A stretch of 64,000 nucleotides of DNA from an uncultured delta proteobacterium (lineage in GTDB: Bacteria > Desulfobacterota > Binatia > UBA9968). The notes under the pieces were generated by a model, which saw nothing but the letters and a program-made list of their open reading frames with translations, ran no database searches and had not been told where the DNA came from. How positions within the stretch are numbered: position 1 is the stretch's first letter; the number at the start of each line of letters is the position of its first letter. Below are positions 1 through 64,000 of the stretch, in pieces. The translations under genes were made by a program, and so were the position numbers. The DNA lies in assembly GCA_963745035.1 (NCBI GenBank), contig CAVUVW010000011.1, positions 128,001 through 192,000 of the forward strand, written 5' to 3'.

Positions 1-9
1 GTTGACCTG

Positions 10-456
10 GTGGCGCTCCAACCCTATCTCGTGAAGAAAAACGATGCCCGGGTCGCCAAAGGAACCCTCGACTTGGATCTCGCCTCCGAGGTTCGCAACG
101 ACAATTTGAACGGCAAAGGCAAAATCGTTCTGCGCGACCTAGGGTTTGCGCCGTCGTCGACATTCTTCGACACCTTCATGGGCATGCCGCGCAACGCCGT
201 GATCAATTTTCTCAAAGATCACAACAACGCCATCGACGTCGACTTTACGCTTACCGGCAACACAAAGAACCCCAACTTCTCGCTCAACGAGAGTCTGTCC
301 ACGCGCATCGCCACGGCGATGGCCGGACAACTCGGCGTCGGCATCACCAACGTCGCCGAAGGGCTCGGCAACATGGGCCGTAAAGGCTTGGAAGGAGCGA
401 GCAGCGTCGTCGAAGGGGTCGGCGCGGCGGCCAAGCGCCTGTTTGGCGGCCAATGA
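10..456 (+). CDS. C-terminal part of DUF748/AsmA-like envelope protein (5' end outside window)
   Basis: LQPYL...G.LDL...IDVDF.L.G...NPNFS pattern typical of DUF748 C-termini; ORF runs off the window start. Confidence 0.55.
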   Translation: MALQPYLVKKNDARVAKGTLDLDLASEVRNDNLNGKGKIVLRDLGFAPSSTFFDTFMGMPRNAVINFLKDHNNAIDVDFTLTGNTKNPNFSLNESLSTRIATAMAGQLGVGITNVAEGLGNMGRKGLEGASSVVEGVGAAAKRLFGGQ

Positions 457-558
457 AAATCCGGTGGTGCCATCAAAGCGCACGCGCGGGTCAAGTTGAA
501 CCATACGAATACGGCGGATAGTCAACCTCTTTCACGGCTGCGGCGCCGCGCACATTGA

Positions 559-622
559 GATTGAACTGAATTCTCCTACTACTCAGTCCTGTGGAATTTG
601 ACTGTAGCGTCGTTCAGTTCAA
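559..622 (+). repeat. Array repeat, full copy (leftmost)
   Basis: gattgaactgaattctcc...gcgtcgttcagttcaa. Confidence 0.9.
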
Positions 623-877
623 AGCAACGAAATAATTTATTGCGAGGCCTCGCGCAATGGAGTGCTAGTAGGCCACTTGATTCGGAATCAAGTTCGTTCT
701 GCGCTCAGGCGCGTCTGCGGGTCGTGGTGTCACAGCTCTAACGGGCTTTCGCCAGATTTCTTCGAGTCGCCCCTGGCAATGGTAGAGTCGGGGTTTGACA
801 ACTTCCTGCTATCTAACCGATAGTGACTTAACTCGCCTCGATGCTGCACGGTAGACGGCACCTCGGGAAGCAACAAA

Positions 878-1567
878 TTGACTAACGATGACGTCGAAAT
901 GGTATTTCGACTGGTCGCTGCCCTTATTGCGGGAGCCTGCATCGGCTACGAGCGTTCGTATCACGGCAGACCCGCCGGTTTTCGTACACATGCGCTGGTC
1001 TGCACAGCATCCAGTCTTCTGATGCTGGTCACCGTCTATGAGGCGCACTGGGTGCGCGCAACCGCCGACCTCGTGAGACTCGACCCGACAAGGATGGCTC
1101 AAGGAATCATGACCGGAATCGGTTTTCTCGGCGCGGGCGTGATTATGAAGGATGGGCTTTCCGTCCGAGGACTCACTACGGCGGCGTCAATCTGGATTAC
1201 GGCGGCAATCGGCATTCTGGCTGGGATTGGCTTCTATTTTCCCCTGGTTGTTTCCGTCATACTCACTATCGGTATGCTGTCCGTCCTCCGCCTAGTCGAA
1301 GCTCGTATGCCTATGCAGGCGTATTATCACGTCGATATTCGTTTCACGCCGAATTCCGAGATGGGGGAAGGCACGTTGCGGGCGCTGATCGAAAGTTACG
1401 GGTTCAGTATTGCCAATTTCAGCTACCGCCTCGATGGCGAAGGCCGCGTGCGTCGTCACACCATGGTGCTGCGCAGTACCGATCGCTCCAGCGCATCGCG
1501 CCTTTCCGAGAGACTCGAGGCCACAGAGGCGGTACAGGAGTTTCGCATCGCACCCACTGGTGATTAA
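878..1567 (+). CDS. MgtC/SapB family membrane protein
   Basis: IGYER...PAGFRTH, DPTRMAQGIMTGIGFLGAG and GLTTAASIW motifs. Confidence 0.9.
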   Translation: MTNDDVEMVFRLVAALIAGACIGYERSYHGRPAGFRTHALVCTASSLLMLVTVYEAHWVRATADLVRLDPTRMAQGIMTGIGFLGAGVIMKDGLSVRGLTTAASIWITAAIGILAGIGFYFPLVVSVILTIGMLSVLRLVEARMPMQAYYHVDIRFTPNSEMGEGTLRALIESYGFSIANFSYRLDGEGRVRRHTMVLRSTDRSSASRLSERLEATEAVQEFRIAPTGD

Positions 1568-1696
1568 GCCAAGCTATCACAGTGAAATCCTTCTGGAGCG
1601 CTCTTCGCGACTACTCAGTCACTCTGAAAAACTCCATCTCGATTAATGGGATACGGGCAGTGGAACCCAAATCGCCCACTTAACCCCGCCACCCGC

Positions 1697-1827
1697 TGTG
1701 CTAGTTTTGTGCTAGTTCAATCCGCAAACACAAGGAAGCACGAGCAGAGAAAAGCGGAGGCGCTCGTTTCCTGTTGGTTTCTGTGGATGTTTGTCGGTGA
1801 GCACCGACCACCACGAGACTCGAAATC
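1697..1827 (+). other. att-like scar: tandem arm-type repeats plus short tRNA-Ser(CGA)-like anticodon segment
   Basis: tgtgctagtt x2 (1697-1717); gactcgaaatc at 1817-1827 (short match). Confidence 0.35.
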
Positions 1828-1885
1828 AAGTTTACCCGGAAATGCTAATGACGGTCGAAATCCTTCCGCGCTCGGGTGGGCTCTA

Positions 1886-2898
1886 ATTGAATTAAATTCT
1901 CCACCAGTATTAGCCGGGCGCTGAAACTGTCGTATCCTCCTCTCTCTAAAAACAAGGGAGAGGAGAAAAGTCATGCGGCAGGTCATTCGACGATTTTTGA
2001 AGCACCTCCAAGCGGAGAAAAACGCAAGTCCATCCACCATAGAATCCTACCAATACGACCTAAACAAGTTCGACGACTATGTCGTTCATCGACTCGGAAA
2101 CAGGTTCTTACCAGGAGATATTTCCCGCGACCACATACGAGATTATCTTACGTGGCTCTCGGAAGCCATCAAAAGCCAAACGGTCCATTGGCTTGTGCAC
2201 GGGCTTTGGCAGCGATACGGTCGTTTTTTAAATACGCTCATCGAGCAGGGATGCTGAGAGACAATCCCACTGCAGATATTGCCCTTCCAAAAATCAGGAT
2301 GGGCGAAATCCGCGCTCTGTCACAGGATGAATGCGGTCGGCTTCCTGCGAGTTGTCGAGACGAATCGGAGTCCATTTAGAAAAATCAGGGACAGGGCAAT
2401 AATAGCGACATTCCTCTTAACCGGAGCGAGATTACGCGAAATTGTGCAGCTGGACAAAGCCGACATCGACCTTCATCAATCGACAGTACGGCTGCATCGT
2501 AAAGGCGGGGACATTAACATACTGCCTTTGGCTGACTCGGCAAAAACAGAACTGAAATTGTACCTAAAGCAGCGGCGGAAGAGGAGCCGCGCAAGGGCAC
2601 TATTTATATCTTGCCAGAATCGAAGAATATCACGTGGCGCGGTTTGGTATCTGGTGAAGAAATATTTCAAGAAATGCCGACTGAGAACGCGCGGCATGGG
2701 ACCACACGCTTTGCGGCATACCTTTGCGACACTGCTTTTAAGCCACGGAGAAAACCTCAGAGTCATTCAGAGTCTTATGAATCACAAAAGTCTGGCGACG
2801 ACAGCACGGTATTTGCCTTCGCGAAGCAAAGAGCTGGTAAAAGCCGTGAACGGTCTGAAGCTGTTGCGTGGCTAGAATGTGCCGTCGTTCAGTTCAAT
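1886..2898 (+). mobile_element. Putative ~1-kb recombinase element bounded by the left and right halves of the array repeat
   Basis: attgaattaaattctccacc at 1886 and cgtcgttcagttcaat at 2883-2898 enclose only the recombinase gene. Confidence 0.7.
1973..2875 (+). CDS. XerC/XerD-like tyrosine recombinase (two frameshifts, ~2160 and ~2340)
   Basis: N-terminal SAM-like domain (ASPSTIESYQYDL), RSFFKY..DNP, TGARLREI, HALRHTFAT, MNHKSLATTARY; RBS ggagaggag; no IntI-type insertion before HxLRH. Confidence 0.9.
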
Positions 2899-3123
2899 TC
2901 TGCAAGGTATCCTAAATTCGTCCCTTTTTTTCTGCATACAAAGCAACTTCTTGTGGTCCTATTAATGGAAAGCGACACGGCGAAAATAACAGAGAAGGGT
3001 GGGAGCCAACACATGTGCAGGAGATCCGTTTGCAAGACGATAGTTTCTATTTGAAGTTTGTTCAATATTAGACAGCAATCGTGACCTAGGAGTATATCGT
3101 GATGTCTCATACTGGAGGTCGTC

Positions 3124-3645
3124 ATGCGAACCATTTTTATTTTACCCTTCATATTCGCTGCTTGGATTGTGATGCCGACGGTTTCAGGCGCCCAAGTAGG
3201 AAAAGACGCTACGTCGCCGGGGCAGCTTGCACCGGGCGCTGTGCAAGGCGCACGCATGGAGAGTTGCAAGGCAAGTACCAAAACGGAAATCGCGTTGCTG
3301 TTTGACCGCTGGAATCAGTCGCTGCAGACAGGTGATCCGCGCAAGGTGGTCGCCAATTATGCGGAGCCTTCGATCCTCTTGCCCACCGTTTCAAACAAAC
3401 CACGTCTCACGCCAGCCGAGAAGGAGGATTACTTTCATCATTTCTTAGAGGACCGCCCTTCCGGCAAGATTGACTTGCGAAACGTTGAGCTTGGTTGCAA
3501 CACTGCGGTTGATGCAGGTCTTTACACCTTCACGTTTGCCAGGACAGGGGCAACGGTCAGCGGACGCTATACCTACACCTATCGCTGGAACGGTTCAGAA
3601 TGGTTAATTACAAGTCACCATTCTTCAGCGATGCCAGAGAAGTAG
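3124..3645 (+). CDS. Secreted SgcJ/EcaC (CaMKII-association, NTF2-like) family protein
   Basis: LFDRWNQSLQTGDP, LLPTVSN, DAGLYTF, RYTYTY..WLITSHHSSAMPE. Confidence 0.85.
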   Translation: MRTIFILPFIFAAWIVMPTVSGAQVGKDATSPGQLAPGAVQGARMESCKASTKTEIALLFDRWNQSLQTGDPRKVVANYAEPSILLPTVSNKPRLTPAEKEDYFHHFLEDRPSGKIDLRNVELGCNTAVDAGLYTFTFARTGATVSGRYTYTYRWNGSEWLITSHHSSAMPEK

Positions 3646-3652
3646 CCGAGAG

Positions 3653-3709
3653 GCATAACCCTTTATTCCAGAGGACCGCCTGTGGCGGCCGCGGATGGAC
3701 GCGTTGTCC
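3653..3709 (+). other. Degenerate integron attC site
   Basis: GCATAAC...ggaccgcctgtggcggcc hairpin...GTTGTCC just after the stop codon. Confidence 0.5.
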
Positions 3710-4010
3710 GGCTGTAAGACGACGACAATTGCTACTATGCTGCGTTGAACGAAGAGAAGATCGAAAAGATGGAATTGGCGTATGAAGAGAATTTGAATTT
3801 ACAGGGACTTTTGGGCTTAGGTGATTTCAAAATATTCGGGTCAATTGTGGATATGCAGAAGTAAAGCGGGACTATACGGAACTGGAGAATCATAGTTATG
3901 CGGATGGAGAGTTCCGGAGATCCCCAGCCGTGCCGGATCGACCGTCGTCTTGCAAAGCAGTTCCAGCAGGACTACCGTCATCGAGCAATTCTAGGTGAAC
4001 GGAGGAGAAC

Positions 4011-4529
4011 CTGTCGCTACACGGCGTTTCACACATCGGCCTCTCGACGCTCGACCTCGCCGCCACCCGCGCCTTCTACGAGGATGTGCTCGGCTTCCGC
4101 CTAGTGACCATTGAGCAGATCGATTTCGAAGAAGGGGGATGTATCCGCCACGCGTTCTTCGACTGTGGCGATGGCCAACTTCTCGGATTCATGGAGCCTC
4201 GCGGGATCCAAGGACTACCAGCCGAATACGACACCGGCATCAATCAAAGCCTCGGGCTACCCGAATGGTTCTACCACTTCGCCTTCAACGCTGGCTCGGT
4301 CGAAGAGTTGCACGCGAAGCGCGCGGAGCTGATTGCCAAAGGCATCAAGGTCACGGCGATCGTCGACCACGAGTGGGTGCTGTCGATCTACTTCAAAGAT
4401 CCCAACGGCCTCCTGCTCGAGTATGCGGTGCAGACGCGTGCGCCCGCCGACCCTCACGTAAGCCCGGGCAGGCGCATTATGGCCAGCATGCGTGGACCGT
4501 CCCGGGTCACCGATTTCCGCGATTCCTAG
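4011..4529 (+). CDS. VOC/glyoxalase family protein
   Basis: In-frame HGVSHIGLST..TRAFYEDVLGF upstream of listed ORF, HFAF, SIYFKDPNGLLLE; RBS ggaggag at ~4001 with CTG start. Confidence 0.8.
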   Translation: MSLHGVSHIGLSTLDLAATRAFYEDVLGFRLVTIEQIDFEEGGCIRHAFFDCGDGQLLGFMEPRGIQGLPAEYDTGINQSLGLPEWFYHFAFNAGSVEELHAKRAELIAKGIKVTAIVDHEWVLSIYFKDPNGLLLEYAVQTRAPADPHVSPGRRIMASMRGPSRVTDFRDS

Positions 4530-4590
4530 ACCTCGGTGGGATGCATCGAGAACTCGCTATCGTGCTGGGCTCGAGATGGTGAGATGAGTC

Positions 4591-4655
4591 GCATGACCAG
4601 GCGATGAAGCAGACGGTCGCTTTCGGCGCCCGGAGCTTATCACGATCCGTTAGGC
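4591..4655 (+). other. Integron attC site (R'' box mutated)
   Basis: gcatgac-caggcgatgaagc...gcttatc...GTTAGGC. Confidence 0.6.
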
Positions 4656-4701
4656 GCATTGACCAGGAGAGCGCTGGTATCACAGGAAAGGAGGAAATGC
4701 C

Positions 4702-5276
4702 ATGGCAAAGCCCTCGAAATTTGCTCACATCGTTTATCGCACGAGACGCTTCGAGGAGATGATTGCTTGGTACGAAAAAGTGTTCGAAGCAAGGGTGCAA
4801 TACAAAAATCCAGCCCTCGCATTTCTTACATATGACGATGAGCATCACCGTTTCGCTTTTGGCAACCTAGAAATGCTCGATCCATCCGGTAAGGCTCCCG
4901 GCGGCAAAACCGATATCGGTGTCGACCACGTGGCTTATACATACGCAAGCCTCCGCGATCTTGTCGATACTATACACGGCTCAAGAGGGAGGGCATCAGA
5001 CCTTACTGGCCCATTCGCCACGGTCCAACCCTGTCGCTCTACTACAAAGATCCTGACGGAAACCGAATCGAGTTTCAGGTCGATTGCTTTGCGACGGCCG
5101 ATGAGGCTAATGCATATATGCGAGGAGACGGTTTCTCTTCCAATCCTATCGGCGTGAACTTCGATCCAGATGAACTGGTAGAGGAATTTAAGAAAGGCGT
5201 GCCCGAGCAGCAGCTTCTCGCCCGACCCGAAGGACCACCGGCCTCAATCCCGCGCGAGCATGGTCTTGGCGCCTAA
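4702..5276 (+). CDS. VOC family protein (BphC-like), frameshift near 4975
   Basis: FAHIVYRT, FLTYDDEHHR, VDHVAYTY, then HGPTLSLYYKDPDGNRIEFQ in another frame. Confidence 0.8.
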
Positions 5277-5351
5277 CAGCGCCTTGTTGCCCGACACCTA
5301 TGTCTCGCCGCTTCGCGCTCAGCACGGCGCGGCAAAACGCGAACGTTACGC
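5271..5351 (+). other. Integron attC site
   Basis: GCCTAAC (overlaps stop codon)...imperfect palindrome...GTTACGC. Confidence 0.7.
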
Positions 5352-5368
5352 GACGTGAGGAGCATGTG

Positions 5369-5495
5369 ATGCGACTTCCGAAGCAGGTCGTGCGTATCGT
5401 GAACGCGGTCACCAAACTTGCCCTTCTCGTAGGCATCCCACGGCCTCCATACACGGCGGGAAAACGCGCTCATCGTCGAAACCGTCGGGCCGAGC
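5369..5495 (+). pseudogene. 5' fragment of a cassette gene (nitroreductase/deazaflavin-dependent-like), truncated just before the repeat
   Basis: MRLPKQVVRIVN...then ALIVETVGR in a shifted frame; RBS gaggag. Confidence 0.35.
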
Positions 5496-5507
5496 GTTAG
5501 CCATCAG

Positions 5508-5575
5508 GATTGAACTGAATTCTCCATCAACGTAATCTCGCGTGGCATCACATTGAAGCGTCGTTCAGTTCAATC
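5508..5575 (+). repeat. Array repeat, full copy
   Basis: gattgaactgaattctccatcaacgtaatctcgcgtggcatcacattgaagcgtcgttcagttcaatc. Confidence 0.95.
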
Positions 5576-5731
5576 TCAGGCTAAATTTGATCTTGCCATT
5601 TGATGAATACTGTCGAAGGCATCGCCGCGCGGAACGTCTGATATTCAGTCAGCGTGCTTCTCAGTTCGATGTCCGCTCGCCCTCTCATAAACGGCTTGCT
5701 TGATCGCCGCAGGTAGTCAGGGGGCCACCCA

Positions 5732-6543
5732 TCAGAAGGTTGCATGCGTGTCCTGCCATCCGAGTCCGTTCCAAAACACTGTTTCGAGCAATCGCCTTAT
5801 TTTCCGACTTGGAAGATTGCGAAAGATCCCATTGTTCGGCCCTACCATGCGGTAATCCAAATGAATCCGCCGGTAATTCCATTTGACACTGTCAAGCGGT
5901 CGCCATTCGCCAGGGGCCTCCTCGCCGAACAGCCCGCTTGAGCCGCCTTCAAACCGATGGTCGACGAAAATGCCCTCTCTTGCCGGGTTGGGGCATCGTT
6001 GCTCAGTAATAGTGAGTTGTGGGACAATCTTGAATCTCTTGTATCCCAGCTGATCGAGTAGATGCAGTTGCGTGAACGTGTCCTTGATCGACGTCGCGCT
6101 TGCCTCCACCGAAATATACTTCGGCTTCTCCTCTACGCTGAGCAGACCTTCGAGGCATACGGAATCCATTCCCTCGATATCTACTTTCATGTAGTACGGC
6201 ACACCGAATTTTAGGATGACGTCCTTGATCGTAGTCGCCTCGACCTTAACCGGATGACTCTTGAATCCTCGCGCCTCGTTTCTTTTGACCCATTCGGGGT
6301 TTGCTGTCCCCCATATGCTGACTTGCTCGTTGACAAAAAAATCGATGGTTCCGACGGTATGACTGATCGCCTTGTTGATGATCTGTAATTGGCCAGAGCC
6401 GATCGCTGCCGAGAATTTGTGTACACACTCCTCGCAGAGTTGGGCATTCGCCTCGATTCCGACGACCCGAAATCCTTTTCTGAGATAGAACTCGTGTCTT
6501 CTCCTGTATGCATTCCAACGTCATAGATTAAGTCGCCTGGCAT
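5732..6543 (-). CDS. FkbM family methyltransferase (frameshifted)
   Basis: LIYDVGMHTGEDT at N-terminus; YYMKVDIEGMD..CL; PKYISVE. Confidence 0.8.
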
Positions 6544-6651
6544 CTCGTAATCTCCAGGGTTATGAATACGCGCCGATCCGTCTCTCGAAAGATCGTCATC
6601 GCTTCGGGCACAACGGCGCTTTTCGACTCAACGATGGGTCCGAAACCCGTC

Positions 6652-6798
6652 TGTGCTGGTTTGTGCCAGAACCAGAGCAGAACAAACACCTCCCATTGTC
6701 TAACACCCAGGAGGTGAACATTAAAATAGTTGGATTTTTTCGTTGATGTTCCGCTCTGGTTTGGCCCCGACTTGGCTCTTAATCAGCGGGTCCGGGGT
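6652..6798 (+). other. att-like scar: arm-type repeats plus tRNA-Lys(CTT) anticodon/variable-loop fragment
   Basis: tgtgctggt-t-tgtgccag (6652-6669); ttggctcttaatcagcgggtccggggt (6772-6798). Confidence 0.6.
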
Positions 6799-6812
6799 GT
6801 TCTGGATGCTAG

Positions 6813-6880
6813 GATTGAATTGAATTCTCCACCAACGCAATCTCGCGCGGCATCACATTGAAGCGTCGTTCAGTTCAATC
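6813..6880 (+). repeat. Array repeat, full copy
   Basis: taggattgaattgaattctccacc...gcgtcgttcagttcaatccta. Confidence 0.95.
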
Positions 6881-6960
6881 CTACGGGTCCGCGAGCACTT
6901 CTTATTTGACAAATCCCTTCGTTCGGCGTGATAAATAACGCTCGAAACTCTGGGTGTGCA

Positions 6961-7251
6961 ATGAAGAAAGCTCGTCTGTCATCAATCCTGATTGCGGTAC
7001 TGATGCTCGCTGTTGCCGTCATGGCCGTCATCACGGTTTGCGATGGAGCGAGAGAATCGTGTCCGCTTTTTCCCGGCCAGCCAGAGATTGCCCATTGGAA
7101 TATCCCCGATCCGACCAGGGCTACTGGATTGAAGGAAATCGATAAGTACAGGGATGTCGCACAGCAAATTCAGCAGCGTGTGCACTTGCTTTGTGCGTTC
7201 CCGATAGAAAAGCTGGGCCACTTGGCACCAGAACAGCGTGCAACCTCATAA
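6961..7251 (+). pseudogene. Chimera: ABC-SBP signal peptide fused to C-terminal half of an ArsC/LMWP arsenate reductase
   Basis: MKKARLSSILIAVLMLAVAVMA + VITVCDGARESCPLFPG..HWNIPDP. Confidence 0.65.
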
Positions 7252-7626
7252 CCGGGCTGCGAGTGCTGTTAATGGACCAGCGCCTTTGCTCATGCAGCAC
7301 GGGGGCTTTGAAAGCTCTTGTATCGCTACCGAGTCAAATAGCCGGTCCAGAAACAGCGGACATTGTTGCGGTGCTCTTCAGAATGTCTGGCGGCAGAAGC
7401 CTGTAATGCTCCGATAGGCGAAGCGCATGTTTTGGCAAATTCAAACGGTAACCCTGAAGTTCGAAACAAATGCCAAACAACTAAAGGCCAAACTCGCCTC
7501 CCTGTCGCCTCTCCCGCAAAGTCACGGGAAGGCGACAGGAAAGGGTTGAAAGGCTAGGACGTTTGGAACAGTCCGCACGTTTTTCTTTTTCTGCAAACGG
7601 CGCAAAATTCGGGTAGCAAATAAGCC

Positions 7627-10600
7627 ATGACTGCTACAGCTCCAATTATCACGCTCTCGCCGCGGGATTACGACGCGGTTTTGTTCGACCTCGACGGTGT
7701 ACTGACGAAAACGGCGACCGTGCATGCCGCGGCATGGAAAAAACTGTTCGATGGATATCTAAAGCAGCGCGCCCAAGACACCGGAGGACCCTTCGTCGCC
7801 TTCGACATCGATGCCGACTACCTGCGCTATGTCGACGGCAAACCGCGTTACGATGGCGTGGTGTCTTTTCTCCACTCGCGCGGAATTGATTTGCCGTTGG
7901 GTTCGGCCGGCGACGCGCCCGGCACGGGAACGGTACATGCTCTCGGCAAGCTAAAGGATCGATACTTCACGGAGAGTCTGGAGGAGCAAGGCGTCGAGAC
8001 TTATGAACCGACGATCTCTCTCGTGCGCACGCTGCGCGCGCAAGAGATCAAGACCGCGGTCGTCTCTTCGAGCAACAACTGCGCGGCAGTTCTGCAGGCC
8101 GCCGGCATCGCGCATCTTTTCGATACGCGGGTTGATGGCAGGGAGATCGCCCGCCTCGCGCTCAAAGGCAAGCCGGCGCCCGATGCTTTCCTCGAAGCGG
8201 CGCGGCGTCTGGCTGTCGAGCCGTCCCGCGTCGTCGTCGTGGAGGACGCGATCGCCGGCGTCGCTGCGGGACGTGCCGGCCGTTTCTGCTGTGTGATCGG
8301 TGTCGATCGAGGTGGGCATTCTAAGGCGCTGCGTGAGGCCGGTGCTAATGTCGTGGTAACGAGCTTGGCGCAGGTTAGGATCAGTCCAGAACCCGCCTCC
8401 GCCTGGACGCTAGTGTATGAAGGATACGAGCCAGCGCGGGAAAGAATCCGCGAAGCCCTATGCGCGCTAGGGAACGGCTATTTCGCTACTCGTGGAGCAG
8501 CGACCTGGGCGCGGGCGGATGAGATTCACTACCCCGGGACCTACCTCGCCTGCGGCTATAACCGAATGCGCACTGATATTGCGGGCCGGATTGTCGAAAA
8601 CGAAGATCTCGTCAATCTTCCCAATTGGCTCCCCCTCGAATTTCGTATCGGCGAGGAGGACTGGTTCGATCCGGCGACGGTCACGATCCGTCTTTATGAT
8701 CAGCGGCTAGATCTGCGACGTGGCATGCTGCTGCGAACGATCCGCTTCGAAGATCGCCAGGGGCGGCAGACTACGCTGAAGGAACGCCGTCTGGTGTCCA
8801 TGAGCGACATGCATGTGGCGGCGCTCGAGCTGAGTCTTTCTGCCGAGAATTGGTCGGCCAAGGTCACGGTGCGTGCATCAATCGACGGCCGGATTGTCAA
8901 TAGCGGCGCGCAGCTCTACCTCAAATTCAACAACAAACATCTCGAGTTGCTGGAGCGCCAGGTCCTCGACAGCGACGGCGTTTATATGCTCGTGCGCACC
9001 AGCCAGTCACATATTTACGTCGCCCAGGCGGCGCGAACTCAAGCGTTTGTCGACGGCAAAATCCGTGAGGTGCCGCGCCGTGTTATCGAAGAGCCGGAAT
9101 ACATCGGGCAAGAGATGGTGATCGACGTGCGGCAGGGCGAGACTTTGGCCCTCGAGAAGATCGCGTCTTTCTACACCTCGCGTGATCAAGCTATTTCGGA
9201 GTGCGGTTTGGCGGCGCGTAAGGCGATTGGCCGGGCGGGCCGCTTTGACGCGGTGATGGCCGAGCATGTTCTTTCCTGGAAGCACTTGTGGCGCCGCTTC
9301 GATGTGCATATTCAGCCGGCCGAACCGGGATTCAAACTGAATGTACTGATGCTGTTGCGGCTGAACATGTTTCATCTCTTGCAGGCCGTCTCGCCCAACT
9401 CGATCGGACTCGATATCGGCGTGCCGGCGCGCGGCTGGACCGGCGAGGCCTACGAGGGCCACATTTTTTGGGACGAGCTTTTTATTTTTCCGTTCCTAAA
9501 TTATCGCATGCCGGAAATCACCCGCTCGTTGCTATTGTACCGCTATCGCCGTTTGGGGGAGGCGCGTGCCGCAGCGAGAATGGCGGGGTTGCGGGGCGCG
9601 ATGTTTCCCTGGCAAAGCGGCAGCGACGGGCAGGAAGAGACGCAGGAGCTCAACTTCAACCCGCGCTCACAGCGCTGGGTGCCGGACAATTCTTACCTGC
9701 AGCGCCATGTCGGCAGCGCCATCGCTTACAACGCTTGGCAGTATTATCAAGTCACTCACGATGTCGAGTTTATGCAAGCCCATGGCGCCGAGCTGATTCT
9801 CGAAATCGCTCGCTTTTGGTCGAGTATCGCGAGTTTCAACGAGGAGAGCGGTCGGTACGAGATTAGCGGGGTTATGGGCCCGGACGAGTTCCACGAGGGA
9901 TACCCCGGCTCATCGTCGCCCGGCCTTAATAACAATGCCTTCACTAACCTCATGGCGGCTTGGGTGCTGTGCCGCGCGCTCGATGTGCTCGAACTCCTTC
10001 CCGACATACGCCGCGCCGAGCTGAGCGCCCGACTCGGGCTATCGCCTGACGAGATTGTGCGATGGGGCGAAGTGAGCCGCAAGATGGTCGTGCCCTTTCA
10101 CGGCGACGGCATCATCAGCCAGTTTACAGGGTATGAAAATCTCGCTGAGCTGAACTGGGCGGACTACCGCGCCCGCTACGGCAATATTCAGCGGCTCGAT
10201 TTGATTCTGGAAGCCGAGAACGACAGTGCGAACCGCTACAAATTATCGAAGCAAGCCGACGTGCTGATGTTGTTTTATCTGTTTTCCGCGCAGGAGCTGG
10301 GCGAGCTGTTCAGGCGTTTAGGTTATCCGTTCGACCCTGAGATGATTCATCGCAACGTTGCCTACTATGACGCGCGCTCGTCGCATGGTTCGACGCTCTC
10401 GCGCGTAGTCCATGCGTGGGTGTTGGCGCGTTCGGACAGGCCGCGCTCGATGACTTATTTCGCCGAGGCACTGCAGAGCGATGTCAGCGATATTCAGCAA
10501 GGGACTACCGCCGAAGGTGTTCATCTCGGCGCTATGGCGGGATCGGTAGATCTGGTGCAGCGCGTCTCGACAGGCATCGAAATTACCGGCGACGTTCTGC

Positions 10601-10869
10601 GACTCGATCCACAATTGCCCCAGGAAATGGAGCGGCTCGACATGCGCATTCGCTACCGCGGACATTCGCTCGATTTGCGGCTAACCCGCGATACCCTGAC
10701 AGTGCGCGGCCGCGAGCGCGGTGTCGCTGCGATCAAGCTGGGAATCAAAGACGAGGTATACGACTTTCAATGCGGCAGCACGCGCGTCTTCAAACTCACC
10801 CGCGAACAGGCTGAAAGCAATGCATCAGATAGGACGATCACCGCCAAGGGCCGAAGAGCCCGAAGCTAA
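7627..10869 (+). CDS. HAD beta-phosphoglucomutase-like domain fused to GH65 (trehalose/maltose phosphorylase-like)
   Basis: LFDLDGV, GKPAPD, VVEDA; LGNGYFATRG, YEGHIFWDE, GPDEFH, KQADV, HGSTLS. Confidence 0.92.
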   Translation: MTATAPIITLSPRDYDAVLFDLDGVLTKTATVHAAAWKKLFDGYLKQRAQDTGGPFVAFDIDADYLRYVDGKPRYDGVVSFLHSRGIDLPLGSAGDAPGTGTVHALGKLKDRYFTESLEEQGVETYEPTISLVRTLRAQEIKTAVVSSSNNCAAVLQAAGIAHLFDTRVDGREIARLALKGKPAPDAFLEAARRLAVEPSRVVVVEDAIAGVAAGRAGRFCCVIGVDRGGHSKALREAGANVVVTSLAQVRISPEPASAWTLVYEGYEPARERIREALCALGNGYFATRGAATWARADEIHYPGTYLACGYNRMRTDIAGRIVENEDLVNLPNWLPLEFRIGEEDWFDPATVTIRLYDQRLDLRRGMLLRTIRFEDRQGRQTTLKERRLVSMSDMHVAALELSLSAENWSAKVTVRASIDGRIVNSGAQLYLKFNNKHLELLERQVLDSDGVYMLVRTSQSHIYVAQAARTQAFVDGKIREVPRRVIEEPEYIGQEMVIDVRQGETLALEKIASFYTSRDQAISECGLAARKAIGRAGRFDAVMAEHVLSWKHLWRRFDVHIQPAEPGFKLNVLMLLRLNMFHLLQAVSPNSIGLDIGVPARGWTGEAYEGHIFWDELFIFPFLNYRMPEITRSLLLYRYRRLGEARAAARMAGLRGAMFPWQSGSDGQEETQELNFNPRSQRWVPDNSYLQRHVGSAIAYNAWQYYQVTHDVEFMQAHGAELILEIARFWSSIASFNEESGRYEISGVMGPDEFHEGYPGSSSPGLNNNAFTNLMAAWVLCRALDVLELLPDIRRAELSARLGLSPDEIVRWGEVSRKMVVPFHGDGIISQFTGYENLAELNWADYRARYGNIQRLDLILEAENDSANRYKLSKQADVLMLFYLFSAQELGELFRRLGYPFDPEMIHRNVAYYDARSSHGSTLSRVVHAWVLARSDRPRSMTYFAEALQSDVSDIQQGTTAEGVHLGAMAGSVDLVQRVSTGIEITGDVLRLDPQLPQEMERLDMRIRYRGHSLDLRLTRDTLTVRGRERGVAAIKLGIKDEVYDFQCGSTRVFKLTREQAESNASDRTITAKGRRARS

Positions 10870-11078
10870 ACCGTCGAGAGTCCTTGATGAACTTCGTGTG
10901 CTTCGCGATGAGATCCTATTAATGAATACAGGACGGAAAAATCTAATTGAAGTCAGGGTAAGCTGGTCGGGAGCGGACTGGCGGAAGAAGTTTGCTCTCG
11001 GCCTGCGAATCAGGAAGTCGCGGGATTTGGCGGCTTTGTGATCCCCATGGTGTCGCTCGCCGTGTCGATTGCTCGTGC

Positions 11079-11230
11079 TTGTCCGCCTTTTGTCCGTGTA
11101 CCAGAAACAACAAGCCCCAAGAACTGCCGTTGTAAGCAGCGCTCGGGGCTTGACTTTGTTGGGCTTTGACCGCTGCTTTAGGTTCTAGTCACGATCGATT
11201 TTCGAATGGCATTCAAGTGGTGACCGGGTC
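11079..11230 (+). other. att-like scar: arm-type repeats plus tRNA-Ala(GGC) fragment
   Basis: ttgtccg x2 (11079-11096); gaatggcattcaag-tggtgaccgg (11204-11230). Confidence 0.55.
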
Positions 11231-11307
11231 GGCCTAGCACGATCGAGCGGATAAAATCGTTATAGAGATTCTTGTAGCTCGCATCGTTGAATCCAGCATC
11301 GCGCCAG

Positions 11308-11334
11308 GATTGAACTGATTTCTCCATCAATTCA
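11308..11334 (+). repeat. Array repeat, left half only
   Basis: gccaggattgaactgatttctccatcaattca. Confidence 0.85.
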
Positions 11335-11719
11335 GGTGGAGCGCAGCGCTCGGTGCTTCCCCGGCCTCTCCAGACTGGGAGTCTGGCGCGGCGATATCTA
11401 TGGTGGCATGTCTGGAGGGAGAGATTTAGTCAGCGCTTTCGAGCGTGCAACCGTCCGGCGCGACCTTGAAGATTGAAGCATCGGGAATCGTCACGTAGCC
11501 GTCCAGCCGCTTGCAGTAGTACAGCTTGACGATCGTTTCGCTTGGTATCAGTTCGCCCTCCGGGTCAATGATTTCCCGAAGACAAAAATAAGCAAGCTGA
11601 AAAGAACGTCACCGAAGAAGAAGACAAGAAGAGCGCGCTTAATTGCAGGTGCCATTGTCACACGCCGAAACACAAGCACTAGCGGGTCTTCAGCTCTAAC
11701 TGTGCTTGATAAACGCGGA

Positions 11720-11932
11720 TCATCTGTCGTGGTCGATCCACTTCTTTCCGTAACGAATGCCCCAGGCTTCGGCTTCGGCTACCGAATCGAAGGTATCTTC
11801 CGGTTTCAAAGGTTGAAAAGTTTCGCGGCCCTCCTCACCCCAGGAGACCATGACGCTCGCAATCCATTTTTGGCTGTCTGGCGTCTGATGACCTACTGAT
11901 TCAATTCTACGGCTAGCGTACAGGCGTCTCAT
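11720..11932 (-). CDS. Small hypothetical protein
   Basis: EAEAWGIRYGKKWID motif shared with the 17590-17889 ORF; RBS gagg. Confidence 0.55.
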   Translation of the reverse strand: MRRLYASRRIESVGHQTPDSQKWIASVMVSWGEEGRETFQPLKPEDTFDSVAEAEAWGIRYGKKWIDHDR

Positions 11933-12187
11933 GGTTTCCTCGGGTCAAAAAATCCTTGGCTGGATATAAGTCCTGCCGTCCCAGCCGTTTTTCTTCCTAA
12001 ATTCCTGTAGGTACTGCTCTACCAAAAACTGCGCTTCCTGCTCCGAAATAATCCCATGCATCCGCGCAGACGCAATAGTTTTCCCCCAAATACGCGCTTC
12101 GAGTTCCGTCCGATTCACATGGCCTCCGAGTTTGAAAATCCAAAACGTCTACCATGTTCCATTCGGAAAGCCAACCGACAAACGTTC

Positions 12188-12502
12188 TCATGCTATCAGC
12201 GTATTGCTCGGGTCATCCGGCAAGTCAAGTTCGCCGACCTCACCTATCGGCTTGCCGATGTTCTTCTGAAGCACGGTATAAATTGTCCGGCAAACACTGG
12301 AGTCCCGGCACAACAGCCGGCCCATGTACGTCTCATCTTCAATTTGAGTTGTCAGGTAACAAATCGTGATCGGATTGACCCGAGAGAGGGCGACATTTGT
12401 CAGCGTGGCAGAATCATGTGGTACTTTTTTTTCGTGTGATCCCGACAGTGAGAGCCAATTCGGCGGCCAAGCGCTTATCCCAGGGTGTTCTCGTAGTTTC
12501 AT
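12188..12502 (-). CDS. Hypothetical protein
   Basis: 104-aa ORF with plausible composition (WPPNW...IGKPIGEVGELD). Confidence 0.5.
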   Translation of the reverse strand: MKLREHPGISAWPPNWLSLSGSHEKKVPHDSATLTNVALSRVNPITICYLTTQIEDETYMGRLLCRDSSVCRTIYTVLQKNIGKPIGEVGELDLPDDPSNTLIA

Positions 12503-12579
12503 GGCGCGCCGAATAAACAGAAATCACGCGTGGGTGTCAAGAGACCGCGGAAATTGTCAGAAAGCCGACAATAGGTAGC

Positions 12580-12798
12580 TGAAACGATTTGGCGGGAACC
12601 GGAGAGTTGTTGAGTGACTATCGCGAGAGTGTGGCCAAACATAGCGTCGGCCTCCATGCCGGTGGCATCGGCCATAATGTTTGCATAAACAGCCAAACCA
12701 GACATCGCGGTTAATTCCACTATTTCGGGCTGACCGAGGCCATGCGAGCGCACGCTTTCATAGTCTGCTTCAGATAAGCTCAGCACGCACATCAACAC
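12580..12798 (-). pseudogene. 3' fragment of a carboxymuconolactone decarboxylase/AhpD-like gene
   Basis: LSEADYESVRSHGL..EIVELTAMSGLAVYANIMADA. Confidence 0.55.
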
Positions 12799-13173
12799 GC
12801 ACCCCCGGGCTTGATTTGCTTGATTCGCCTGCGATAGAAGGCGCAGTTAGACCGCTTGCAGCGGTATCTGGAAAGGGGTTCCGCAGCAGTAACCACTTTG
12901 CAAGAGTGAGGAGGGTTCCGTCCGATGCAACACACCCCGAAGCTGAAGGAAAACCGACTTCAACGCTATTCCACAGAACGTCTCGTCATGGAACCGCATA
13001 GAGACAAACAGTTGATTCCAACTTGGTTGAAAACTTTCACATTCTTGGGAGCCGCCGGCGCCGCTTCTCTGATCGTGGCTGCGTCGCTTTTCACGCTTTC
13101 ACAACAGGATTTTCCACTGCTCCATGGATTCTTAAGTTGGTAACTCACCGCCGCCGCGGATCGTAACCAGGGA

Positions 13174-14175
13174 ATGCAGGCGCGTGCACATTTGTTCGCC
13201 CGGGGAAAACCTATGGATACGAAAACGGGAATGCTCATCCTGCTGATCGTCGGCCAATTGCTTGCTACTGACGTGTGGAATGTTCATTCGGCCGAAGAAG
13301 TCGTTGGACAATACTTTTTTCAATTCGGCATTGGTGAGGTTACTGGTGAGTTCTCAAAGGCAGAGCGGCGCTATACAATTTCGGGGAGGTATGCGGTCGG
13401 TCACGACTTCAACACTGAGCCACCGTTTAATCCCGCCAAACGGAAGCTGGAGGCCTCCTTCGACTGGGTCGCTGAGGGGCGATATAATCCTGCCACCAAC
13501 GCCACCAGCGAGAAATTGGATCTATTCAATACGAACACTCGCGCGTCTGCCGGGTCTCTTACATCAACAATGGTGTGCGACCGAGATCCATGGCTGGAGG
13601 CATCCGTCGGCCCGTGCCAATTTGTCGTTACCACTGCCAGTGGTAGCCCACCCGGGACATTCGTTTTAGATATCAGTCCAGTGGCCCCAAGCGTTCCGTT
13701 TTCGTCGGCGCTGACCACAACCGAACGTTGGCGGTTGAACCGTCAGTACGACATCTTCCTCGCGGCGCGCCAAAAACTCGAACCTTTACTGACGCCCACG
13801 TATGAATCGACCGCACCCAGTATCGTCGCGCCGGCTCAGAATGGCTACATGATTCACAGGAAGTCGAAATTTATTATCCAACCCGCTCCAAACTTCAGCG
13901 GCACCGAAATCCTCGTGGAGTTTACGCCGCCCGACGCACCCGCCGGCCAAGCTCCCGAGAAAGTTGTTTGGCAAATGTCAACAAGCATTCTTAGTCTGGG
14001 TGCCGATATTCCGTACGCGATCTTCGGAACACGGGAGGGGACCTGGGCAATGCGTGCCCGCATAAACGTGCCGACACCCGGCGCCTTTACCCGGGAAGTC
14101 CGATTTCAGTACCTTATGCAAAGTCCATTCGTGAACCTCCCGTCAGAGAGATCGGTTGAGCTGCCGGGTCGGTGA
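13174..14175 (+). CDS. Secreted hypothetical protein
   Basis: 333-aa ORF with hydrophobic leader after M at ~13213; no recognised domain. Confidence 0.6.
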   Translation: MQARAHLFARGKPMDTKTGMLILLIVGQLLATDVWNVHSAEEVVGQYFFQFGIGEVTGEFSKAERRYTISGRYAVGHDFNTEPPFNPAKRKLEASFDWVAEGRYNPATNATSEKLDLFNTNTRASAGSLTSTMVCDRDPWLEASVGPCQFVVTTASGSPPGTFVLDISPVAPSVPFSSALTTTERWRLNRQYDIFLAARQKLEPLLTPTYESTAPSIVAPAQNGYMIHRKSKFIIQPAPNFSGTEILVEFTPPDAPAGQAPEKVVWQMSTSILSLGADIPYAIFGTREGTWAMRARINVPTPGAFTREVRFQYLMQSPFVNLPSERSVELPGR

Positions 14176-14222
14176 GAAACTGATCGCCAAAAAGCGGCGT
14201 CGCGCCTTGCGTTATCCTTTTA

Positions 14223-14245
14223 ACTGAATTGAATTCTCCGCCGGT
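14223..14245 (+). repeat. Array repeat, degenerate left half
   Basis: actgaattgaattctccgccggt, resembles the 1886 left end. Confidence 0.5.
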
Positions 14246-14367
14246 ACACTAGCGTTCTCCAGCCAAAGCGATTTGACTGATGGACCCGTCACAGGAGAAG
14301 TCGACCGGCGTTTACTACGACAGCTCACTTAACAGGTGGTGTCGATACTACGCTCAAAGGACACATC

Positions 14368-14730
14368 GATGGAGAAGAGCGTCTGGGCGAGTGGCCAAGC
14401 GTATGAGCCCTACGTAGGTCGTTGGAGCCGACGGGCGGCTCGCGAGTTCGTCGGGTGGCTTGCGGTTCCGCCTGCTGCTCGGTGGCTTGATGTCGGATGC
14501 GGTACGGGAGCGCTGACTGAAACGATTCTGCGTTGCGCAAGTCCCTCCGAAGTTATGGTATCGCCCCTTCGGAGGGCTATCTTGGCCTCGCGCGCGAGCA
14601 GGTTCGAGATCCCAGAGTTCGCTTCGACGTCGGCGATGCTCGCCACCTTTTAGTTGAACCGGCGCGATGCGATGCTGTAGTGTCCGCACTCGTGCTCAAC
14701 TTCATTCCGGATCTTCCTGCGGGACTGGCG
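14368..14730 (+). pseudogene. Class I SAM methyltransferase, truncated and frameshifted
   Basis: AYEPYVGRWS..WLDVGCGTGAL; DAVVSALVLNFIPD then breaks. Confidence 0.75.
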
Positions 14731-14849
14731 GGCAGTCCGCGGCCGGGCATCCCAGTAGGGAGCAACGGTGAAGCATATTGCGGCCCAGCCAATCATTGCT
14801 GCGGACGCGGCAAATACGTTGCGCTGCTGAGTGACTCGGTTATTCCTGA

Positions 14850-14913
14850 GATTGAACTGATTTCTCCATCAAGCCAATCTTGCCAGATTAATGGTGCGTC
14901 GTTCAGTTCAATC
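14850..14913 (+). repeat. Array repeat, full copy
   Basis: gattgaactgatttctccatcaagcc...gcgtcgttcagttcaatc. Confidence 0.92.
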
Positions 14914-14989
14914 CTACGTCCAAATTAGCCTTTTCTCCCTCGATGAATCGGTTTTCCTTCTGCCGTAAATAACACTTTTCTCAGCTTCC

Positions 14990-16027
14990 GTGTCCGTGAT
15001 AAGTCTTGTCACGAACGAGGCGCGAAATGAAAAAACGAGTTGGTCATCAATCCTGGTTGCAGCCATGCTGCTCGCTGTTGCAGTCATAGCCGAGGCGCAG
15101 CAGCAGGCGAAGAAGGTACCTCGGATAGGGTATCTAGCATCGAGAGACCCGGCTACGGAGTCCACGCGGTCCGAGCCAGTTCGACTGGCTCTGCGGGAGC
15201 TTGGCTACATAGAAGGAAAGAACGTCGTCATCGACTACCGATATGCGGAGGGGAAGCGTGATCGCTACCCTGAGCTTCTGGCCGAACTGGTCCGTCTCAA
15301 GGTTGATGTCATCGTGGCAGCAGGAGGCGAGCCGACGGTCCGGGCGGCCATTAAAGCGACGAAGACGATTCCCATCGTAATGACAGGTGGTGGGGCCGAT
15401 CCTGTCGAGGCAGGCTATATCAAAAGCCTTGCCCGTCCCGGCGGCAACGTCACCGGCATTACGAACCTTGGCTTAGAGCTAGGCGGAAAACGGCTGGAGT
15501 TGCTCAAAGAAGCTCTTCCCAAGGTGGCCCGTGTCGCGGTTCTCTACGATCCGGCGGCAGGTTCAGACTTCCTACGCGAGGTGAATGAGGATCTCCCAAT
15601 CGCGGCACATGGGTTGGGTTTGGATATTCGGTCTTGGGAGGCACGAGCTGTGGGCGATTTCGAAAGGATATTCGCTGCGCTAAACAAGGAGCGCCCCGAT
15701 GGGCTCTATGTGACCGGGAGCCTGCTCTTTCATACTAACCGAAAACGGATTGTCGAGTTTGCGTTACAGAGCCGGTTACCGTCTGTATACAGTAGAAGAG
15801 AATATGTAGATGAAGGGGGGCTCATATACTATGGGGCGGACCTCGCGGACAGCTACCGGCGTGTCGCATATTACGTGGACAAAATTCTCAAAGGTACGAA
15901 GCCTGCGGACTTGCCTGTCGAACAACCTGCAAAGTTCGAGCTGGCGATCAATCTTAAAACCGCAAAGCAGATCGGTCTGACGATTCCACAAAAAGTGTTG
16001 TCGCGGGCGGATAAGGTGATCAAGTAA
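14990..16027 (+). CDS. ABC transporter substrate-binding protein (ABC_sub_bind type)
   Basis: PRIGYL, LRELGYIEGKN, SLARPGGNVTG, KPADLPVEQP.KFELAINLKTAKQIG, RADKVIK; true start probably ATG ~15028 with a frameshift. Confidence 0.92.
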   Translation: MSVISLVTNEARNEKTSWSSILVAAMLLAVAVIAEAQQQAKKVPRIGYLASRDPATESTRSEPVRLALRELGYIEGKNVVIDYRYAEGKRDRYPELLAELVRLKVDVIVAAGGEPTVRAAIKATKTIPIVMTGGGADPVEAGYIKSLARPGGNVTGITNLGLELGGKRLELLKEALPKVARVAVLYDPAAGSDFLREVNEDLPIAAHGLGLDIRSWEARAVGDFERIFAALNKERPDGLYVTGSLLFHTNRKRIVEFALQSRLPSVYSRREYVDEGGLIYYGADLADSYRRVAYYVDKILKGTKPADLPVEQPAKFELAINLKTAKQIGLTIPQKVLSRADKVIK

Positions 16028-16044
16028 CCACCCGGCGACGCTAG

Positions 16045-16104
16045 GATTGAACTGAATTCTCCATCTAATCAGTCTCGCCTTAGATCAACCTGAAGCGTCG
16101 TTCA
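16045..16104 (+). repeat. Array repeat, near-full copy (right IR decayed)
   Basis: ctaggattgaactgaattctccatc...tgaagcgtcgttca. Confidence 0.9.
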
Positions 16105-16227
16105 TGTTGGAGCCGCATTCGAAAAAGCGAAGATAGAGCGTACCCAAGGGCTTCTCGTAAATGCTCGATTCCGATCGGGTTAAAGCCCTCCAATAAAGCA
16201 TTTTCTTCCTTCCCAAATTTTTTACAC

Positions 16228-16260
16228 GATCAAACTGAAGCGTCGTTTAGTTGAATTCTA
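16228..16260 (+). repeat. Array repeat, right half only
   Basis: gatcaaactgaagcgtcgtttagttgaattcta. Confidence 0.75.
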
Positions 16261-16646
16261 GGCGCGCCAACCCTGCCGCCAAGCTGAAAGCGCCTCGCAA
16301 AAAACTGTTTCACCTCCGCTGTTTCTCAGAGAAACGGAGGTGACGGTGACCTCTGTCCGTACAAGAAAATTCATCGATCCGCCGTTGGAGGCCCACCGCC
16401 TCGGGCTACTCATTAAAGGGATGTGAGTAAATTTCCTACCGACTCTAACTCTGAGTGTCTGCTTATCCAAACATTGTGAAAGGTTTGTTCACTAAATTTC
16501 ACGCGGTTGTGCTGGCATATGGATTGCCAGACTAAAAAGGATGTGAATTCACCTACTCAGCCCTACGAAGCGCGACTTGTGTGTAGGGTCAGTCGTTTTT
16601 AACCGGGATGGCCTTAAAAAGAGAAATAAAACAAATAAAGTAGTTT

Positions 16647-17066
16647 ATGAAAAAAATCTTCTCGGCGCTCCTATTTTTACAACTCTTGGTGTTGGCATTG
16701 ATGGCGCCGAATCTGTTTGCAGATGAAAGACGGGAATTCATTTCGAAAACAATGAATCCGGAGGTTCAAAAGCTTTTGGAAAACTGCGGCAGAGAAATAA
16801 TTGGCGAGGAGCCATTTTCAAGCAAGAATAATAATATCATGAACTATATGATCGGCTTTTATGATACCGATCACGGTTTGCTTGTTACGCTTCAAGCATT
16901 ACAGCAACGATTAAATGAGCATGGACGCGCGATCCCGGATGTTTATTCTAGCGAACTTGTGGCGATTGTATTCGTTGATCGATCGCTCTTGTGGTATAAA
17001 TCTCAAACCGCTAAGAGCACCTTAAAAGCAAAAATGGCGCGGTTAATGCAAAACCGATCTATTTAA
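16647..17066 (+). CDS. Secreted hypothetical protein (AT-rich)
   Basis: MKKIFSALLFLQLLVLA signal peptide; low GC. Confidence 0.6.
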   Translation: MKKIFSALLFLQLLVLALMAPNLFADERREFISKTMNPEVQKLLENCGREIIGEEPFSSKNNNIMNYMIGFYDTDHGLLVTLQALQQRLNEHGRAIPDVYSSELVAIVFVDRSLLWYKSQTAKSTLKAKMARLMQNRSI

Positions 17067-17246
17067 GCAGGCACCCTGCTTTTTATTTTTCTTTGAGTCC
17101 CGCATCGTAACATACCTCGAACTCCTCTCAACTTAGACGCCCTCCGTGCCGTTATCATCGAGCGCCGAACACTTTGCGAGTGACCCCTCACCCGTTTGGG
17201 TAGATCTTAGGAACCAGTTTATTAAACAACCATGCGACGATGCCAG

Positions 17247-17294
17247 GATTGAACTGAATTCTCCATCAACGCAATCTCGCCTGAAACACATTGA
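17247..17294 (+). repeat. Array repeat, left half plus core
   Basis: gccaggattgaactgaattctccatcaacgcaatctcgc...cacattga. Confidence 0.88.
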
Positions 17295-17589
17295 CGTTCG
17301 CATGTGTCCTCAGTGTAAGTCGCCGCACGTGCCGAAAGACCAGAGGCGGGAGCGCTAAGATGCCATTTCGCGTTATGCGGCGATGGGCCTTATACATGCG
17401 ACATTTCCCGTTCTCGCGAATGGAAAACTTAGATGTTTAGAACGCGCAGCGAGAGAGAGGAGGCAGAAAATGTGTGGACTAGAAATCTTTACTGATTAGA
17501 GTGCGGCTATCCCATGGATGGTTGGTGGTTACTCAGTACGTTTGGTCGGGACTTGGAATATCTGCCAAACAGGCATCAGTCGCCCGTGG

Positions 17590-17889
17590 TTACTTGATCA
17601 CTCTATCCGAAGCGCCCATATCCAAAGTGTCCTCTCTCCCCGCCCGCGCCAGCACATTCGGCGGAATCGTCACCCGCGATGAACGTTCGGCGTCCGGGAC
17701 GAGTGACAGATCCGGTTTTCCATCATCGATCCATTTCTTTGCGAATCTAAGACCGTCCATTTCCGCTTCTTCTCGTAGACGAAACGTTCGATTAACAGTT
17801 AACTTACTAGTTATCCCTTTACCATCTTCGCTCCAAATTATTGTAAGGCATAGCTTCCACTGACGCGGGGCCAGTCGCGAGGAGGACAC
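17590..17889 (-). CDS. Small hypothetical protein fused to ABC-SBP C-terminal remnants
   Basis: EAEMDGLRFAKKWIDDGKP followed by TIPPNVLARA...DRVIK*. Confidence 0.5.
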   Translation of the reverse strand: MSSSRLAPRQWKLCLTIIWSEDGKGITSKLTVNRTFRLREEAEMDGLRFAKKWIDDGKPDLSLVPDAERSSRVTIPPNVLARAGREDTLDMGASDRVIK

Positions 17890-17959
17890 GAGGATCCTAT
17901 GACCTTTGTGAGTTGCGTTGATGAATTTTTCTCCTAGATGTTGGTGGGCGAGTTCCTAC

Positions 17960-18352
17960 TTAGGAAGCCAGCAAATGGGTCCGCAGGACATCCCGTAGCA
18001 GTGGCAATTGTAACGGCTTGTACAAGATCTCTGCAGCGCCGGCATTAAGCGCGCGGTCGGCACGTTCTTCAACGTTGAAGTCGGTGGTCCACCCGCTATT
18101 TAAGACCACCGGGATATTGCGAGTGGACATATTCCTCTTTAATTGCACCGTTACTTCATCTCCATTTAACCCGGGCAAACGTATGTCCATCATGATCAGA
18201 TCAGGACGAAGGCTGAAAGCCTTGTCGAGGCCCTCTGGACCCGTAGCCGCTTCGACAACTTCGTGGCCCAAACCATTGAAAAACCCTCGAAGCGATTCTC
18301 GAAACTTTTCGTTGCCATCGACGATCAATATTTTTTTAGCCGTGTTGTGCAT
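17960..18352 (-). CDS. Single-domain response regulator (CheY/DivK-like)
   Basis: KILIVD, PDLIMMDIRLPGLNG, LYKP. Confidence 0.88.
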   Translation of the reverse strand: MHNTAKKILIVDGNEKFRESLRGFFNGLGHEVVEAATGPEGLDKAFSLRPDLIMMDIRLPGLNGDEVTVQLKRNMSTRNIPVVLNSGWTTDFNVEERADRALNAGAAEILYKPLQLPLLRDVLRTHLLAS

Positions 18353-18525
18353 GGAAGAAGCCTAGCAGCACAAGATATGCCAGCGCTTCAAATGTCAGTA
18401 TTTTGGTATTTTGTCGCCTTTAGCGCCTATGCAGCGATGTTTGGCGCTGCGACTTGCTTGGAGAATGACTGTCACTTTGCCAAGATTCGCGGGCCGTGCC
18501 TGCTCAGCCTTGGCGTTAGCGCCAG

Positions 18526-18594
18526 GATTGAACTGCATTCTCCATCAACGCAATCTCGCGTGGCATCAACATTGAAGCGTCGTTCAGTTCAATC
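18526..18594 (+). repeat. Array repeat, full copy abutting an attC-like 3' end
   Basis: gctcagccttggcGTTAGCG-ccag-gattgaactgcattctcc...gttcagttcaatc. Confidence 0.95.
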
Positions 18595-19202
18595 TCAGGC
18601 TAAATCTGGTCCTCCCAGTCGACGAATATCTGTTGCCTTCGTATCGTAAATCCGAGTTTCGTAGCGATTCGAATTCAGCCAGATCTTCGAGGCTCATCGC
18701 CCAGGATAAACAAAGACTCTGCCGGGAAATCTCCCCTTGGGCTAAAACGTGGGATCAATACATCATCGCGCCGGATTATGATTATAATTTACTCGGTGGG
18801 TGCGCTGGGTGTAGAGTTCGTATATTGGTTGAATCTCTCTTTTAAGGGGAAACTTTATGGATAAAAATGCGCCTGGCCTTGATGTCGGAACTAAGTGCGG
18901 ACATTCGTGTACAAGACTAGATGGCCCCATTAAGAATGACTTTGGTTGTTGTATTTGTATGGGCGAGACGCAGTTGTGTACATCGTGCGAAAAGAGAAGA
19001 CTCTCGGAAGATCCCGTTGGGGAGAAGGACGAAAGTGTCAACACACCTGGAAGCCGAAAAGATTAAGGTTTAGGAACCGGCGTTGGATCGACGGCCTCGG
19101 CTAGAATAGCGCGAATCAACCGGATCTTTTGCCCGACAACTTTTTGAGATCGTAAGTTACGGTCTCGTGGCGCGGGCGGGTAAAGTGATGAAGTGACGCC
19201 AA

Positions 19203-19236
19203 GATTGAACTGTATTCTCCATCAATTCAATTTCAC
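19203..19236 (+). repeat. Array repeat, left half
   Basis: gccaagattgaactgtattctccatcaattcaat. Confidence 0.85.
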
Positions 19237-19321
19237 GTCGATGACCCTGGAGTGCTACGGTCCGTGCTGCCCGGCCCTTTTCCTGCGCGGGCGGACAGAG
19301 TGATAAAATAAGGAGCGCATT

Positions 19322-19984
19322 ATGATCGGTGCCAAGGCTCTGTTAGAAGGGATTCGGCAAGATTTGCAGCCCGTCACGGAACGGCTTCTGGGGCATCCTT
19401 ACGTGAAGGCTCTGGAGGAAGGGCAGATTGAGCGGGAGAAGCTCCGTCTTTTTGCCGGCGAGCAGTACAGCATCATAGCGAGTGATCTCAAAAGCGTCGC
19501 TTATTTGCTTAGCCGCTTCGGTAGCGCTCCGAGCCGTGATTTCTTTCTCGGAATCCTGCAGGGTGAAAGAGCTGCCTGGGATGGCTTGCTAACGTTCGTC
19601 AATGCCCTCGGCCTAAGCGAAGCTCAACTGAGCAAGCACGAGCCAGCGGCTGGCGCTCATGCCTACACCTGCTACATGGCGTGGCTTGCGCTCTATGCCT
19701 CTGACGCCGAGATTGCTGCTGCCTACCTGGTCAATTTTCCAGCGTGGGGTCAGAACTGTGGCCGCCTGAGCCGGATTCTGAAAGAGCGTTTCGGTATGGG
19801 CGAGAAGGAAGTCGCTTTTTTTGATCTCTTCGCCTCTCCTCCAACTACATTTGAAGCCGACGCTCTGAAAGTTATTCAGCAGGGACTCGATCGAGGCATC
19901 GAGCCGAGCCTGATCCAACGGGCGGCTCGGTTACTCCAGGCCTACGAGCTCATGTATTGGGATACCCTCTACGGGGCGTCTTAG
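19322..19984 (+). CDS. TenA/THI-4 (heme-oxygenase-like) family protein
   Basis: HPYVKALEEG, AHAYTCYMAWL, NFPAWG, YELMYWD. Confidence 0.8.
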   Translation: MIGAKALLEGIRQDLQPVTERLLGHPYVKALEEGQIEREKLRLFAGEQYSIIASDLKSVAYLLSRFGSAPSRDFFLGILQGERAAWDGLLTFVNALGLSEAQLSKHEPAAGAHAYTCYMAWLALYASDAEIAAAYLVNFPAWGQNCGRLSRILKERFGMGEKEVAFFDLFASPPTTFEADALKVIQQGLDRGIEPSLIQRAARLLQAYELMYWDTLYGAS

Positions 19985-20045
19985 CCGTGCTGGCAGGGCG
20001 GATAAAGTGATCGAGTGAGCGAAGAAAACCAAGCGGCAATGCTAG

Positions 20046-20113
20046 GATTGAACTGAATTCTCCATCAAACCAATCTTACGTCTCATCCAACTGAAGCGTC
20101 GTTCAGTTCAATC
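20046..20113 (+). repeat. Array repeat, full copy
   Basis: taggattgaactgaa...ttcagttcaatccta, perfect 15-bp IR. Confidence 0.95.
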
Positions 20114-20299
20114 CTACATGGCTGTTTTTGTGATGGTCTGGCCGAATAGGCCGCCGATTCGTTAGGCAGATAAGCTGCCGTGCCGGTCGGCTTTTTAGCG
20201 AAAAACTCTAACGTTGACAATCCAGGTGAGCTGATGGATATTCCACGCAATTTGAACTTTTATTGTCCAAGCTGTCGCCGAGATAAGCCGACCGGCATT

Positions 20300-20340
20300 T
20301 GTCGCCGCCTACGGCGGCGCGGCTCACTTAATAGTTAGAC
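20300..20340 (+). other. attC-like 3' half preceding the methyltransferase gene
   Basis: cgccgcctacggcggcg hairpin, ggctca...GTTAGAC. Confidence 0.5.
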
Positions 20341-20374
20341 CTCATTAACCATCGACACGTTTAGGGAGGCGACT

Positions 20375-21170
20375 ATGGAACCCAACCTGCATACGGATGC
20401 CAATAAGTACCAGGCCGGGATGGGAGGCTGGAGTAAAACTCTTGCTCCTCTATTCATCGAATTTATAGGAGGTATCAAAGAAGGGGATCGGGTGTTAGAT
20501 GTAGGCTGTGGTACGGGTTCACTCACAAACACCATTGCTGATACAACAAAAGCCGCAACAGTTATCGGCATCGACCCTTCAGTAGGCTACTTAGAATATG
20601 CCCGTACACACAATACACGTTCGCACGTTTCCTTTGAAATCGGGGATGCTCAGAAACTTTCCTATGACAATGGCTCTTTCGACTGCTGCGTATCTTCGTT
20701 GATGATTCAATTTGTCTCGGCTGCGGACGCGGCAGCAAGAGAAATGAGGCGCGTCACAAAGAACGCGCGGAACTGTTGCAACTTGTGTATGGGACAACAG
20801 TGGAGGCATGGAGTTAGCCGAAAGATTCTGGGATGCGGCCATTGCAATTGACCCAGAAGCCAAACGAACTGGGAATAGCCGTTATGGATCGCCAAGCGCG
20901 CTTTCAGATTTGTGGAGCGCCGCTGGTTTTGCGAATGTTGAAACAGGACCTCTGGTTATTCCTATGGAGTTTCCTTCCTTCGAGGATTTGTGGCGCATTC
21001 AGTCAGATGCGCAGGGACCGCCTAAACTTTATATCAGCAGTCTGTCTGAGGATCGCCGACAGTTATTGAAGGAGCGACTACGCGCGGACATTCTTGGTAA
21101 TCGCCCTCATGGATCGATTAGCCTTCGTGCAAAGGCTTGGGCAGTGCGTGGGATAGTGCCGGCAGGGTAG
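20375..21170 (+). CDS. Class I SAM methyltransferase (frameshift ~20760)
   Basis: YQAGMGGWS, VLDVGCGTGSL, GIDPS; C-terminus LRAKAWAVRG. Confidence 0.85.
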
Positions 21171-21294
21171 ATTTTCGACGGACTAGTTTGCGCAAATTGG
21201 AGTAGCTGTGATCCATCCATCCTAGTAAACGAAGCGAACGGATAATCTTCTTATCGCTTGGGCGTGGCCGCGTGTCGGTTTCGCATTGTGTGGT

Positions 21295-21351
21295 GTCTAA
21301 CTTTCCGCTTCAAGCCGCCGCATGACGCGCGGGCTGAGCGCGGCGTTAGCG
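21295..21351 (+). other. Integron attC site
   Basis: GTCTAAC-tttccgcttcaagcc...ggctgagcgcggc-GTTAGCG. Confidence 0.6.
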
Positions 21352-21355
21352 CCAG

Positions 21356-21422
21356 GATTGAACTGAATTCTCCATCAAACCAATCTTACGTCTCATCCAA
21401 CACAAGCGTCGTTCAGTTCAAT
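21356..21422 (+). repeat. Array repeat, full copy (rightmost)
   Basis: gattgaactgaattctccatcaaaccaatcttacgtctcatccaacacaagcgtcgttcagttcaat. Confidence 0.95.
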
Positions 21423-21501
21423 ACCGGAAAAAAATTCTCCTTAAGGCCCACACATTTTCAGGAAATGAGAAAGGGGACATTCTGAAATTAGCCTGTGGGT
21501 C

Positions 21502-22491
21502 TCATCTTTTGTATAGCTGCTTGATAAACCCCGACGCTTCCAGCTCCTGGACCAAGCTCATATCGACGAAACTTTTTGGGTCGGCCGTTGCCGCTTTGGG
21601 TGTGCGTGGGGCGATGTCGTCGAGGAGCGTCTTCACTCCTTCGGCGTTTGGGTAAGGAACCTCTGGGAATGCGCCGTTGTAGGCGCGATAAGCGCGCTCC
21701 AATCCTTCCGGGTCGTTGGTCTTGAGATTCTTGCCGATCAGCGCTTTGGTCTCTTCCTTGTTGGTCTTGATGAAATGGAGCGCTTCGGTGAAGGCGCGGA
21801 CGACTTTGGCAACGAACGGGCGCCGTTCCTTGACGGTCTTCTCGCGCGTGACGACGGCGTTAACGTGGTAGGGAATCTTGAGAGTTCCGATGTCGATCAG
21901 GTCCCTGAAGCCCATCTTCTCGGCTTCGCGCACCAGCGGCTCGGCGAGCAAGGTGAACTGCGTGATGTTGCGCGTGAGCGCCGCGAGACGTTGCGGGTTT
22001 TCCCCGGTGGCAATGATCTTGGTGTCCTTTTCCGGATCGATACCGAAGCGGCGTAGGGCGAGTCGCAAAGTCATGTCCGAAGTGGTGCCGAGGCGATTGA
22101 CGCCGCCGGTCTTGCCCTTGAGCTGTTCGATGCTCGTGATGTCCGCCAGCGATACGATGTGATCGATGAACAGCGGCAAATTGGTCGACACCATGACCGT
22201 GTCCGCGCCGGCCAAACGAGAGGTCACCAACGTCGCCGACGGCGCGATGATGAAATCTACCTCGCCGGTGAGCAGCGCTTGGATGACGATGGTGCTGGCG
22301 CTGATGGCGATCACTTCGGCTTGCAGGCCATTCTTCTTCAGAAAGCCCTTCTGATCGGCGACCCAAATCGGTGTGTTCGACGGCGAGCTTCCCGCCCACG
22401 CGATGCGCATCCGCTCCTGCGCCGAGATTGGTCTTGCGGAAACAAGTGTCAGCAGGGCAATGACAATCAACCAGAACGATGATTTGAGCAT
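21502..22491 (-). CDS. ABC substrate-binding protein, NMT1/THI5/SsuA-like
   Basis: Signal peptide, WVADQKGFLKKNGL, LKGKTGGV, SGFIKQLY. Confidence 0.88.
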   Translation of the reverse strand: MLKSSFWLIVIALLTLVSARPISAQERMRIAWAGSSPSNTPIWVADQKGFLKKNGLQAEVIAISASTIVIQALLTGEVDFIIAPSATLVTSRLAGADTVMVSTNLPLFIDHIVSLADITSIEQLKGKTGGVNRLGTTSDMTLRLALRRFGIDPEKDTKIIATGENPQRLAALTRNITQFTLLAEPLVREAEKMGFRDLIDIGTLKIPYHVNAVVTREKTVKERRPFVAKVVRAFTEALHFIKTNKEETKALIGKNLKTNDPEGLERAYRAYNGAFPEVPYPNAEGVKTLLDDIAPRTPKAATADPKSFVDMSLVQELEASGFIKQLYKR

Positions 22492-22849
22492 GGGCGGGCT
22501 CCCGGACTGCAAAATTGGTATTCCCGGTATCGGACGGCGCAAAATCTAAGCCGGTGGAACGGCTGTGTCAATGGATTTCTTTTTGAATAGTCTTGTGCGT
22601 GTGCTTCGTTCCGTGTCTTGCTCGTCAGCTTTTCACCGAAACCTCGTTGCCGCTCCTTTTGAGCACCAGATTTTTGGATATAACCGAGCATGATGAAATT
22701 CAGATTTGCCTTCTCGGCGCGAACTAGAACATGAGCTGCGTGTTCTATTAATCACTACTAAAGCTTGATAATACGATTTTGCGCGCCGCGTCACGGCGCG
22801 CTCAATCCAAGCTCGGGGTCAATCCTCGCCATTTCGCTCTCAAGACACT

Positions 22850-23926
22850 ATGAATACCTCAAACCCAACCAACTTGCCTGGACTCGAAGACAAGGCTTTT
22901 CTTCTGCTCGTCGTTGCGGTGTCGTTCGCGTTCGCGTGGATTCTCTGGCCGTTCTTCGGCGCGGTTTTGTGGGGAACGATCTTGGCGATCGTCTTCGCGC
23001 CGCTCTGTCGACGGCAGATGAAGTATCTGGGACAGCGTCGCACGCTTGCGGCGCTTGCGACCGTGGTCATCGTCCTGCTCATCGTAATCCTGCCGATCCT
23101 GCTGATCGGCGGGCTATTGGTGCAGGAAGCGATCTCTGTCTACGGAAGATTTTCGTCGGGAGAGCTCAATTTTGGCCGGTATTTTGAGCAAATTTTTAGC
23201 GCAATGCCGGGGTGGATCAGAGATATTTTGGAGCGTTTCGGATTATTGAACCTTAACGCGATGCAAGAAAGATTCTCTACCGCTTTGATGTACGGCGGTC
23301 AGTTCGTCGCGGCCAAGGCCATCAACATCGGCCAGAACACCTTCGACCTGCTCGTGAACCTGTGCATCGTTTTGTACCTGCTTTTTTTTCTGCTGCGCGA
23401 CGGCGATTATCTTACCCGGCGCATCAGGACCGCAATTCCCTTGTATCCGGATCAACAGCGCGAGCTCTTCAATAAGTTCACTACCGTGATACGCGCCACG
23501 GTTAAAGGCAACGTCGTGGTGGCGATCGCGCAGGGCGCGTTGGGCGGCCTGATTTTCTGGTTCTTGGGCGTTCACGCGCCGGTGCTCTGGGCGGTGGTGA
23601 TGGCGTTTCTATCCTTGCTGCCCGCGGTCGGCAGCGCGCTCGTCTGGCTGCCGGTGGCGATTTATTTTTTAGTGACCGGCGCGACGTGGCAGGGCATTGT
23701 TCTCATCGCCTTCGGCGTGCTCGTCATCGGTCTGGTTGATAATGTCCTTCGCCCGATTCTGGTCGGCAAAGACACCAAGATGCCCGACTACGTCGTGCTG
23801 ATCGCCACCCTTGGCGGCATGGCGATTTTCGGTATCAACGGCTTTGTGATCGGCCCGGTGATCGCCGCGATGTTTATGGCCGTGTGGGATATTTTCGCGG
23901 TCTCGAGGGCGCAGCGTCAGGGTTGA
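22850..23926 (+). CDS. AI-2E family transporter
   Basis: LFFLLRDG, DNVLRPILVG, GFVIGPVIAA. Confidence 0.92.
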   Translation: MNTSNPTNLPGLEDKAFLLLVVAVSFAFAWILWPFFGAVLWGTILAIVFAPLCRRQMKYLGQRRTLAALATVVIVLLIVILPILLIGGLLVQEAISVYGRFSSGELNFGRYFEQIFSAMPGWIRDILERFGLLNLNAMQERFSTALMYGGQFVAAKAINIGQNTFDLLVNLCIVLYLLFFLLRDGDYLTRRIRTAIPLYPDQQRELFNKFTTVIRATVKGNVVVAIAQGALGGLIFWFLGVHAPVLWAVVMAFLSLLPAVGSALVWLPVAIYFLVTGATWQGIVLIAFGVLVIGLVDNVLRPILVGKDTKMPDYVVLIATLGGMAIFGINGFVIGPVIAAMFMAVWDIFAVSRAQRQG

Positions 23927-24009
23927 GATGTACGGTTCGAAAGCCTCACCACAAATAAAAAGCCTATTCGCGCGACTCTGCAAACGCGAAGCCGTCGACG
24001 ACCGACCGT

Positions 24010-24843
24010 CTAGGCAGTTTGCCGTCGAATAAACGCAGTGATCGTGTCGATTACGCGCATCGTTTCCGGCTCGCTGGGCGAGGGCACCATGCGGTGCTCG
24101 GGCAAGCCATCAAAGGTGTGCGCCTCGATCGGGCCGCCGCGCTTTTTATAAGACGCGATGAAGCGCTCCTGCATTTCCAGCGGATGGTTCTTGTCATTCG
24201 CCTTCAGCAGCATGAGGATCGGCGGCAAGTTGATCGGCTCGTTCTGCTCGACGATTGTCTGCGGGCTGCCTTCGGCCATCGCTGCTTCCGTGCGCCAGTA
24301 GTCGATGTGCGCTTTGATGTGTTCCTGGCGGTCGAATTCCTTGGCGAAGCGGAAGCGATAGAGCGGGCAGATCACCGGCCAGCCGGCGATCACGTAAGCC
24401 AGACTGGCGTCAAGCTCAGGATGATCGGGCAGCGCCAGCGCCGAATAGGCGGGATGCCGCGGCCGCATCGCGCTCAGCACGACTTGATGTCCGCCGCTGG
24501 AATTACCAAAGGCGCCGACGGTCGTCGTTCCTTTGAATTCCTCGGCATGCGCCTTGAGCCAGCGCGTCGCCAGATTCACGTCGCAGATCGAAGCGGGATA
24601 ACCAGCCTCCGGCGGCTGGCGGAAGTCGACGGCTGCGACGACGATTCCTCTGGCCGCCAGTGCTCGATCGATGCCGGCGTTGTTCGTTCGGTCGCCGTTG
24701 TGCCACGCGCCGCCGTGCACGTCGACGATCGTCGGGAACGGCCCCGCTCCTCTAGGTTGGTAGATACGCGCCAGCCAAGGCTTGTCTCCCTGGCGCTGAT
24801 ACTCGACGTCGCGCTCGTCTACTTCGTATTTGGTGTTATCCAT
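24010..24843 (-). CDS. Alpha/beta hydrolase (HSL-like)
   Basis: HGGAW oxyanion motif and GNSSGG nucleophile elbow. Confidence 0.88.
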   Translation of the reverse strand: MDNTKYEVDERDVEYQRQGDKPWLARIYQPRGAGPFPTIVDVHGGAWHNGDRTNNAGIDRALAARGIVVAAVDFRQPPEAGYPASICDVNLATRWLKAHAEEFKGTTTVGAFGNSSGGHQVVLSAMRPRHPAYSALALPDHPELDASLAYVIAGWPVICPLYRFRFAKEFDRQEHIKAHIDYWRTEAAMAEGSPQTIVEQNEPINLPPILMLLKANDKNHPLEMQERFIASYKKRGGPIEAHTFDGLPEHRMVPSPSEPETMRVIDTITAFIRRQTA

Positions 24844-25164
24844 GGCGCCAATCTAGTAGACGCGAGGGTCACTGTGCAAGCTCCGGCTATAACGAAGTCT
24901 CAAGAACGGAACAGTCGAACCTGCCGAGGTACCAAGGTCAGGAAACACTCGGTCGCCACTGCCGCCGATCCACAACTTTCAAGCCCGGTTATACCGAGAC
25001 TTCTGCGCCTTCTGCTGTCCTGATTCCGCCTACAACTCCGACTTTACCGCGCATCAAAGATCTTGAAAAATGGGCAATCGGCGGCCGGTATCGTTCTTGC
25101 TCAATTTTGAATAGACGTTGGCAAACAGAGTCGCCGCGTGACGAGACTCATCGAAGGAGGAATT

Positions 25165-25698
25165 ATGACAAATCAGAAAAATAGCGCTGGCGAAGTTCAA
25201 CAGGCTATTCGGCAAGGGGCGATAACTCGAGAATACAAAGCGGACCCGGAGAACATCGTTCAGGCCCTGAACGGGCTCCGCTCCACAGAAATTATGAGCT
25301 ATCTGCAATACATGCAGCACCAGTATATGGCCGTCTCGCTGTTATCGCCGGGCATGAAGACGGAATTCGGCGCTCATGCGACCCAGGAGCTGGATCATGC
25401 CAACCGCCTGGCGGATCGGGTGCAGCAGCTCGGCGGGGTGCCGATCTACGACCCCAAAGAAATTTCCTCGAAAGCGGCGAATGTCGGAATCACGCCGGAC
25501 CAGGCGACGACTCTGGCGGAGATGGTTACCGAAGATCTGCTGCTCGAAAGACAGCAGATCGAAGTATACACCGCCTTGATTCGCCAAATCGGCGATCAGG
25601 ATTTGGTAACGCGGCATGTCCTGCTGGGGATTCTCGCGGAGACGGAAAAGCACGCCAGCGAATTGGCGGACTATCTCAAGAGATCTTCCGCCAAATAA
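25165..25698 (+). CDS. Ferritin-like/bacterioferritin domain protein
   Basis: ELDHANRLADRVQQLGG, EDLLLER, ETEKHA. Confidence 0.82.
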   Translation: MTNQKNSAGEVQQAIRQGAITREYKADPENIVQALNGLRSTEIMSYLQYMQHQYMAVSLLSPGMKTEFGAHATQELDHANRLADRVQQLGGVPIYDPKEISSKAANVGITPDQATTLAEMVTEDLLLERQQIEVYTALIRQIGDQDLVTRHVLLGILAETEKHASELADYLKRSSAK

Positions 25699-25943
25699 CA
25701 TGAGTTGACGCGCGTCATTTCGATATCTCATCCAGGTGCAGATGCGCTGGACCGAGCGGTGACTCTGTCGCGACGGTGGTTCATCGCCCAACGCCAGCTA
25801 TGGACGTCTGAGGCTGCTCGCCACTTTCAGGTAAGCCAGCTCATACCATCCCTTGGCCGCCGTGTTCACAGGCTTGATCACGCGCCGGCTTTAAGAGATA
25901 AGAAGGCAGCGCAACGATCGCATCGCCTTGTAGAGATCGAACC

Positions 25944-26666
25944 TTGAGCACGAGAACAGATACCATCAGCGTCATGACCTCCGGCGCCTTTACCGCCGCA
26001 TATCTCGAGCTCATCCCCAAGCTAGAGGAGATGACGAAGAAGAAACTCGTGACCGCGGCGACGTCCATCGGCACCGGCGAGAGCTCGATCCCGAATCGGC
26101 TGCGGCGCGGCGAGCCCGTTGACGTCGTCATCGTCGCGGATGCCGTGCTGGTTGGGTTTATCCACGAGGGCCTGATCGAAGCCGAGAGCCGTACTCCCAT
26201 CGCGCGCTCCGCCATCGGCATGGCGGTGCGCGCCGGAGCGCCAAAGCCGGACTTGAGCTCGGTCGAGGCGCTGAAGCGCGCGCTGTTGGAAGCGAAATCC
26301 ATCGCATACTCTGCCAGCGTCAGCGGCGAATATGTCACCACCGAGCTCTATCAGCGCTTGGGCATAGCCGACCAAGTGATGGGTAAGAGCCGGCTCATCG
26401 GCGGTGGCGAGCGCGTCGGCGCGGTGATCGCGCGCGGCGAGGCGGAGATCGGCTTCCAGCAGATCAGCGAGCTTCTACCCGTGCCCGGCATCGCGCACAT
26501 CACGCCGCTGCCGGCGGAGGTGCAGAAAGTCTCCGTGTTCTCGGCCGGCGTTGCGCAAAGCACCGGCGATGCGGACGCGGCCCGCGCAGTGATTCAATTT
26601 CTGGCTTCCCGCGAAGCTGCCGACGCCATCACAAAAAGTGGGCTCGAGCCGGTGGAAAATCGTTGA
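25944..26666 (+). CDS. ModA-like substrate-binding protein
   Basis: GMAVRAGAPKPD.SSVEALK, GEAEIGFQQISEL. Confidence 0.85.
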   Translation: MSTRTDTISVMTSGAFTAAYLELIPKLEEMTKKKLVTAATSIGTGESSIPNRLRRGEPVDVVIVADAVLVGFIHEGLIEAESRTPIARSAIGMAVRAGAPKPDLSSVEALKRALLEAKSIAYSASVSGEYVTTELYQRLGIADQVMGKSRLIGGGERVGAVIARGEAEIGFQQISELLPVPGIAHITPLPAEVQKVSVFSAGVAQSTGDADAARAVIQFLASREAADAITKSGLEPVENR

Positions 26667-26961
26667 AGCCTACTTTGCTTGGCGCGCTCAAAGCCTGATC
26701 CGCCTGGTCACAAAAAATTCGCCCATCTTCTCACGGCTCATCCGGCCTGTCACATCTTCGGCGTGTGAGATCGCGATCAACCGCGCTTCGCGCATCGCAC
26801 GCTTGACTGCTTGACTGCTGTGTAAGCTTCTGGCCAAGGCGGTCGAACACAACTCGCTTCCACCGCCTCTTCGTGTTAGTTTGGGCACGCTTTGCAGTCC
26901 TCGCCTCGTCCGCAGCTCGACAGGCCCGCGCAAAGAATCGATTCGGCAATTTTCTTTCCCA

Positions 26962-28149
26962 ATGACCGTGGAAAAATCTCCGCCGCTTTGGACGCCGGCA
27001 TTTGTCCTGCTGTGCGGCGCGCAGTTTTTTGGCTCGGCGCAGCACGCCCTGCTGCAACCCACTTTTCCGCTTTACATCACCGCGCTCGGAGGAACACCGT
27101 TTCAGGTCGGCTTGGTGCTTGCCTGCTTCGCGGTGACAAGCGTCGTCTTTCGTCCGCTTATCGGCGGCTGGGCCGACCAATGGTCCGAGGCCGGAGTGTC
27201 GGTTTGCGGCCTGTCACTGCTGTCGCTCGCGGTGCTGATCTGTTTCATCCCGCATCCCGAAGCGACCATGTTCGCCAATGCGCTGCGCGGCATCGGCTGG
27301 GCGGCGATGAGCGCCGCCGGTTATTCCTTGCTCGCGCTGAGCGCGCCGCCGCACCGCCGCGGCGAGGCATCAGGTTACTATAGCGGCGTGCAGGCGAGCG
27401 GCACAATCCTGCTTTCCCGCTGTCGCGCTGTGGCTCATCGACGCGCCTTTCGGCGGTTTCGATGTGGTTTTCACCGCAGCCATTGCTTTCGCTGCGCTCG
27501 GCGCCGCCATTAGCGCGCAACTCTTCCGGCGCGGCGCCTAAGAAAATTCACCAGAGCCGAATCGTCGCGGAGACGGGGCCTTGGTGGCAGGAAATTTTGA
27601 ATGTCCTGGATCGCGAGATCATTCTCGCCTCGGTGCTTTCGTTCGGCTCCCATGTGACTTTCCCTGCGGTGGCGAGTTTTTTGGTGCTCTATGCGCGCGA
27701 GCTCGGCATCGACAACATCGGTTGGTTCTACGTCGTAAGCGGCATCACCAGCATCCTCTGCTCGTCCGCTGTTGGGCAAGGTTTCCGACAGGATCGGCCG
27801 GCGCCGCGCCTTGCTCGCGTGTTTTGTTCTCCAAACTATCGCACTACTGACGCTCGCCTATGCTTCCGAGCTCATCGCTTTGATGATTTCAGGCGCGCTC
27901 TATATGGTGGGATTGGCCATGAGCAGCTCGACCACCTTGGCCATCGCCATGGAGCAGGCCAAACCCGAACGACGAGGCGAGCCATGGCGACGTTCTCCAT
28001 CGCCTTGCCTCTAAGCAACGGCGTCGGCGCGCTTGATCTGCGGCAGTTTGGTGCAATCGATCGGCTTTTTTTGGATGTATCTTGTCGCCGCGGGCATTGC
28101 CGCCGGCGGTTTGCTGGTTACGATGGCCAACCGTGCGCGCCTGAAGTAG
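26962..28149 (+). CDS. MFS transporter 1 (several frameshifts)
   Basis: LWTPAF..PTFPLYI..RRGEASGYY; GKVSDRIGRR. Confidence 0.8.
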
Positions 28150-28303
28150 AGGAGAAAGAATTGCGAGGGCTAATCACCCAATGGCTTAGAGAAAGTTTGT
28201 CCGCTTCGCCAGCACTTTTCTCGATCGTGCTCGTGCGACGTGATCGTGGTCGAGTCCTGACACGAACACGGTCACGAACACGGTGGCCTTCAAGACCGCG
28301 CCC

Positions 28304-29490
28304 ATGACCACCGAGCGCTCCGACACCCTCTGGAACAAAACTTTCCTTCTGCTCTGTAGCGCGCAGTTTCTGGGCTATGCGCAGCATGCCATGCTCTCCC
28401 CGGTTCTGCCTCTCTACGTCACCCAGCTCGGCGGCTCGCCCTTTGTCGTCGGCATGGTGCTCGCGTGCTTCGCAGCGTCAAGCGTCATTGTCCGTCCTTT
28501 AGTCGGTCATTGGTGCGATCGCTGGAGCGAAGCGAAGGTCATGATCTCCGGACTGGTTTTTCAGGGCGCGAGCATTCTTATCTGCTTTATTCCCTTCGTC
28601 AGCATGGCGATGCTCGCCAATGGCCTGCGTGGCATTGGATGGGGCGGGCTCAACACCGGCGGCTACTCGCTGCTCGCCCATATCGCGCCCGAGTCACGCC
28701 GCGGCGAGGCCTCCGGTCTTTACAGCGGCGTGCAAAGCTCGTCGTCGATCTTGTTTCCCGCCTTCGCTCTCTGGTTGCTGCACGCTTCGTTCGGCGGCTT
28801 CGGAGTGGTGTTCGTCGCGACCGCGCTATTTTCTCTCGCTGGCGCAGTGCTCGGCGCGGTCATGACCCTCCAGATGCCGAAGATCGCGCGCTCGAGCGCC
28901 GCTCTCGATCCGGCGCGCCGCTGGTGGCGCGAGATTTTCCGTTTCATCGAGCCGGAGATCTTACTGCCGTCGGTGATGCTCGCCTGGCTGAATATTTCCC
29001 TCCCTTCCATCACCAACTTCAGCGTGCTCTATGCGCAAGAGCTCGGCATCATCGACTTCGGACCGTTTTTTATTGTCATCGGCTTCACGAGCTTGCTCGG
29101 CCGGCCCATGCTCGGGCGGCTTTCCGACAAAATCGGCCGCGAATCTATCGGTCGGCGTCGGTTTCGGTCTGCAACTCGTAAGCCTGCTCCTGATCGCCTT
29201 CGTGTCCAATCTCGTCGGCATGATCGTGTGCGGCACGCTCTACATGCTCGGCAACGCGATCGGCAGCTCGACGACCCTGGCGCTGGCAGTCGAGCGCGCC
29301 GCATCCGCAGCGCCGCGGCAAGCAAATGGCGAGTTTCTCCGTCGCCTATCCGTTGAGCTACGGCATCGGTTCATTGATCGTCGGCAGCGCGGTGGAAGCG
29401 GCGGGTTATGCGGGCATGTTCTACATCATGGCCGCGATTCAGGCATTGGGCTTGATCTTCGTCGTAATCAAAGCGGACAGACTGCGCTGA
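28304..29490 (+). CDS. MFS transporter 2 (frameshifted)
   Basis: LWNKTF..PLYV..RRGEASG; GRLSDKIGR. Confidence 0.8.
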
Positions 29491-29501
29491 GAAAACCAGC
29501 G

Positions 29502-30683
29502 ATGACGAGCGATCGCCAAGATTCGATCTGGACCCGCGGCTTTTCGCTCCTCTGCCTCGCCGAATTTCTCGGCTACGCGCAGCACTTCATTCTCCAGCCC
29601 ACCTTTCCGCTCTATATCACTCAACTGGGCGGCTCACCGTTTCACGTTGGTTTGGTAATCGCATCCTTCGGCGTTGCCAGCGTGATATCCCGCCCTATCC
29701 TCGGCTATTGGGCGGATCGGTGGAGCGTCACCGGGATGATGATCCTGGGCTTGTGTTTGCAGACACTGAGCATTTCGCTTTGCTTCCTGCCATTCGTCGC
29801 CGCGCTGATGCTCGCCAATGGCTTGCGCGGCATCGGCTGGTCGGGAATGAATACCGGCGGCTACACCTTGCTCGCGACGATTGCGCCCGCAGCGCGCCGC
29901 GGCGAAGCGTCGGGATACTACGGAGGCGTGCAATCCAGCGCGACGATTCTGTTTCCGGCCGTAGCGCTTTGGATCATCGATGCTCCGTTCGGCGGCTTCG
30001 ATGCGACATTTCTCTTCGCCATGTCGCTGGTGCTGCTCGGCGCCGGCGCGGCGATCGCCTTATCGCGCGCCGTTCCCAAGGCGCCTCGTCAATCCGTCAC
30101 GGCATCCTCCGAACCGTGGTGGCGCGAAATTTTGAACGTATTCGATCGCCATATCTTGCTCGCCGCAACCTTGATGTTCACCTTGCATGTCTCGCTTCCC
30201 TGTTTCTCGAGCTTCGTCGTGCTCTATGCCCGCGAGTTGGCGATCGATCACTTCGGCTGGTACTTCGTTGCAACCGGAGTCACCAGCATGCTGGCGCGCC
30301 CGCTTCTTGGTCGGGTCTCGGATAAGATCGGCGCCGGCCGCTCGCTCATCGTCGCCTACGTACTCGAATCCGCCGCGCTGCTGATGATGCCGTTCGCCGG
30401 CAATCTTGCCGGTGTCATGTTGGGCGGAGCGCTTTACTTCATGGGATCGGCGATCGGCGGAGCGAGAATTCTCGCGCTGGCGATGGAACAAGCGCCAGCC
30501 GAAAGGCGCGGCCGCGCCATGGCGAGTTTCTCCGTGGCGTTTCCTTTGAGCAACGGCACCGGAGCGATGCTGAGCGGCCTGGTCGTCGATCTTGCCGGCT
30601 ATAACTGGATGTACATCACCGCGGCTCTACCCTGCGCCGTTGGACTTCTCCTCACTGCGAAATACTGGAAGAGCTTGAGATAG
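29502..30683 (+). CDS. MFS transporter 3
   Basis: IWTRGF..PTFPLYI..RRGEASGYY..GRVSDKIG. Confidence 0.88.
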   Translation: MTSDRQDSIWTRGFSLLCLAEFLGYAQHFILQPTFPLYITQLGGSPFHVGLVIASFGVASVISRPILGYWADRWSVTGMMILGLCLQTLSISLCFLPFVAALMLANGLRGIGWSGMNTGGYTLLATIAPAARRGEASGYYGGVQSSATILFPAVALWIIDAPFGGFDATFLFAMSLVLLGAGAAIALSRAVPKAPRQSVTASSEPWWREILNVFDRHILLAATLMFTLHVSLPCFSSFVVLYARELAIDHFGWYFVATGVTSMLARPLLGRVSDKIGAGRSLIVAYVLESAALLMMPFAGNLAGVMLGGALYFMGSAIGGARILALAMEQAPAERRGRAMASFSVAFPLSNGTGAMLSGLVVDLAGYNWMYITAALPCAVGLLLTAKYWKSLR

Positions 30684-30757
30684 CCATCTCCAAAAGCTCT
30701 TGTCCGAAACGCGATCGATGATATAAGCCTGTCCGTGCCCACGAAACACCCATCGCC

Positions 30758-31765
30758 ATGGAGGGTTTGGTTATGAAACTTCGACAGTTTTCGCTTGTCG
30801 TTCTCACCTTCGCCGTCTCATATATGTCGGGAAGCCGACCGGCGGAAGCCAAGAGCTACATCGCCTATATCTCGGATTCGACCAATTCCTCGGTGATCTA
30901 CTGGATCGCCAAAGAAGCGGGCATCTTCAAGAAACACGGCCTCGATCTCGATACGATCTTCATCAACGGCAGCGTGCGCGGAATACAAAGCCTGATCGCC
31001 GGCGATCTCAGCTACAGCGGCGCGGTGGGAACGGCGGTAATCAACGCCAAGCTCGCCGGCGGCGACGTCGCGATCATCCAGAGCCAGATGAACACGCTTC
31101 CCTACTTCATCATCGGCAACGCCAATATCAAATCGCCGGAAATGCTTAAAGGCCGCTCGGCCGCGGTGCACATTCCCGGCACCTCGGCCGATTTCGCCAT
31201 GCGTCTTGCGCTCACCAAAGTCGGCATACCCTACAAAGACATCAAAGCGATCACCGTCGGCGGTGCGCCCGCCCGCCTCGCGGCGGTCACTCAGGGCCAA
31301 GCCGATTTCACTGTCGTCACCGACGGCGAAAGAATCCAGGGCGAGAAGATGGGCCTCAAAGTGATCATCGACATGGCGAAACTGAACGTGCCCTTTCAGT
31401 TCAACTGCACCGTCGCCATGCGCCGGAAAATCCGCGAAAACCCCGACGAAGTCCGCCGCGTGGTCTGGACGATGGCCGAGTCGATTCACTTCTTCAAGAC
31501 CCGCAAAGATGAATCGATCAAAATCATGCAGAAGTACACCCGCGGGTTGCCGAGAGAGGTCCTCGAAGGCGCTCATGCGGCCAACTCCGAGCTGCTCGTC
31601 GAAGACACCTACCCGACCATCGAAGGATTGAAACAAACTCTCGATGTTCAAGCCTTGACCGACCCGCGCGCCGGGAAATTCAAGGCCGAGGACATGGTCG
31701 AACTCCGCTTCGTCGACGAGCTGCGAAAAAGCGGCTTCGTCGAAAAACTCTACGGCCGGCGCTGA
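30758..31765 (+). CDS. ABC substrate-binding protein, NMT1/SsuA-like
   Basis: WIAKEAGIFKKHGLD, SGFVEKLY. Confidence 0.88.
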   Translation: MEGLVMKLRQFSLVVLTFAVSYMSGSRPAEAKSYIAYISDSTNSSVIYWIAKEAGIFKKHGLDLDTIFINGSVRGIQSLIAGDLSYSGAVGTAVINAKLAGGDVAIIQSQMNTLPYFIIGNANIKSPEMLKGRSAAVHIPGTSADFAMRLALTKVGIPYKDIKAITVGGAPARLAAVTQGQADFTVVTDGERIQGEKMGLKVIIDMAKLNVPFQFNCTVAMRRKIRENPDEVRRVVWTMAESIHFFKTRKDESIKIMQKYTRGLPREVLEGAHAANSELLVEDTYPTIEGLKQTLDVQALTDPRAGKFKAEDMVELRFVDELRKSGFVEKLYGRR

Positions 31766-31792
31766 GCCGTGAGGCGCGAGTAAACAACATTC

Positions 31793-32638
31793 ATGATCGT
31801 TCCGCGCGCCGAAGTTGCCGACACCGCCGCCGTCGCGGCGCACTACGATGAGCTCGACGATCTTTACCGCAGCTTCTGGGGAACGAGCCTTCACCATGGA
31901 TATTGGATTACGGGAAAAGAATCGGCCGAAGAAGCAGCCGGCAATCTGACCCGACTCGTCGCGAATCAAGCGGGAATGAAACCCGGCGACCGGGTTTGCG
32001 ATCTCGGCTGCGGTTACGGCGCCGCGGCCATCTTATGGCAGCGGGAGTTTGGCGCTGCTGTAACCGGCATCACGATTTCGGAAAAGCAGTTCTTGCACGG
32101 AAGATCCGCTGCCGCCGGCAATTCGAATATTCAGTTGCTCTGCGGTGACGCCCTGGAAAGCGGCCTGCCTTCGCAAACCTTCGACGTGGTGACGGCCATC
32201 GAAAGCTCCGAGCATATGCCGGACAAAGCGCGCTTCTTTGCCGAAGCGCATCGCCTCTTGCGTCCGGGCGGCCGCTGCGTAGTGGCGGCGTGGTTGACCC
32301 GCGACCACCCAGCACGGTGGGAGGCAAAGTACCTCCTCGATCCTATTTGCCGGGAGGGGCGCCTGCCCAGCATGGCCTCAGCGGCGGAATATCTCCGTAT
32401 GCTCGAGGACGCGAACTTCCACGACATTCATTTTTCCGACCTGACCTTCCGTGCAAGAAAAACCTGGAGCATCTGCGCGTCGCGCGTCGTCCGGCGCTTC
32501 CTCGGCGATTCATCGTTTCGCCGCCTGCTCTCCAACCGGCATTTCACAAATCGCGTTTTTGCCAAAACGGTTTTTCGCATCTGGCTCGCATATCAGATCG
32601 GCAGTATGCGCTTCGGCCTCTTCGCCGCGCAGAAGTAG
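31793..32638 (+). CDS. SAM methyltransferase (tocopherol/sterol methyltransferase-like)
   Basis: HYD..WG..LHHGYW, DLGCGYG, IESSEHMPDK. Confidence 0.85.
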   Translation: MIVPRAEVADTAAVAAHYDELDDLYRSFWGTSLHHGYWITGKESAEEAAGNLTRLVANQAGMKPGDRVCDLGCGYGAAAILWQREFGAAVTGITISEKQFLHGRSAAAGNSNIQLLCGDALESGLPSQTFDVVTAIESSEHMPDKARFFAEAHRLLRPGGRCVVAAWLTRDHPARWEAKYLLDPICREGRLPSMASAAEYLRMLEDANFHDIHFSDLTFRARKTWSICASRVVRRFLGDSSFRRLLSNRHFTNRVFAKTVFRIWLAYQIGSMRFGLFAAQK

Positions 32639-32777
32639 GAACGGCGCCGCCGCGACGAGTTTGTGAGTAGTACGACTGTTTCGCCGCCGTCATTTCGAGC
32701 ACAAGCAAGAGATTCCTCCTTTTCAGCTTTGACTCCGTGTTGCGATTAAATTTTTCCTGGAGTAGTAAACGACCAAC

Positions 32778-33779
32778 ATGAAATTTGGCATTTTCATTTT
32801 CGGAGACAATCACCCTGACCTCGGCCGTTCCAATCAGAAATATTACGAAGAGGTTCTGACCATCGGCGAGTGGGCCGAAGAACTCGGCTTCGACTCCTTC
32901 TGGCTCGGCGAGCATCACATCTACTGGCACGGCACCTGCGTGTCGCCGCCGATGTTGATCGCGGCGTTGGGCCAGCGGACAAAAAGAATCCGGCTGGGCC
33001 CGGCGGTCAGCGTTTTACCCTTGCACCATCCGCTTCTTGTCGCTGAGGAATACGCGCTGGCGGATAATCTCTGCGGCGGGCGGCTGAACTTCGCCATCGG
33101 CAGCGGCTTCTCACCGCACGAATACAAGATTTTCGGTATGACGATGGAGGAGGCAAGAGAAAAATATTGGGAAACTTTTGATGTAATCTTGAAAGCCTGG
33201 ACGCAGGAGGAGTTTTCCCACCAGGGGAAACACTATCAGATCGAGAACGGCTCGTTGTACATGAAGCCCGTGCAAAAACCCTTGCCGCCGACGTGGATCG
33301 CCGCGTCGAGCGACGAAACTTTGATTCGCGCGGGCGAGTTGGGCTTCCCCATTATGGGAATTCCATTCGTGCGCTCTACGTCCCTGTCGGAGGTCAAACA
33401 AAAGAACGAGCTGTTTATGGATTCGTTCGTTCGCGCCGGCCATAAGGAAAAGCCGGACATCATGGTCGCCCTCCATATTTACCTCCACCCCAGCGAACAA
33501 GACGCGGTCGATTCGGCTCGTCCGTACTTCGCGCGCGTCGTTGACTATCTGAAAAAATACCGGCGCCCGGGCGCCAGGGTGCCCGACTTCGATACCATCA
33601 AGAGAGACCAGCTAGCGCTTTTTACCAACCCCGACGGCGCTTGCGCGATCCTTCGCGAATACGAAGAAATCGGCGTCAGTCACGTGATCGCCATGGTCAA
33701 CTTCGGCGGTGTGCCGATGCCCGATGTGCGCCGGACGCTGGAGTTGATGTCAACTGAGGTCTTTCCAAAGTTCAAATGA
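32778..33779 (+). CDS. LLM-class flavin-dependent oxidoreductase
   Basis: AEELGFDSFWLGEHH, RTKRIRLG, HPLLVAEE, KPVQKP.PP. Confidence 0.92.
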   Translation: MKFGIFIFGDNHPDLGRSNQKYYEEVLTIGEWAEELGFDSFWLGEHHIYWHGTCVSPPMLIAALGQRTKRIRLGPAVSVLPLHHPLLVAEEYALADNLCGGRLNFAIGSGFSPHEYKIFGMTMEEAREKYWETFDVILKAWTQEEFSHQGKHYQIENGSLYMKPVQKPLPPTWIAASSDETLIRAGELGFPIMGIPFVRSTSLSEVKQKNELFMDSFVRAGHKEKPDIMVALHIYLHPSEQDAVDSARPYFARVVDYLKKYRRPGARVPDFDTIKRDQLALFTNPDGACAILREYEEIGVSHVIAMVNFGGVPMPDVRRTLELMSTEVFPKFK

Positions 33780-33897
33780 ATTAGAATCCGGCTATTTCAA
33801 AGCCGCTGGGCAACCTACCGTACAGGCTAGTCGTTTTCGCAAGTACTAGGAGAAACTCGCCGCAGCGTACATAACAACATTTGCTGACGACACCTCT

Positions 33898-33926
33898 TTG
33901 ACAGGTGTTACCGCCTGAGGTAGCAT
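33898..33926 (+). promoter_or_regulatory. Sigma70-type promoter with operator-like palindrome upstream of TA pair
   Basis: TTGACA-17 bp-TAGCAT; tgttacc..ggtagca imperfect IR overlapping it. Confidence 0.55.
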
Positions 33927-33935
33927 TCCGTAGCG

Positions 33936-34130
33936 ATGGGCAAGCTACGGCGTGGTGGTTTTGTTTTTGTTTGGTGGAAAGGAGATCACCCACCCAGACA
34001 TGTCCACGTTTATCGGGACGGTAAGCTGATGGTCAAATGGGACCTCGCCAACAAGAAAGCCATGAAAGGCCGCGCGTCGAGACGTATTATCAATTTGATC
34101 GAAATGCTCGAATCGGAAGGAATGCTATGA
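33936..34130 (+). CDS. DUF4160-like small protein (putative toxin)
   Basis: DHPPRHVHV motif, 64 aa, basic. Confidence 0.7.
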   Translation: MGKLRRGGFVFVWWKGDHPPRHVHVYRDGKLMVKWDLANKKAMKGRASRRIINLIEMLESEGML

Positions 34131-34594
34131 AGATTCGTTCAGTGACGTTCAATAACAGGCGCAAGACATTTGAGGTCAAAACTTCTTCACGAACATACGT
34201 CTTTCCCTTCAGCAAGTCCGTGCCCGCGCCGACATCCGATAACCCAGTCAAACAGGTTCGTGTAGACAAGGAGATCGGCAGCGAAGGATTTAGCTATGAA
34301 TTGGCGTCGGGCGGGACGGGAACAATCCATGTCGAACAGGTTTTGGAGTACAACAACGATCCCAATTACTTGCGAGATCAGTTGCTTTACAAATTGACTC
34401 TCGAAGCGCAGAGGCGGGTCGCCGCGAGCCCGCTCGCCAAGCGTGAGATCATTCGCCGGCTCGGCACATCCGCGACACAGTTTTATCGGCTATTGGATCA
34501 AACCAATTACAGCAAATCCGTCGACCAGCTCGTGTCGTTATTGCAAATCTTGGATTGCGAGATCGATGTATTGGTGCGAGCCAAGAGTGCGTAA
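34127..34594 (+). CDS. Putative antitoxin with C-terminal HTH
   Basis: ATGA overlap with upstream gene; REIIRRLGTSATQFYRLLD HTH. Confidence 0.7.
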   Translation: MKIRSVTFNNRRKTFEVKTSSRTYVFPFSKSVPAPTSDNPVKQVRVDKEIGSEGFSYELASGGTGTIHVEQVLEYNNDPNYLRDQLLYKLTLEAQRRVAASPLAKREIIRRLGTSATQFYRLLDQTNYSKSVDQLVSLLQILDCEIDVLVRAKSA

Positions 34595-34690
34595 CAGTCC
34601 AACATCTGCGGGCAGCGCAAAACATTTTTCGAATGACGCATTCAGTCTCGATCAGTTTCACCAGGATACTCTTTAGGTTATAAAACAACC

Positions 34691-36151
34691 ATGACTGACG
34701 TTCGTTTTGTGGATACGACCCTCCGCGACGGTCAGCAGAGCCTGTGGGCTTACAACATGCGCACCGGCATGATGGTTCCGGTCGCCGCACAAATGGATGA
34801 TGCGGGCTTCGAGGCCATCGAGCTCGGCGGCCCGGTGGAAATGCCGAAGTGCGTGAAAGAGCTGCGCGAGGATCCCTGGGAGCGCTATCGGCTGATCATT
34901 CCGAAATTCAAAAAAACCCCGCTCCGGCTCATCCACGGTACGCGCAGCGGCTTCGCGATCTACCCCGACGCGCTGCACCAGCTCTATGACACCTGCATGG
35001 CCAACGTCGGCGTCACCGAAGTGCGCATCTCGGATTCGTGGAACGATCCGGCCGATTGGGCTTGGCGCGTCAAGCAGGCGAAGAATGCCGGGCTGAAACC
35101 GATCATCAATCTTATTTATACCGTGTCGCCGCGCCACACCGACGAATATTTCGCAGCAAAGATTCGCGACGCCTTCGCTCTGGACGTTTACCGCGTGATT
35201 TTCAAAGACCCCGGCGGGATCTTGACTCCCGAGAGGACCAAGACCGTGGTGCCTGCCGTGCTGGCCGCCGCCGCGGGCAAGACCGTCGAATTGCACACCC
35301 ACTGCACGACCGGGCTGGGCACGCTCTGCTGCCTGGAAGCGATCAAAGCGGGTATGATGAATATCAACGCCGCGGTGCCGCCGCTCGCCGACGGTTCGTC
35401 GAATCCCTCGGTGTTCAACGTCGCCATGAACGCCCGCGCGCTGGGGTACAATACCCTGCTCGATGAAAAACCGCTGCGCGATGCTTCCAAGTTCCTAACT
35501 GTCTGCGCGAAGCAGGACAATCTGCCGATCGGCAAGACTCCTGAGTACGACTACGGCCAGTACGTTCATCAGATTCCCGGCGGCATGATCTCGAATCTGC
35601 GCTACCAGCTCCGCCGGGTCGGCATGGAGCACAAGCTAGATCAAACCCTGGAAGAGGCGGCGCAGGTGCGCGCCGAGTTCGGCTATCCGATCATGGTGAC
35701 GCCGCTGTCGCAGTTCGTCGGCAGCCAGGCGGCGATCAACGTCATCGTCGGCGAGCGCTACAAGGAGGTCACCGATCAGACCATCGAATACGCCATGGGA
35801 ATCTGGGGCAAGGAAGGCGCCGCGCTCATGGATCCGAACGTCAAGGAAAAAGTTCTGAATCGGCCGCGCGCGAAAGAAATCGCCGAGCGGCCGCATCCGA
35901 CGGATTCGCTCCAGGATCTGCGCCGCAAATACGGCGGCCCGGGAGTCAGCGACGAAGAAGTTTTGCTGCGCTTTTTCAGCAGCAAGGAAGACGTCGAGCG
36001 CATGCACGCCGCCGGCCCAGCGCGGACCTACACGAACGGTCGCAATCCCGTGTTGAATCTGGTCGCCGAGCTTTCCAAGCAGGAAGACCGCCGCAGCGTG
36101 TTCATCCAGCGCCCCGGCTTTTCCCTACGCTTGCAACGGCGCAGTGTCTGA
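34691..36151 (+). CDS. Pyruvate carboxylase subunit B/oxaloacetate decarboxylase alpha-like carboxyltransferase (no biotinyl domain)
   Basis: DTTLRDGQQSLWA, ELHTHCTTG, HQIPGGMISN, GYPIMVTPLSQ. Confidence 0.88.
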   Translation: MTDVRFVDTTLRDGQQSLWAYNMRTGMMVPVAAQMDDAGFEAIELGGPVEMPKCVKELREDPWERYRLIIPKFKKTPLRLIHGTRSGFAIYPDALHQLYDTCMANVGVTEVRISDSWNDPADWAWRVKQAKNAGLKPIINLIYTVSPRHTDEYFAAKIRDAFALDVYRVIFKDPGGILTPERTKTVVPAVLAAAAGKTVELHTHCTTGLGTLCCLEAIKAGMMNINAAVPPLADGSSNPSVFNVAMNARALGYNTLLDEKPLRDASKFLTVCAKQDNLPIGKTPEYDYGQYVHQIPGGMISNLRYQLRRVGMEHKLDQTLEEAAQVRAEFGYPIMVTPLSQFVGSQAAINVIVGERYKEVTDQTIEYAMGIWGKEGAALMDPNVKEKVLNRPRAKEIAERPHPTDSLQDLRRKYGGPGVSDEEVLLRFFSSKEDVERMHAAGPARTYTNGRNPVLNLVAELSKQEDRRSVFIQRPGFSLRLQRRSV

Positions 36152-36292
36152 CCCGCATCACCGGCGTTTTTACTTATTAGCTATGCGTCAATTGAAAACC
36201 GCCAAGCCCGGAGAGGTGGGAACTTGATCCGACGGCTTGGACGATTTGAACGGCTTGACTGCTTGAACGAGCTGATTTATTCGAGGTAACCC

Positions 36293-36820
36293 GTGGCACG
36301 AGTCGCGCTGATCGAAGAGAGTGACCATCCCGAGCTGGCCGAGTCGATCGCCAAAATCAAAGGCGCGCGCGGCGGCCGGCTGATCAATATTTATCGGTTG
36401 ATGCTGCACAGTCCGGCGCTGGCCAATGCCTGGTTCGATCTGAATCAGGCCGTACGCTACGGCACCGAGATCGACGGGCAATGCCGCGAGCTCGCGGTCA
36501 TTCGTGTCGCGATATTGAACGAGGTGGAATATGTGCAGCGCGCCCACGGCCCCGCTTACGCGTTGAAGGAGGGATTGACGCCGGAACAGGTCAGCGCCAT
36601 CGGGAATTGGCAGCCGTCGAAACTTTTCGACGATCGGCAGCGCGCGCTGCTCGCGTACACGGATGCGATGACGCGCGGGATCGATGTACCCAATACCGTT
36701 TTCGTGGACCTGAGGAATCATTTTAGCGAGCGTCAAATCGTCGAGCTGACCATGCTGATCGGCGCCTACAATATGCTCACGCGTTTTTTGAAAGCCCTGC
36801 GAGTCGATTCAGAGCCCTGA
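36293..36820 (+). CDS. Carboxymuconolactone decarboxylase family protein
   Basis: MLHSP, RELAVIRVA, IVELTMLIGAYN. Confidence 0.85.
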   Translation: MARVALIEESDHPELAESIAKIKGARGGRLINIYRLMLHSPALANAWFDLNQAVRYGTEIDGQCRELAVIRVAILNEVEYVQRAHGPAYALKEGLTPEQVSAIGNWQPSKLFDDRQRALLAYTDAMTRGIDVPNTVFVDLRNHFSERQIVELTMLIGAYNMLTRFLKALRVDSEP

Positions 36821-36904
36821 ATAAGAAGAAGTTCAAAAGTTCCAGGTTCGAAAGTTCAACGTCGGGAACCGCATCAGACCTTGAACTTTGAACCGTTTTG
36901 TAAA

Positions 36905-37996
36905 ATGAAGTTCGTCGTCGAAAACGATAGCTTTCTCCGCCTCATTCAGGTTGTCCTCGACCCGAGCGCGCCCAAGGAGCGTTTCGACGCCTTCGCCCAT
37001 TTCTGTAAGCACGACACGCCTGATTTCCTTGGCTGGTGCGAAGGCATTCGCGCGCAAGCCCCGAATATCTTCCCGACCGACGTTCACCTCGTGGACAATC
37101 AAGCGGAGCTGCTGGCCAATGCCGAAGACGCGAGCGTGATCGTGGTTGAAGAGCTCACCGTCGGCGACAAAGAACTCGCAGCGGCGGGACATTCTCTACG
37201 CTACGTGCAGAAGTACGGCTTCACCACTCGCAACATCGATAGAGCCGCGTGCGCAAGGGGAGGCGTAAAAGTGCTTACGATTCGGCGGCGTGCCAACATC
37301 TCGACAGCGGAGCAGGGACTCACGTTGATGCTCGGTCTGGCGCGCCAACTCACACAGAACGCGAATTTGATCAGCGTCGAGCAGCTCAAGAAAGCCGGTT
37401 ATGAGCCCACGACTTACGACCGAACCCACACGCCAAACGGGAACTGGGCCCGCATCCCCAACATGGTGACGCTCTACCGTAAGCAACTTGGCATCATCGG
37501 TCTGGGAGAGATCGGCCGGGAGCTGGCGCTGCGCGCGCTCGCGCTCGGCATGCGCATCGTCTACACGCAGCGAACTCGGCTGCCCGAAGAAGTCGAACAA
37601 CAATATCAAGCGACTTACTGTCCGCTGGAAGAGCTACTCGCCGGCTCGGACTGTGTGAGCTTGCACCTGCCGCGCAGTCCGGCGACGGTCGGATTCATGG
37701 GAAGCAAAGAATTCTCCGCACTCAAGCCGGGTGCTTTTTTGATCAACGTCTCTCAGCCCAATCTCGTTGACCGCAAGGCGTTGCGTCAATCGCTCGCATC
37801 CGGACGGCTTGGCGGCTACGGACTCGACACGTTCTACGAAGAGCCCGGCGACGCCAACGATCCCCTGCTGAAATTTCCTAATGTCATCATCACGCCGCAC
37901 CTCGGCGGCTCGCCGCGCTGGAATTCTCTCGACGATATCGAAGAAGTGATCGTCAGCCTCGGCCGGCTGCTCGCCGAAACAAAGTCTGGGATCTAA
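36905..37996 (+). CDS. D-isomer-specific 2-hydroxyacid dehydrogenase family
   Basis: GIIGLGEIG, VSLHLP, LDTFYEEP, ITPHLGG. Confidence 0.88.
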   Translation: MKFVVENDSFLRLIQVVLDPSAPKERFDAFAHFCKHDTPDFLGWCEGIRAQAPNIFPTDVHLVDNQAELLANAEDASVIVVEELTVGDKELAAAGHSLRYVQKYGFTTRNIDRAACARGGVKVLTIRRRANISTAEQGLTLMLGLARQLTQNANLISVEQLKKAGYEPTTYDRTHTPNGNWARIPNMVTLYRKQLGIIGLGEIGRELALRALALGMRIVYTQRTRLPEEVEQQYQATYCPLEELLAGSDCVSLHLPRSPATVGFMGSKEFSALKPGAFLINVSQPNLVDRKALRQSLASGRLGGYGLDTFYEEPGDANDPLLKFPNVIITPHLGGSPRWNSLDDIEEVIVSLGRLLAETKSGI

Positions 37997-38003
37997 GAAC
38001 GTC

Positions 38004-38846
38004 TTACGGTTGATCCCGACAAGCCCCACTGAGTGCAGTTTCTTCCATCGCTTTGAGCAAGACCTGACGCGCTAAACCCACCGGGTCACCCGTGATCGGC
38101 GAATTCTCGAGATAGCGAAGAGTAAATTCCACATGGGAAGCGTCATCGACCGGCACGTGCCAGCGCACGCAGATTTCTCCGCCCGATGGCGATTCCGGAT
38201 AGGTCACGAGATTCGGCGCGACAAACTTGGCGCCGTCGAGCGGCGGTCCGAGAACTCCCTGCAGGAAATTATCGGCGCGGAGAACTTTTGTGAGTGCGAC
38301 ACGCGTCGGTGGACTGAGGAAAAATTCATGGACCGGCAAGCCCGGAGTTTCGCCCGGTCCCATGTAAGTCAAAATCACCCCGCTAATTTCGGTGCAGGGA
38401 TATGCCGGTTGTCCTACTTCCATCCGCTTCTCGCCCCCTTCCACCCAAGCGCCGCGCACAATGACCTTGCCGCAAGCATCGAAAAGCCAGCCATGATACA
38501 TGCAGCGGATTCCGTCTTCCTCGACCCGCCCATAAATCATGTCGACGCCTTGATGCGCGCAGTAACGGCCGATGAGCGCAGGATTCCCTCCGCCGTCGCG
38601 AAATAGAACCAGCTCTTCGCCGAGCAATGTCACCGGCAACGGTTTGTCGGGGGCCAGTTCCGCCGACAATGCGGCCGGCTGCCAAAAGCGGCGCATCAAT
38701 TCTCCACACGGTGTGCCGCGTTCGGTTTGCGTCAACCGAGCATTTTGCTCTTGTGTCATCCTCGTTGTGCTCCCGGTCATATTCGGACCTCGCGGCATCG
38801 TAGACACCAGGCTAGCTTTACTGCAAGCGCTTATTGGAAACCGCAA
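38004..38846 (-). CDS. Rieske [2Fe-2S] protein (phthalate 4,5-dioxygenase-like, short catalytic domain)
   Basis: GELMRRFWQP, CAHQG...CMYHGWLFD; true start likely ~38780. Confidence 0.8.
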   Translation of the reverse strand: MRFPISACSKASLVSTMPRGPNMTGSTTRMTQEQNARLTQTERGTPCGELMRRFWQPAALSAELAPDKPLPVTLLGEELVLFRDGGGNPALIGRYCAHQGVDMIYGRVEEDGIRCMYHGWLFDACGKVIVRGAWVEGGEKRMEVGQPAYPCTEISGVILTYMGPGETPGLPVHEFFLSPPTRVALTKVLRADNFLQGVLGPPLDGAKFVAPNLVTYPESPSGGEICVRWHVPVDDASHVEFTLRYLENSPITGDPVGLARQVLLKAMEETALSGACRDQP

Positions 38847-39058
38847 GATCGATGAGATCGGTCTGGCAAGCGAATACTTTTATGGCAATAAGCTGTTGCC
38901 GTTGGCCGTCAGTTTCAAATAGCGGCCAAAAGCGCAAGCCACATTTAATGAGAAAGGAGGCAATCTAGGCATCATTTGACCCAGCCATTTCGATTTGGTA
39001 TAGGCCGACAACTTTATTCCCAGGTAGGGCCATGTAATCGGCATAGTCGTTTGCTGAA

Positions 39059-42000
39059 GTGGATGCTTCTATGAACAGACTCCTAGGTTTAGCTTCTCTG
39101 ACGCTACTGTTGAGTTCGATTATTTCGCCTGTTCCTCTCGCCGCCCAACAGATAGTCATCCTCCACGTCAGCCGCAGCGATCCTGCATGCGCCGGTCAGT
39201 CTCCCTGTTTCACCACGATTCAGGCTGCCATCAACGCCGCCGGTCCAGGCGACGTCATTCGTATCCAGGCCGGCACATATCCTGAGCAACTCTCGATCAG
39301 CGGCAAGAACGATTTCCAAGGCGCCACCGAAATTGACCGCATCATCATCGAGGCGGACCCAGCCACTCAACCTGGTCAGGTGATGCTAACCGGCGCGTCG
39401 GGTGCATGTACAGGCAATTACGCGATCCGCCTGCAGCAGTCCAAGTTCATCACGATCCGCGGGCTCACCATTACTGGCACCGGGGGACAGGCGATTTCGC
39501 TTATGGGCGGCAACAATCAGAATCAAGATATCCACATCGAGCTCAATCGCATCTTCCGCAACGGCAGCAGCTCCTGTAACGGGGGCATTACCATCGCCCG
39601 CGGCAATCCCGGCACGTTGATCGTCAACAACCTTATCTACAACAACGGACGCAGCGGTATTACCCTTATCGATGCCGACGGCGGTCCGCATTACCTCATC
39701 AACAATACGATTTACGGCAATCAGTGGAACGGCGTCGAGGTGGCGCGCAACCATACGATCACGCTTGCCAACAATATTATCAATCGCAACGGTACGGCGT
39801 CGGGAACGACGGGCGGACGATTTGGTGTACGAAGAGAAGGGTCGACTGTTCCGCAGCCTGCCGGAATCAAACTTTTGAATAATCTCGTCTGCGGCAATAC
39901 GCAGGGACAGATCTCGTCGCAGGTGCTCGATGCGACAGATTCAAGCAATTATACACCGAGCGGGAGTGAGGGGGCGGGTGTCGGCGCGCTGCCGGGATGC
40001 GAGTTAGCAGAAAACCTGTTCGGTAATTTACATGGAGCGGATGGCTTGCCTAACACCGGGGACGATGATTTCAGCCTTAAGCCGAATTCTCTCGCTATCG
40101 ATGTAGGCATGGACCCACGCACGCTCGGATTCAATCCGTCCTACAATCCGATCTTCGAAGCGGACTTTGTGATCGAAAGCGTTCGACCCGCAGACGGCAA
40201 CGCGGACCGCACGCCGGCGTTTGACGCCGGCGCTTTTGAGTTTCCCAACGCGCCGCCGGTCGCCAACGCGGGCCCCAATCAGAGCGTATCCGTCGGCCAA
40301 CTCGTTACCCTCAACGGCACCCAGAGCAGTGATCCCGAAGGCGCGCCGTTGACAAATTTATGGACGATCGTGTCGCAGCCAGCCGGAAGCAACATTACTC
40401 TCACTAGCGCAACCACCGCCGACCCAACATTCACCCCGCCCGTGGCCGGTCAGTACATTCTCCGACTCGTCGTGGACGACGGCCAATTGACCAGCGCCCC
40501 CTCAACGGTGGTCATCACCGCGGTCAGCGCCAATCGAGCGCCTATCGCCAACGCGGGCGGTCCCTACACAGGTAATGTCGGCTTGTCGGTTCAATTCAAC
40601 GGGACTGGTAGCGATTCTGACGGCGACCCTCTGACTTTCTCCTGGAACTTTGGCGATGGCGGCACGGGATCGGGTCCTAGTTCCGCCCATACCTATTCGG
40701 CACCCGGGACATACACAGTCACACTGACGGTCCGAGATCCATCCAACGCTACCGGGGTTTCGCAGACGACCGCGACAATCAGTGCCAGCTTGATTCTGAA
40801 TCCCATCGGCAACAAGACGATCAATCTAGGTGGGACCCTCACCTTCACGGTCACCGCGACCAACCCGAACGGTGGTCCGGTAAGCCTTTTTGTCGCGCCA
40901 CTGCCGCTCATGCAGAACGCGACGTTCAACGCAAGCACGGGTGTGTTTACTTTCAGACCGGGGACGACCCAGGTGGGCAGTTATCAGCTTACCTTCACTG
41001 CCCGCTCGGGAAGCAATATCGCTTCCGAAACGATCACCATCACCGTGCCGCAGCCTCCACCAGGAGGAAGTACCGGCGTGCGCGGCTTGGTGCACAATCT
41101 CAACAACACGCCGCTCGCGAATGTAAGAGTCACGCTCAGATCGAGCGGCCATACCGCTTTTACCGGTCCGGACGGATTCTTTACCATCACGGGAATTCCC
41201 TCGGGCACTCAGCAGCTCATCGTCAACGGCCGCGAAGCCAACCTCGGCGTTTATGCAATTATCGCGGTTGCGGTCGAGCTCATCGACGGTGTGCTCAACG
41301 ATCTTTCTGGCGCTATCTCTTTGCCGGACGTCGACGTCGACGCGGAAGTCCAAGTCAGTCCGACGTTCAATACGGTCGTCAGCAACCCGAGTCTTCCCGG
41401 CGTCGAGTTGGAAATCATCGGCGGCTCGGCGACAAATCCTGACGGCACGCCTTTTACTGGCAAGCTCTCGATCAATCCCGTGCCCGATTATGGCCGGCCC
41501 GAATCGCGTCCGGAAGAGTTGCGCCCCGGCATGGCGGTGACGATTCAGCCGGCCGGCATCCGCTTCAATCCGCCGGCGCGGATTACGTTTCCGAATGCAG
41601 ACGGCATGGTGCCGAACAACGATCTCAATCTCTGGTCGCTGAGTCCCGATACCGGCAAGTTCAATATCGTCGGCAAGAGCGCCGTGTCGGCCGACGGCCA
41701 AAGCATCATCACGGTCGAAGGCGGTGTGACGGCAAGCGCGTGGCATTTTCCGTTGGCGACGAGCACGACATCAAATCCGAGCCAGGGCGACAATTACTGT
41801 GGTTCCTGTCGAACCTCGATAGGATCCGAGGCCAATCTGGAAGAAGGCAGCTTGTTCGTTGCACACGCTTTGCCGTCGTACCGCTCCCTTGGCCAGAACC
41901 GGAGTCTTTCACTCACGTACAGCTCAGTGACCGCGGATCCACGACCGATCATTTCGTTGGACAGTACTCTCGGCGTTCGCGCCGGGGTCCCGAATACATT

Positions 42001-45000
42001 TTCAACCAGGCTCAAGGTTGGTGGAGTGCAGCAGGGGGGAGAAATCTTCACCAACAGCAGTTCTCTACCCGAGGATGCCGACTCCACATCACGCCTTTCG
42101 GTTCAGTTTGACGCGACGAATTTAGCGACCGGCCGTTATCCCTTCGAGGCGACGGTATTCAGCAACTATCTCAATTCCTCCGTCGGCGGAATTTCCACTG
42201 GAAACGTGATTGTCGTCAATCGAAGCGCCAGCGCCTTGGGCGCGGGTTGGGCGATCACCGATTTACAGCAACTCCACGTTCAGACTGCCGGCGGCGTCCT
42301 GCTTACAAGTGGCGACGGCACCGCGCTCTTTTTCACCGGCGGTCCCACTACATTCACTTCACCCGCTCGGGACTTTTCCACTCTGGTGAAAAATTCCGAC
42401 GATAGCTACACGCGAACGTTTAAAGACGGAAGCAAAATCAATTTTAACGCGCAAGGATTACAGACTTCGGTTATCGATCGGAACGCCAACACGACGACCT
42501 TTGGCTACGATGGCGATGGAAGACTGATCACGGTTACCGACCCGGTTGGTTTGGTGACGACGCTAGCCTACAGCGGAGCACGGCTCCAGCGGATTACCGA
42601 TCCAGCCGGACGACAAACACTTGTTCAGTATGACCCCGCCGGAAATCTGACTCGGATCACTAACCCTGACACGAGCTTCAAGGCTTATGCCTATGACGGC
42701 AAAGGCCGTCTCGTTCAGGCGAACAATGAGCGAGGGCTGAGTACAATTTACGCCTACGACTTCGCGGGTAGATTTTCTCAGTCGACGCGACCAGGCGGAG
42801 AGACTCGCGCGTTAGTTCCCAGCAAGCTTCGCGGTTTAGTCGATACTCCGGGCGGTCAGGGCACACCGACAAACCCCGCGCCGATTACAACCAGCTCGAA
42901 CGCGACTGCTTCGCTTACCGACGGTCGCGGCAATCCGAGCAGGTTTACGGTCGACAACCTGGGTCAAGTAATCTCGCAGACCGACGCTCTCGGACAGACC
43001 ACGACAACGATCCGCGACGCCAACGGCTTGCCGACGCGAATCACCCGGCCCAACGGCGCAGTGGTTACGATGACCTATGACGCCAAAGGCAACCTGCTTA
43101 CATCGACCGATCCCGTAGGCGCGACGACGACGTTTACCTACGAGCCGGCCTTCAATCAGGTCAAGACGATTCGCGACCCGAAGGGGAGCGTCACTACGAT
43201 CAACTACGACGTAAAAGGAAACCCCACTGAGATCATCGACGCGCTCAACAATCGCGCGCAAATGACGTACAACTCTCGCGGCTTGCTACTCTCGGTCATT
43301 GCCGCCGTCGGGACTCCTGTACAAACGACGACCAGCTTTACTTATGACTCGCGCGGGAATCTCCTCACGGCCACCAATCCCAAGGGCGATGTTACGACTC
43401 TTGCCTATGACGGCTCGGGCAACGTCATAACGTCTACCGACGCCGAGAACCGGGTAACGCAGTTTACTTACGATCCGCGCAATCGCCTCGTCACAGTCTT
43501 GGACGCCGACCTGAAAACGACGCAGTACGGCTACGATCCGAAAGGGAATCTGTCTCAGGTCCGAGATGCGAAGAATCAGATCACCACGTTCACCTACGAC
43601 GGCCTGGATCGCCTCATCTCCGCGACGAATCCGCTGGGGTTAACCGAGACGTTCGTCTACGACGGCAACGGGAATTTAACCAGCACCACGAACCGAAACG
43701 GTCAGACGATCGCGTTCAATTACGACGCGTTAAGTCGTCTGACCAACAAGACGCGTCCCCCGACGACGATCGAATCCGGTGATCAAGTGACGACGTATTC
43801 CTATGATTCGGTTGGCAATCTTCTTACCGTCGTGAACCCAACGATCGGCGTTGTCAATCAATACGACGCTGCGAACCGGTTGATTTCGACTACGTCAAGC
43901 ACTGAGTCGGCGCTGACCGGAACGACTGTCCCCATCAATGTTGACACCACGATCAGCGCAACGGATTCGCAATTCGAAGGCAAAACGCTGCAAGTGAATG
44001 GTCGGATATTGACCGTTGACGGTTCTCATACGTTTGCAAATCTGATCCTAGTCAACGGAGCGGTCCTTAGACACAGTCCCACCACAGCGAGCTCAGGCGG
44101 TAAGCTGGATATCACTGTAACTGGTGCTATCCAGGTCGACCTCACCAGCCGAATTGATGTTACAGGGTTGGGCTTCTTGGCGGCGGGACGTCCGGGAAAT
44201 CTGACTTCGCGCGGGATGACGGTCGGCTTTCAACCAGGGAGTTTTGACCTGAGTGGCGGCAGTTATGGCGGGGTAGGCGGCTCGGGAGGAAGCAGTATTG
44301 CGAACCCAGTGTACGGGGATTTTAGAAATCCCAATGAACCGGGCAGCGGCGGTGGAGCGGTTGGTGTGCCCGGTGGCAATGGCGGCGGGCTGATTCGGAT
44401 CGTCGCGCAGACGCTGTCATTGAACGGCGCGATACGAGCGAATGGCGGTTTGGTAGATATAGGTGGTAGCGCTTCTGGCGGCAGCGGCGGTGGAATCAGA
44501 ATCGATGTGGGGACGATTTCTGGCAGCGGCTCGATCAGCGCGAATGGGAGCCCCGGCGGAGGAACGACCGGAGGAGGCGGCAGTGGCGGACGAATAGCAA
44601 TCTACTACCAGAACGCTGCTGGGTTCAATTTTGCGAACGTCGGCACGTTTGGTGTCAGCGGTCCCAATGCGACAAATGGCGGTGCGGGGACAGTCTACTT
44701 GCGGGGGCCATCACGAGAGAACGGTGAGCTCGTCGCCGACAACAACAATACAGCGACGCCCTCGCTTTCGACACCGATTCTCGGCGCGGCTGCGTCGACA
44801 CTGGCTTTGACGAATTTCCGCGTGCGCCGCGGCGCGCGAGCGAAATTGGAGGCAACGCTAAGCCTAGCTGGGGCCCTGGAGATCACGACCGCGGAGTTTG
44901 CAGCGGGCAATCGAATTATATCTGACACTACGACTCTCAGTTCCAACGCTGTTCTCACACATCTCGCGACAACAGCAACATCGACGTTCAAAGTAGACTT

Positions 45001-48000
45001 GAGCTCTCGCGATATTGCTATCGATGCCACGAGCCGAATCGACGCGACAGGTTTGGGCTTCTTGGCGGCGGGTCGGCCTGGAAATCTCACTTCGCGCGGG
45101 ATGACACTCGGATTTCAACCGGGGAGCCTCGACTTGAGCGGTGGCAGCTATGGTGGCTTGAGCGGTTCGGGAGGAAGCAGCATTGCGAATCCGGTGTACG
45201 GGGATTTTAGAAATCCCAATGAACCGGGCAGCGGCGGTGGAGCGGTTGGTGTGCCCGGTGGCAATGGCGGCGGGCTGATTCGGATCGTCGCGCAGACGCT
45301 TTCATTGAATGGCGCGATACGAGCCAATGGCGGTTTGGTGGACGCAGGCGGTAGCGCGTCTGGAGGAAGCGGTGGAGGTATACGGATCGATGCAGGGACG
45401 ATTTCCGGCAGCGGCTCTATCAGCGCGAATGGGACTCCCGGCGGAGGGACGACCGGAGGAGGGGGCAGCGGCGGGCGAGTAGCGGTCTACTACCAGAACG
45501 CTGCGGGCTTTAACCTTGGAAACGTCGCGGTGTTTGGTGCGACAGGACCCAACGCGACGAACGCCGGTGCGGGAACGGTATATCTGCAGGGACCAGCACG
45601 AGAGAGCGGCGAGCTTGTTGTCGACAACAACGGTGTCCCCGCGCCATCGCTTTCCACACCGGTACTCGGCTCGCCTACGTCCACTTTAACCTTGACGAAT
45701 TTTCGTGTGCGCCGCGGCGCGCGGGCGAAGCTCGACAGTACGCTGAATTTAACAGGTGCCCTGGAGATTGCCACGAGTGGAGAGTTTGCCGCGGGTAATC
45801 GGATCATTGCCGAGTCTATCGCGCTGACCGGCAATGCGGCTCTCACGCACCTTGCGACAACGGGAACCGCAACATTCAAGGTGGATCTCCATGCCGATAG
45901 TCTCGTGATCGATTCCACCAGTCGGATCGGCGTATCCGGTCGTGGTTTCTTAGCCGCTGGGCGTTCGGGCAATCCGTTTCCGAATAATGGGATGACTTTC
46001 GGATTTCAGCAGGGGAGCGGCTCGGTCAGCGGTGGAAGTTACGGTGGTTTGGGTGGTGGAAGTAGTCCGAATCCGGTGTACGGAAATCCTCAGAATCCGA
46101 ACGAACCAGGCAGCGGCGGAGGGGCGGTTGGCGTGCCGGGAGGAAATGGCGGCGGACTCATTCGCATTGCGGTAGGAACACTCGTCTTGGACGGCCTCAT
46201 TCTATCTAATGGCGGGCCTACGGATATCGGCGGAAGCGCGTCCGGTGGCAGTGGTGGAGCGATACGGATCGACGCAGGAACGATCTCTGGCATAGGATCC
46301 GTAAGTGCTAACGGCAGCCAAGCGACTCAAGTCGGCGGTGGTGGGGGCGGAGGCCGAATAGCGATCTACTATCAGAATAACGGCGGCTTCAATTTCTCCA
46401 ACGTCAGCGCTCTCGGAGCATCAGGTAGTCCGGCTGGTCAAAATGGCACAGTTCATATCCAGCAACAAATCGCGATGCTGGTGCCGGAAGCCGAACAGAG
46501 TCCGGTCATGCGCGCGGATGCTGCCGGCGATCGCGTGGAGCAAGACCATTCGGTAGTTAAGTCGGATACCTCAACCATTGAGAATTTCAACCACCCGCGC
46601 CAACGGGCTTTTACCGGTTTAATCCGTGATTTCCATTCATCGACCAATGAAACTCCGGCAAACCTATATCTCGCCATGGTCGCGGCGGGAAAAAGCAAGC
46701 CTTTTCCTCAAACCAGCGCGGCTAGCCGCGGAAGCGCGTCAGAAGCGTTTACCTCCGATGGTTTGGTCCACGAAGCCCGAGCTGCGTCGTTAGACGACCT
46801 TGATCCCATCTACGCCTACGACCTCAACGGCAACCGCGTCTCGATGATCGACCCGACCGGCCTGACAACCTACGCATACGACGCGTTGAACCGGTTGACT
46901 TCGATCACCAACAATAAATCTCAGACTACGACGTTTACCTACGACGCGCTCAGCCGGCGAGCTTCGATGACACACGCCAACGGCGTCGTGACAACTTATA
47001 CGTACGATCTGGCTTCTCAACTGACACAATTGAGTCACCAGTTGGGAGCCGTTTCCGTCAATTCGTTTACGTATACGTACGACAAAGTCGGCAATCGAAA
47101 GAGCAAGACCAACCGCGACGGTACACACGACTATACTTACGACACGCTAAACCGCTTGACGCAGTCGCTCAACCCTTTGCCGACAAACCCGCTCGAGACA
47201 TTTAACTATGACGCTGTCGGTAATCGGAACAACTCCAACCAGAACGGCGCGTCGACTTTTAATACGGCGAACCAACTATTGGAAGACGCCAACTTCATCT
47301 ACCAGTACGACAACAACGGCAATATGACGCGCAAGACCGCGAAGTCCGGCGGCGCTGTTACGAGCTACGAGTACGACGCGGAAAACAAACTCGTTCGGGT
47401 CGTGTCGCCCAATAATACGGCCAACTATCGCTATGACGGGGTGGGGAGAAGAGTTGAAAAGGAAGTGATCGCCGGCACAACAGCGGTCACTAAATACGTC
47501 TATGACAACGAAGACATCCTGCTCGAACTCAATGGCTCCAACGCCATTATAGCCCGCTACACCCACGGCGCCGGCATCGACGAACCGCTGATCATGGAGA
47601 AGGGTGGCCAGTCGTTTCACTACCATGCGGACGGATTGGGTTCGATCACGGAGCTGACGAACCAAACTGGAACGGTTGCCCAGCGATATACATACTCGTC
47701 ATTCGGCAAGATCGAGTCGCAATTGGATCGCGAACCTTGTTCAGCCGTACACGTATACGAGCCGGGAGTTTGATGTTGAAACAGGCTTATATTCGTATCG
47801 CGCGAGGATTTATGATTCTCATATTGGAAGATTCCTTCAACCGGATCCGGTAGGTCCTATAGGTGACAGCGTCAACCTATATCCGTATGTACTTAACTCC
47901 CCTCTGAACTTCGTAGATCCATCTGGGAATATAGTCCAAGTAATTTCCCCAGATACCTACATTGACCTGATATTCGTTGGCTATGGTGCATATCGAATCC

Positions 48001-48408
48001 TTGCCGATAATATTCTGAATGACTGTGATAATTTTGGCGACAATCTTGCTTCTTTAGCAGGAGATCTCGTCGGACTTGCCGTCCCGGGCTTAACCGGGAT
48101 AGGAAGTGGTATCAGAGGTGCGAGAAAAGCCAAACTCGTCGTAGGTAAGCTTGACGATCTTGATCCGGCCTCTTTAAAGTCAGGTGAGACTGCGCTTGAT
48201 TGGGCCGATCGAGCAACTCCACAAGCTAATTGGCAGGAGAATTCGAAGCTCTTGCGGGAAGCGATGGCTCAAGGACAGCCAATCCGAGACGCATCGGTCG
48301 ATCCGGATTACAGGATCACTGGAAAACAAACACAGGGTTTCTTCGAGCCGGAGAAATTTATTAGAAAATCGTGGCTGGAGTTACAACCCACAAACTAGGT
48401 ACTGGTAA
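39059..48408 (+). CDS. Giant secreted RHS/YD-repeat protein: beta-helix, PKD/Ig, carboxypeptidase-regulatory-like, YD shell, RHS core, C-terminal toxin-like domain (frameshifts ~47730 and ~48300-48340)
   Basis: Signal peptide; TIQAAINAA; NAPPVANAG, WNFGDG; many YD repeats; YHADGLGS, YRARIYD...GRFLQPDP, PLNFVDPSG. Confidence 0.88.
43900..46460 (+). repeat. Three ~885-bp Gly-rich tandem repeats within the RHS gene
   Basis: NPVYG..NPNEPGSGGGAVGVPGGNGGGLIRI recurs at ~44310, ~45195, ~46075; first two near-identical in DNA. Confidence 0.9.
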
Positions 48409-48438
48409 TCCTCCAAGAAGTCGGTAGGAGAACGAACA

Positions 48439-49192
48439 ATGCTGAGATCTGAATCTCCCGTTAAAGAGCCAGCTTAGGTTTTCTTGAAGCGGCAACATCT
48501 GAATTTATGTTTATAGTCGAAGAGTTCGCCTTTTCGTGCGTAAAACGAGACGTGACATTTGTACGGTATGAATCGAAGAATGTATTTGTGAATATTTATC
48601 ACGGTCGCTCATCCTTTGAGCTAACCGTTGAAATTGGTGAACAATCACTCATGTTGAAAGACACTCGTTAGAGAGATCGTTTGCAATAGGCGATATTTTA
48701 TATGTGACAAAGCCTGAAGTGGCCGAGCGCTACTATCCTTATCAAGTAACGACGCCGGAATCAGTAAAAAAGTTTGTAAAAGAACTGGCTAAACTTGTCA
48801 AAGAGTACGCAACGCCTGCATTATCAGGAGACCACGCATGTTTTGAAAAAACAGCCGCGGTGCAATTCGGAGATTTCAAGACTTGTTGCTAGAGTGGGAT
48901 TTGCAGCGCTTGCGTCTGAGAGGTAGATACGGCTTGGCATGAAAAGGACTTTCCACGAGTAGTTGCTATTTACGAACCTGTTAAGGAACACTTAACCCCC
49001 GCCGAAATGAAGAAACTCGAAAATGCGAGGAAGAAAGTGAACTTCTTAAAGGCGTTGCCTTTTAATCAATTTGCCATACGACTCGGCTCTCGTCATGGAC
49101 CGATAGAGAGCCTATCCGAAATTTTGTGTGTGAAGCAAATTGATTATAGTAACTGCGGCATGAATCGATCAGCGAAGAGAATCGCGAATTGA
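48439..49192 (+). CDS. Putative immunity protein (fragmented by frameshifts)
   Basis: AT-rich coding pieces directly after the RHS tip (VRYESKNVFVNIYHGRSSFEL; VKELAKLVKEY); RBS aggag; end uncertain. Confidence 0.45.
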
Positions 49193-49761
49193 TTCAGGGC
49201 AGCAAACCCTCACTTTTCAGTATCCGATAGCAGCTCGTTCGACCGCTTACGGAACTATCTGGCAAGAGCCCCAGCCATCGCTAGGTTCGCACACGACGGT
49301 GCCCCGCTTCCACTCGTTTGAGCGCAACTCGCGCAAAAATCAAGCGTACTGCATGGATCGAACCTTCGGAGGACCGACCGGTAGTCGGTCATCCGGGGCG
49401 CACCTGGTGGTAATAACTAAGTTATCCATCAGGATCCAGGCTTAGAAGAATTCAAAAAATCTCTTCCCTCCCAGGCAAGGCAGACAACGCCTTGCCTAAA
49501 ACGGCCGCAGATCGAGAAACACTCAAACCGGTGCCGATGGAGATGTGCCGGATCGACGAGAGCCGCCTAATTGGCGCGATCGTCACGTCGGCCCGCTGGG
49601 TTGTCACTGATGACATGGCACTCAGTTAAATGATGCCGGTAATCCGATAGCAAAGTTGAAGATTCGGAACTTCAAGGCACATTCCTTCCCTCGCTGACCC
49701 ATAGATTCATCCCCGACAGGATGGCACCGCATCTGCTTTACGATCCGTCGGGACGGCAGCA

Positions 49762-50262
49762 ATGGATAGCAATTTTACTTCAAAAGCTTTGGGAACGATC
49801 GGTCAGGATCTGGACCTGCGCGGTCTCAAGACGTTTTCAATCAAATGTGAAGACGGCCTCTTTGTGGTCGATGCCGGTTATCAATCGCCTCCGGCTTTAA
49901 CGCCGGTTACGTTGCATTACTGCCGAAAAGACATAGAGCAACTACAACGCGAGGCAGAGGAGAAATGCGATCATCTGTCGGCCACCCGAAAATTTATTTA
50001 CTTATCCGAAATCTTGTCGGTTATAGGAACTTACATTGCCGATAAAACAGGGCACTTATTGATTCTTTCCAATATTGCTTCCACAGAGGCCAGGCCGATC
50101 ATTGATATTGAATATATGACCATTCAGGGCGATCGAATGGTTGAACATCTAACGGCTACTGACGTTTACACGCTCTGTATTCAGAGTTACAAGCGGAGAC
50201 AAAGGCAGGCCATGAACGACATTCGGTTTACCCGCTTCAGCTCGTTGCAGGAAGGGATGTGA
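49762..50262 (+). CDS. Hypothetical protein
   Basis: 166-aa ORF upstream of a response regulator. Confidence 0.55.
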   Translation: MDSNFTSKALGTIGQDLDLRGLKTFSIKCEDGLFVVDAGYQSPPALTPVTLHYCRKDIEQLQREAEEKCDHLSATRKFIYLSEILSVIGTYIADKTGHLLILSNIASTEARPIIDIEYMTIQGDRMVEHLTATDVYTLCIQSYKRRQRQAMNDIRFTRFSSLQEGM

Positions 50263-50296
50263 CCGCCAACGGAGGCGGCTAACGGATCGAAGACGT

Positions 50297-50731
50297 ATGC
50301 GCAGTAAAAAGATACTGATCATCGAAGACCATCCGGACTGCCGGGAGCTCCTAAAGATCGTCCTCAGTCGCTCGGGCTACTTGGTCTTTCAAGCCGGGAC
50401 AGGGCTGGAAGCCTTGGAACGGGCGAGCGCGACAAGTCCCGATGTGATCGTCATGGATTTCGGATTACCCGATGTTACCGGTGATAAACTAATACTAAGC
50501 CTTAAAGCCGATCCGCTGACTAAGAGAATTCCTGTGATCGTTACCACCGGTTATATGAGTACAGAGGTCGCAAAGCGCGCAATTCTCGCGGGCGCGGCGA
50601 CGGTATTGCTGAAGCCTTACGACGTCGACGAATTGATCAGCGCGATGGAACAATGCTTCTCATCTGAGTCCGATCGGGAAGCACTGCTAAGCGAAGCGAC
50701 GATCGTCAGGAATCAACTAAACCCAGAATAG
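50297..50731 (+). CDS. Single-domain response regulator
   Basis: ILIIEDH, PDVIVMDFGLPD, LLKP. Confidence 0.88.
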   Translation: MRSKKILIIEDHPDCRELLKIVLSRSGYLVFQAGTGLEALERASATSPDVIVMDFGLPDVTGDKLILSLKADPLTKRIPVIVTTGYMSTEVAKRAILAGAATVLLKPYDVDELISAMEQCFSSESDREALLSEATIVRNQLNPE

Positions 50732-50912
50732 GTACGCCAGCGCTGCCTGTGATTCTTCACTTCGTCGCCAATCAGTGAAGTGGCAACCCTCCTTAGTCCT
50801 AAGCAATTACAGCTCGTCTACAGAAAACAGTTTCCTTGACGCCAGTTCAATAACGGCAATATACAACGGCTGTTCGGAGAGCGGGGCCAGTGATCCGTTC
50901 GTGGCGCGTTCT

Positions 50913-51100
50913 CTGGCTCACCATCGCGACTTCTCGGGCTGTGCCTGAACTGGGCTCTTGGCTAAACAAGAAGGGTCCGCTACTTCACCAGATCCCGCCT
51001 GGAACGATTCCGGTATGGTCCTGAAACTCGAAGTGCTTACTCCGAAACCCAGCTTGACTCAGTTTCTGTTTCGGGGAATCGACATCCACGATGGAGCCAG
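50913..51100 (+). ncRNA. Candidate rod-shaped structured RNA (6S-like)
   Basis: ctggctcaccatcg pairs with cgatggagccag; nested inner stems; upstream TTGACG-18-TATACA; no long ORF. Confidence 0.4.
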
Positions 51101-51193
51101 CAATTTAGAATTTTCCAACTTGTAATCCATGAGAGCATGATAGCTTGACGCCGCTATATAGGCCCTGAGCCGACAAAGAGAAAGGAGATGAAC

Positions 51194-51466
51194 TTACGAC
51201 CGATCGTTTGCGGGCAGTTGCCTAATCCGATCCAGAACTTCGGGGCAATGTATAGCAAAAAGTTTGAGTATCGCCTGCGCGCTGCTCTGATCGCACAAGA
51301 TGTGAACCACCTCATCGCCTGTTTCGTTCCGTTCGACGACGCCATTTTGCAATATGTGATATTCGGGTGCGTTAAGAGGCAGCCGGGACAAGCAGAGATG
51401 ATAGTCGCGGATTGGTATCTCCAAAATAACGTTCATAGGTGCCGGATCGTTTATATCTGAAACCAT
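51194..51466 (-). CDS. Hypothetical protein
   Basis: 90-aa ORF with plausible composition. Confidence 0.45.
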   Translation of the reverse strand: MVSDINDPAPMNVILEIPIRDYHLCLSRLPLNAPEYHILQNGVVERNETGDEVVHILCDQSSAQAILKLFAIHCPEVLDRIRQLPANDRS

Positions 51467-51963
51467 GACAATGCAAGTAATCCTTGGTAAGGGGCATGAA
51501 TTGCAAGAAAACGACGACGTCGTCTAGGCGATCCGATAAGCACTCTCGGGGCATCCCACGGCTGCTGAGTGGCGAATACTGATGCGGAAAAGCAATCAGG
51601 CGCGCTGATCGAAGCGTTGGTGGAAAGCATCCGCCGAATCCGATAAAAACCGGCCACCGACGGTAGCCTCAATAATTGGGGACGAGACTTACTACGCCTC
51701 AATGGCGCGAGATTGTGGTGTCCGGCAGATGAGAGATGCTGGCCTTCGGCGGCTTTTGTCTGGCACAATCCGCCGCTTTATTTTTGGCTTACCGCCGCCG
51801 CCAGCGATGCGCTCGGTGAATTTGCCGCGCTTTTGGCGGCCGCTGCTCTTGCTCGAAACTACACTACTCGACGTCATGATTAAAAACGTCAATGAAGAGC
51901 AGAGCTAAGGACTGAGTTCGACCCCAATTCTACGGCAAATAGAAGACCTGTTTTTCTATTTCC

Positions 51964-52662
51964 CTAAAAATCAAAATAGGCGCGAATGTCGGCGGTATCG
52001 GAAACTACGATTTCTTGACTGCGCACGCCTGCGTGTTCATGCCAAGCTTTCAGTGTGTAGTTGCCCGGAGGGACATTGGATATGGTAAATGCGCCTTTGT
52101 CGTCTGTGACCGCAAAAAAAGAGTGATCGAAAACGTGGACAAAGCCTAGCATCCAGGCATGGGTGTCGCAGACGAGTTTGAGAATTCCCGCGTCGCGAAT
52201 CTTTTGAGTCGCATCCAAAATGGTGTTCTTGAACGGCAGGGAAAGCATGAACACGGTCTTTTCATTCAAGTAGGAGTGGGGAATATGGAGCTTGGGATCG
52301 TTGTTTCTGACTCTTAGACGCTCGCCTTTTCTCATGGCGAGGACGCGGGGCACATACTGGCAGCCGGTATTTTCAATGATGTTGTCTCTTTGCGGATCGA
52401 CGGGCGTTGCCGCTTGCAGGACCTCGAGGAAAACGACGACGTTTTTCAATCCGCCGTTTGGATCCACGAGATAGGTTTCATTGGGCAACGTATCGCCGCA
52501 GTAATCCTGGTCCTTGGTGACTTTAACGGAGGGCAGCTTAGGGGCGGTGTCGATAAACTTTACTGCGCCGGTAATCGAACCCGCGTCCGCGGCGTTTACT
52601 GCGAATAACGACGCCGCTATGAATGCGATTTTTACAAGGTGTAGTTTTCCTTGCAGCGTCAT
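51964..52662 (-). CDS. Secreted cupredoxin-like/carboxypeptidase-regulatory-like domain protein
   Basis: GLKNVVV, CQYVPRV, N.DP.LH, CDTHAWM, VPPGNYTLKAWHE. Confidence 0.75.
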   Translation of the reverse strand: MTLQGKLHLVKIAFIAASLFAVNAADAGSITGAVKFIDTAPKLPSVKVTKDQDYCGDTLPNETYLVDPNGGLKNVVVFLEVLQAATPVDPQRDNIIENTGCQYVPRVLAMRKGERLRVRNNDPKLHIPHSYLNEKTVFMLSLPFKNTILDATQKIRDAGILKLVCDTHAWMLGFVHVFDHSFFAVTDDKGAFTISNVPPGNYTLKAWHEHAGVRSQEIVVSDTADIRAYFDF

Positions 52663-52976
52663 TTTGGCGCGGTCTTGGCCTTGGCCGGCGCGGCTTTCTT
52701 CTGGGCGGCGAAATAGTCGGCGATTTCGTCGACGCCGAACTCTAAGACATACTTCGCGTAGGGTTCCATTTCCGGCGACTGCCGTTTACCTTCGGCATAC
52801 GCGGTGATCGTCTGCTTGAAATACGCCTTGTCCATGCCGGCCAGGGCCGGGACCGTCTTGCTGGGCGGGTTGCCGCCGAAGCCATGGCATGCGCTGCAGA
52901 CCATCGCTTTTTGCGCGCCAGGCGAATCGAGCGGCCCGGCGTCAGCGGCGGATACGCCGATAAAAATTCCCGCCAC
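52659..52976 (-). CDS. Monoheme cytochrome c (c553/FccA-like); 5' end probably frameshifted
   Basis: CSACHG, PALAG, GKRQSPEM. Confidence 0.85.
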   Translation of the reverse strand: MAGIFIGVSAADAGPLDSPGAQKAMVCSACHGFGGNPPSKTVPALAGMDKAYFKQTITAYAEGKRQSPEMEPYAKYVLEFGVDEIADYFAAQKKAAPAKAKTAPK

Positions 52977-53025
52977 CAGCGTAGCTAGAGTCGACTTTGA
53001 GTGGGCTTCTCATGATTGTCCTCGC

Positions 53026-54279
53026 TCATCCCAAGACGTCGTTCCAGATGCTGGCGCGCCATGCGAGCGAATTCTGCGCGACGGCGACGCTTTTGCCCGG
53101 CGTGAGCTTCTGCTCGATCTGCACGACCTTGCCCTTGTCGATTTTGTACGCATTCACCACGGCGATGGCTTCTTTGTCGTTGACCCAACTATAGCAGGTG
53201 TTGCCGGGCGCCAGCACCGGCGGTTCCTTCCCTTTGAGCAGACTCACCACCGCAGTGGCGCTGATTTTTCCCATGGCATTGGCGATATTGCCGGACTTGG
53301 GCACGGGCAGCCCGATAGTCGCATCGCCGATGACGTGAATGTTTTTCTGCTTCACCGACTCATACGTGACGTGGTCGACTTCGCACCAGCGCTTGTCGGC
53401 GCCGACCAGATCGGCGTCCACCGCGATGCTGTTGGCGCGCTGCGGCGGAATCAGGTTGATGACATCGTAGTTCACTTTGTCGCCGATGTCGGTCGTGACT
53501 TCCCTAGCGCCGACATCGATTTTTTCGACCTTCTGCGCCGGGCGATACTCGAGGTTCGGATAGTCTTTGAATACCGCCTTGAAGAGCCCGGTCTTGGAAA
53601 CGATGTCCTTATTGGCATCGAGCACGATCAACTTCGACTTGGGCTTTTTGGTCTGCAAGAACCAGGCGATCATTGAAGCCCGCTCGTAAGGACCCGGCGG
53701 GCAACGGTAAGCCACCGGCGGTACGGTCATGACCACCACGCCGCCGTCGCTCATCGATTCGAGTTGTTTGGCGAGCTGCACCGTCTGCGGCCCGGCTTTC
53801 CAGGCGTGCAGTACCGTATCTTTAGCTTGCTCGAGGCCTTCGACTTGGTCCCAGAGAAAATCGATGCCAGGCGAAACGATCAGCCGATCGTAGGCGAGCG
53901 AATCCTTGCCGACGCGCACCTGCTTCTTGTCCGGATCGATGGCGCTCGCTGCTTCGTGGCGAATCCTCACGCCGTGTTTACGCAGGCCGTTGTAGTTCAT
54001 GGTTAGCGTTTTCAGATTCTCCACGCCGGCCACGACCAGATTGCTGAATGGGCAGGAAATGAATTCCTTATTCGGTTCAAGCAGGGTTACCTCAAGGCTG
54101 GAATCGTGCAGGCGCAAGTACTTGGCCGCCGACGCACCCCCCCAGCCTCCGCCAATGACGATCACTCTGCGCTTCGCTTCGGCGGCGAAGGCTGGAACAC
54201 CGCCGAGTCCAAGCAACGTCATGCTCGCGCCCGAGGCTTTTAGAAAGCCGCGCCGGCTGATCTGTCGCATACTACGCAC
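53026..54279 (-). CDS. fccB: Flavocytochrome c sulfide dehydrogenase flavoprotein subunit (FccB/SoxF)
   Basis: Tat SRRGFLK, GGGWGG, SCPFSN, HAWKAGPQT, YRCPPGPYER, PKSG, NTCYS. Confidence 0.88.
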   Translation of the reverse strand: MRSMRQISRRGFLKASGASMTLLGLGGVPAFAAEAKRRVIVIGGGWGGASAAKYLRLHDSSLEVTLLEPNKEFISCPFSNLVVAGVENLKTLTMNYNGLRKHGVRIRHEAASAIDPDKKQVRVGKDSLAYDRLIVSPGIDFLWDQVEGLEQAKDTVLHAWKAGPQTVQLAKQLESMSDGGVVVMTVPPVAYRCPPGPYERASMIAWFLQTKKPKSKLIVLDANKDIVSKTGLFKAVFKDYPNLEYRPAQKVEKIDVGAREVTTDIGDKVNYDVINLIPPQRANSIAVDADLVGADKRWCEVDHVTYESVKQKNIHVIGDATIGLPVPKSGNIANAMGKISATAVVSLLKGKEPPVLAPGNTCYSWVNDKEAIAVVNAYKIDKGKVVQIEQKLTPGKSVAVAQNSLAWRASIWNDVLG

Positions 54280-54425
54280 CTCGCTGTTGCAGATGAAAAG
54301 TCGATGGAATTGCCCGTAGATACTCCTACCACGGGTCGCCTGTCAATAATTTTTGTCGCCGTGAATGCTTGCAAGCATGCAGATGTTGATTGCGCCTGAG
54401 GGATTGATTAGATTCACAAGCACAG

Positions 54426-54965
54426 ATGACAGACGATCCAGCCAAAATGTGCAGTGTTAAATTGTCGCGCCGCTTGTTTTTGAGACTGGCGGCAATGGTT
54501 GGCGCTCTTGGCGCAACTTGGCGGGAGTTTATTGAGCCAGGGGCCGCGTCTGCCCAAGGGCAGGGGCTCGGCTGGCCGCTTGCGGACGAGCCGGTGGAAG
54601 CAACGTTGAAGCGGCTGTTCGGCGATCGTAAGTTCAACTCGGGGGATGGCAGAATTAAAATGACCTTGCCCGCCATCGCCGAAGACGGCGGCAACGTGGC
54701 GATCTCGGTGGACGCCGACTTTCCCGTGACAGGCGCGCCGCGCGCGAATCATATTTATATTGTTTCCGATAAGAACCGCCGGCCGATGCTGGCGAAGTTT
54801 TCTCTCACGAGCGAGTCGGGCAGAGCGGCGGTCGCCACCAGCGTTCGCCTGGCAACGAGCACGGATGTGCGCGCCATCGTCGAGATGAGCGACGGGACGC
54901 TCTACGCGGTCAGTAAACCGGTGCGCGTGACGATCAGCGGCTGCGATCTACCGCCGTCCGGCTAA
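54426..54965 (+). CDS. soxY: SoxY-like sulfur carrier
   Basis: Tat-like SRRLFL, PAIAEDG..V, VRAIVEMSDG, VRVTISGC. Confidence 0.78.
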   Translation: MTDDPAKMCSVKLSRRLFLRLAAMVGALGATWREFIEPGAASAQGQGLGWPLADEPVEATLKRLFGDRKFNSGDGRIKMTLPAIAEDGGNVAISVDADFPVTGAPRANHIYIVSDKNRRPMLAKFSLTSESGRAAVATSVRLATSTDVRAIVEMSDGTLYAVSKPVRVTISGCDLPPSG

Positions 54966-55054
54966 TAACCGGGTTCAAAACGTTCAAGTTGTTCAAAATG
55001 TTCGAAACGTTCGGACCGAACACGAGATTGATTTTTAGCCAACCGAGTTGAGCA

Positions 55055-55387
55055 ATGGCGGAAGTAGGAAGAGTCAGTATCCGACTGCCATCGTCGATCA
55101 AGCAGGGCGACGTGATTCGCGTGCGCACCCTGGTCATCCATCCGATGGAAATCGTGCAGCGTGATAAGCAGACAAAAATCATCCCTAAGAATTATCATTT
55201 CATTCACGCCATGACGGCGGCGTTCAACGGCAAGGAAATCATGCGCGCCGAGTTGACCCAGGGAGTGAGCCAGAATCCGAGCTTCACTTTTCCGCTGAAA
55301 GTCGATCGACCGGGAAAGCTAACCGTGACGTTCTCCGATACGACGGGCAAGGACTATACCGGGCAGGCGGAGGTGCGGTTGTCCTAA
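55055..55387 (+). CDS. soxZ: SoxZ
   Basis: VRTLVIHPME, IP..HFI, VSQNPSFTF. Confidence 0.85.
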   Translation: MAEVGRVSIRLPSSIKQGDVIRVRTLVIHPMEIVQRDKQTKIIPKNYHFIHAMTAAFNGKEIMRAELTQGVSQNPSFTFPLKVDRPGKLTVTFSDTTGKDYTGQAEVRLS

Positions 55388-55487
55388 GCTGTGATGGGGT
55401 CGAGGATGGAGGATGGTTTTTTCGATCTTCCATCCTCTATCCTCTATTTTCGGCGGATCTCGGTCAGCCGTGCTTGCAACCGTCGTC

Positions 55488-56699
55488 ATGACACCCCAAT
55501 CGCCGGCCTTTGGCTCCTTTCTCCACGAGCAATACGATAAAATATTTGGGCGCCCCTGGCCGGTCGTGCCGTCGGCGCTGGCGGTGGCGATGCTGAGCGT
55601 TTTTCTCTTTGCCTTCGACCGGCCGTGGACCGCGTCGGACGGTCTGCGCAATTGGGGTGATTGGTTTTTTCAGTCGCTCGGCGTCACGGCGCAAGCCGAT
55701 CTGTTGTCGCCGCATCTTTATTCCGGTTCGGTGCTGAATTTCGGCCTGCTCGCCGGCGGTTTGGCCACCGCGCTTCTGAGCCGGGAATTTGCCTTGCGCG
55801 CCGCGCCGCCCACCGAATTGCTCAAGGGCGCGCTTGGCGGCTTGCTCATGGGCTGCGGCGCGATGCTGGCATTCGGCTGCAATATCGGCGGCTTTTTTAG
55901 CGCGCTGGCGGCGCTCTCGGCGAGTGGCGCAGCGATGATGATCGGCTTGGCGCTCGGCGCCTTCGCCGGCACGCGCTATCTTATTCGCGAAAACGCAAAA
56001 GCGATCGAAGCCGGCAAGTTGCCGTTTCCGTCGGCTTGCGAAGCACCGCCGCGTCCGGCGCCGCTCGCCGCGGCTTTCACGCTGCAACCGTGCGCCGGCT
56101 TGTTCGTCTTTGCCGCTGTCTTGGCCGCGGGATTTGCATATCACCAATTGGGCCACACGCGGCTGGCGGTGTTTTTGTACTTCGGTCTTGCCTTCGGCGT
56201 CGTCCTTCAACGCTCGCGCTTTTGCCTGGTCCATGCCTTTCGCGAGCCGTTCATGAGCGGCGCCGGCGAGCACGCGCGCGCGGCGGCGCTGGCGCTTGCG
56301 CTCGCGATGATCGGCTTCGCGATTCTCAAGGCCACCGATTTGAAGGACGCATCCGAGTGGGTTTTCCCGGCGTTTTGGTTTGGCGCGTCGGTCGGTGGTT
56401 TTCTTTTCGGCATCGGCATGGTCTTGGCCGGTGGCTGCGGCGCCGGCTCGATCTGGCGCGCCGGCGAGGGCCACGTGAAGCTCTGGGTTGCGCTGCTTTT
56501 TTTTGCCGCGGGCGCATCGATCATGCGCCAGTCGCTGGCGCGCACAGATCTTATTCGGCAACTGGGCGATGCCATTTTTCTCCCCAACAATTTCGGCTGG
56601 CCCGGAGGGATATCGGCGGTGGCCGCGCTGATGATTATCTGGTATCTGCTAGCGGGATGGAACGAGCACAAAAAGCAGGCTGGAGTCCTGCGATTCTAA
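55488..56699 (+). CDS. YeeE/YedE (TsuA-like) thiosulfate transporter
   Basis: LAFGCNIG, QRSRFC, LAGGCGAG..WRAGEG. Confidence 0.88.
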   Translation: MTPQSPAFGSFLHEQYDKIFGRPWPVVPSALAVAMLSVFLFAFDRPWTASDGLRNWGDWFFQSLGVTAQADLLSPHLYSGSVLNFGLLAGGLATALLSREFALRAAPPTELLKGALGGLLMGCGAMLAFGCNIGGFFSALAALSASGAAMMIGLALGAFAGTRYLIRENAKAIEAGKLPFPSACEAPPRPAPLAAAFTLQPCAGLFVFAAVLAAGFAYHQLGHTRLAVFLYFGLAFGVVLQRSRFCLVHAFREPFMSGAGEHARAAALALALAMIGFAILKATDLKDASEWVFPAFWFGASVGGFLFGIGMVLAGGCGAGSIWRAGEGHVKLWVALLFFAAGASIMRQSLARTDLIRQLGDAIFLPNNFGWPGGISAVAALMIIWYLLAGWNEHKKQAGVLRF

Positions 56700-56717
56700 A
56701 CCGGATGTGAAATACTC

Positions 56718-57401
<684 letters not shown>

Positions 57402-57971
57402 TTGTTTGGAGAGCGGGTTTCAACCCGCTTGGCGGAAAGGAAAGTCCGCCTCGCGCGATGTCGCCCCTGTTGGAGAAACGCGGTGTACCCAACCAACGAA
57501 ATCGAAGCACTCGAGGCGCTCAGGGGCGATGACGCCGAGCTCGCGGCTACGGCAGAGGCGATTCTTTGGCGTGTCTGGTGCCGCTCGGACGATCCGGAGA
57601 CCGACCGGCTGTTTCGCGCCGGCGTCGACGCGATGCAGCAGAATCGCTTGGCGGACGCGGAAGATCTCTTTGCCCGCGTGATCGCCATGACTCCCGGTTT
57701 CGCCGAAGGCTGGAACAAGCGCGCGACGGTGCGCTATATGCGACATGACTTCACCGCGGCGGTGGCCGATTGCCGCGAGACTCTCGCGCGCAATCCGCAT
57801 CATTTCGGCGCGGCCTCAGGGCAAGGCCTTTGCCACATGTCGTTGAACCAGTTCCGCGAGGCGGCGGTGTGCTTTCGCCGGGCGCTGGAAATTCATCCGC
57901 ATCTAGATGCCGTGCGTCATAATCTCGCGATGGCGGAGGCCGAGGGCGGCGGCAGCGGGTATCTGCACTAA
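57402..57971 (+). CDS. Tetratricopeptide repeat protein
   Basis: FAEGWNKRAT, LARNPHHFGA, ALEIHP. Confidence 0.8.
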   Translation: MFGERVSTRLAERKVRLARCRPCWRNAVYPTNEIEALEALRGDDAELAATAEAILWRVWCRSDDPETDRLFRAGVDAMQQNRLADAEDLFARVIAMTPGFAEGWNKRATVRYMRHDFTAAVADCRETLARNPHHFGAASGQGLCHMSLNQFREAAVCFRRALEIHPHLDAVRHNLAMAEAEGGGSGYLH

Positions 57972-58262
57972 TAAAGATAACGTTCAAAACGTTCCAGCCG
58001 TTCCAATCGTTCAAGCCGTTTCGGATATCCTTCCGTTAAGATTCATGCTGAGAGAAGAGGCTTTCGACCCCAGCCTTGCATTGACCATTTGACTTTCACA
58101 CTACTAGCCACGTTCGCGCGCGTTCAGCGCGGCCGTGCAAGTTTCCGCTCGGTTCATTTTTTCCCTCTGGCATTTGACAGCCAGGAAGTTCATCAGGTAG
58201 GCTGCGCGCCAAAAGAAGGCAGCCGATGATCCAATGATTAAGTGCAACGGAGGAGGCACAGG

Positions 58263-59716
58263 TATGTTGAAGAAGTTTGCTCTCGCGGTCGTGCTGGTGA
58301 GCGTGTGCGGTCCAAGGGCGACCGCGTCGGGCTCCGATCTACAACAGATTGCCGACGCTCTGGATGTCTCGACAACCAAGACGTTTCAGTTCACGGGAAA
58401 TGGTCGAATGTTTTCAGTGGGCCAGAGCCGCGAGCCCCGTGGCGGCCTTTCCCCGGTATTATGTGAAGAGTTTGACGCGAATCTATGATTTCACGGCCGG
58501 CGCCATGCGCGATGAAATGGTGCGCACGCAAGGTGAAGTGCCGCCGCTCGGCGGCGGCGGGCAGCCCATCGAAGGTGATCAGAGCACGGTGTCATTGGTG
58601 CACGGCGATCACGCCTGGAACGACCGGCAAAGTTGCGGCGCCGCGAGTCTGGGAAGCTTCGGACCGCGCGCATCAGATTGTGATCTCGCCGCATGGTGTC
58701 GTGCGCGGCGCTTTCGCCAACAAAGCTGCGGTCAGTAAAAAGAACATCGACGGCCGTTCGATGACGGTGATTACTTTCAGTGACAACAAGCAGAAGGTGA
58801 TCGCCTACGCCAACGACCAAAACGCCATCGAGACAGTCGAGTCCTGGTATGGCCATCCGGTCGCTGGCGATATGAAGGTCGTGACTCACTATGGCCCGTA
58901 CCGGGATTTCGCCGGCGTCAAATTCCCGAGCAAAATAGTTCAATACCAGGAAGGTAACGTGACTTTGGACCTGACCGTCACTGCGGTCAGGGCCAATCCG
59001 CCGCTGGCGGTCGAAGTCCCGCGAAGACGTCCGCACCAACCCGGCCGCCGGTAAAATCCGAGAAGGCGGCCGAGGGAGTTTGGTACATCACCGGCGGCTC
59101 GCATCACAGCGCGCTGATCGAGATGAAAGATTACCTGATCGTCGTCGAAGGGCCGCAGGGCGACCCGCGGTCGATGGCGGTCATGGCCGAAGCCAAAAAA
59201 CTCGTGCCCAACAAGCCGATCAAATATCTCGTCAATACGCACCATCATTTCGATCATTCCTCCGGCGTGCGCGGCTTACGCCGCGGAAGGCGTGACGATC
59301 GTCACCCATGAGCTGAACCGCCCTTACTTCGAGCGCGCGGCCCTCAATTCCTGGAATTATGGACCCGACCGTCTGGCCAAGTCGAAGAAGAAACCAGTGT
59401 TCCAGACGATGGGCGACAACATGGTGCTCACCGACGGAACGCGATCGGTGGAGCTTTACCAGATGGTCGGCAACGCTCATCATGACGGTTTGATCATGGC
59501 TTACCTGCGCAAAGAAAGACTCTTGATCGAAGCGGACGCCTATACGCCCGGGCGCGGCGCCAAAGACGCCGGATCCTTTCAGCGTCAATTTAGAAGCCAA
59601 CGTTCGACGTCTGGGTCTCGACGTCGAGCGCATCCTGCCCTTGCATGGCATGATCGTTCCTTATGGCGAGTTGATGAAGGCGATCGGCAAAGGGCCGGCG
59701 GCGAAAAAGGAGTAGG
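58263..59716 (+). CDS. Secreted MBL-fold metallo-hydrolase, copy 1 (multiple frameshifts)
   Basis: YRDFAGVKFP, VNTHHHFDHSSG, LLIEAD. Confidence 0.78.
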
Positions 59717-59834
59717 GATGTCCCTAGCGCGAGCGTGCCTGTGGCACTTGCGCTTTTTCGAACGGCGAAACGTGGGAAGCAGCGGGTGGCCTGTTCTCGA
59801 GCTTGAATCGACTGAAAAACAGGGGGGCCAAGGT

Positions 59835-61280
59835 ATGATGAAGCGAGTTGTTGTGGCGCTGGCGCTGTGCGCGCTCATGGGCTCTAACGCCAAGCGCAGG
59901 AAACCGACCTTCAGCGTATCGCCGATGCGCTGGATGTATCCACGACCAAGACGTTTCAGTTCACCGCCAACGGCACCATGTATAACCTCGGCCAGAACGT
60001 CCAGCCCGGCCGCGCCGTGGCCCAGGTTTTTTGTCAAGAGTTTCACGCGGGTTTACGATTTCACTGCGCGGAGCGATGCGCGATCAAGTGGTGCGCATGA
60101 CGCGCCGAAGGCCCGACCGTCGGACCTGAGCAGCAAGTTAACATCGCAGTCAGCGGCGATCACGCCTGGAACGTGGCGGGCAAGGATATGCTGCCGAGGC
60201 TTTTCGAAGCCCCTCAGCGGGCGCACGAGATCGTGATCTCGCCTCACGGCTTGCTCCGCGCCGCATTTGCCAATAGCGCCGCCGTTACCAAGAAGACGAT
60301 CGAAGGACGGCCGATGACGGTTATTTCATTTACCGACCGAGGCAAACACAAGGTGGTCGCCTACGTGAATGAGCAGAACGCCATCGAGCGAGTCGAATTC
60401 GTCCTACGGCCACCCGATCGTCGGCGACATGAAGGTTGTGACTTACTACGGTCCTTATCGCGATTTTGCCGGCGTCAAGTTTCCGACCAAGATCATTCAG
60501 TACCAGGATGATAAGCCGACATTGGATTTGACGGTGACCGCCGTCAGAGCCAATCCGCCGGCGGATATCGAGGTCCCCGCCCATGTTCGAAATGAACCCG
60601 TGCCGGTGAAATCGGAAAAGGTGGCGGACGGGGTGTGGTACATCACCGGCGTTAACAACAACAGCGCCCTGATCGAGATGAAGGACTATCTCATTGTGGT
60701 CGAGGCGCCTCACGGGGAGCCGCGTTCTCTGGCTGTCTTAGGCGAAGTAAAGAAGTTAGTGCCGAGCAAGCCGATCAAGTATTTAGTTAACACGCACCAT
60801 CATTTCGACCACGCTTCCGGTGTCCGTACCTACGCGGCTGAGGGCGTTACCATCGTAACCCACGAAGTTAATCGGCCCTATTTCGAGCGGGCGGCGTTGA
60901 ACTCCTGGACATTGGCGCCTGATCGCTTGGCCAAATCGAAAAAGAAACCAGTGTTTCAAACCATGGGCGACAACATGGTGTTGACCGATGGCACGCGCTC
61001 GGTGGAACTTTATCAGATCGTCGGTAATCCGCATCACGATGGCATCATCATGGCTTACTTGCGCAAAGAAAAACTGCTCATCGAAGCCGATGTGTATACG
61101 CCGCTCGCACCTGGAGCCGAGCCGCCCAAGGTTCCCAATCCACAAGCGGTCAATCTGGAGTCCAACGTTCGACGCCTCGGCCTCGACGTCGACCGGATCG
61201 TATCGGTCCACGGCAGGGTCGTTCCTTATAGCGAGCTGCTCTCGACCATCGGCAAGAAGCCAGCGCCGGCCAAAAACTAA
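59835..61280 (+). CDS. Secreted MBL-fold metallo-hydrolase, copy 2 (5' frameshifts)
   Basis: VNTHHHFDHASG, HHDG, SVHG; highly similar to copy 1. Confidence 0.82.
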
Positions 61281-61290
61281 GTTACCATCT

Positions 61291-61315
61291 GCGGGCGCGC
61301 GCTCTGCGCGCCCGC
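61291..61315 (+). terminator. GC hairpin after MBL gene
   Basis: gcgggcgcgc-gctct-gcgcgcccgc; no clear U-tract. Confidence 0.35.
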
Positions 61316-61467
61316 TATCGGAAGTTCGCACACCCGCTTATTGGAGCGAGGTTCTTTCTCCAATGCTCCAATCGCTCCGCTGTTTCATTGCGCGATGAGT
61401 ACACCTCTTGCCCCACCCAGGCGGTACGATCTAAGATGGCGCGATTCAAAACGAGGCTCTGCAAATT

Positions 61468-62511
61468 GTGAGATCAAAAGCAATTCAAGCGTTAGCTCTT
61501 CTGCTCCTTAGTCTGGCGGCCACAGGGCCGGTTTGGGGACAGGCATCGTTCTATCAGGGAAAGACGATCCGCATCGTCGTCGGCTATCAATCCGGCGACA
61601 CCCACGATCTATGGGCGCGCGCCTATGCGCGCCACATGGGAAAACATATTCCCGGCAATCCGACGTTTGTTGTGCAGAATATGCCGGGGGCCGGCTCCAT
61701 GGTGGCGGCCAATCACGTTTACAACATCGCCAAGCCGGATGGCCTCACTTTGGGCTCCATTGCACCCGGACTTTATCTGCCGCAGATCACGGGCAGCAAC
61801 GAAGTGAAATTCGATTGGGCGAAGTATTCCTGGATCGGCACTCCCGAGCATAACGGAACGCTATTGTTCATGCGCTCGGATGCGCCGTTCAAGTCGATCG
61901 AGGATATTCGCAAAGCGAAAGACGGACCGAAGTGTTCCGCCACCGGCGTCGGCACGAGCGGGCACTTGATACCGCGCCTGCTCGAGGAGACGCTCAATCT
62001 CAAGTTTCAAATCGTCACGGGTTATCCGGGCGGGGCGGAGCAGGATCTCGCCCTGGAGCGCGGCGAAGTGCAGTGCCGCGCGATCACCGTGGCCGCCTTC
62101 TTCGGCCGGCAGCCGTTTCTGAACTGGCACAAGAGCGGCTTCGTGCGCATCATGATTCAAACTTCGCGAAAGCGTCATGGGAAGATTCCCGAAGTGCCGA
62201 CGCTCTGGGAATACATGGAAAAAGACAAACTGCCTGACGCCAATCGCCGCCTCGCCGTGGTTGCTCTGGGCGCGGGCGGTTTCGGTTCGTGGCCGATTGT
62301 CTCCACGCCCAGCTTGCCGCCGGATCGCCTGAAAATTCTGCGCGATGCGTACGCCAAGACGCTGCAGGAGCCCGACTTGCTCGAAGAGGCCAAGAAACGG
62401 GGCTGGGAATTGCGTCCGGTGAGCGGCGAAGATCTAGCAGGACTCGCCCAGGAAGTGAGCCGGCAGCCCGCCGACGTGGTGGAGCGGCTAAAAAAATTGC
62501 TGGGATCTTGA
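61468..62511 (+). CDS. Bug/TctC tripartite tricarboxylate transporter substrate-binding protein
   Basis: FYQGKTI, HIPGNP.FVVQNMPGAGS, KPDGLT, ALERGEV. Confidence 0.9.
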   Translation: MRSKAIQALALLLLSLAATGPVWGQASFYQGKTIRIVVGYQSGDTHDLWARAYARHMGKHIPGNPTFVVQNMPGAGSMVAANHVYNIAKPDGLTLGSIAPGLYLPQITGSNEVKFDWAKYSWIGTPEHNGTLLFMRSDAPFKSIEDIRKAKDGPKCSATGVGTSGHLIPRLLEETLNLKFQIVTGYPGGAEQDLALERGEVQCRAITVAAFFGRQPFLNWHKSGFVRIMIQTSRKRHGKIPEVPTLWEYMEKDKLPDANRRLAVVALGAGGFGSWPIVSTPSLPPDRLKILRDAYAKTLQEPDLLEEAKKRGWELRPVSGEDLAGLAQEVSRQPADVVERLKKLLGS

Positions 62512-62568
62512 AGAAGGCAATAGGCAACAGGCAACAGGCGTGAGTCGGATTCTGGATTCGAGGGGGCA

Positions 62569-63597
62569 ATGAGAAAATTGCTAATCAGTTTCGCGGTAAT
62601 TCTCCTCTCGGTCGCCGGCGCGCAGGCGCAGGCGCCGTTTTACCAAGGCAAGACGATCACGATCATCGTCGGTTATCTTTCCGGCGACGGTTACGACATT
62701 TGGGCGCGACTGTTGGCCGCGCACATGGGCAAGCATATTCCCGGCAATCCGGCGGTCATCGTGCAGAATATGCCCGGCGCGGGATCGATGATCGCCGCCA
62801 ATCATGTTTACAACGTCGCCAAGCCGGACGGTTTGACTCTCGGATCCATCGGACCTTCGCTCTATCTCGACCAAGTCGTCGGCAAAAAGGAAGTGCAATT
62901 CGATTGGGCGAAATTTGGCTGGGTCGGATCAACCGAGAGCACGCCGTGGCTTTTCTACATGAACACCAACACGCCGTTTAAATCCATCGAGGACGTGCGC
63001 AAAGCCAAGGAAGCGCCGAAGTGTTCGGCCACCAGCACGGGCACGAGCGGCCACTTTATTCCCAAACTGCTGGAAGATGCCATGGGCGCGAAATTTACCG
63101 TAGTGATGGGCTACAAGGGCGGCGCCGAGCAGGACCTCGCGTTCGAGCGCGGCGAGGTCGTGTGCCGGGCGCTCAGCATCCCGACCTTCTTCGCACGCGA
63201 GCCGTTTACCACGTGGCGGAAGGAAAATCGGGTGCGCATTCTGATGCAAACCGGGCGCAAGCGCGACGCGAAAATGCCAGATGTGCCGACCATCCATGAG
63301 CTGATGAACGAGTACAAGACGCCGGCGAACACGCGCGCCCTGGTCTCGGCTGTATTGGCTTCAGGCGATATCGGCCGGCCGTTCATCGCGCCGCCGGGCC
63401 TGCCGGCCGATCGAATGAACGTTCTGCGCGATGGTTTCAAGAAGACGATGAGCGACCCTGGTTTTCTCGCCGAAGTAAAGGCGCGAAAGTTTGTGGCCGA
63501 TCCGGAGTACGGCGAGGAACTCGAAAAACTCGCCAAAGAAATCGTTGCCCAGCCGCGCGAGATCGCCGAACTCATGAAAAAGTTACTGACCGAATGA
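62569..63597 (+). CDS. Bug/TctC substrate-binding protein (paralogue)
   Basis: Same motifs as the upstream gene. Confidence 0.9.
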   Translation: MRKLLISFAVILLSVAGAQAQAPFYQGKTITIIVGYLSGDGYDIWARLLAAHMGKHIPGNPAVIVQNMPGAGSMIAANHVYNVAKPDGLTLGSIGPSLYLDQVVGKKEVQFDWAKFGWVGSTESTPWLFYMNTNTPFKSIEDVRKAKEAPKCSATSTGTSGHFIPKLLEDAMGAKFTVVMGYKGGAEQDLAFERGEVVCRALSIPTFFAREPFTTWRKENRVRILMQTGRKRDAKMPDVPTIHELMNEYKTPANTRALVSAVLASGDIGRPFIAPPGLPADRMNVLRDGFKKTMSDPGFLAEVKARKFVADPEYGEELEKLAKEIVAQPREIAELMKKLLTE

Positions 63598-63645
63598 TCC
63601 TTCGCAGCCGAGAAAATTTAGACAGTTCGGCGAGACACTAAACCG

Positions 63646-64000: not shown

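What the first reader, a model, noticed from the sequence alone, without database searches (positions are those of the whole stretch)
559..21422. Co-oriented array of a 64-69 bp IR-bounded repeat delimiting gene cassettes: candidate new recombinase cassette system
Seen: 15 full or half copies at 559, 1886(L), 2883(R), 5508, 6813, 11308(L), 14223(L), 14850, 16045, 16228(R), 17247(L), 18526, 19203(L), 20046 and 21356. Consensus is gcYagGATTGAACTGAATTCTCCatc-core-aaGCGTCGTTCAGTTCAATC. All copies lie in the same orientation and sit between genes or at gene breakpoints. The first and last copies mark where the patchy accessory DNA starts and stops, and I saw none in the remaining 42 kb. Intervals carry unrelated cargo (MgtC, FkbM, HAD-GH65, ABC-SBP, response regulator, TenA, methyltransferases). 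Known: they lack the RYYYAAC/GTTRRRY boxes of attC, are longer than 28-bp dif/pdif sites, and have kb-scale spacing unlike CRISPR. Inference: they are recombination sites of an integron-analogous gene capture platform served by the embedded tyrosine recombinase.
Basis: partly seen in the sequence, partly recalled or inferred. Interest (0 to 1): 0.93.

Follow-up and report, generated by a model that had tools for sequence, protein, structure and literature searches.

The report
Paired dif-like sites bounding gene modules
The repeat is real, and each copy looks like two back-to-back recombination sites of the kind used by Xer recombinases, marking the joints between gene modules in an integron-type cassette region of a soil bacterium, with a dedicated but here broken recombinase gene sitting between one such pair.

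Summary
Observation confirmed: 13 left arms and 9 right arms, all on the + strand, all within 559-21423.

The region is not an independent platform. The genome has an intact integron integrase on another contig, and canonical attC sites lie in the same array.

The repeat itself is not a canonical attC. Each 66/68-bp copy resolves into two inverted 30-bp sites of 12-6-12 layout. Each has a strong arm (GATTGAACTGAA), a fixed 6-bp centre (TTCTCC or GCGTCG) and a degenerate arm, and a 6- or 8-bp linker joins the two sites. That is the layout of dif/pdif sites. Their alternation along the array matches the C/D grammar of Acinetobacter dif modules.

A 307-aa Xer-like recombinase family sits between such a site pair. 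The copy at 1974-2875 is frameshifted; intact copies occur in relatives and metagenomes. The right-hand site follows the stop codon by 10-11 nt in 30 of 32 units.

No recombination event was observed, so the mechanism is inferred. High-copy genomes lack an intact recombinase.

The parts
559..624 (+). Full junction element (66 bp): site 1 at 559-588, 6-bp linker, site 2 at 595-624. Left edge of the array.
1885..1914 (+). Site 1 alone (strong arm AATTGAATTAAA, centre TTCTCC, weak arm), immediately upstream of the recombinase gene.
1974..2875 (+). Xer-like tyrosine recombinase pseudogene. PF00589 on the 2279-2875 frame. Two frameshifts (a 4-nt loss and a 1-nt gain) relative to the L066 homologue and to intact 307-aa relatives.
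2870..2899 (+). Site 2 alone. Its weak arm overlaps the recombinase stop codon; centre CCGTCG, strong arm TTCAGTTCAATT.
5271..5351 (+). Canonical attC site (GCCTAAC ... GTTACGC), 81 bp.
5508..5575 (+). Full junction element (68 bp). Preceded by a GTTAGCC core 12 nt upstream of the left arm.
6813..6880 (+). Full junction element (68 bp).
11308..11337 (+). Site 1 alone (left-only copy).
14222..14251 (+). Degenerate site 1 (3 mismatches in arm plus centre), preceded by a GTTATCC core.
14850..14913 (+). Full junction element (64 bp).
16045..16104 (+). Element with a complete site 1 and a site 2 cut 4 nt into its strong arm.
16228..16257 (+). Site 2 alone (right-only copy).
17247..17276 (+). Site 1 alone. 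The profile match runs to about 17295.
18526..18594 (+). Full junction element (69 bp). A GTTAGCG core starts 11 nt upstream.
19203..19232 (+). Site 1 alone. It is the left part of a long-core variant that is complete elsewhere in the genome and in contigs of three studies.
20046..20113 (+). Full junction element (68 bp), preceded by the remnant of a PF04392 gene end plus the tail GAAAACCAAGCGGCAATGCTAG.
21295..21351 (+). Canonical attC site (GTCTAAC ... GTTAGCG). Its GTT lies 11 nt before the next element.
21356..21423 (+). Full junction element (68 bp). Right edge of the array.
878..1567 (+). Cargo: MgtC family protein.
7627..10869 (+). Cargo: HAD hydrolase fused to a GH65 glycoside hydrolase/phosphorylase (1080 aa).
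14990..16027 (+). Cargo: PF04392 ABC-type substrate-binding protein, the gene family most often found just upstream of the element.
17960..18352 (-). Cargo: response-regulator receiver protein.
19322..19984 (+). Cargo: TenA/THI-4 family protein, lying between a lone site 1 and the next full element.
20375..20851 (+). Cargo: class I SAM-dependent methyltransferase.

Best explanation
Each 66/68-bp repeat is a pair of inverted, dif-like core recombination sites for a Xer-type tyrosine recombinase. Site 1 is strong arm GATTGAACTGAA, then TTCTCC, then a weak arm. A 6- or 8-bp linker follows. Site 2 is a weak arm, then GCGTCG, then strong arm TTCAGTTCAATC. Along the array the sites alternate in orientation, so the DNA falls into two kinds of module. 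Gene modules have strong arms facing inward. Small modules have weak arms facing inward; these are usually just the linker, and sometimes the recombinase gene. This is the grammar of Acinetobacter dif modules. Inferred mechanism: sites with the same centre are direct repeats, so site 1 recombining with another site 1, or site 2 with another site 2, would excise or insert module pairs. The neighbouring inverted sites have different centres and should not recombine, which would prevent inversions and keep the array co-oriented. The cognate enzyme is most likely the 307-aa Xer-like recombinase that sits between a site pair. It is a pseudogene in this window, so this array is probably a fossil or is served in trans. 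The array also holds integron cassettes, and the system is interleaved with the integron. Shown: the anatomy, the dyad symmetry, the linkage to the recombinase, the distribution, and the lack of association among flanks and core. Inferred: that recombination happens at the 6-bp centres, and which enzyme does it.
For: (1) Dyad architecture. In 66 distinct full copies, the identity of the reverse-complemented inner 12-mer to the copy's own outer arm peaks only at a 6-bp spacing: 6.97 of 12 for site 1 and 6.56 of 12 for site 2, against 1.1-4.8 at the 12 other spacings tried. The centres are TTCTCC in 63 of 66 and GCGTCG in 53 of 66. The linker is 6 bp in 30 and 8 bp in 22 of 66. The same peak appears at the sites flanking the recombinase: 5.9 of 12 over 42 downstream sites and 6.27 of 12 over 22 upstream sites. 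(2) Likeness to dif. The strong arm TTCAGTTCAAT matches 8 of 11 positions of the pdif XerD-binding site TTATGTTAAAT printed in Table 1 of PMC13141974. [quoted passage not shown] (3) Recombinase linkage. The window and L066 units are 91% identical from the left arm to the right arm, and their flanks are unrelated. Intact 307-aa copies between both arms occur in G054 (two) and G055. In metagenome contigs the right arm lies 8-11 nt after the stop codon (10-11 nt in 29 of them) in 30 of the 32 units with enough downstream sequence; one further unit with a short flank also carries it, and the two misses are 27-30% identical relatives. The left arm lies 62-70 nt before the ATG in 18 of 33. Of 36 units, 17 are open. 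The protein scores about 200 bits on the XerC, XerD and XerA models, and 65 bits on the integron-integrase model over its C-terminal end only. (4) No detectable association among parts. Upstream flank, core and downstream flank show no correlation in 75 copies: Spearman 0.02, 0.01 and -0.05, with class tests at p = 0.35 and 0.34. This fits crossover zones on both sides of the core. (5) Arms stay with their modules. The tail after PF04392 genes is followed by the left arm in the 30 of 126 loose-pattern hits flagged by the script; of the rest, two rows (L137, L055) carry an arm the check missed and the remainder look like chance matches. The two commonest leaders are preceded by the right arm in 15 of 17 and 10 of 12 cases. 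(6) Alternation in the window. By my reading, 9 of 13 site-1 copies are followed by a site 2 before the next site 1. (7) Spread. Full copies occur in 29 of 90 genomes of the family and 11 of 23 genera, with 0 hits to the reversed control pattern.
Against: No recombination product was seen. The contig joints can all be explained as other copies of the repeat. The recombinase is broken in this window. Genomes rich in short elements lack an intact copy: G018 has 33 elements and no homologue at E <= 1e-28; G056 has 25 and a copy with stop codons; G000 has 16 and a frameshifted copy. Genomes with intact copies have 0-1 short elements: G054 1, G055 0, G050 1. The weak arms are only about 55% like the strong arm. 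In 15 of 33 recombinase units the left arm is missing; those examined share another conserved upstream region. The model does not explain a fixed spacing: in 22 of 76 copies the GTT of a canonical attC core lies at -11 (14 copies), -10 (3), -12 (1) or about -5 (4) from the left arm. The lack of association among parts could also come from concerted evolution of repeats. The class test of upstream against downstream flank gave p = 0.03, which does not fit full independence.
Confidence: 0.5

Rival explanations
1. The short copies are miniature, non-autonomous derivatives (MITE-like) of a 1-kb insertion element. That element consists of the Xer-like recombinase gene between 12-bp terminal inverted repeats, and it inserts site- and orientation-specifically next to integron attC sites and gene ends. 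On this reading the array is an ordinary integron cassette array that the element has colonised.
For: The long and short forms share both ends and occupy the same kinds of position. Identical cores occur with different flanks. In 22 of 76 copies the left arm lies at a fixed distance (mostly 11 nt) from the GTT of a canonical attC core, with variable linker letters, as expected of targeted insertion. Canonical attC sites upstream of such copies are intact.
Against: No empty site was found: the conserved leaders and tails never occur without an arm. Upstream and downstream flanks are uncorrelated, although they would have been contiguous before an insertion. There is no target-site duplication. 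The internal 12-6-12 dyads with fixed centres are not expected of simple terminal repeats. No bacterial IS family with a tyrosine recombinase is known to me (recalled, not searched).
Confidence: 0.22
2. The repeats are a lineage-specific class of integron attC sites recombined by IntI as folded single strands, comparable to the homogeneous repeats of sedentary chromosomal integrons. The arrays are then attC clusters lacking an integrase, and the recombinase is only cargo.
For: An intact IntI is in the genome, and IntI is present in 13 of 24 same-genus genomes. The copies are co-oriented, lie after ORF ends and have kb-scale spacing. The outer boxes ATTGAAC/GTTCAAT keep AAC and GTT. Single-strand folds show a 12-bp stem followed by a 5x5 unpaired bubble, like the R box plus unpaired central spacer. 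Canonical attC sites share the array.
Against: The inner region folds no better than shuffles: mean z -0.44, with only 9% below -2. Covariation of the proposed inner helix is weak, with 20 of 500 shuffles as high. So the L box that IntI needs is not supported. The ten 7-20 kb stretches flanking six IntI genes in five genomes gave no hit to the element below E = 0.3. Where an IntI-adjacent array is seen, its sites are canonical. The right arm is kept next to the recombinase even where the left arm is absent, so it works without a hairpin partner. The core is not linked to the upstream gene.
Confidence: 0.13
3. The elements act at the RNA or transcription level, as intergenic hairpins, insulators or promoters, and are co-oriented only because the genes are.
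For: They lie between co-oriented genes. The left arm holds TTGAAC, a -35-like hexamer (read from the sequence; the promoter scan was not run). The 12-bp stem is stable.
Against: No Rfam family matches: one search gave one unrelated hit at E = 0.67. A 12-bp stem with a 42-nt loop and no T run is not a terminator. The universal pairing with a recombinase gene, the dyad sites and the restriction to accessory arrays are unexplained by this reading.
Confidence: 0.05

Closest known systems
dif modules bounded by pdif sites in Acinetobacter plasmids (XerC/XerD)
   Same: Sites are built as arm, 6-bp centre, arm, with one well-kept and one degenerate arm. The strong arm matches 8 of 11 positions of the pdif XerD site. 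Sites alternate in orientation, so two module types alternate. Cargo is unrelated accessory genes. Fused modules occur where a site is missing. Paper passages were read; the anatomy here is.
   Different: The arms are 12 bp rather than 11. The sites come as tight back-to-back pairs, so one of the two module types is usually only 6-8 bp. Only two centre sequences are used, one per orientation. The arrays are chromosomal, strictly co-oriented and found in Binatia-labelled soil MAGs. A dedicated Xer-like recombinase gene is nested between a site pair. The probable host dif (G000:C26:167396) has a different XerD-type arm, matching 6 of 11. The arrays are interleaved with integron attC sites.
Integron cassette arrays and attC sites (including attC clusters without an integrase)
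   Same: Co-oriented arrays of single-gene units with a palindromic-ended site after each gene. An IntI is present in the genome and canonical attC sites lie in the same array. A relative carries the recombinase-bearing units inside a complete integron.
   Different: The 7-mer boxes are each one position off. There is no supported L-box stem or covariation. Both arms are nearly invariant in sequence. The associated recombinase lacks a full match to the IntI model (65 bits, C-terminal only).
XerS/difSL-type single-recombinase Xer systems
   Same: A Xer-like recombinase is genetically linked to its own dif-like site. This is stated in the abstract of PMC2731167 as shown in the listing. Here the site starts within the last codons of the gene.
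   Different: Those systems have one site per chromosome and resolve chromosome dimers. Here there are dozens of sites in accessory arrays and two sites per gene.
REP elements with RAYT transposases, and MITEs
   Same: A short palindromic-ended repeat is amplified in the genome, and a longer form holds an enzyme gene between the two ends.
   Different: The enzyme is a PF00589 tyrosine recombinase, not an HUH transposase. Copies are clustered and co-oriented rather than scattered. There is no target-site duplication.

Membership tests
Integron attC site | Inverse core RYYYAAC and core GTTRRRY at the two ends | tested here: not met
   The ends are ATTGAAC and GTTCAAT: one mismatch in each 7-mer, at complementary positions, with AAC and GTT kept.
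Integron attC site | Folded imperfect hairpin with an inner (L-box) stem kept by structure rather than sequence | tested here: not met
   Inner-region energy against shuffles gave mean z -0.44 over 66 copies. The inner helix is 61.6% paired, and its covariation score was reached by 20 of 500 shuffles. The alignment was by MAFFT, not structural, so a weak stem in a subset is not excluded.
Integron attC site | Arrays adjoin an intI gene and attI in at least some genomes | tested here: inconclusive
   No short element was found in ten 7-20 kb stretches around six intI genes. Two recombinase-bearing units do lie 5-8 kb downstream of intI in G054, among canonical attC sites.
Integron attC site | Recombined by IntI | not testable with these tools
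   Needs an attI x site assay.
dif/pdif-type Xer core site | Two inverted 11-12-bp arms around a 6-bp central region | tested here: met
   The identity peak occurs only at spacing 6, in three independent sets: 66 short copies, 42 sites 3' of the recombinase and 22 sites 5' of it.
dif/pdif-type Xer core site | One conserved arm (XerD type) and one variable arm | tested here: met
   The strong arm is nearly invariant and matches 8 of 11 positions of TTATGTTAAAT from PMC13141974 Table 1. The weak arm keeps mainly outer positions 1-4 or 1-5 and position 10.
dif modules | Sites alternate in orientation so that two module types alternate | tested here: met
   The window order of sites is 1,2 | 1,2 | 1,2 | 1,2 | 1,1,1,2 | 1,2*,2 | 1,1,2 | 1,1,2 | 1,2, where 2* is the truncated site. 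By my count, 9 of 13 site-1 copies are followed by a site 2.
dif modules | Movement by Xer recombination between sites with identical spacers | not testable with these tools
   No junction product was observed. The contigs are uninformative.
dif modules | Use of the host XerC/XerD and likeness to the host dif | tested here: not met
   The only good dif-consensus hit in the genome (C26:167396, one mismatch to a recalled degenerate pattern) has the arm TTATGTCAACT, which matches 6 of 11 positions of the element arm. The dif assignment itself is unverified.
MITE / insertion sequence | Terminal inverted repeats plus target-site duplication, with scattered copies in both orientations | tested here: not met
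   Inverted repeats are present. The flanks GCYAG and YYASG are not direct repeats. By my count, 10 of 11 clusters have one orientation.
REP/RAYT | HUH (Y1) transposase flanked by the repeats | tested here: not met
   The flanked gene carries PF00589 plus PF02899.

The most novel reading that the evidence does not exclude
A second, self-encoded gene-cassette platform exists in bacteria beside the integron. Its modules are bounded by paired dif-like sites with two fixed centre sequences, which make the array directional and protect it from inversion. A dedicated Xer-like recombinase, itself carried as a module, serves the sites. The platform interlocks with integrons by docking at a fixed 11-nt distance from attC cores, so the two systems could exchange or store each other's cassettes.
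Probability: 0.3. Interest if true: 0.85.

Novelty: new variant of a known kind. Interest (0 to 1): 0.72.

Why it matters
Dif modules have been described as a feature of Acinetobacter plasmids, and how they move is still debated. A chromosomal, multi-genus relative in uncultured soil bacteria would show that Xer-type sites can organise large cassette arrays outside that niche. This relative has its own recombinase gene, a two-centre design that would explain the strict co-orientation, and physical interleaving with integron cassettes.

It also gives a system that is easy to test: one 307-aa enzyme and 30-bp sites. The fixed spacing to attC cores bears on the open question of how integron cassettes are formed and docked.

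Searches for print precedents found nothing that describes such arrays. Those searches cover only the held library.

Tried and rejected
Hairpin/attC reading of the whole repeat. I started from this reading. It was weakened (no stable or covarying inner stem) and by right arms kept without left arms.

Canonical attC detection. The script heuristics are crude. They find two full sites in 1-22000 and none in 22001-64000. Partial 3' halves seen by eye (before 5508, 14223 and 18526) are not counted. I made alignments for a covariance model of canonical attC but did not build the model, because MAFFT put the two halves in different registers.

Synteny with close relatives. No genome keeps the neighbourhood: best match 85% over 1 kb, with the genes scattered over different contigs. 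Orthologous filled and empty arrays therefore could not be compared.

Public runs. All four runs laid are contigs, not reads. Most joints connect arms of different copies. One contig in X6 joins 18516 to 21346, skipping 2829 bp between two identical attC-core-plus-left-arm junctions. One joint, 19278 to 20090, appears in three studies and matches a long-core copy elsewhere in the genome. Neither places a crossover. No circles could be looked for.

Association of arm variants with flank class or core type. Underpowered, with p = 0.05-0.06.

Rfam. Nothing relevant.

Not done: IntegronFinder attC model, structure prediction, the promoter/terminator scan, and protein database searches for the recombinase beyond. 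Supplementary files of papers were not consulted.

Full report
**Observation.** The left arm GATTGAACTGAATTCTCC occurs 13 times and the right arm GCGTCGTTCAGTTCAATC 9 times in the window. All copies are on the + strand and all lie between 559 and 21423. Shuffled sequence gave a mean of 0.06 matches. The array has lower G+C (0.48-0.56) than most of the rest of the window. Its genes are unrelated accessory genes: MgtC, a SnoaL-like protein, a glyoxalase-fold protein, a HAD-GH65 fusion, a PF04392 substrate-binding protein, a response regulator, TenA and a methyltransferase.

**Genome and relatives.** The window is C11:128001-192000 of a 7.43-Mb, 28-contig assembly. A profile search returned 71 rows across the genome, some of them weak reverse-strand echoes of the same copies. 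By my count from the table, the copies form 11 clusters of two or more, and 10 clusters have a single orientation. Full copies occur in 29 of 90 genomes of the same family and in 11 of 23 genera, with no hit to the reversed control pattern. The highest counts are G018 (33), G056 (25) and the window's genome (16). Public records holding the exact left arm are mostly titled Candidatus Binatia or uncultured delta proteobacterium MAGs. About 17 of those 104 stretches could be chance matches of an 18-mer in 596 Gb; this is my own estimate.

**Link to integrons.**
- The genome has an intact integron integrase on contig C6: TIGR02249 at 445 bits against a cut-off of 265, with the IntI-specific insertion visible in the translation.
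- IntI occurs in 13 of 24 same-genus genomes (one of them, G005, is unpublished).
- The element gave no hit below E = 0.3 in ten 7-20 kb stretches around six intI genes. Where an array adjoins intI (G015, G054), its sites are canonical: GCCTAAC ... GTTAGGC.
- The window holds two full canonical attC sites, at 5271-5351 and 21295-21351, and none in 22001-64000.
- In 22 of 76 full copies from many genomes, the GTT of a canonical core lies at a fixed distance before the left arm: -11 in 14, -10 in 3, -12 in 1 and about -5 in 4.
- In 28 of 76 the element follows a PF04392 gene and a conserved tail. Seven follow a stop codon closely. Nineteen fall in no class.

So the region is an integron-type cassette array without an integrase, in which most joints carry this extra element.

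**The recombinase.** Between the left-only copy at 1885 and the right-only copy at 2882 lies a Xer-like tyrosine recombinase gene (PF00589). Its 91% identical homologue in L066 is bounded by the same two arms, and the similarity starts at the left arm and stops at the right arm, with unrelated flanks. Relative to each other, the window copy has a 4-nt loss and a 1-nt gain, and the L066 copy lacks about 82 nt. Both are therefore broken, each in its own way.

Intact 307-aa copies between both arms occur twice in G054 and once in G055, and with the right arm only in G050. The two G054 copies lie in a complete integron. It comprises IntI at 478 bits, a GTTAGGC at the likely attI, five canonical attC sites, and rhodanese, O-methyltransferase, short-chain dehydrogenase and methyltransferase cassettes.

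In 72 metagenome loci I scored 36 units.
- The right arm lies 8-11 nt after the stop codon (10-11 nt in 29 of them) in 30 of the 32 units with enough downstream flank; one further unit with a short flank also carries it.
- The two misses are relatives at 27-30% identity.
- The left arm lies 62-70 nt before the ATG in 18 of 33.
- 17 of the 36 are open.
- The units without a left arm that I examined share another conserved upstream region.

The protein scores about 200 bits on the XerC, XerD and XerA models, below their cut-offs, and 65 bits on the integron-integrase model over the C-terminal end only.

**What the repeat is.** I first read it as an attC-like hairpin. Single-strand folds give a 12-bp outer stem and a 5x5 bubble. 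The inner region, however, folds no better than shuffles (mean z -0.44 over 66 copies), and the covariation of an inner helix is weak.

The repeat resolves better as two dyad sites.
- The inner 12-mer, reverse-complemented, resembles the copy's own outer arm only when the gap is exactly 6 bp: 6.97 and 6.56 of 12, against 1.1-4.8 at other gaps.
- The gaps are TTCTCC in 63 of 66 copies and GCGTCG in 53 of 66.
- The rest is a 6-bp linker in 30 copies or an 8-bp linker in 22, which accounts for the 66- and 68-bp size classes.
- The sites beside the recombinase show the same peak, and the weak arm of the downstream site overlaps the stop codon.

This is the anatomy of dif and pdif sites as described in PMC13141974, where I read passages and Table 1. 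The strong arm matches 8 of 11 positions of the pdif XerD site printed there.

Left-only and right-only copies are then single complete sites. The order of sites in the window follows the alternating grammar of dif modules, with a few fused modules.

**How it probably works.** This part is inferred. Like sites are direct repeats along the array and share identical centres, so recombination between them would excise or insert a gene module together with its small partner module. Neighbouring unlike sites are inverted but have different centres, so inversion should not occur, which would explain the strict co-orientation.

Three observations fit crossover zones on both sides of the core.
- Upstream flank, core and downstream flank are uncorrelated.
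- Tails are followed by the left arm and leaders are preceded by the right arm.
- Duplicated blocks end at or within arms.

The probable host dif has a different arm, matching 6 of 11 (found with a pattern recalled from memory). This favours the nested recombinase over host XerCD as the enzyme.

**What speaks against it.** No product of recombination was seen; the public runs are contigs and their joints are repeat-driven. Genomes rich in elements lack an intact recombinase, and genomes with intact genes have almost no short elements. This array is therefore at best a relic or is served in trans. The fixed 11-nt offset from attC cores is unexplained and fits a targeted-insertion (MITE-like) reading better. 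One class test (upstream against downstream flank, p = 0.03) does not fit full independence.

**Comparison and novelty.** The nearest known system is the dif module system of Acinetobacter plasmids. The anatomy and grammar are shared. The differences are: sites in tight pairs, only two centres, 12-bp arms, chromosomal and co-oriented arrays in another phylum, a dedicated recombinase nested between a site pair, and interleaving with integrons. XerS/difSL shares the gene-next-to-site linkage (abstract listing). Literature searches found no description of such arrays in the held library. I rate it a new variant of a known kind, with the mechanism about even odds.

Noticed in passing
window 54964-55020 and 57973-58020; also L036 13112-13156 and 13910-13945, L029 2226-3083 and 9841-9954, L031 1433-2300 and 19291-19336, L174 221-263, 923-979, 1379-1543 and 3325-3376: Short tandem arrays of a 9-bp unit GTTCAANNN (3-5 units), in pairs about 0.8-3 kb apart that bracket genes. 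They recur within a few kb of the integron integrase gene in four genomes. They share the GTTCAA letters with the element's strong arm. They may be binding sites of a regulator.
   Followed up: no
G000 contigs C17:177-204 kb, C14:387-414 kb, C2:1-26 kb, C15:1-4 kb (hits to window 15089-16026): The PF04392 substrate-binding gene of the array belongs to a very large paralogue family, in long tandem runs at about 1-kb spacing. nhmmer found no junction element in those runs. Only the subfamily with the tail GAAAACCAAGCGGCGATGCYAG is followed by it.
   Followed up: partly
window 20114-20340; G000 C14:612935-613172, C10:18425-18658, C17:1324-1554, C26:80839-81078, C6:35553-35749: A conserved non-coding block of about 230 nt follows the element at 20046 and recurs at least five times in the genome. 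It holds a GTTAGGC core, a terminator-like hairpin, a TTGACA-type promoter-like stretch and a 135-nt attC-like palindrome (20206-20340). One copy lies about 6 kb from the integron integrase.
   Followed up: no
G000 C26:54579-54670 and C14:1010084-1010175 (outside the window); compare window 595-699: Minimal 30-nt versions of the element: two strong arms around a GCGTCG-type centre, with no second site. They are followed by the same downstream sequence as the copy at 559-624.
   Followed up: no
G000 C26:167396: The only good match in the genome to a recalled dif consensus: ...GATAA GAAATA TTATGTCAACT. It is a candidate chromosomal dif site.
   Followed up: no
L001 2658-3341 (G000 C6, next to intI): The ORF directly upstream of the integron integrase begins like a LexA-type repressor. 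This is judged from its first ~80 residues by recall only; the rest of the frame is low-complexity and may be a wrong frame.
   Followed up: no
window 27268-30296, 44136-46167, 58334-61268, 61633-62937: Several sets of tandem paralogous genes outside the array: three copies at about 1.2-1.3-kb spacing, three at 885 bp, and two pairs at 1.55 kb and 1.09 kb.
   Followed up: no
L050 4105-4960, L060 3780-4655 and 11670-12546, L059 3663-4148, L053, L054 (G018): A second family of Xer-like recombinases (284-310 aa, 34-40% identical to the window's). Several copies lie inside or beside element arrays and others away from them, in either orientation. It may be a separate mobile element or an alternative enzyme.
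   Followed up: partly

Follow-up and report, generated by a model that had tools for sequence, protein, structure and literature searches.

A Xer-like recombinase gene nested between dif-like sites in integron-like cassette arrays of an uncultured Binatia bacterium

To our knowledge, no system other than integrons has been well described in which a tyrosine recombinase builds up a stock of single-gene cassettes. Selfish gene-bearing units that occur only inside the recombination sites of cassette arrays are represented by the IS1111-attC insertion sequences and the group IIC-attC introns. In REP/RAYT systems, the gene of an HUH enzyme, RAYT, is bracketed by REPs, and the REPs are scattered between genes. 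The integron integrase IntI is thought to have been derived from Xer-like enzymes (PMC4889954; PMC4792948). About 35 extra residues near patch III are given as its hallmark, and little sequence conservation is described for attC sites (PMC4889954). The dif site is 28 bp long and consists of two 11-bp arms around a 6-bp central region, and the pdif sites of Acinetobacter plasmids, which are dependent on XerC/D, have the same 11-6-11 layout and flank small gene modules in different contexts (PMC6449649). The literature that we searched gave no description of a recombinase nested in paired dif-like sites, nor of integrons in connection with Binatia.

Here, we studied a stretch of 64,000 nucleotides (the window; G000:C11:128001-192000) from the genome of an uncultured delta proteobacterium of the lineage Binatia, designated G000. 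Our confidence is about evenly balanced on the central reading, namely that positions 1886-2898 are a conserved module whose recombinase gene lies between recognition sites of the encoded enzyme, on which the enzyme would act, and that the module is dead in this genome.

The arrays around this module are similar to integrons and CALIN-type arrays in several respects: the sites are co-oriented imperfect palindromes, mostly single promoterless-looking genes of mixed function lie between them, the tyrosine recombinase is related to Xer, its gene is often decayed, and arrays also occur without the gene. Unlike IntI, the recombinase lacks the IntI insertion (69 bits on the IntI model versus a cut-off of 265), and its gene lies inside a site rather than beside an attI. 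The sites differ as well, having 11-bp arms and two nearly invariant 6-bp spacers; the arrays were not found next to IntI, and G000 carries a separate canonical integron besides. As in the XerC/D-dif and pdif systems, 28-bp sites of 11-6-11 layout flank small gene modules, different contexts being seen here for the recombinase unit and two cassettes, and the recombinase is closest to XerC and XerD in sequence. However, the enzyme is below the XerC and XerD cut-offs (204 and 203 bits versus 335 and 330), and its sites are adjacent pairs with two unrelated spacers, whereas pdif is one site type in alternating orientation. The present arrays are also chromosomal, in soil metagenome-assembled genomes (MAGs) labelled mostly Binatia or delta proteobacterium, and the enzyme gene is nested in the site pair. 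Like the attC-targeting elements, the unit is a selfish-type, gene-bearing unit inside the recombination sites of arrays, but the enzyme is a DDE-type transposase or a reverse transcriptase in those elements and a tyrosine recombinase in this unit, which has both half-sites as conserved ends of its own. The bracketing of an enzyme gene by inverted copies of a short palindromic repeat spread through the genome is shared with REP/RAYT; the enzyme here is a tyrosine recombinase and not an HUH enzyme, and the repeats form cassette arrays and are not scattered like REPs.

An earlier note on this DNA had placed one half of the repeat 87 bp before the start of the recombinase gene and the other 8 bp after its stop, and our coordinates agree. 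The L half (ATTGAATTAAATTCTCCACC) is at 1886-1905, ahead of the ATG at 1973, and the R half (CGTCGTTCAGTTCAAT) is at 2883-2898, past the TAG at 2873-2875. Each belongs to a 28-bp site on the plus strand. The left (LH) site, 1886-1913, consists of an outer arm (1886-1896, ATTGAATTAAA), the spacer TTCTCC (1897-1902) and an inner arm (1903-1913, ACCAGTATTAG), and is identified by the motif statistics, by the 11-6-11 scan and by the presence of the same arm and spacer upstream of the gene in relatives. In the right (RH) site, 2871-2898, a weak inner arm (2871-2881) overlaps the stop codon and is followed by the spacer CCGTCG (2882-2887; consensus GCGTCG) and the outer arm TTCAGTTCAAT (2888-2898). 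Counted by hand, the outer inverted repeat of the unit is 11 bp long with 9 of 11 positions complementary, and the inner arms of the sites adjoining the gene match the consensus poorly.

Between the left site and the gene, upstream alignments made by eye point to a putative RH-like remnant (CTGAAAC TGTCGT, 1921-1933, plus strand); the homology between short and long gene-bearing units also starts at about this position (CCTGTCGTAT in short units and CCTGTCTTAT in long units, by eye). A weak conserved stem follows at 1938-1965 on the plus strand, and its 3' arm contains the ribosome-binding stretch GGAGAGGAG. With 7 predicted pairs, no compensatory double changes in 18 loci and -3.9 kcal/mol, the evidence for this stem, which would hide the ribosome-binding stretch, is weak. 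No Rfam family matched positions 1-22500 at E up to 0.1.

The recombinase gene itself (1973-2875, plus strand) is a pseudogene in the assembled sequence. It is spread over three frames (window ORFs 1973-2257, 2152-2379 and 2279-2875), whereas its intact relatives, such as those in L023 and at L117 10292-11194, encode 301 aa. The two frameshifts proposed earlier were found again by comparison with three intact homologues: 4 bp (GTCG) are missing at about 2165, and one base is added at about 2342-2344. Contigs from relatives, when aligned to the window, have the intact versions, with GTCG added at 2164 (X3 and X5) and one base fewer at 2344 (X1 and X2). The window's own strain was not found across the gene in public runs, the best of which contained 0.47 of the sampled words. 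The two frameshifts may be real in the organism or may be errors of the assembly. This is the single copy of the gene in G000.

In Pfam, the first gene piece matched Phage_int_SAM_1 and the last piece matched Phage_integrase (105 bits). The catalytic R, K, HxxR, H and Y are readable in the last piece, and in an intact homologue they align to those of XerD, which is also the best solved relative (1a0p). The pieces gave top scores on the XerA, XerC and XerD models and weak scores on IntI. The recombinase was placed by such family models. It scored 204.0 bits on XerC (TIGR02224, cut-off 335.15), 203.2 bits on XerD (TIGR02225, cut-off 329.6), 196 bits on XerA, also under the cut-off, and 68.8 bits on IntI (TIGR02249, cut-off 265). 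The host has a true XerD of its own, which scored 343 bits, above the TIGR02225 cut-off. The IntI-specific insertion is absent from two recombinases of the family (P0107 and P0136) and present in the IntI proteins of G000 and G001 (alignment A1). Judged from these sequence comparisons, the recombinase is Xer-like and is neither an IntI nor an orthologue of XerC or XerD; the catalytic set and the lack of the IntI insertion had already been read from the window in the earlier note.

Among 768 candidates, a search with the last gene piece gave 524 proteins at E up to 0.001. Of these, the best 120 are 66-100% identical, mostly 301 aa long and from metagenomes, and many are on contigs of about 1-3 kb. 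With the intact P0107 as a query, we collected 6 loci from genome contigs and 80 of 90 loci from metagenome contigs. The R half was present at an offset of +11 or +12 from the last codon in 48 of the 51 loci with enough sequence, and a strict L half was present within 130 bp upstream in 33 of 64 loci, at 80-87 bp in the short units. Among the 31 loci without a strict L half, 9 had a degenerate one (by eye) and the other 22 carried a different conserved upstream stretch. This stretch, found in the long units, is about 700 bp and contains a 148-aa ORF on the opposite strand. We examined 14 long units: the L half lies 730-870 bp upstream in 10, either at about 730 or at 830-870 bp, three have no L half within 3 mismatches, and one (L026) has an R-type site there. 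The recombinase gene thus sits between L and R in nearly all loci, and the cargo between them is either the gene alone (about 1.0 kb) or the gene and the 148-aa ORF (about 1.7-1.9 kb). The physical tie between enzyme and repeat that had been proposed from the window alone therefore extends to the homologues, in which the gene is conserved together with the two half-repeats as one unit.

Some further features of these loci were observed. The 148-aa ORF (for example, L047 1840-2286, minus strand) is divergent to the recombinase gene and matched no Pfam or NCBIfam family, only unnamed Atlas clusters. Two genomes, G001 and G002, have two recombinase units each, in tandem around one cassette (L117 10207-13378, and L212/L213 at about 57.3-60.5 kb of G002:C8). 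The two G001 proteins are 86% identical, and one of the two G002 copies is frameshifted. Sister clades (P0226, P0231 and P0232) are 40-55% identical. The nearest sister clade is represented by a single locus (n = 1) without such flanks, too little for an analysis of co-evolution between enzyme and site.

Of 17 recombinase genes taken for the dN/dS analysis, 3 contained stops and were dropped; the median dN/dS among the 14 intact genes was 0.08 (88 pairs). The flanking sites were 93% (LH) and 91% (RH) identical, compared with 61% at third codon positions, and were conserved to the level of codon positions 1 and 2. Both the gene and its flanking sites are under purifying selection. The neighbours of the gene-bearing unit differ between loci, and hence the unit moves.

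Elsewhere, the same sites form a repeat of about 66 bp that consists of two adjacent 28-bp sites, LH (outer arm, TTCTCC, inner arm) and RH (inner arm, GCGTCG, outer arm). With up to 3 mismatches, the L motif had 8 matches in the window (expected 0.00) and the R motif had 10 (expected 0.59; shuffle maximum 4), all on the plus strand. We also scanned this genome and the arrays of two others for ATTGAACTGAA-N6-TTCAGTTCAAT with any spacer and up to 5 arm mismatches. The two strands together gave 170 matches. GCGTCG was the spacer in 39 of them and TTCTCC in 38, and the others had the complements of these or singletons; only TTCTCC and GCGTCG are common. Solo half-sites are also common, with 50 solo L and 74 solo R matches, some of which are expected by chance. 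The inner arm agrees with the mirrored outer arm at 6.1 of 11 positions (background, 2.7), and in some solo sites in 9-11 of 11, one of them being a perfect palindrome-armed site of 28 bp. By their 28-bp, 11-6-11 layout, the half-sites are of the dif type, and the like arms on both sides of a site suggest that one recombinase, rather than a C/D pair, would use them. Two repeats in G000 (C26:82182 and C26:96614) stop right after the RH spacer (GCGACG), without the outer arm; both abut a cassette start that elsewhere comes after a complete repeat.

In the window, the repeats extend from 553 to 21422 in one orientation, at a spacing of 0.6-1.3 kb or more. Complete small repeats (LH plus RH), all on the plus strand, are at 553-630, which is the first of the array, 5509-5574, 6814-6879, 14851-14912, 18527-18593, 20047-20112 and 21357-21422, which is the last. 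The remaining members, on the same strand, are incomplete or altered. A solo LH site at 11309-11336 has an inner arm (ATCAATTCAGG) equal to the mirrored outer arm in 8 of 11 positions, and a second one at 19204-19231 has near-palindromic arms (ATTGAACTGTA TTCTCC ATCAATTCAAT). At 14223-14258, comparison by eye with relatives suggests that the left end of a second gene-bearing unit has survived as a relic (TTCTCCGCCGGTACACTAGCGTTCT); no gene follows it. The element at 16046-16256 is a small repeat with a degenerate right arm (16046-16111) and an extra R half (16241-16256), and that at 17248-17300 is an LH site with interior and a truncated right site.

The genes between the repeats in the window are unrelated to each other and encode MgtC, a DUF4440-like protein, two glyoxalase-fold proteins, an ABC substrate-binding protein, TENA and a methyltransferase. 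Further along the window, the G+C content is higher than in the array. Further arrays are present in G000 on at least eight other contigs. The steps within arrays comprise 53 from R to L of cassette length and 43 from L to R under 80 bp; the sites are co-oriented, with mostly single ORFs between them, as in integron cassette arrays. A 1080-aa ORF (7627-10869), far larger than the other cassettes, lies within the array, after the repeat at 6814-6879 and before the solo LH site at 11309. Outside the array, at 27268-29954, a stretch of 147 nt occurs three times, about 1.2-1.3 kb apart and with 67-73% identity, and looks like three tandem paralogous genes.

The earlier note had taken the small copies, there of about 68 bp, to be either non-autonomous derivatives of the gene-bearing unit or sites that the unit occupies. 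The first possibility was not supported. No direct repeat abuts 78 of the 81 small repeats, so that target-site duplications of the MITE type are lacking; the interiors beyond arms and spacers have nothing in common with the ends of the gene-bearing unit; the arrays are ordered, co-oriented and gene-spaced rather than scattered; and the gene was not found in seven repeat-bearing genomes. These findings also make it very improbable that the whole is a transposon-like autonomous element of about 1 kb with terminal inverted repeats, of which the copies of about 66 bp are miniature derivatives. The 11-bp inverted repeats that bound the unit and the small copies alike, the many contexts of the unit, and the many relatives on contigs of about 1-3 kb, as often seen with repeated elements, would all fit such an element; on the other hand, the small copies are clustered, their interiors are unrelated to the subterminal sequence of the unit, and the common solo 28-bp half-sites suit recombination sites better than deletion derivatives. 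The second possibility fits better. The 1,012-bp unit in the window fills a small-repeat slot between two ABC substrate-binding cassettes, and paralogous flanks elsewhere are 77-112 bp apart; as these flank matches are only at the level of paralogues (74-88% identity), the comparison speaks to architecture and not to excision. The genome contigs searched contained no stretch (0 matches) that would be the precise empty site of a gene-bearing unit.

The arrays resemble integron arrays, and yet they were not found joined to an integron integrase gene, the sole near case being G001, in which an intact IntI is 5 kb from two recombinase units. It could be argued that the repeats are attC sites of CALIN-type arrays, whose cassettes IntI moves as folded single strands, and that the recombinase is a passenger in the variable loop of one attC; we consider this unlikely. 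The same-orientation arrays with mostly single, unrelated small genes are as this explanation would have them, and intact IntI genes are present in G000, G001 and G005. In G000, the true IntI (C6:42134-43036, 445 bits; L013 6039-7169, minus strand) is intact. It has, however, its own attC sites: at least two canonical hairpins follow the gene immediately on the same strand (L013 5262-5362 and 4608-4686), in an inverted-integrase layout. The R boxes of these attC sites are 7 bp (TAAC...GTTAG), and their stems are long, rich in G+C and bulged; the sites have no relation to the repeat. Canonical attC sites also adjoin an IntI relative in L125. The repeat family was found in 0 of 80 loci of the closest IntI relatives, 17 of which have single matches (one of them two), all with 3 mismatches. 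Conversely, IntI was absent from 86 recombinase loci, 27 small-repeat loci and 16 array regions (129 in total). In G005, 53 R sites are distributed over at least ten arrays, none of which is on its IntI contigs, and IntI had no match in G356, a genome whose arrays are spread over many contigs.

The structure of the repeat bears on the same question. As a single strand, the repeat would fold with an outer stem of 12-15 pairs, an open 6 x 6 loop of the two unlike spacers and a variable inner stem. The imperfect palindrome, with an outer stem of 11-15 bp and an unpaired 6 x 6 loop, the AAC and GTT in the outer arms, and two repeat subtypes that differ in their inner arms and yet retain short complementary stretches (by eye) would be in keeping with attC. 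Against this, the arms are 11 bp and not 7 bp, both spacers hardly vary, in contrast to the poor sequence conservation described for attC sites (PMC4889954), and in the consensus fold of 24 distinct small repeats the outer stem alone is kept. Arm variants (TGAA/TTCA and others), counted in order to locate the crossover, showed no covariation, being complementary in 2 of 26 cases within a repeat and in 4 of 33 across a cassette, and do not tell where the crossover would lie. GTTCAA motifs upstream of IntI in both G000 and G001 also favour a link with the integrase. Runs of GTTCAA every 8-9 bases were observed at L013 112-156, 910-945 and 7254-7350, and similar ones on C14 and C24; one of the L013 runs is just upstream of the IntI start and is followed by inverted TTGAAC copies.

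Another explanation, which we regard as rather improbable, is that the sites are static or served by host enzymes, and that the recombinase owes its link to them only to descent from a single old insertion. The sites could then be palindromic intergenic elements tied to the ABC substrate-binding family (terminator-like or REP-like), or dif-like sites for the host XerC/D as in Acinetobacter. Cassettes of ABC_sub_bind (PF04392), about 1,135-1,150 bp long, dominate the spacing of the arrays, remnants of the 3' end of this gene (family D9) precede many repeats, there are arrays where no recombinase copy was found, and the host has a true XerD (343 bits). Yet the neighbours of the gene-bearing unit vary by locus, which indicates movement, and its sites are 91-93% identical while third codon positions are at 61%. 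Cassettes other than ABC_sub_bind are common, and the promoter and terminator scan gave nothing above shuffles, with no terminator-like T run beside the unit. Near-identical cassettes also occur in different arrays of G000: window 5600-6836 corresponds to C26:82253-83489 (96.9%), and window 19199-20112 to C13:1123687-1124595 (98.4%), the homology stopping at or near sites in both pairs.

The ABC_sub_bind cassettes are dominant in the arrays of several genomes, the window example being at 14990-16027. Remnants of the 3' end (…ADKVIK stop) were observed in the window at 19171-19196, 19286-19311 and 19993-20018, ahead of repeats despite the presence of another cassette gene.

The repeats are much more common than the recombinase gene. 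G000 seems to belong to the same class as G001, because matches listed for G316 recur as G360 in the G000 family. The gene was found in 0 of 150 other genomes of the class of G000; among 201 genomes of the class of G001, 9 have an R site at up to one mismatch, and 4 of these have three or more. Seven repeat-bearing genomes picked regardless of the gene gave no copy (0 of 3 and 0 of 5, with one genome in both sets), and partial IntI-like matches were found in three of them. Degenerate copies of the gene are those of G005 (53 sites) and G000 and one of the two in G002. Soil MAGs labelled Candidatus Binatia or 'delta proteobacterium' are the most frequent hosts. Some contigs of 4-27 kb are labelled Pyrinomonadaceae, Udaeobacter or Verrucomicrobia; as short MAG contigs can be mis-binned, these labels may reflect mis-binning, and we do not claim a spread across phyla.

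If the module is nested in its own recognition sites, as we propose, the recombinase would bind the 11-bp arms and cut at the edges of the spacers, and cutting at the sites would place or move its own module, and perhaps cassettes. In favour of this are the fixed places of the sites around the gene, their Xer geometry, the Xer-like protein and the purifying selection on gene and sites. Against it stand the repeat-bearing genomes with no copy of the gene, the degenerate copies, the poor inner arms beside the gene, the lack of a precise empty site in the genome contigs searched, the one sister-clade locus without flanks, the IntI near the G001 units and the lack of covariation between arm variants. 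Recombination might take place on duplex sites, as that of Xer on dif, or on a fold-back form, in which the outer arms would pair and the two unlike spacers would stay open. As the gene is broken in G000, the array there would now be static unless another enzyme serves it. More tentatively, and as less likely than not, we suggest an integron-like cassette system free of IntI, in which a dedicated, nested, Xer-like recombinase of 301 aa would build and shuffle arrays at paired sites with heterospecific spacers, and which would be a second, independent origin of such a system from Xer stock.

In one genome, cassette arrays with sites of plain Xer geometry and a nested Xer-like enzyme exist beside an ordinary integron with different sites. 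Even if the enzyme does not act on the sites, the arrays are a widespread soil family, and the gene is one that lives only inside their sites. The enzyme and its site pair are compact: the protein has 301 aa, each site is 28 bp, and no cross-reaction would be expected between the two spacers. If the enzyme does act on the sites, the system would represent a second route from chromosome-dimer resolution to gene capture.

Follow-up and report, generated by a model that had tools for sequence, protein, structure and literature searches.

The window is a stretch of 64,000 nucleotides from the chromosome of an uncultured soil bacterium. Within it, a 21-kb stretch is made up of a chain of single-gene modules spaced by a hairpin repeat of about 70 bases, here called H. 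The features of this array are as follows.

559..623 (+): complete H, first of the array, with a second-family core (TACTACTCAG...); model R1, 63 bits
878..1567 (+): module gene, MgtC family; Pfam PF02308, E=1.2e-37
1885..1902 (+): left half-site (arm and TTCTCC) of the split repeat that holds a recombinase gene; arm search
1973..2875 (+): Xer-family tyrosine recombinase gene, broken; Pfam SAM-like and catalytic domains
2882..2898 (+): right half-site (CCGTCG and arm TTCAGTTCAAT), 7 nt past the recombinase stop codon; arm search, same layout in 34/47 metagenome loci
3124..5157 (+): module genes, SnoaL/DUF4440-like (3124-3645) and two of the glyoxalase fold (4086-4529 and 4702-5157)
5271..5351 (+): canonical-looking integron attC (GCCTAAC ... 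GTTACGC); heuristic scan, bottom-strand fold -19.7 kcal/mol
5508..5574 (+): complete H, type-A core; R1, 93.8 bits
5732..6543 (-): FkbM-domain methyltransferase, split in the window; intact 270-aa PF05050 protein in a 97% identical copy on contig C26
6813..6879 (+): complete H, type-A core; alignment and model R1
6928..10869 (+): module of a small ORF and a 1080-aa beta-phosphoglucomutase/GH65 fusion; NCBIfam
11308..11325 (+): left half-site, directly abutting a repeated IS-like element (~11326-14221) with copies on C20 (93%), C26, C12, C1, C13 and C7
14222..14239 (+): degenerate left half-site, 3 mismatches; arm search
14850..14912 (+): complete H with a core of its own; arm searches and alignment
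14990..16027 (+): solute-binding protein (SBP) module of a large paralogous family; NCBIfam TrpX-like SBP, 1.3e-33, many paralogues
16045..16256 (+): H with its right arm broken after GCGTCGTTCA (16045-16101), then ~125 nt and a second right half-site (16229-16256)
17247..17300 (+): H with a type-A left part and a decayed right arm
17960..18352 (-): response-regulator receiver gene; Pfam PF00072, 1.5e-18
18526..18593 (+): complete H, type-A core and one extra base; alignment and model R1
19203..19236 (+): short form that has a left but no right half-site and forms the left edge of the TenA duplication
19322..19984 (+): TENA/THI-4/PqqC-family gene; the unit 19203-20045 recurs at C13:1123691-1124533 with 99.9% identity
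20046..20112 (+): complete H, type-B core; alignment and model R1
20126..20338 (+): non-coding repeat of ~215 nt ('class 3'); 10 other genomic locations match it over 133-215 nt
20375..21170 (+): class I SAM methyltransferase, its gene divided between two frames
21297..21352 (+): canonical-looking attC (GTCTAAC-TTTCC-GCTTCAAGCC...GGCTGAGC-GCGGC-GTTAGCG) that stops 3 nt short of the last H
21356..21422 (+): complete H with a type-B core that differs from 20046 at 2 positions, closing the array; alignment and model R1

The left arm, GATTGAACTGAATTCTCC, is found 13 times at up to 3 mismatches (0.06 expected), and the right arm, GCGTCGTTCAGTTCAAT, 9 times (0.29 expected). The repeats quoted in an earlier note on this DNA are real. 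Every arm copy lies on the + strand, between 559 and 21422. The core sequences given in that note are also correct: copies 20046 and 21356 share CATCAAACCAATCTTACGTCTCATCCAAC, and copies 5508 and 6813 share the type-A core, CAACG(T/C)AATCTCGCG(T/C)GGCATCACATTG. The genes bracketed by the paired copies are those it named, i.e., a methyltransferase, the FkbM gene, and the response regulator. It had further assigned 17247 and 18526 to type A, which holds for 18526, with the same core plus one base, and only for the left part of 17247, after which the right arm is decayed.

Several half-copies had been overlooked. The left arm stands alone at 1885, 11308, 14222, and 19203, and the right arm at 2882 and 16240. 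Many H copies in the genome are decayed or truncated. An Rfam search of positions 1-24000, at E up to 1, returned a single chance miRNA match and nothing else. For attC-like sites, home-made regular-expression and folding heuristics were either too strict or too noisy, and only sites judged by eye were kept. A congener has the 'class 3' repeat as well, ~20 nt past the 3' end of a split intI.

Structure and conservation of the hairpin repeat

H is 65-72 nt long and is composed of two inverted half-sites around a variable, self-complementary middle, the "core" of the earlier note. Each half-site contains a conserved arm of 11-12 nt and its own conserved hexamer, TTCTCC on the left or GCGTCG on the right. 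On the + strand, the left half-site reads arm ATTGAACTGAA, TTCTCC, variable arm, and the right half-site reads variable arm, GCGTCG, arm TTCAGTTCAAT. The geometry of each is 11-6-11, as in ATCACATTGAA-GCGTCG-TTCAGTTCAAT and, on the other strand, ATTGCGTTGAT-GGAGAA-TTCAGTTCAAT. The conserved arms pair with each other, as do the variable arms, and the hexamers are unpaired. The fold of a single strand thus begins with a 12-bp stem, which leads through a 6x6 internal loop to a variable stem-loop of ~10 bp. In an alignment of 15 complete copies, this structure pairs 88.2% of 381 cells, compared to 17-47% with slid partners.

The invariant parts of the site are the 11-12-nt arms and the unpaired hexamers, the latter lying where the overlap region of a tyrosine recombinase would be. 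In a set of 67 distinct full-length copies, drawn from several genomes and metagenomes, 56 have an exact CGACGC and 60 an exact GGAGAA, figures that lean high because the model that retrieved these copies was itself built from H copies. No part of the site varies more than the core, which keeps self-complementarity only. Its arms form at least two sequence families, with pairing kept in both, and they differ between families even beside the spacer, e.g., ATCACATTGAA and ATTTGTCCGTT. On the minus strand, the inner stem has 143 G.T pairs to 43 A.C pairs; the strand opposite the genes is the better folder. Complementarity of the 8 nt outside the arms is near the random value of 3.27, both within a repeat (3.46, p=0.25) and across a module (3.52, p=0.36). 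H is not flanked by direct repeats, nor was a target-site duplication seen beside it.

Core likeness, gene modules, and their breakpoints

The earlier note took matched neighbouring cores to be the rule and proposed that the core is a specificity or overlap region, each cargo having arrived flanked by like sites or having duplicated its own site on integration. In the source genome, 36 sites form 21 adjacent pairs. Cores are at least 80% identical in 3 of these pairs, with 2.0 expected (p=0.32), and the mean identity of adjacent pairs is 0.633 versus 0.609 (p=0.16). The matched-neighbour pattern is no more than chance in this genome. Likeness of cores and adjacency are unrelated genome-wide, the outcome that the note itself had named as counting against its idea. 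Matches between neighbours would arise mostly because one core type is common, the type-A left half being present at 11 of the 36 sites, and occasionally by local duplication. Type-A copies are nearer to relatives on other contigs than to their neighbours; the 5508 core has 1 mismatch to a copy on C13 and 3 to the adjacent 6813.

The neighbour is the best match for only 2 of the 36 sites, namely the 20046/21356 pair. No other site in the genome has its core, which differs between the two copies at 2 of 32 positions; beyond the repeat, the copies show no similarity. This pair alone still fits local duplication of a site. The congeneric genome G018 has 52 sites and 32 adjacent pairs; core identity is at least 80% in 4 of these pairs, with 0.84 expected (p=0.008), two of the four being exactly 0.80 and representing one core pair counted on contigs C41 and C5. 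One adjacent pair in G018 is identical and 3.3 kb apart, and the mean core identity of adjacent pairs there shows no excess (p=0.58).

Some gene modules recur, nearly identical, in other contexts. The TenA module is 99.9% identical on two contigs and is present in two other genomes at 97% and 88% identity. The identity begins at one left arm and stops within the next left arm, and a different core lies downstream in 4 of 4 contexts. The FkbM module has a second copy (97% identical) on C26; the sequence after the left arm differs between the two, and its right side shows the breakpoint behaviour of the TenA unit. Since near-identical modules have different cores elsewhere, the core does not travel with the cargo. 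This does not support arrival with like sites or duplication of the site on integration. A role of the core as specificity region is likewise unsupported, as it is the least conserved section, beside invariant arms and hexamers. Despite the 20046/21356 pair and the identical pair in G018, the explanation given in the earlier note is very improbable. What stands from it is the behaviour of the repeats as recombination sites, with cargo units of single genes between them. An empty site was sought in G018, the closest genome, which shares only an ssuA-like gene, without synteny.

The nested recombinase and the distribution of the repeats

One repeat of the array is split, with a recombinase gene (1973-2875) between its left half-site at 1885 and its right half-site at 2882. 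The gene is broken here by a 4-nt deficit near 2164, an extra base near 2344, and an in-frame TGA at 2255. Both indels are absent from contigs of other runs; the public contigs on 1880-2900 are fragments of relatives, none spanning the whole gene or both half-sites, and bear on the two indels only. A scan of soil metagenomes found 427 relatives of the recombinase, of which 80 were kept and 48 inspected. The right half-site follows the gene in 34 of the 47 loci with downstream sequence (31/34 at 77% identity or above), and the left half-site precedes it in 21 of 40 metagenome loci. On re-examination of loci without a detected left half-site, other conserved sequence was found upstream in 12 of 23. 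The contig of locus L091 has the order SBP, SBP, left half-site, intact 301-aa recombinase, right half-site, flavodoxin-like gene, H, SBP, H, with all elements co-oriented.

The nested recombinase scores below every NCBIfam cut-off: XerC 205 bits (cut-off 335), XerD 201 (330), XerA 195 (220), and IntI 67 (265). It is a Xer-group paralogue outside the named equivalogs and not an integron integrase. Its best relative of solved structure is XerD, 1a0p. Searches of 30 other genomes of the genus (best match 44% identity), among them G018, which has the most repeats and is only 80% complete, and of 300 genomes of the class did not find the recombinase. It was therefore discarded as the mark of an autonomous element present in relatives.

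The source genome has about 30 left arms, clustered in arrays on at least 10 contigs. Within the genus, two genomes have 28 and 32 left arms, 17 others have 1-13, and 12 have none. This distribution fits a mobile system. The source genome also encodes an integron integrase, on C6 (445 bits, cut-off 265). This gene is 35 kb from the nearest H on its own contig, and no H adjoins intI. Across the 31 genomes of the genus, as far as incomplete MAGs allow, IntI and H counts show no relation; G018 has 32 left arms and no IntI match, and G005, G006, G015, and G041 have IntI and 1-2 left arms. GTTCAA repeats upstream of the C6 intI were considered as attI evidence for the arm and rejected, as this short repeat is found genome-wide. 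A canonical dif was not found in the source genome, which is 92.6% complete.

A proposed cassette system and its known counterparts

The reading preferred here, to which about an even chance is given, is that H is a composite tyrosine-recombinase site with its own recombinase, in a cassette system resembling both Acinetobacter dif modules and integrons. H is built from two inverted half-sites, and the array from gene modules, towards which the conserved arms point, alternating with tiny core modules, towards which the variable arms point. The enzyme acting on H would most likely be the Xer-family recombinase encoded at the core position of one repeat, broken here and intact in soil relatives. 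Like half-sites, left with left and right with right, would recombine, so that modules could be excised, inserted, or swapped, and unlike hexamers would block left/right events. The core would be linked to neither neighbouring gene. We infer the action of the recombinase on H, the position of the cut, and the form of the substrate, duplex or folded.

A further proposal, held more tentatively and rather more apt to be wrong than right, is that this is a third gene-cassette system beside integrons and dif modules. It would have a self-encoded Xer recombinase within its own hairpin site and two heterospecific half-sites per site. Modules lying between unlike inverted half-sites would not excise themselves, but two crossovers could move them from array to array, which would amount to recombinase-mediated cassette exchange in nature. 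True integron cassettes would also be taken in, their attC ends abutting the next hairpin.

Several observations weigh against a system with its own recombinase. The gene is broken here, yet the genome has about 30 copies of H, and the gene was not found in the 30 genus and 300 class genomes searched. The variable arms are unconserved even beside the hexamers, unlike those of Xer sites, where both arms are recognised. Both well-resolved pairs of breakpoints are equally explicable by homologous recombination in the conserved arms. Such a system also does not explain the GTTA box that stands 4-18 nt ahead of 11 of 33 left half-sites, in six cases together with a canonical-looking attC. No recombination product, i.e., a circle or an empty site, was seen in this analysis.

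Two other explanations were weighed. Were H passive intergenic palindromes of REP or MITE type, spread with the binding-protein family and reshuffled by homologous recombination, slippage, and gene conversion, the recombinase would be mere cargo; its broken state here and absence from other searched genomes, as well as the many decayed or truncated copies, speak for this, as do breakpoints in the longest conserved stretches, where homologous recombination would put them. In the source genome, a binding-protein paralogue has its 3' end ahead of 13 of the 33 left half-sites, which also agrees with such a spread. However, a palindrome needs no unpaired hexamers, and the two in H are as conserved as the paired arms; pairing of the variable stem is kept across families, with G.T exceeding A.C on one strand. 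Cargo would be expected between complete repeats, and the recombinase is inside a split repeat in 21-34 independent loci. REPs, REPINs, and MITEs are present as many dispersed copies, and MITEs have terminal inverted repeats and target-site duplications. H has ~30 copies in arrays rather than hundreds dispersed, and no such duplication was seen at its flanks. This origin is unlikely. CGTC-tagged REPs (PMC3733652), suggested by GCGTCG, were set aside because the hexamer of H is enclosed in the loop of the hairpin instead of standing at the base of a short palindrome.

The other possibility is that H is a lineage-specific attC and the array a CALIN without a local integrase, the IntI of the genome acting on the folded bottom strand. 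Sites of the attC type have an inverse core (RYYYAAC) and a core (GTTRRRY), mutually complementary, at their two ends, with a 7-bp R box, an unpaired spacer of ~5 nt, an L box, and conserved extrahelical bases on the bottom strand; each belongs to the cassette of the gene upstream. H ends in ATTGAAC/GTTCAAT, where the AAC/GTT and the complementarity are present and each end is off the consensus at one position. Its variable middle, its better-folding strand opposite the genes, the mostly co-oriented single-gene units, the integrase on C6, and the canonical-looking attC within the array (5271-5351, 21297-21352) and directly before other copies all favour this explanation. Against it, H has a 12-bp stem, a 6x6 loop, and a ~10-bp inner stem rather than a 7-bp box and a 5-nt spacer, and a conserved bulge is absent in sets of 15 and 69 copies. 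The core is not inherited with the upstream gene (TenA, 4/4; FkbM, both copies). No H lies beside intI, IntI and H counts appear to disagree within the genus, and it is a different recombinase gene that is nested in the site. An attC origin is likewise improbable.

Read as a composite site with its own recombinase, H resembles dif modules. These are modules of Acinetobacter plasmids bounded by pdif (XerC/XerD) sites (PMC13141974, PMC6449649, PMC7399989, PMC10132070). Both systems have sites of an 11-nt arm, a 6-nt spacer, and an 11-nt arm. Neighbouring sites are inverted, such that C and D modules alternate, as H gene modules with conserved arms inward alternate with cores and the recombinase gene, with variable arms inward. 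In both, recombination is expected only between like spacers, one module is replaced while its neighbours are kept, and sites are targeted by insertion sequences. The XerD-binding site is TTATGTTAAAT in Table 1 of PMC13141974, and the conserved outer arm of H agrees with it at 8 of 11 positions, a match noticed post hoc. H arrays differ in that alternate modules are reduced to a self-complementary core of ~30 nt, and as a result two sites form one hairpin. H has just two spacers, both constant, and its inner arms lack the sequence conservation of a XerC-type arm. A dedicated Xer paralogue, encoded inside one site, would serve it instead of host XerC/XerD, and its arrays lie in the chromosomes of uncultured soil Binatia.

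Integron cassette arrays, attC sites, and CALINs are treated in Cury et al. 2016 (PMC4889954) and Ghaly et al. 2021 (PMC8352920). H arrays are similarly made up of single-gene units, mostly promoterless-looking. The structure of the site is more conserved than its sequence, with AAC/GTT in the outer box and an unpaired central spacer, and the strand opposite the gene folds better. A genome has several arrays away from any integrase, and true-looking attC are found in H arrays. In contrast, the H-nested recombinase is not IntI (67 bits, cut-off 265) and does not have its size. H has a stem and loop of other dimensions, its variable part does not follow the upstream gene in inheritance, and no attI or Pc platform is present at the H array.

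The literature searched, which covered Binatota/Binatia with integron, Xer, and dif terms outside subscription journals, yielded no description of such arrays. To our knowledge, bacteria have two ways of collecting single genes in exchangeable arrays, namely integrons and, described more recently, Acinetobacter dif modules. For the questions of how such sites arise and how a single module moves, which concern both, the H array offers simple, strongly conserved sites with only two spacer types. Metagenome sequence suffices to synthesise the 301-residue candidate enzyme, which puts binding, strand choice, and crossover points within reach of direct tests. Binatia is a widespread uncultured soil class. 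The H system is tied to its large expansion of orphan solute-binding proteins and might explain the growth and turnover of those arrays.

A folded Xer substrate is known from CTX-phi attP(+), in which two inverted dif-like sites anneal in single-stranded DNA with a mismatched centre. It is a phage attachment site, used once per genome with host XerCD. H likewise would join two inverted dif-like half-sites into one site with a mismatched centre, but as dozens of sites that delimit chromosomal gene modules. The hairpins that abut canonical attC hint at traffic between two cassette systems.

Structure and copies of the hairpin repeat

The hairpin repeat, H, is 65-72 nt long and is composed of a left half-site (arm plus TTCTCC), a variable self-complementary core, and a right half-site (GCGTCG plus arm). 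The left arm, GATTGAACTGAATTCTCC, has 13 copies in the window at ≤3 mismatches (0.06 expected), and the right arm, GCGTCGTTCAGTTCAAT, has 9 (0.29 expected). Every arm copy of the window is on the plus strand within 559-21422. Among them are half-copies overlooked by the earlier note: lone left arms at 1885, 11308, 14222, and 19203, and lone right arms at 2882 and 16240. The 7.4-Mb genome (28 contigs; the window is C11:128001-192000) has 30 left arms at ≤2 mismatches, found on at least 10 contigs and grouped in small arrays.

The 15 complete copies, from five contigs, form an alignment of 78 columns. The shared fold has an outer stem, an internal loop, and an inner ~10-bp stem. In the outer stem, GATTGAACTGAA pairs with TTCAGTTCAATC over the 12 bp of the arms, and as many as 3 flanking pairs extend it to a maximum of 15. 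This structure pairs 88.2% of 381 cells; shifting the 3' partners by 1-3 columns lowers the value to 17-47%, a contrast that is flattering because the structure was derived from the same 15 sequences. Folded one at a time, the copies have z-scores between -2.7 and -5.2 on either strand; copy 559 is the exception (-1.7 and -1.8). The internal loop is not noise, since its sides, TTCTCC and GCGTCG on the plus strand, are conserved as well as the arms. As a duplex, H is two inverted sites, each with an 11-nt arm, a 6-nt spacer, and an 11-nt arm, with a constant outer and a variable inner arm.

The 15 copies served to build a covariance model, with which 75 copies (69 distinct, 67 full-length) were identified across this genome, the congener G018, other MAGs, and metagenome contigs. 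The GCGTCG complement is exact in 56 of the 67 full-length copies and the TTCTCC complement in 60, in a set where the model favours its founding sequences. Inner-stem sequences group into two or more families, and pairing is kept. On the minus strand, its ten pairs sum to 143 G.T cells against 43 A.C cells, both inflated by the kinship of the copies, and this excess indicates better folding of the strand opposite most genes.

Short, 39-nt forms of H are present at C26:54627-54665, C14:1010149, C2:64952-64990, C6:4002-4040, C6:5720-5758, and window 19198-19236. In the two whose letters were read (C26:54627 and C14:1010149), GCGTCG and the right arm directly abut the left arm. Slippage between the CTGAA ending the left arm and the CTGAA ending many cores could be their origin.

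A search for the exact two-arm pattern in one-genome-per-species contigs returned 26 stretches. Seventeen have strong model scores, on one strand only; their sources are a Candidatus Binatia MAG and MAGs titled 'uncultured delta proteobacterium'. Another two, on short contigs, were binned as Acidobacteria. The remaining matches, from unrelated phyla, are weak and symmetric and were taken as chance palindromes.

Cores, neighbours, and cargo

The earlier note held that neighbouring repeats have matched cores and bracket single genes, the core acting as a specificity or overlap region. Copy by copy, the core letters it quoted are correct. Copies 20046 and 21356 have one common core (type B), 5508 and 6813 a second (type A), and the cores of 559, 14850, and 16045 belong to neither type. 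The pair 17247/18526, also assigned to type A, holds in part: 18526 has the same core with one extra base, while 17247 has the left part only, followed by a decayed right arm. The bracketed genes are as named there:

20375-21170, class I methyltransferase, split into two frames, between 20046 and 21356
17960-18352, minus strand, response regulator, between 17247 and 18526
Between 5508 and 6813, minus strand, FkbM-domain gene, split in the window; the 97% identical copy on C26 is intact (270 aa, PF05050, E=2.2e-12)

Adjacency was assessed using the 30 nt past each of 36 left arms, shuffled among sites 20,000 times. In this genome, 3 of 21 adjacent pairs are ≥80% identical (2.0 expected, p=0.32), and mean core identity is 0.633 for adjacent pairs vs 0.609 for all pairs (p=0.16). 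Restricting the set to the 15 complete cores gives 2 matches in 8 adjacent pairs (1.68 expected, p=0.54). The neighbour is the best match for only 2 of the 36 sites, the 20046/21356 pair. The type-A left half is present at 11 of the 36, and copy 5508 differs at 1 position from C13:1120292 and at 3 from its neighbour 6813, whose closest relative is C19:285113. In the pieces of G018 covered (52 sites, 32 adjacent pairs), adjacent cores have no excess of mean identity (p=0.58), and 4 pairs reach ≥80% (0.84 expected, p=0.008). One of these is identical and 3.3 kb apart, one is at 0.83, and two are at exactly 0.80, the latter being one pair of cores counted twice, on G018 contigs C41 and C5. Matched neighbours are therefore not the rule. 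A few adjacent pairs look like local duplication, the clearest being 20046/21356, which have no likeness beyond the 70 nt of the repeat.

Each unit was searched by Blast against the genome, and two of them proved to have a young duplicate. For the TenA unit (window 19203-20045), this is C13:1123691-1124533, at 99.9% identity. Identity starts at the left arm of the upstream repeat, where the preceding bases are diverged binding-protein gene ends, spans the gene, and ends inside the left arm of the downstream repeat, past which the cores are unrelated. The TenA body is also found in G018 (88%) and in a MAG locus (97%), where the 28 nt past the upstream left arm differ as well. The core downstream of TenA is different in 4 of 4 places, contrary to the proposal that each cargo brought like sites with it. 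For the FkbM unit (5600-6812), the duplicate is C26:82253-83465, at 97% identity. On its right side, likeness stops after the left arm and ATCAAC. On its left, a type-A-like repeat is present in both copies (89% identity), and the C26 copy is without the outer right arm.

Judging from these alignments, the core does not travel with the cargo, and the idea of a core that confers specificity on cargo arriving between like sites was not borne out. A canonical cassette, a gene with its own attC, predicts a downstream site that moves with its gene, the opposite of what the TenA and FkbM breakpoints show. Both breakpoints would fit crossovers in left half-sites. Homologous recombination within the conserved arms fits them equally, and two cases cannot separate these explanations.

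Several other sequences are found beside the repeats. Relics of the last codons of the binding-protein gene (GGGCGGATAAGGTGATCAAGTAA-like) follow unrelated genes at window 16002-16027, 19171-19196, 19286-19311, and 19993-20018, e.g., past the TenA stop and just ahead of the TenA start codon. Such relics beside unrelated genes suggest that, within modules already in place, binding-protein genes gave way to cargo genes. A repeated IS-like element (window 11326-14221) begins directly past the left half-site at 11308, with copies on C20 (93%), C26, C12, C1, C13, and C7. Its ORFs (127 aa and 333 aa) matched no Pfam family. Left arms on C17 and C13 have an identical CTGGAGCGCCGCGCTCGG ~27 nt further on. 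The element recalls the IS1202 family, whose members target pdif sites (PMC10132070). A non-coding repeat of ~215 nt (window 20126-20338), 70-90% alike among copies, is often located past a right half-site. In congener G036, it lies ~20 nt past the 3' end of a split intI (locus L073, 1281-1479). Copies in this genome are:

C14:613141, C10:18629, C26:80879, C17:1351, C13:1121622
C6:35749, C27:53166, C14:1048369, C14:1058055, C22:2501

A recombinase gene nested in the repeat

The lone left arm at 1885 and the lone right arm at 2882 enclose a gene for a tyrosine recombinase with Pfam SAM-like and catalytic domains, and the right half-site begins 7 nt past its stop codon. Ordinary cargo is expected between two complete repeats; the recombinase gene instead takes the place of the core. 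Its scores against the family cut-offs, in bits, are 205/335 for XerC, 201/330 for XerD, 195/220 for XerA, and 67/265 for integron integrase. The best solved relative is E. coli XerD (1a0p). By these matches, the protein is classed as an Xer-group paralogue.

No close relative was found in 30 other genomes of the genus, where the best matches (44%) are housekeeping Xer genes, or in 300 genomes sampled from the class. In soil metagenomes, 427 stretches encode a relative, the best 80 being 50-93% identical. Forty-eight loci were inspected, with a 17-mer at ≤3 mismatches as the definition of a right half-site. It is present 3' of the gene in 34 of the 47 loci with downstream sequence (31 of 34 among those at ≥77% identity), and a left half-site is present 5' in 21 of the 40 with enough upstream sequence. 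Twelve of 23 loci re-examined because no left half-site had been detected have other conserved sequence upstream of the gene's leader. Contig L091, from this set, has the following co-oriented order: two binding-protein genes, a left half-site, an intact 301-aa recombinase, a right half-site, a flavodoxin-like gene with a canonical-looking attC, a complete repeat, a binding-protein gene, and a complete repeat.

The window gene is broken by frame shifts near 2164 and 2344 and an in-frame TGA (2255-2257). Contigs of other public runs cover the recombinase region in part, at 88-99% likeness to the window. They have four more letters after 2164 (one run) and are without one letter at 2344 (three runs, every contig covering the place), so the relatives are intact at both positions. 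The breaks in the window are either real decay or assembly errors, and a 4-nt gap is atypical for homopolymer error. Three array genes are split by frame breaks (window 5732-6543, 20375-21170, and 1973-2875) and have intact relatives elsewhere, which reflects either real decay in a fossil array or false indels introduced by long-read assembly. With a broken recombinase, many truncated sites, and several split cargo genes, the system looks largely fossil in this genome.

Integron traces, proposed mechanism, and known systems

The genome has one integron integrase, on contig C6 (445 bits), with no H next to it. At this locus (C6:40634-44536), a lexA-like gene is directly upstream on the same strand, and the 175-nt gap between the two has clustered GTTCAA/TTGAAC repeats, a short repeat found at dozens of places genome-wide. 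Canonical-looking attC sites in the window are:

5271-5351, canonical-looking attC
21297-21352, canonical-looking attC: GTCTAAC, 5 nt, GCTTCAAGCC ... GGCTGAGC, 5 nt, GTTAGCG; ends 3 nt before the last H

Ends that look like those of a canonical attC (GTTAGCG, GTTAGCC, etc.) are located 3-5 nt ahead of an H left arm at window 21297-21355, 5480-5507, and 18505-18525, and the same attC-then-repeat junction is seen on L091 (3537-3605). Of the genome's 33 left half-sites, 11 lie 4-18 nt downstream of GTTA, compared with 2 for a control window, and 6 of these 11 have attC-type upstream boxes; 13 follow a binding-protein gene 3' end and 9 follow something else. The 50 left half-sites of G018 divide into 8 with GTTA, 19 at a binding-protein end, and 23 other.

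IntI exceeds the cut-off in 9 of 31 genomes of the genus. At ≤1 mismatch, this genome has 28 left arms, G018 has 32, and 17 others have 1-13 each; 12 have none. The two counts do not go together: G018, an 80% complete MAG, has no IntI match, and four genomes with IntI have only 1-2 left arms each. These tallies include an unpublished genome (G005), on which no claim rests alone. H departs from attC in geometry and in its relation to the upstream gene, and its copy number shows no relation to IntI across these 31 genomes, within the limits set by incomplete MAGs.

To our preferred reading as a whole, we give roughly even chances: H would consist of two inverted, heterospecific half-sites at which the nested Xer-type enzyme recombines DNA. 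From the nesting of the gene in the site, we infer that the enzyme cuts that site. The constant arms face the gene in gene modules, and the variable arms face in on the cores and, in one copy, on the recombinase gene. Events between like half-sites of different repeats (same hexamer and orientation) would excise or insert a module plus core, with two such events a module would be exchanged and the cores would stay where they are, and unlike hexamers would block events within one repeat. Half-sites of this kind would account for the constant hexamers, the independence of the core from both neighbours, and the left-arm-to-left-arm TenA unit. Two features, inner arms that vary yet always remain complementary and the G.T bias, suggest a folded single strand as the substrate, as with attC and the CTX phage site. 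In that case, which half-site is cut would depend on the strand that folds.

No description of such arrays was found in the literature covered, which took in neither subscription journals nor supplements, and the underlying object is apparently an undescribed cassette-type system. It resembles integrons in its structured-site logic, single-gene arrays, and even shared DNA; it is unlike attC in the geometry of H and in having no linkage to the upstream gene. The dif modules of Acinetobacter plasmids are the nearest system described. There, C and D modules alternate between inverted 11-6-11 sites, like spacers are required for recombination, and it takes two events in succession to replace a single module (PMC13141974). 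The constant arm of H agrees with the XerD-binding site printed there, TTATGTTAAAT, at 8 of 11 positions (PMC13141974), a match noticed after the fact. In contrast to the Acinetobacter modules, the C modules are miniaturised here, so that each site pair is a hairpin; the spacers are of two kinds only, the inner arms lack conservation, and the system has its own recombinase and is chromosomal, in Binatia. It is best filed as a variant of the Xer/dif-module kind with integron-like features.
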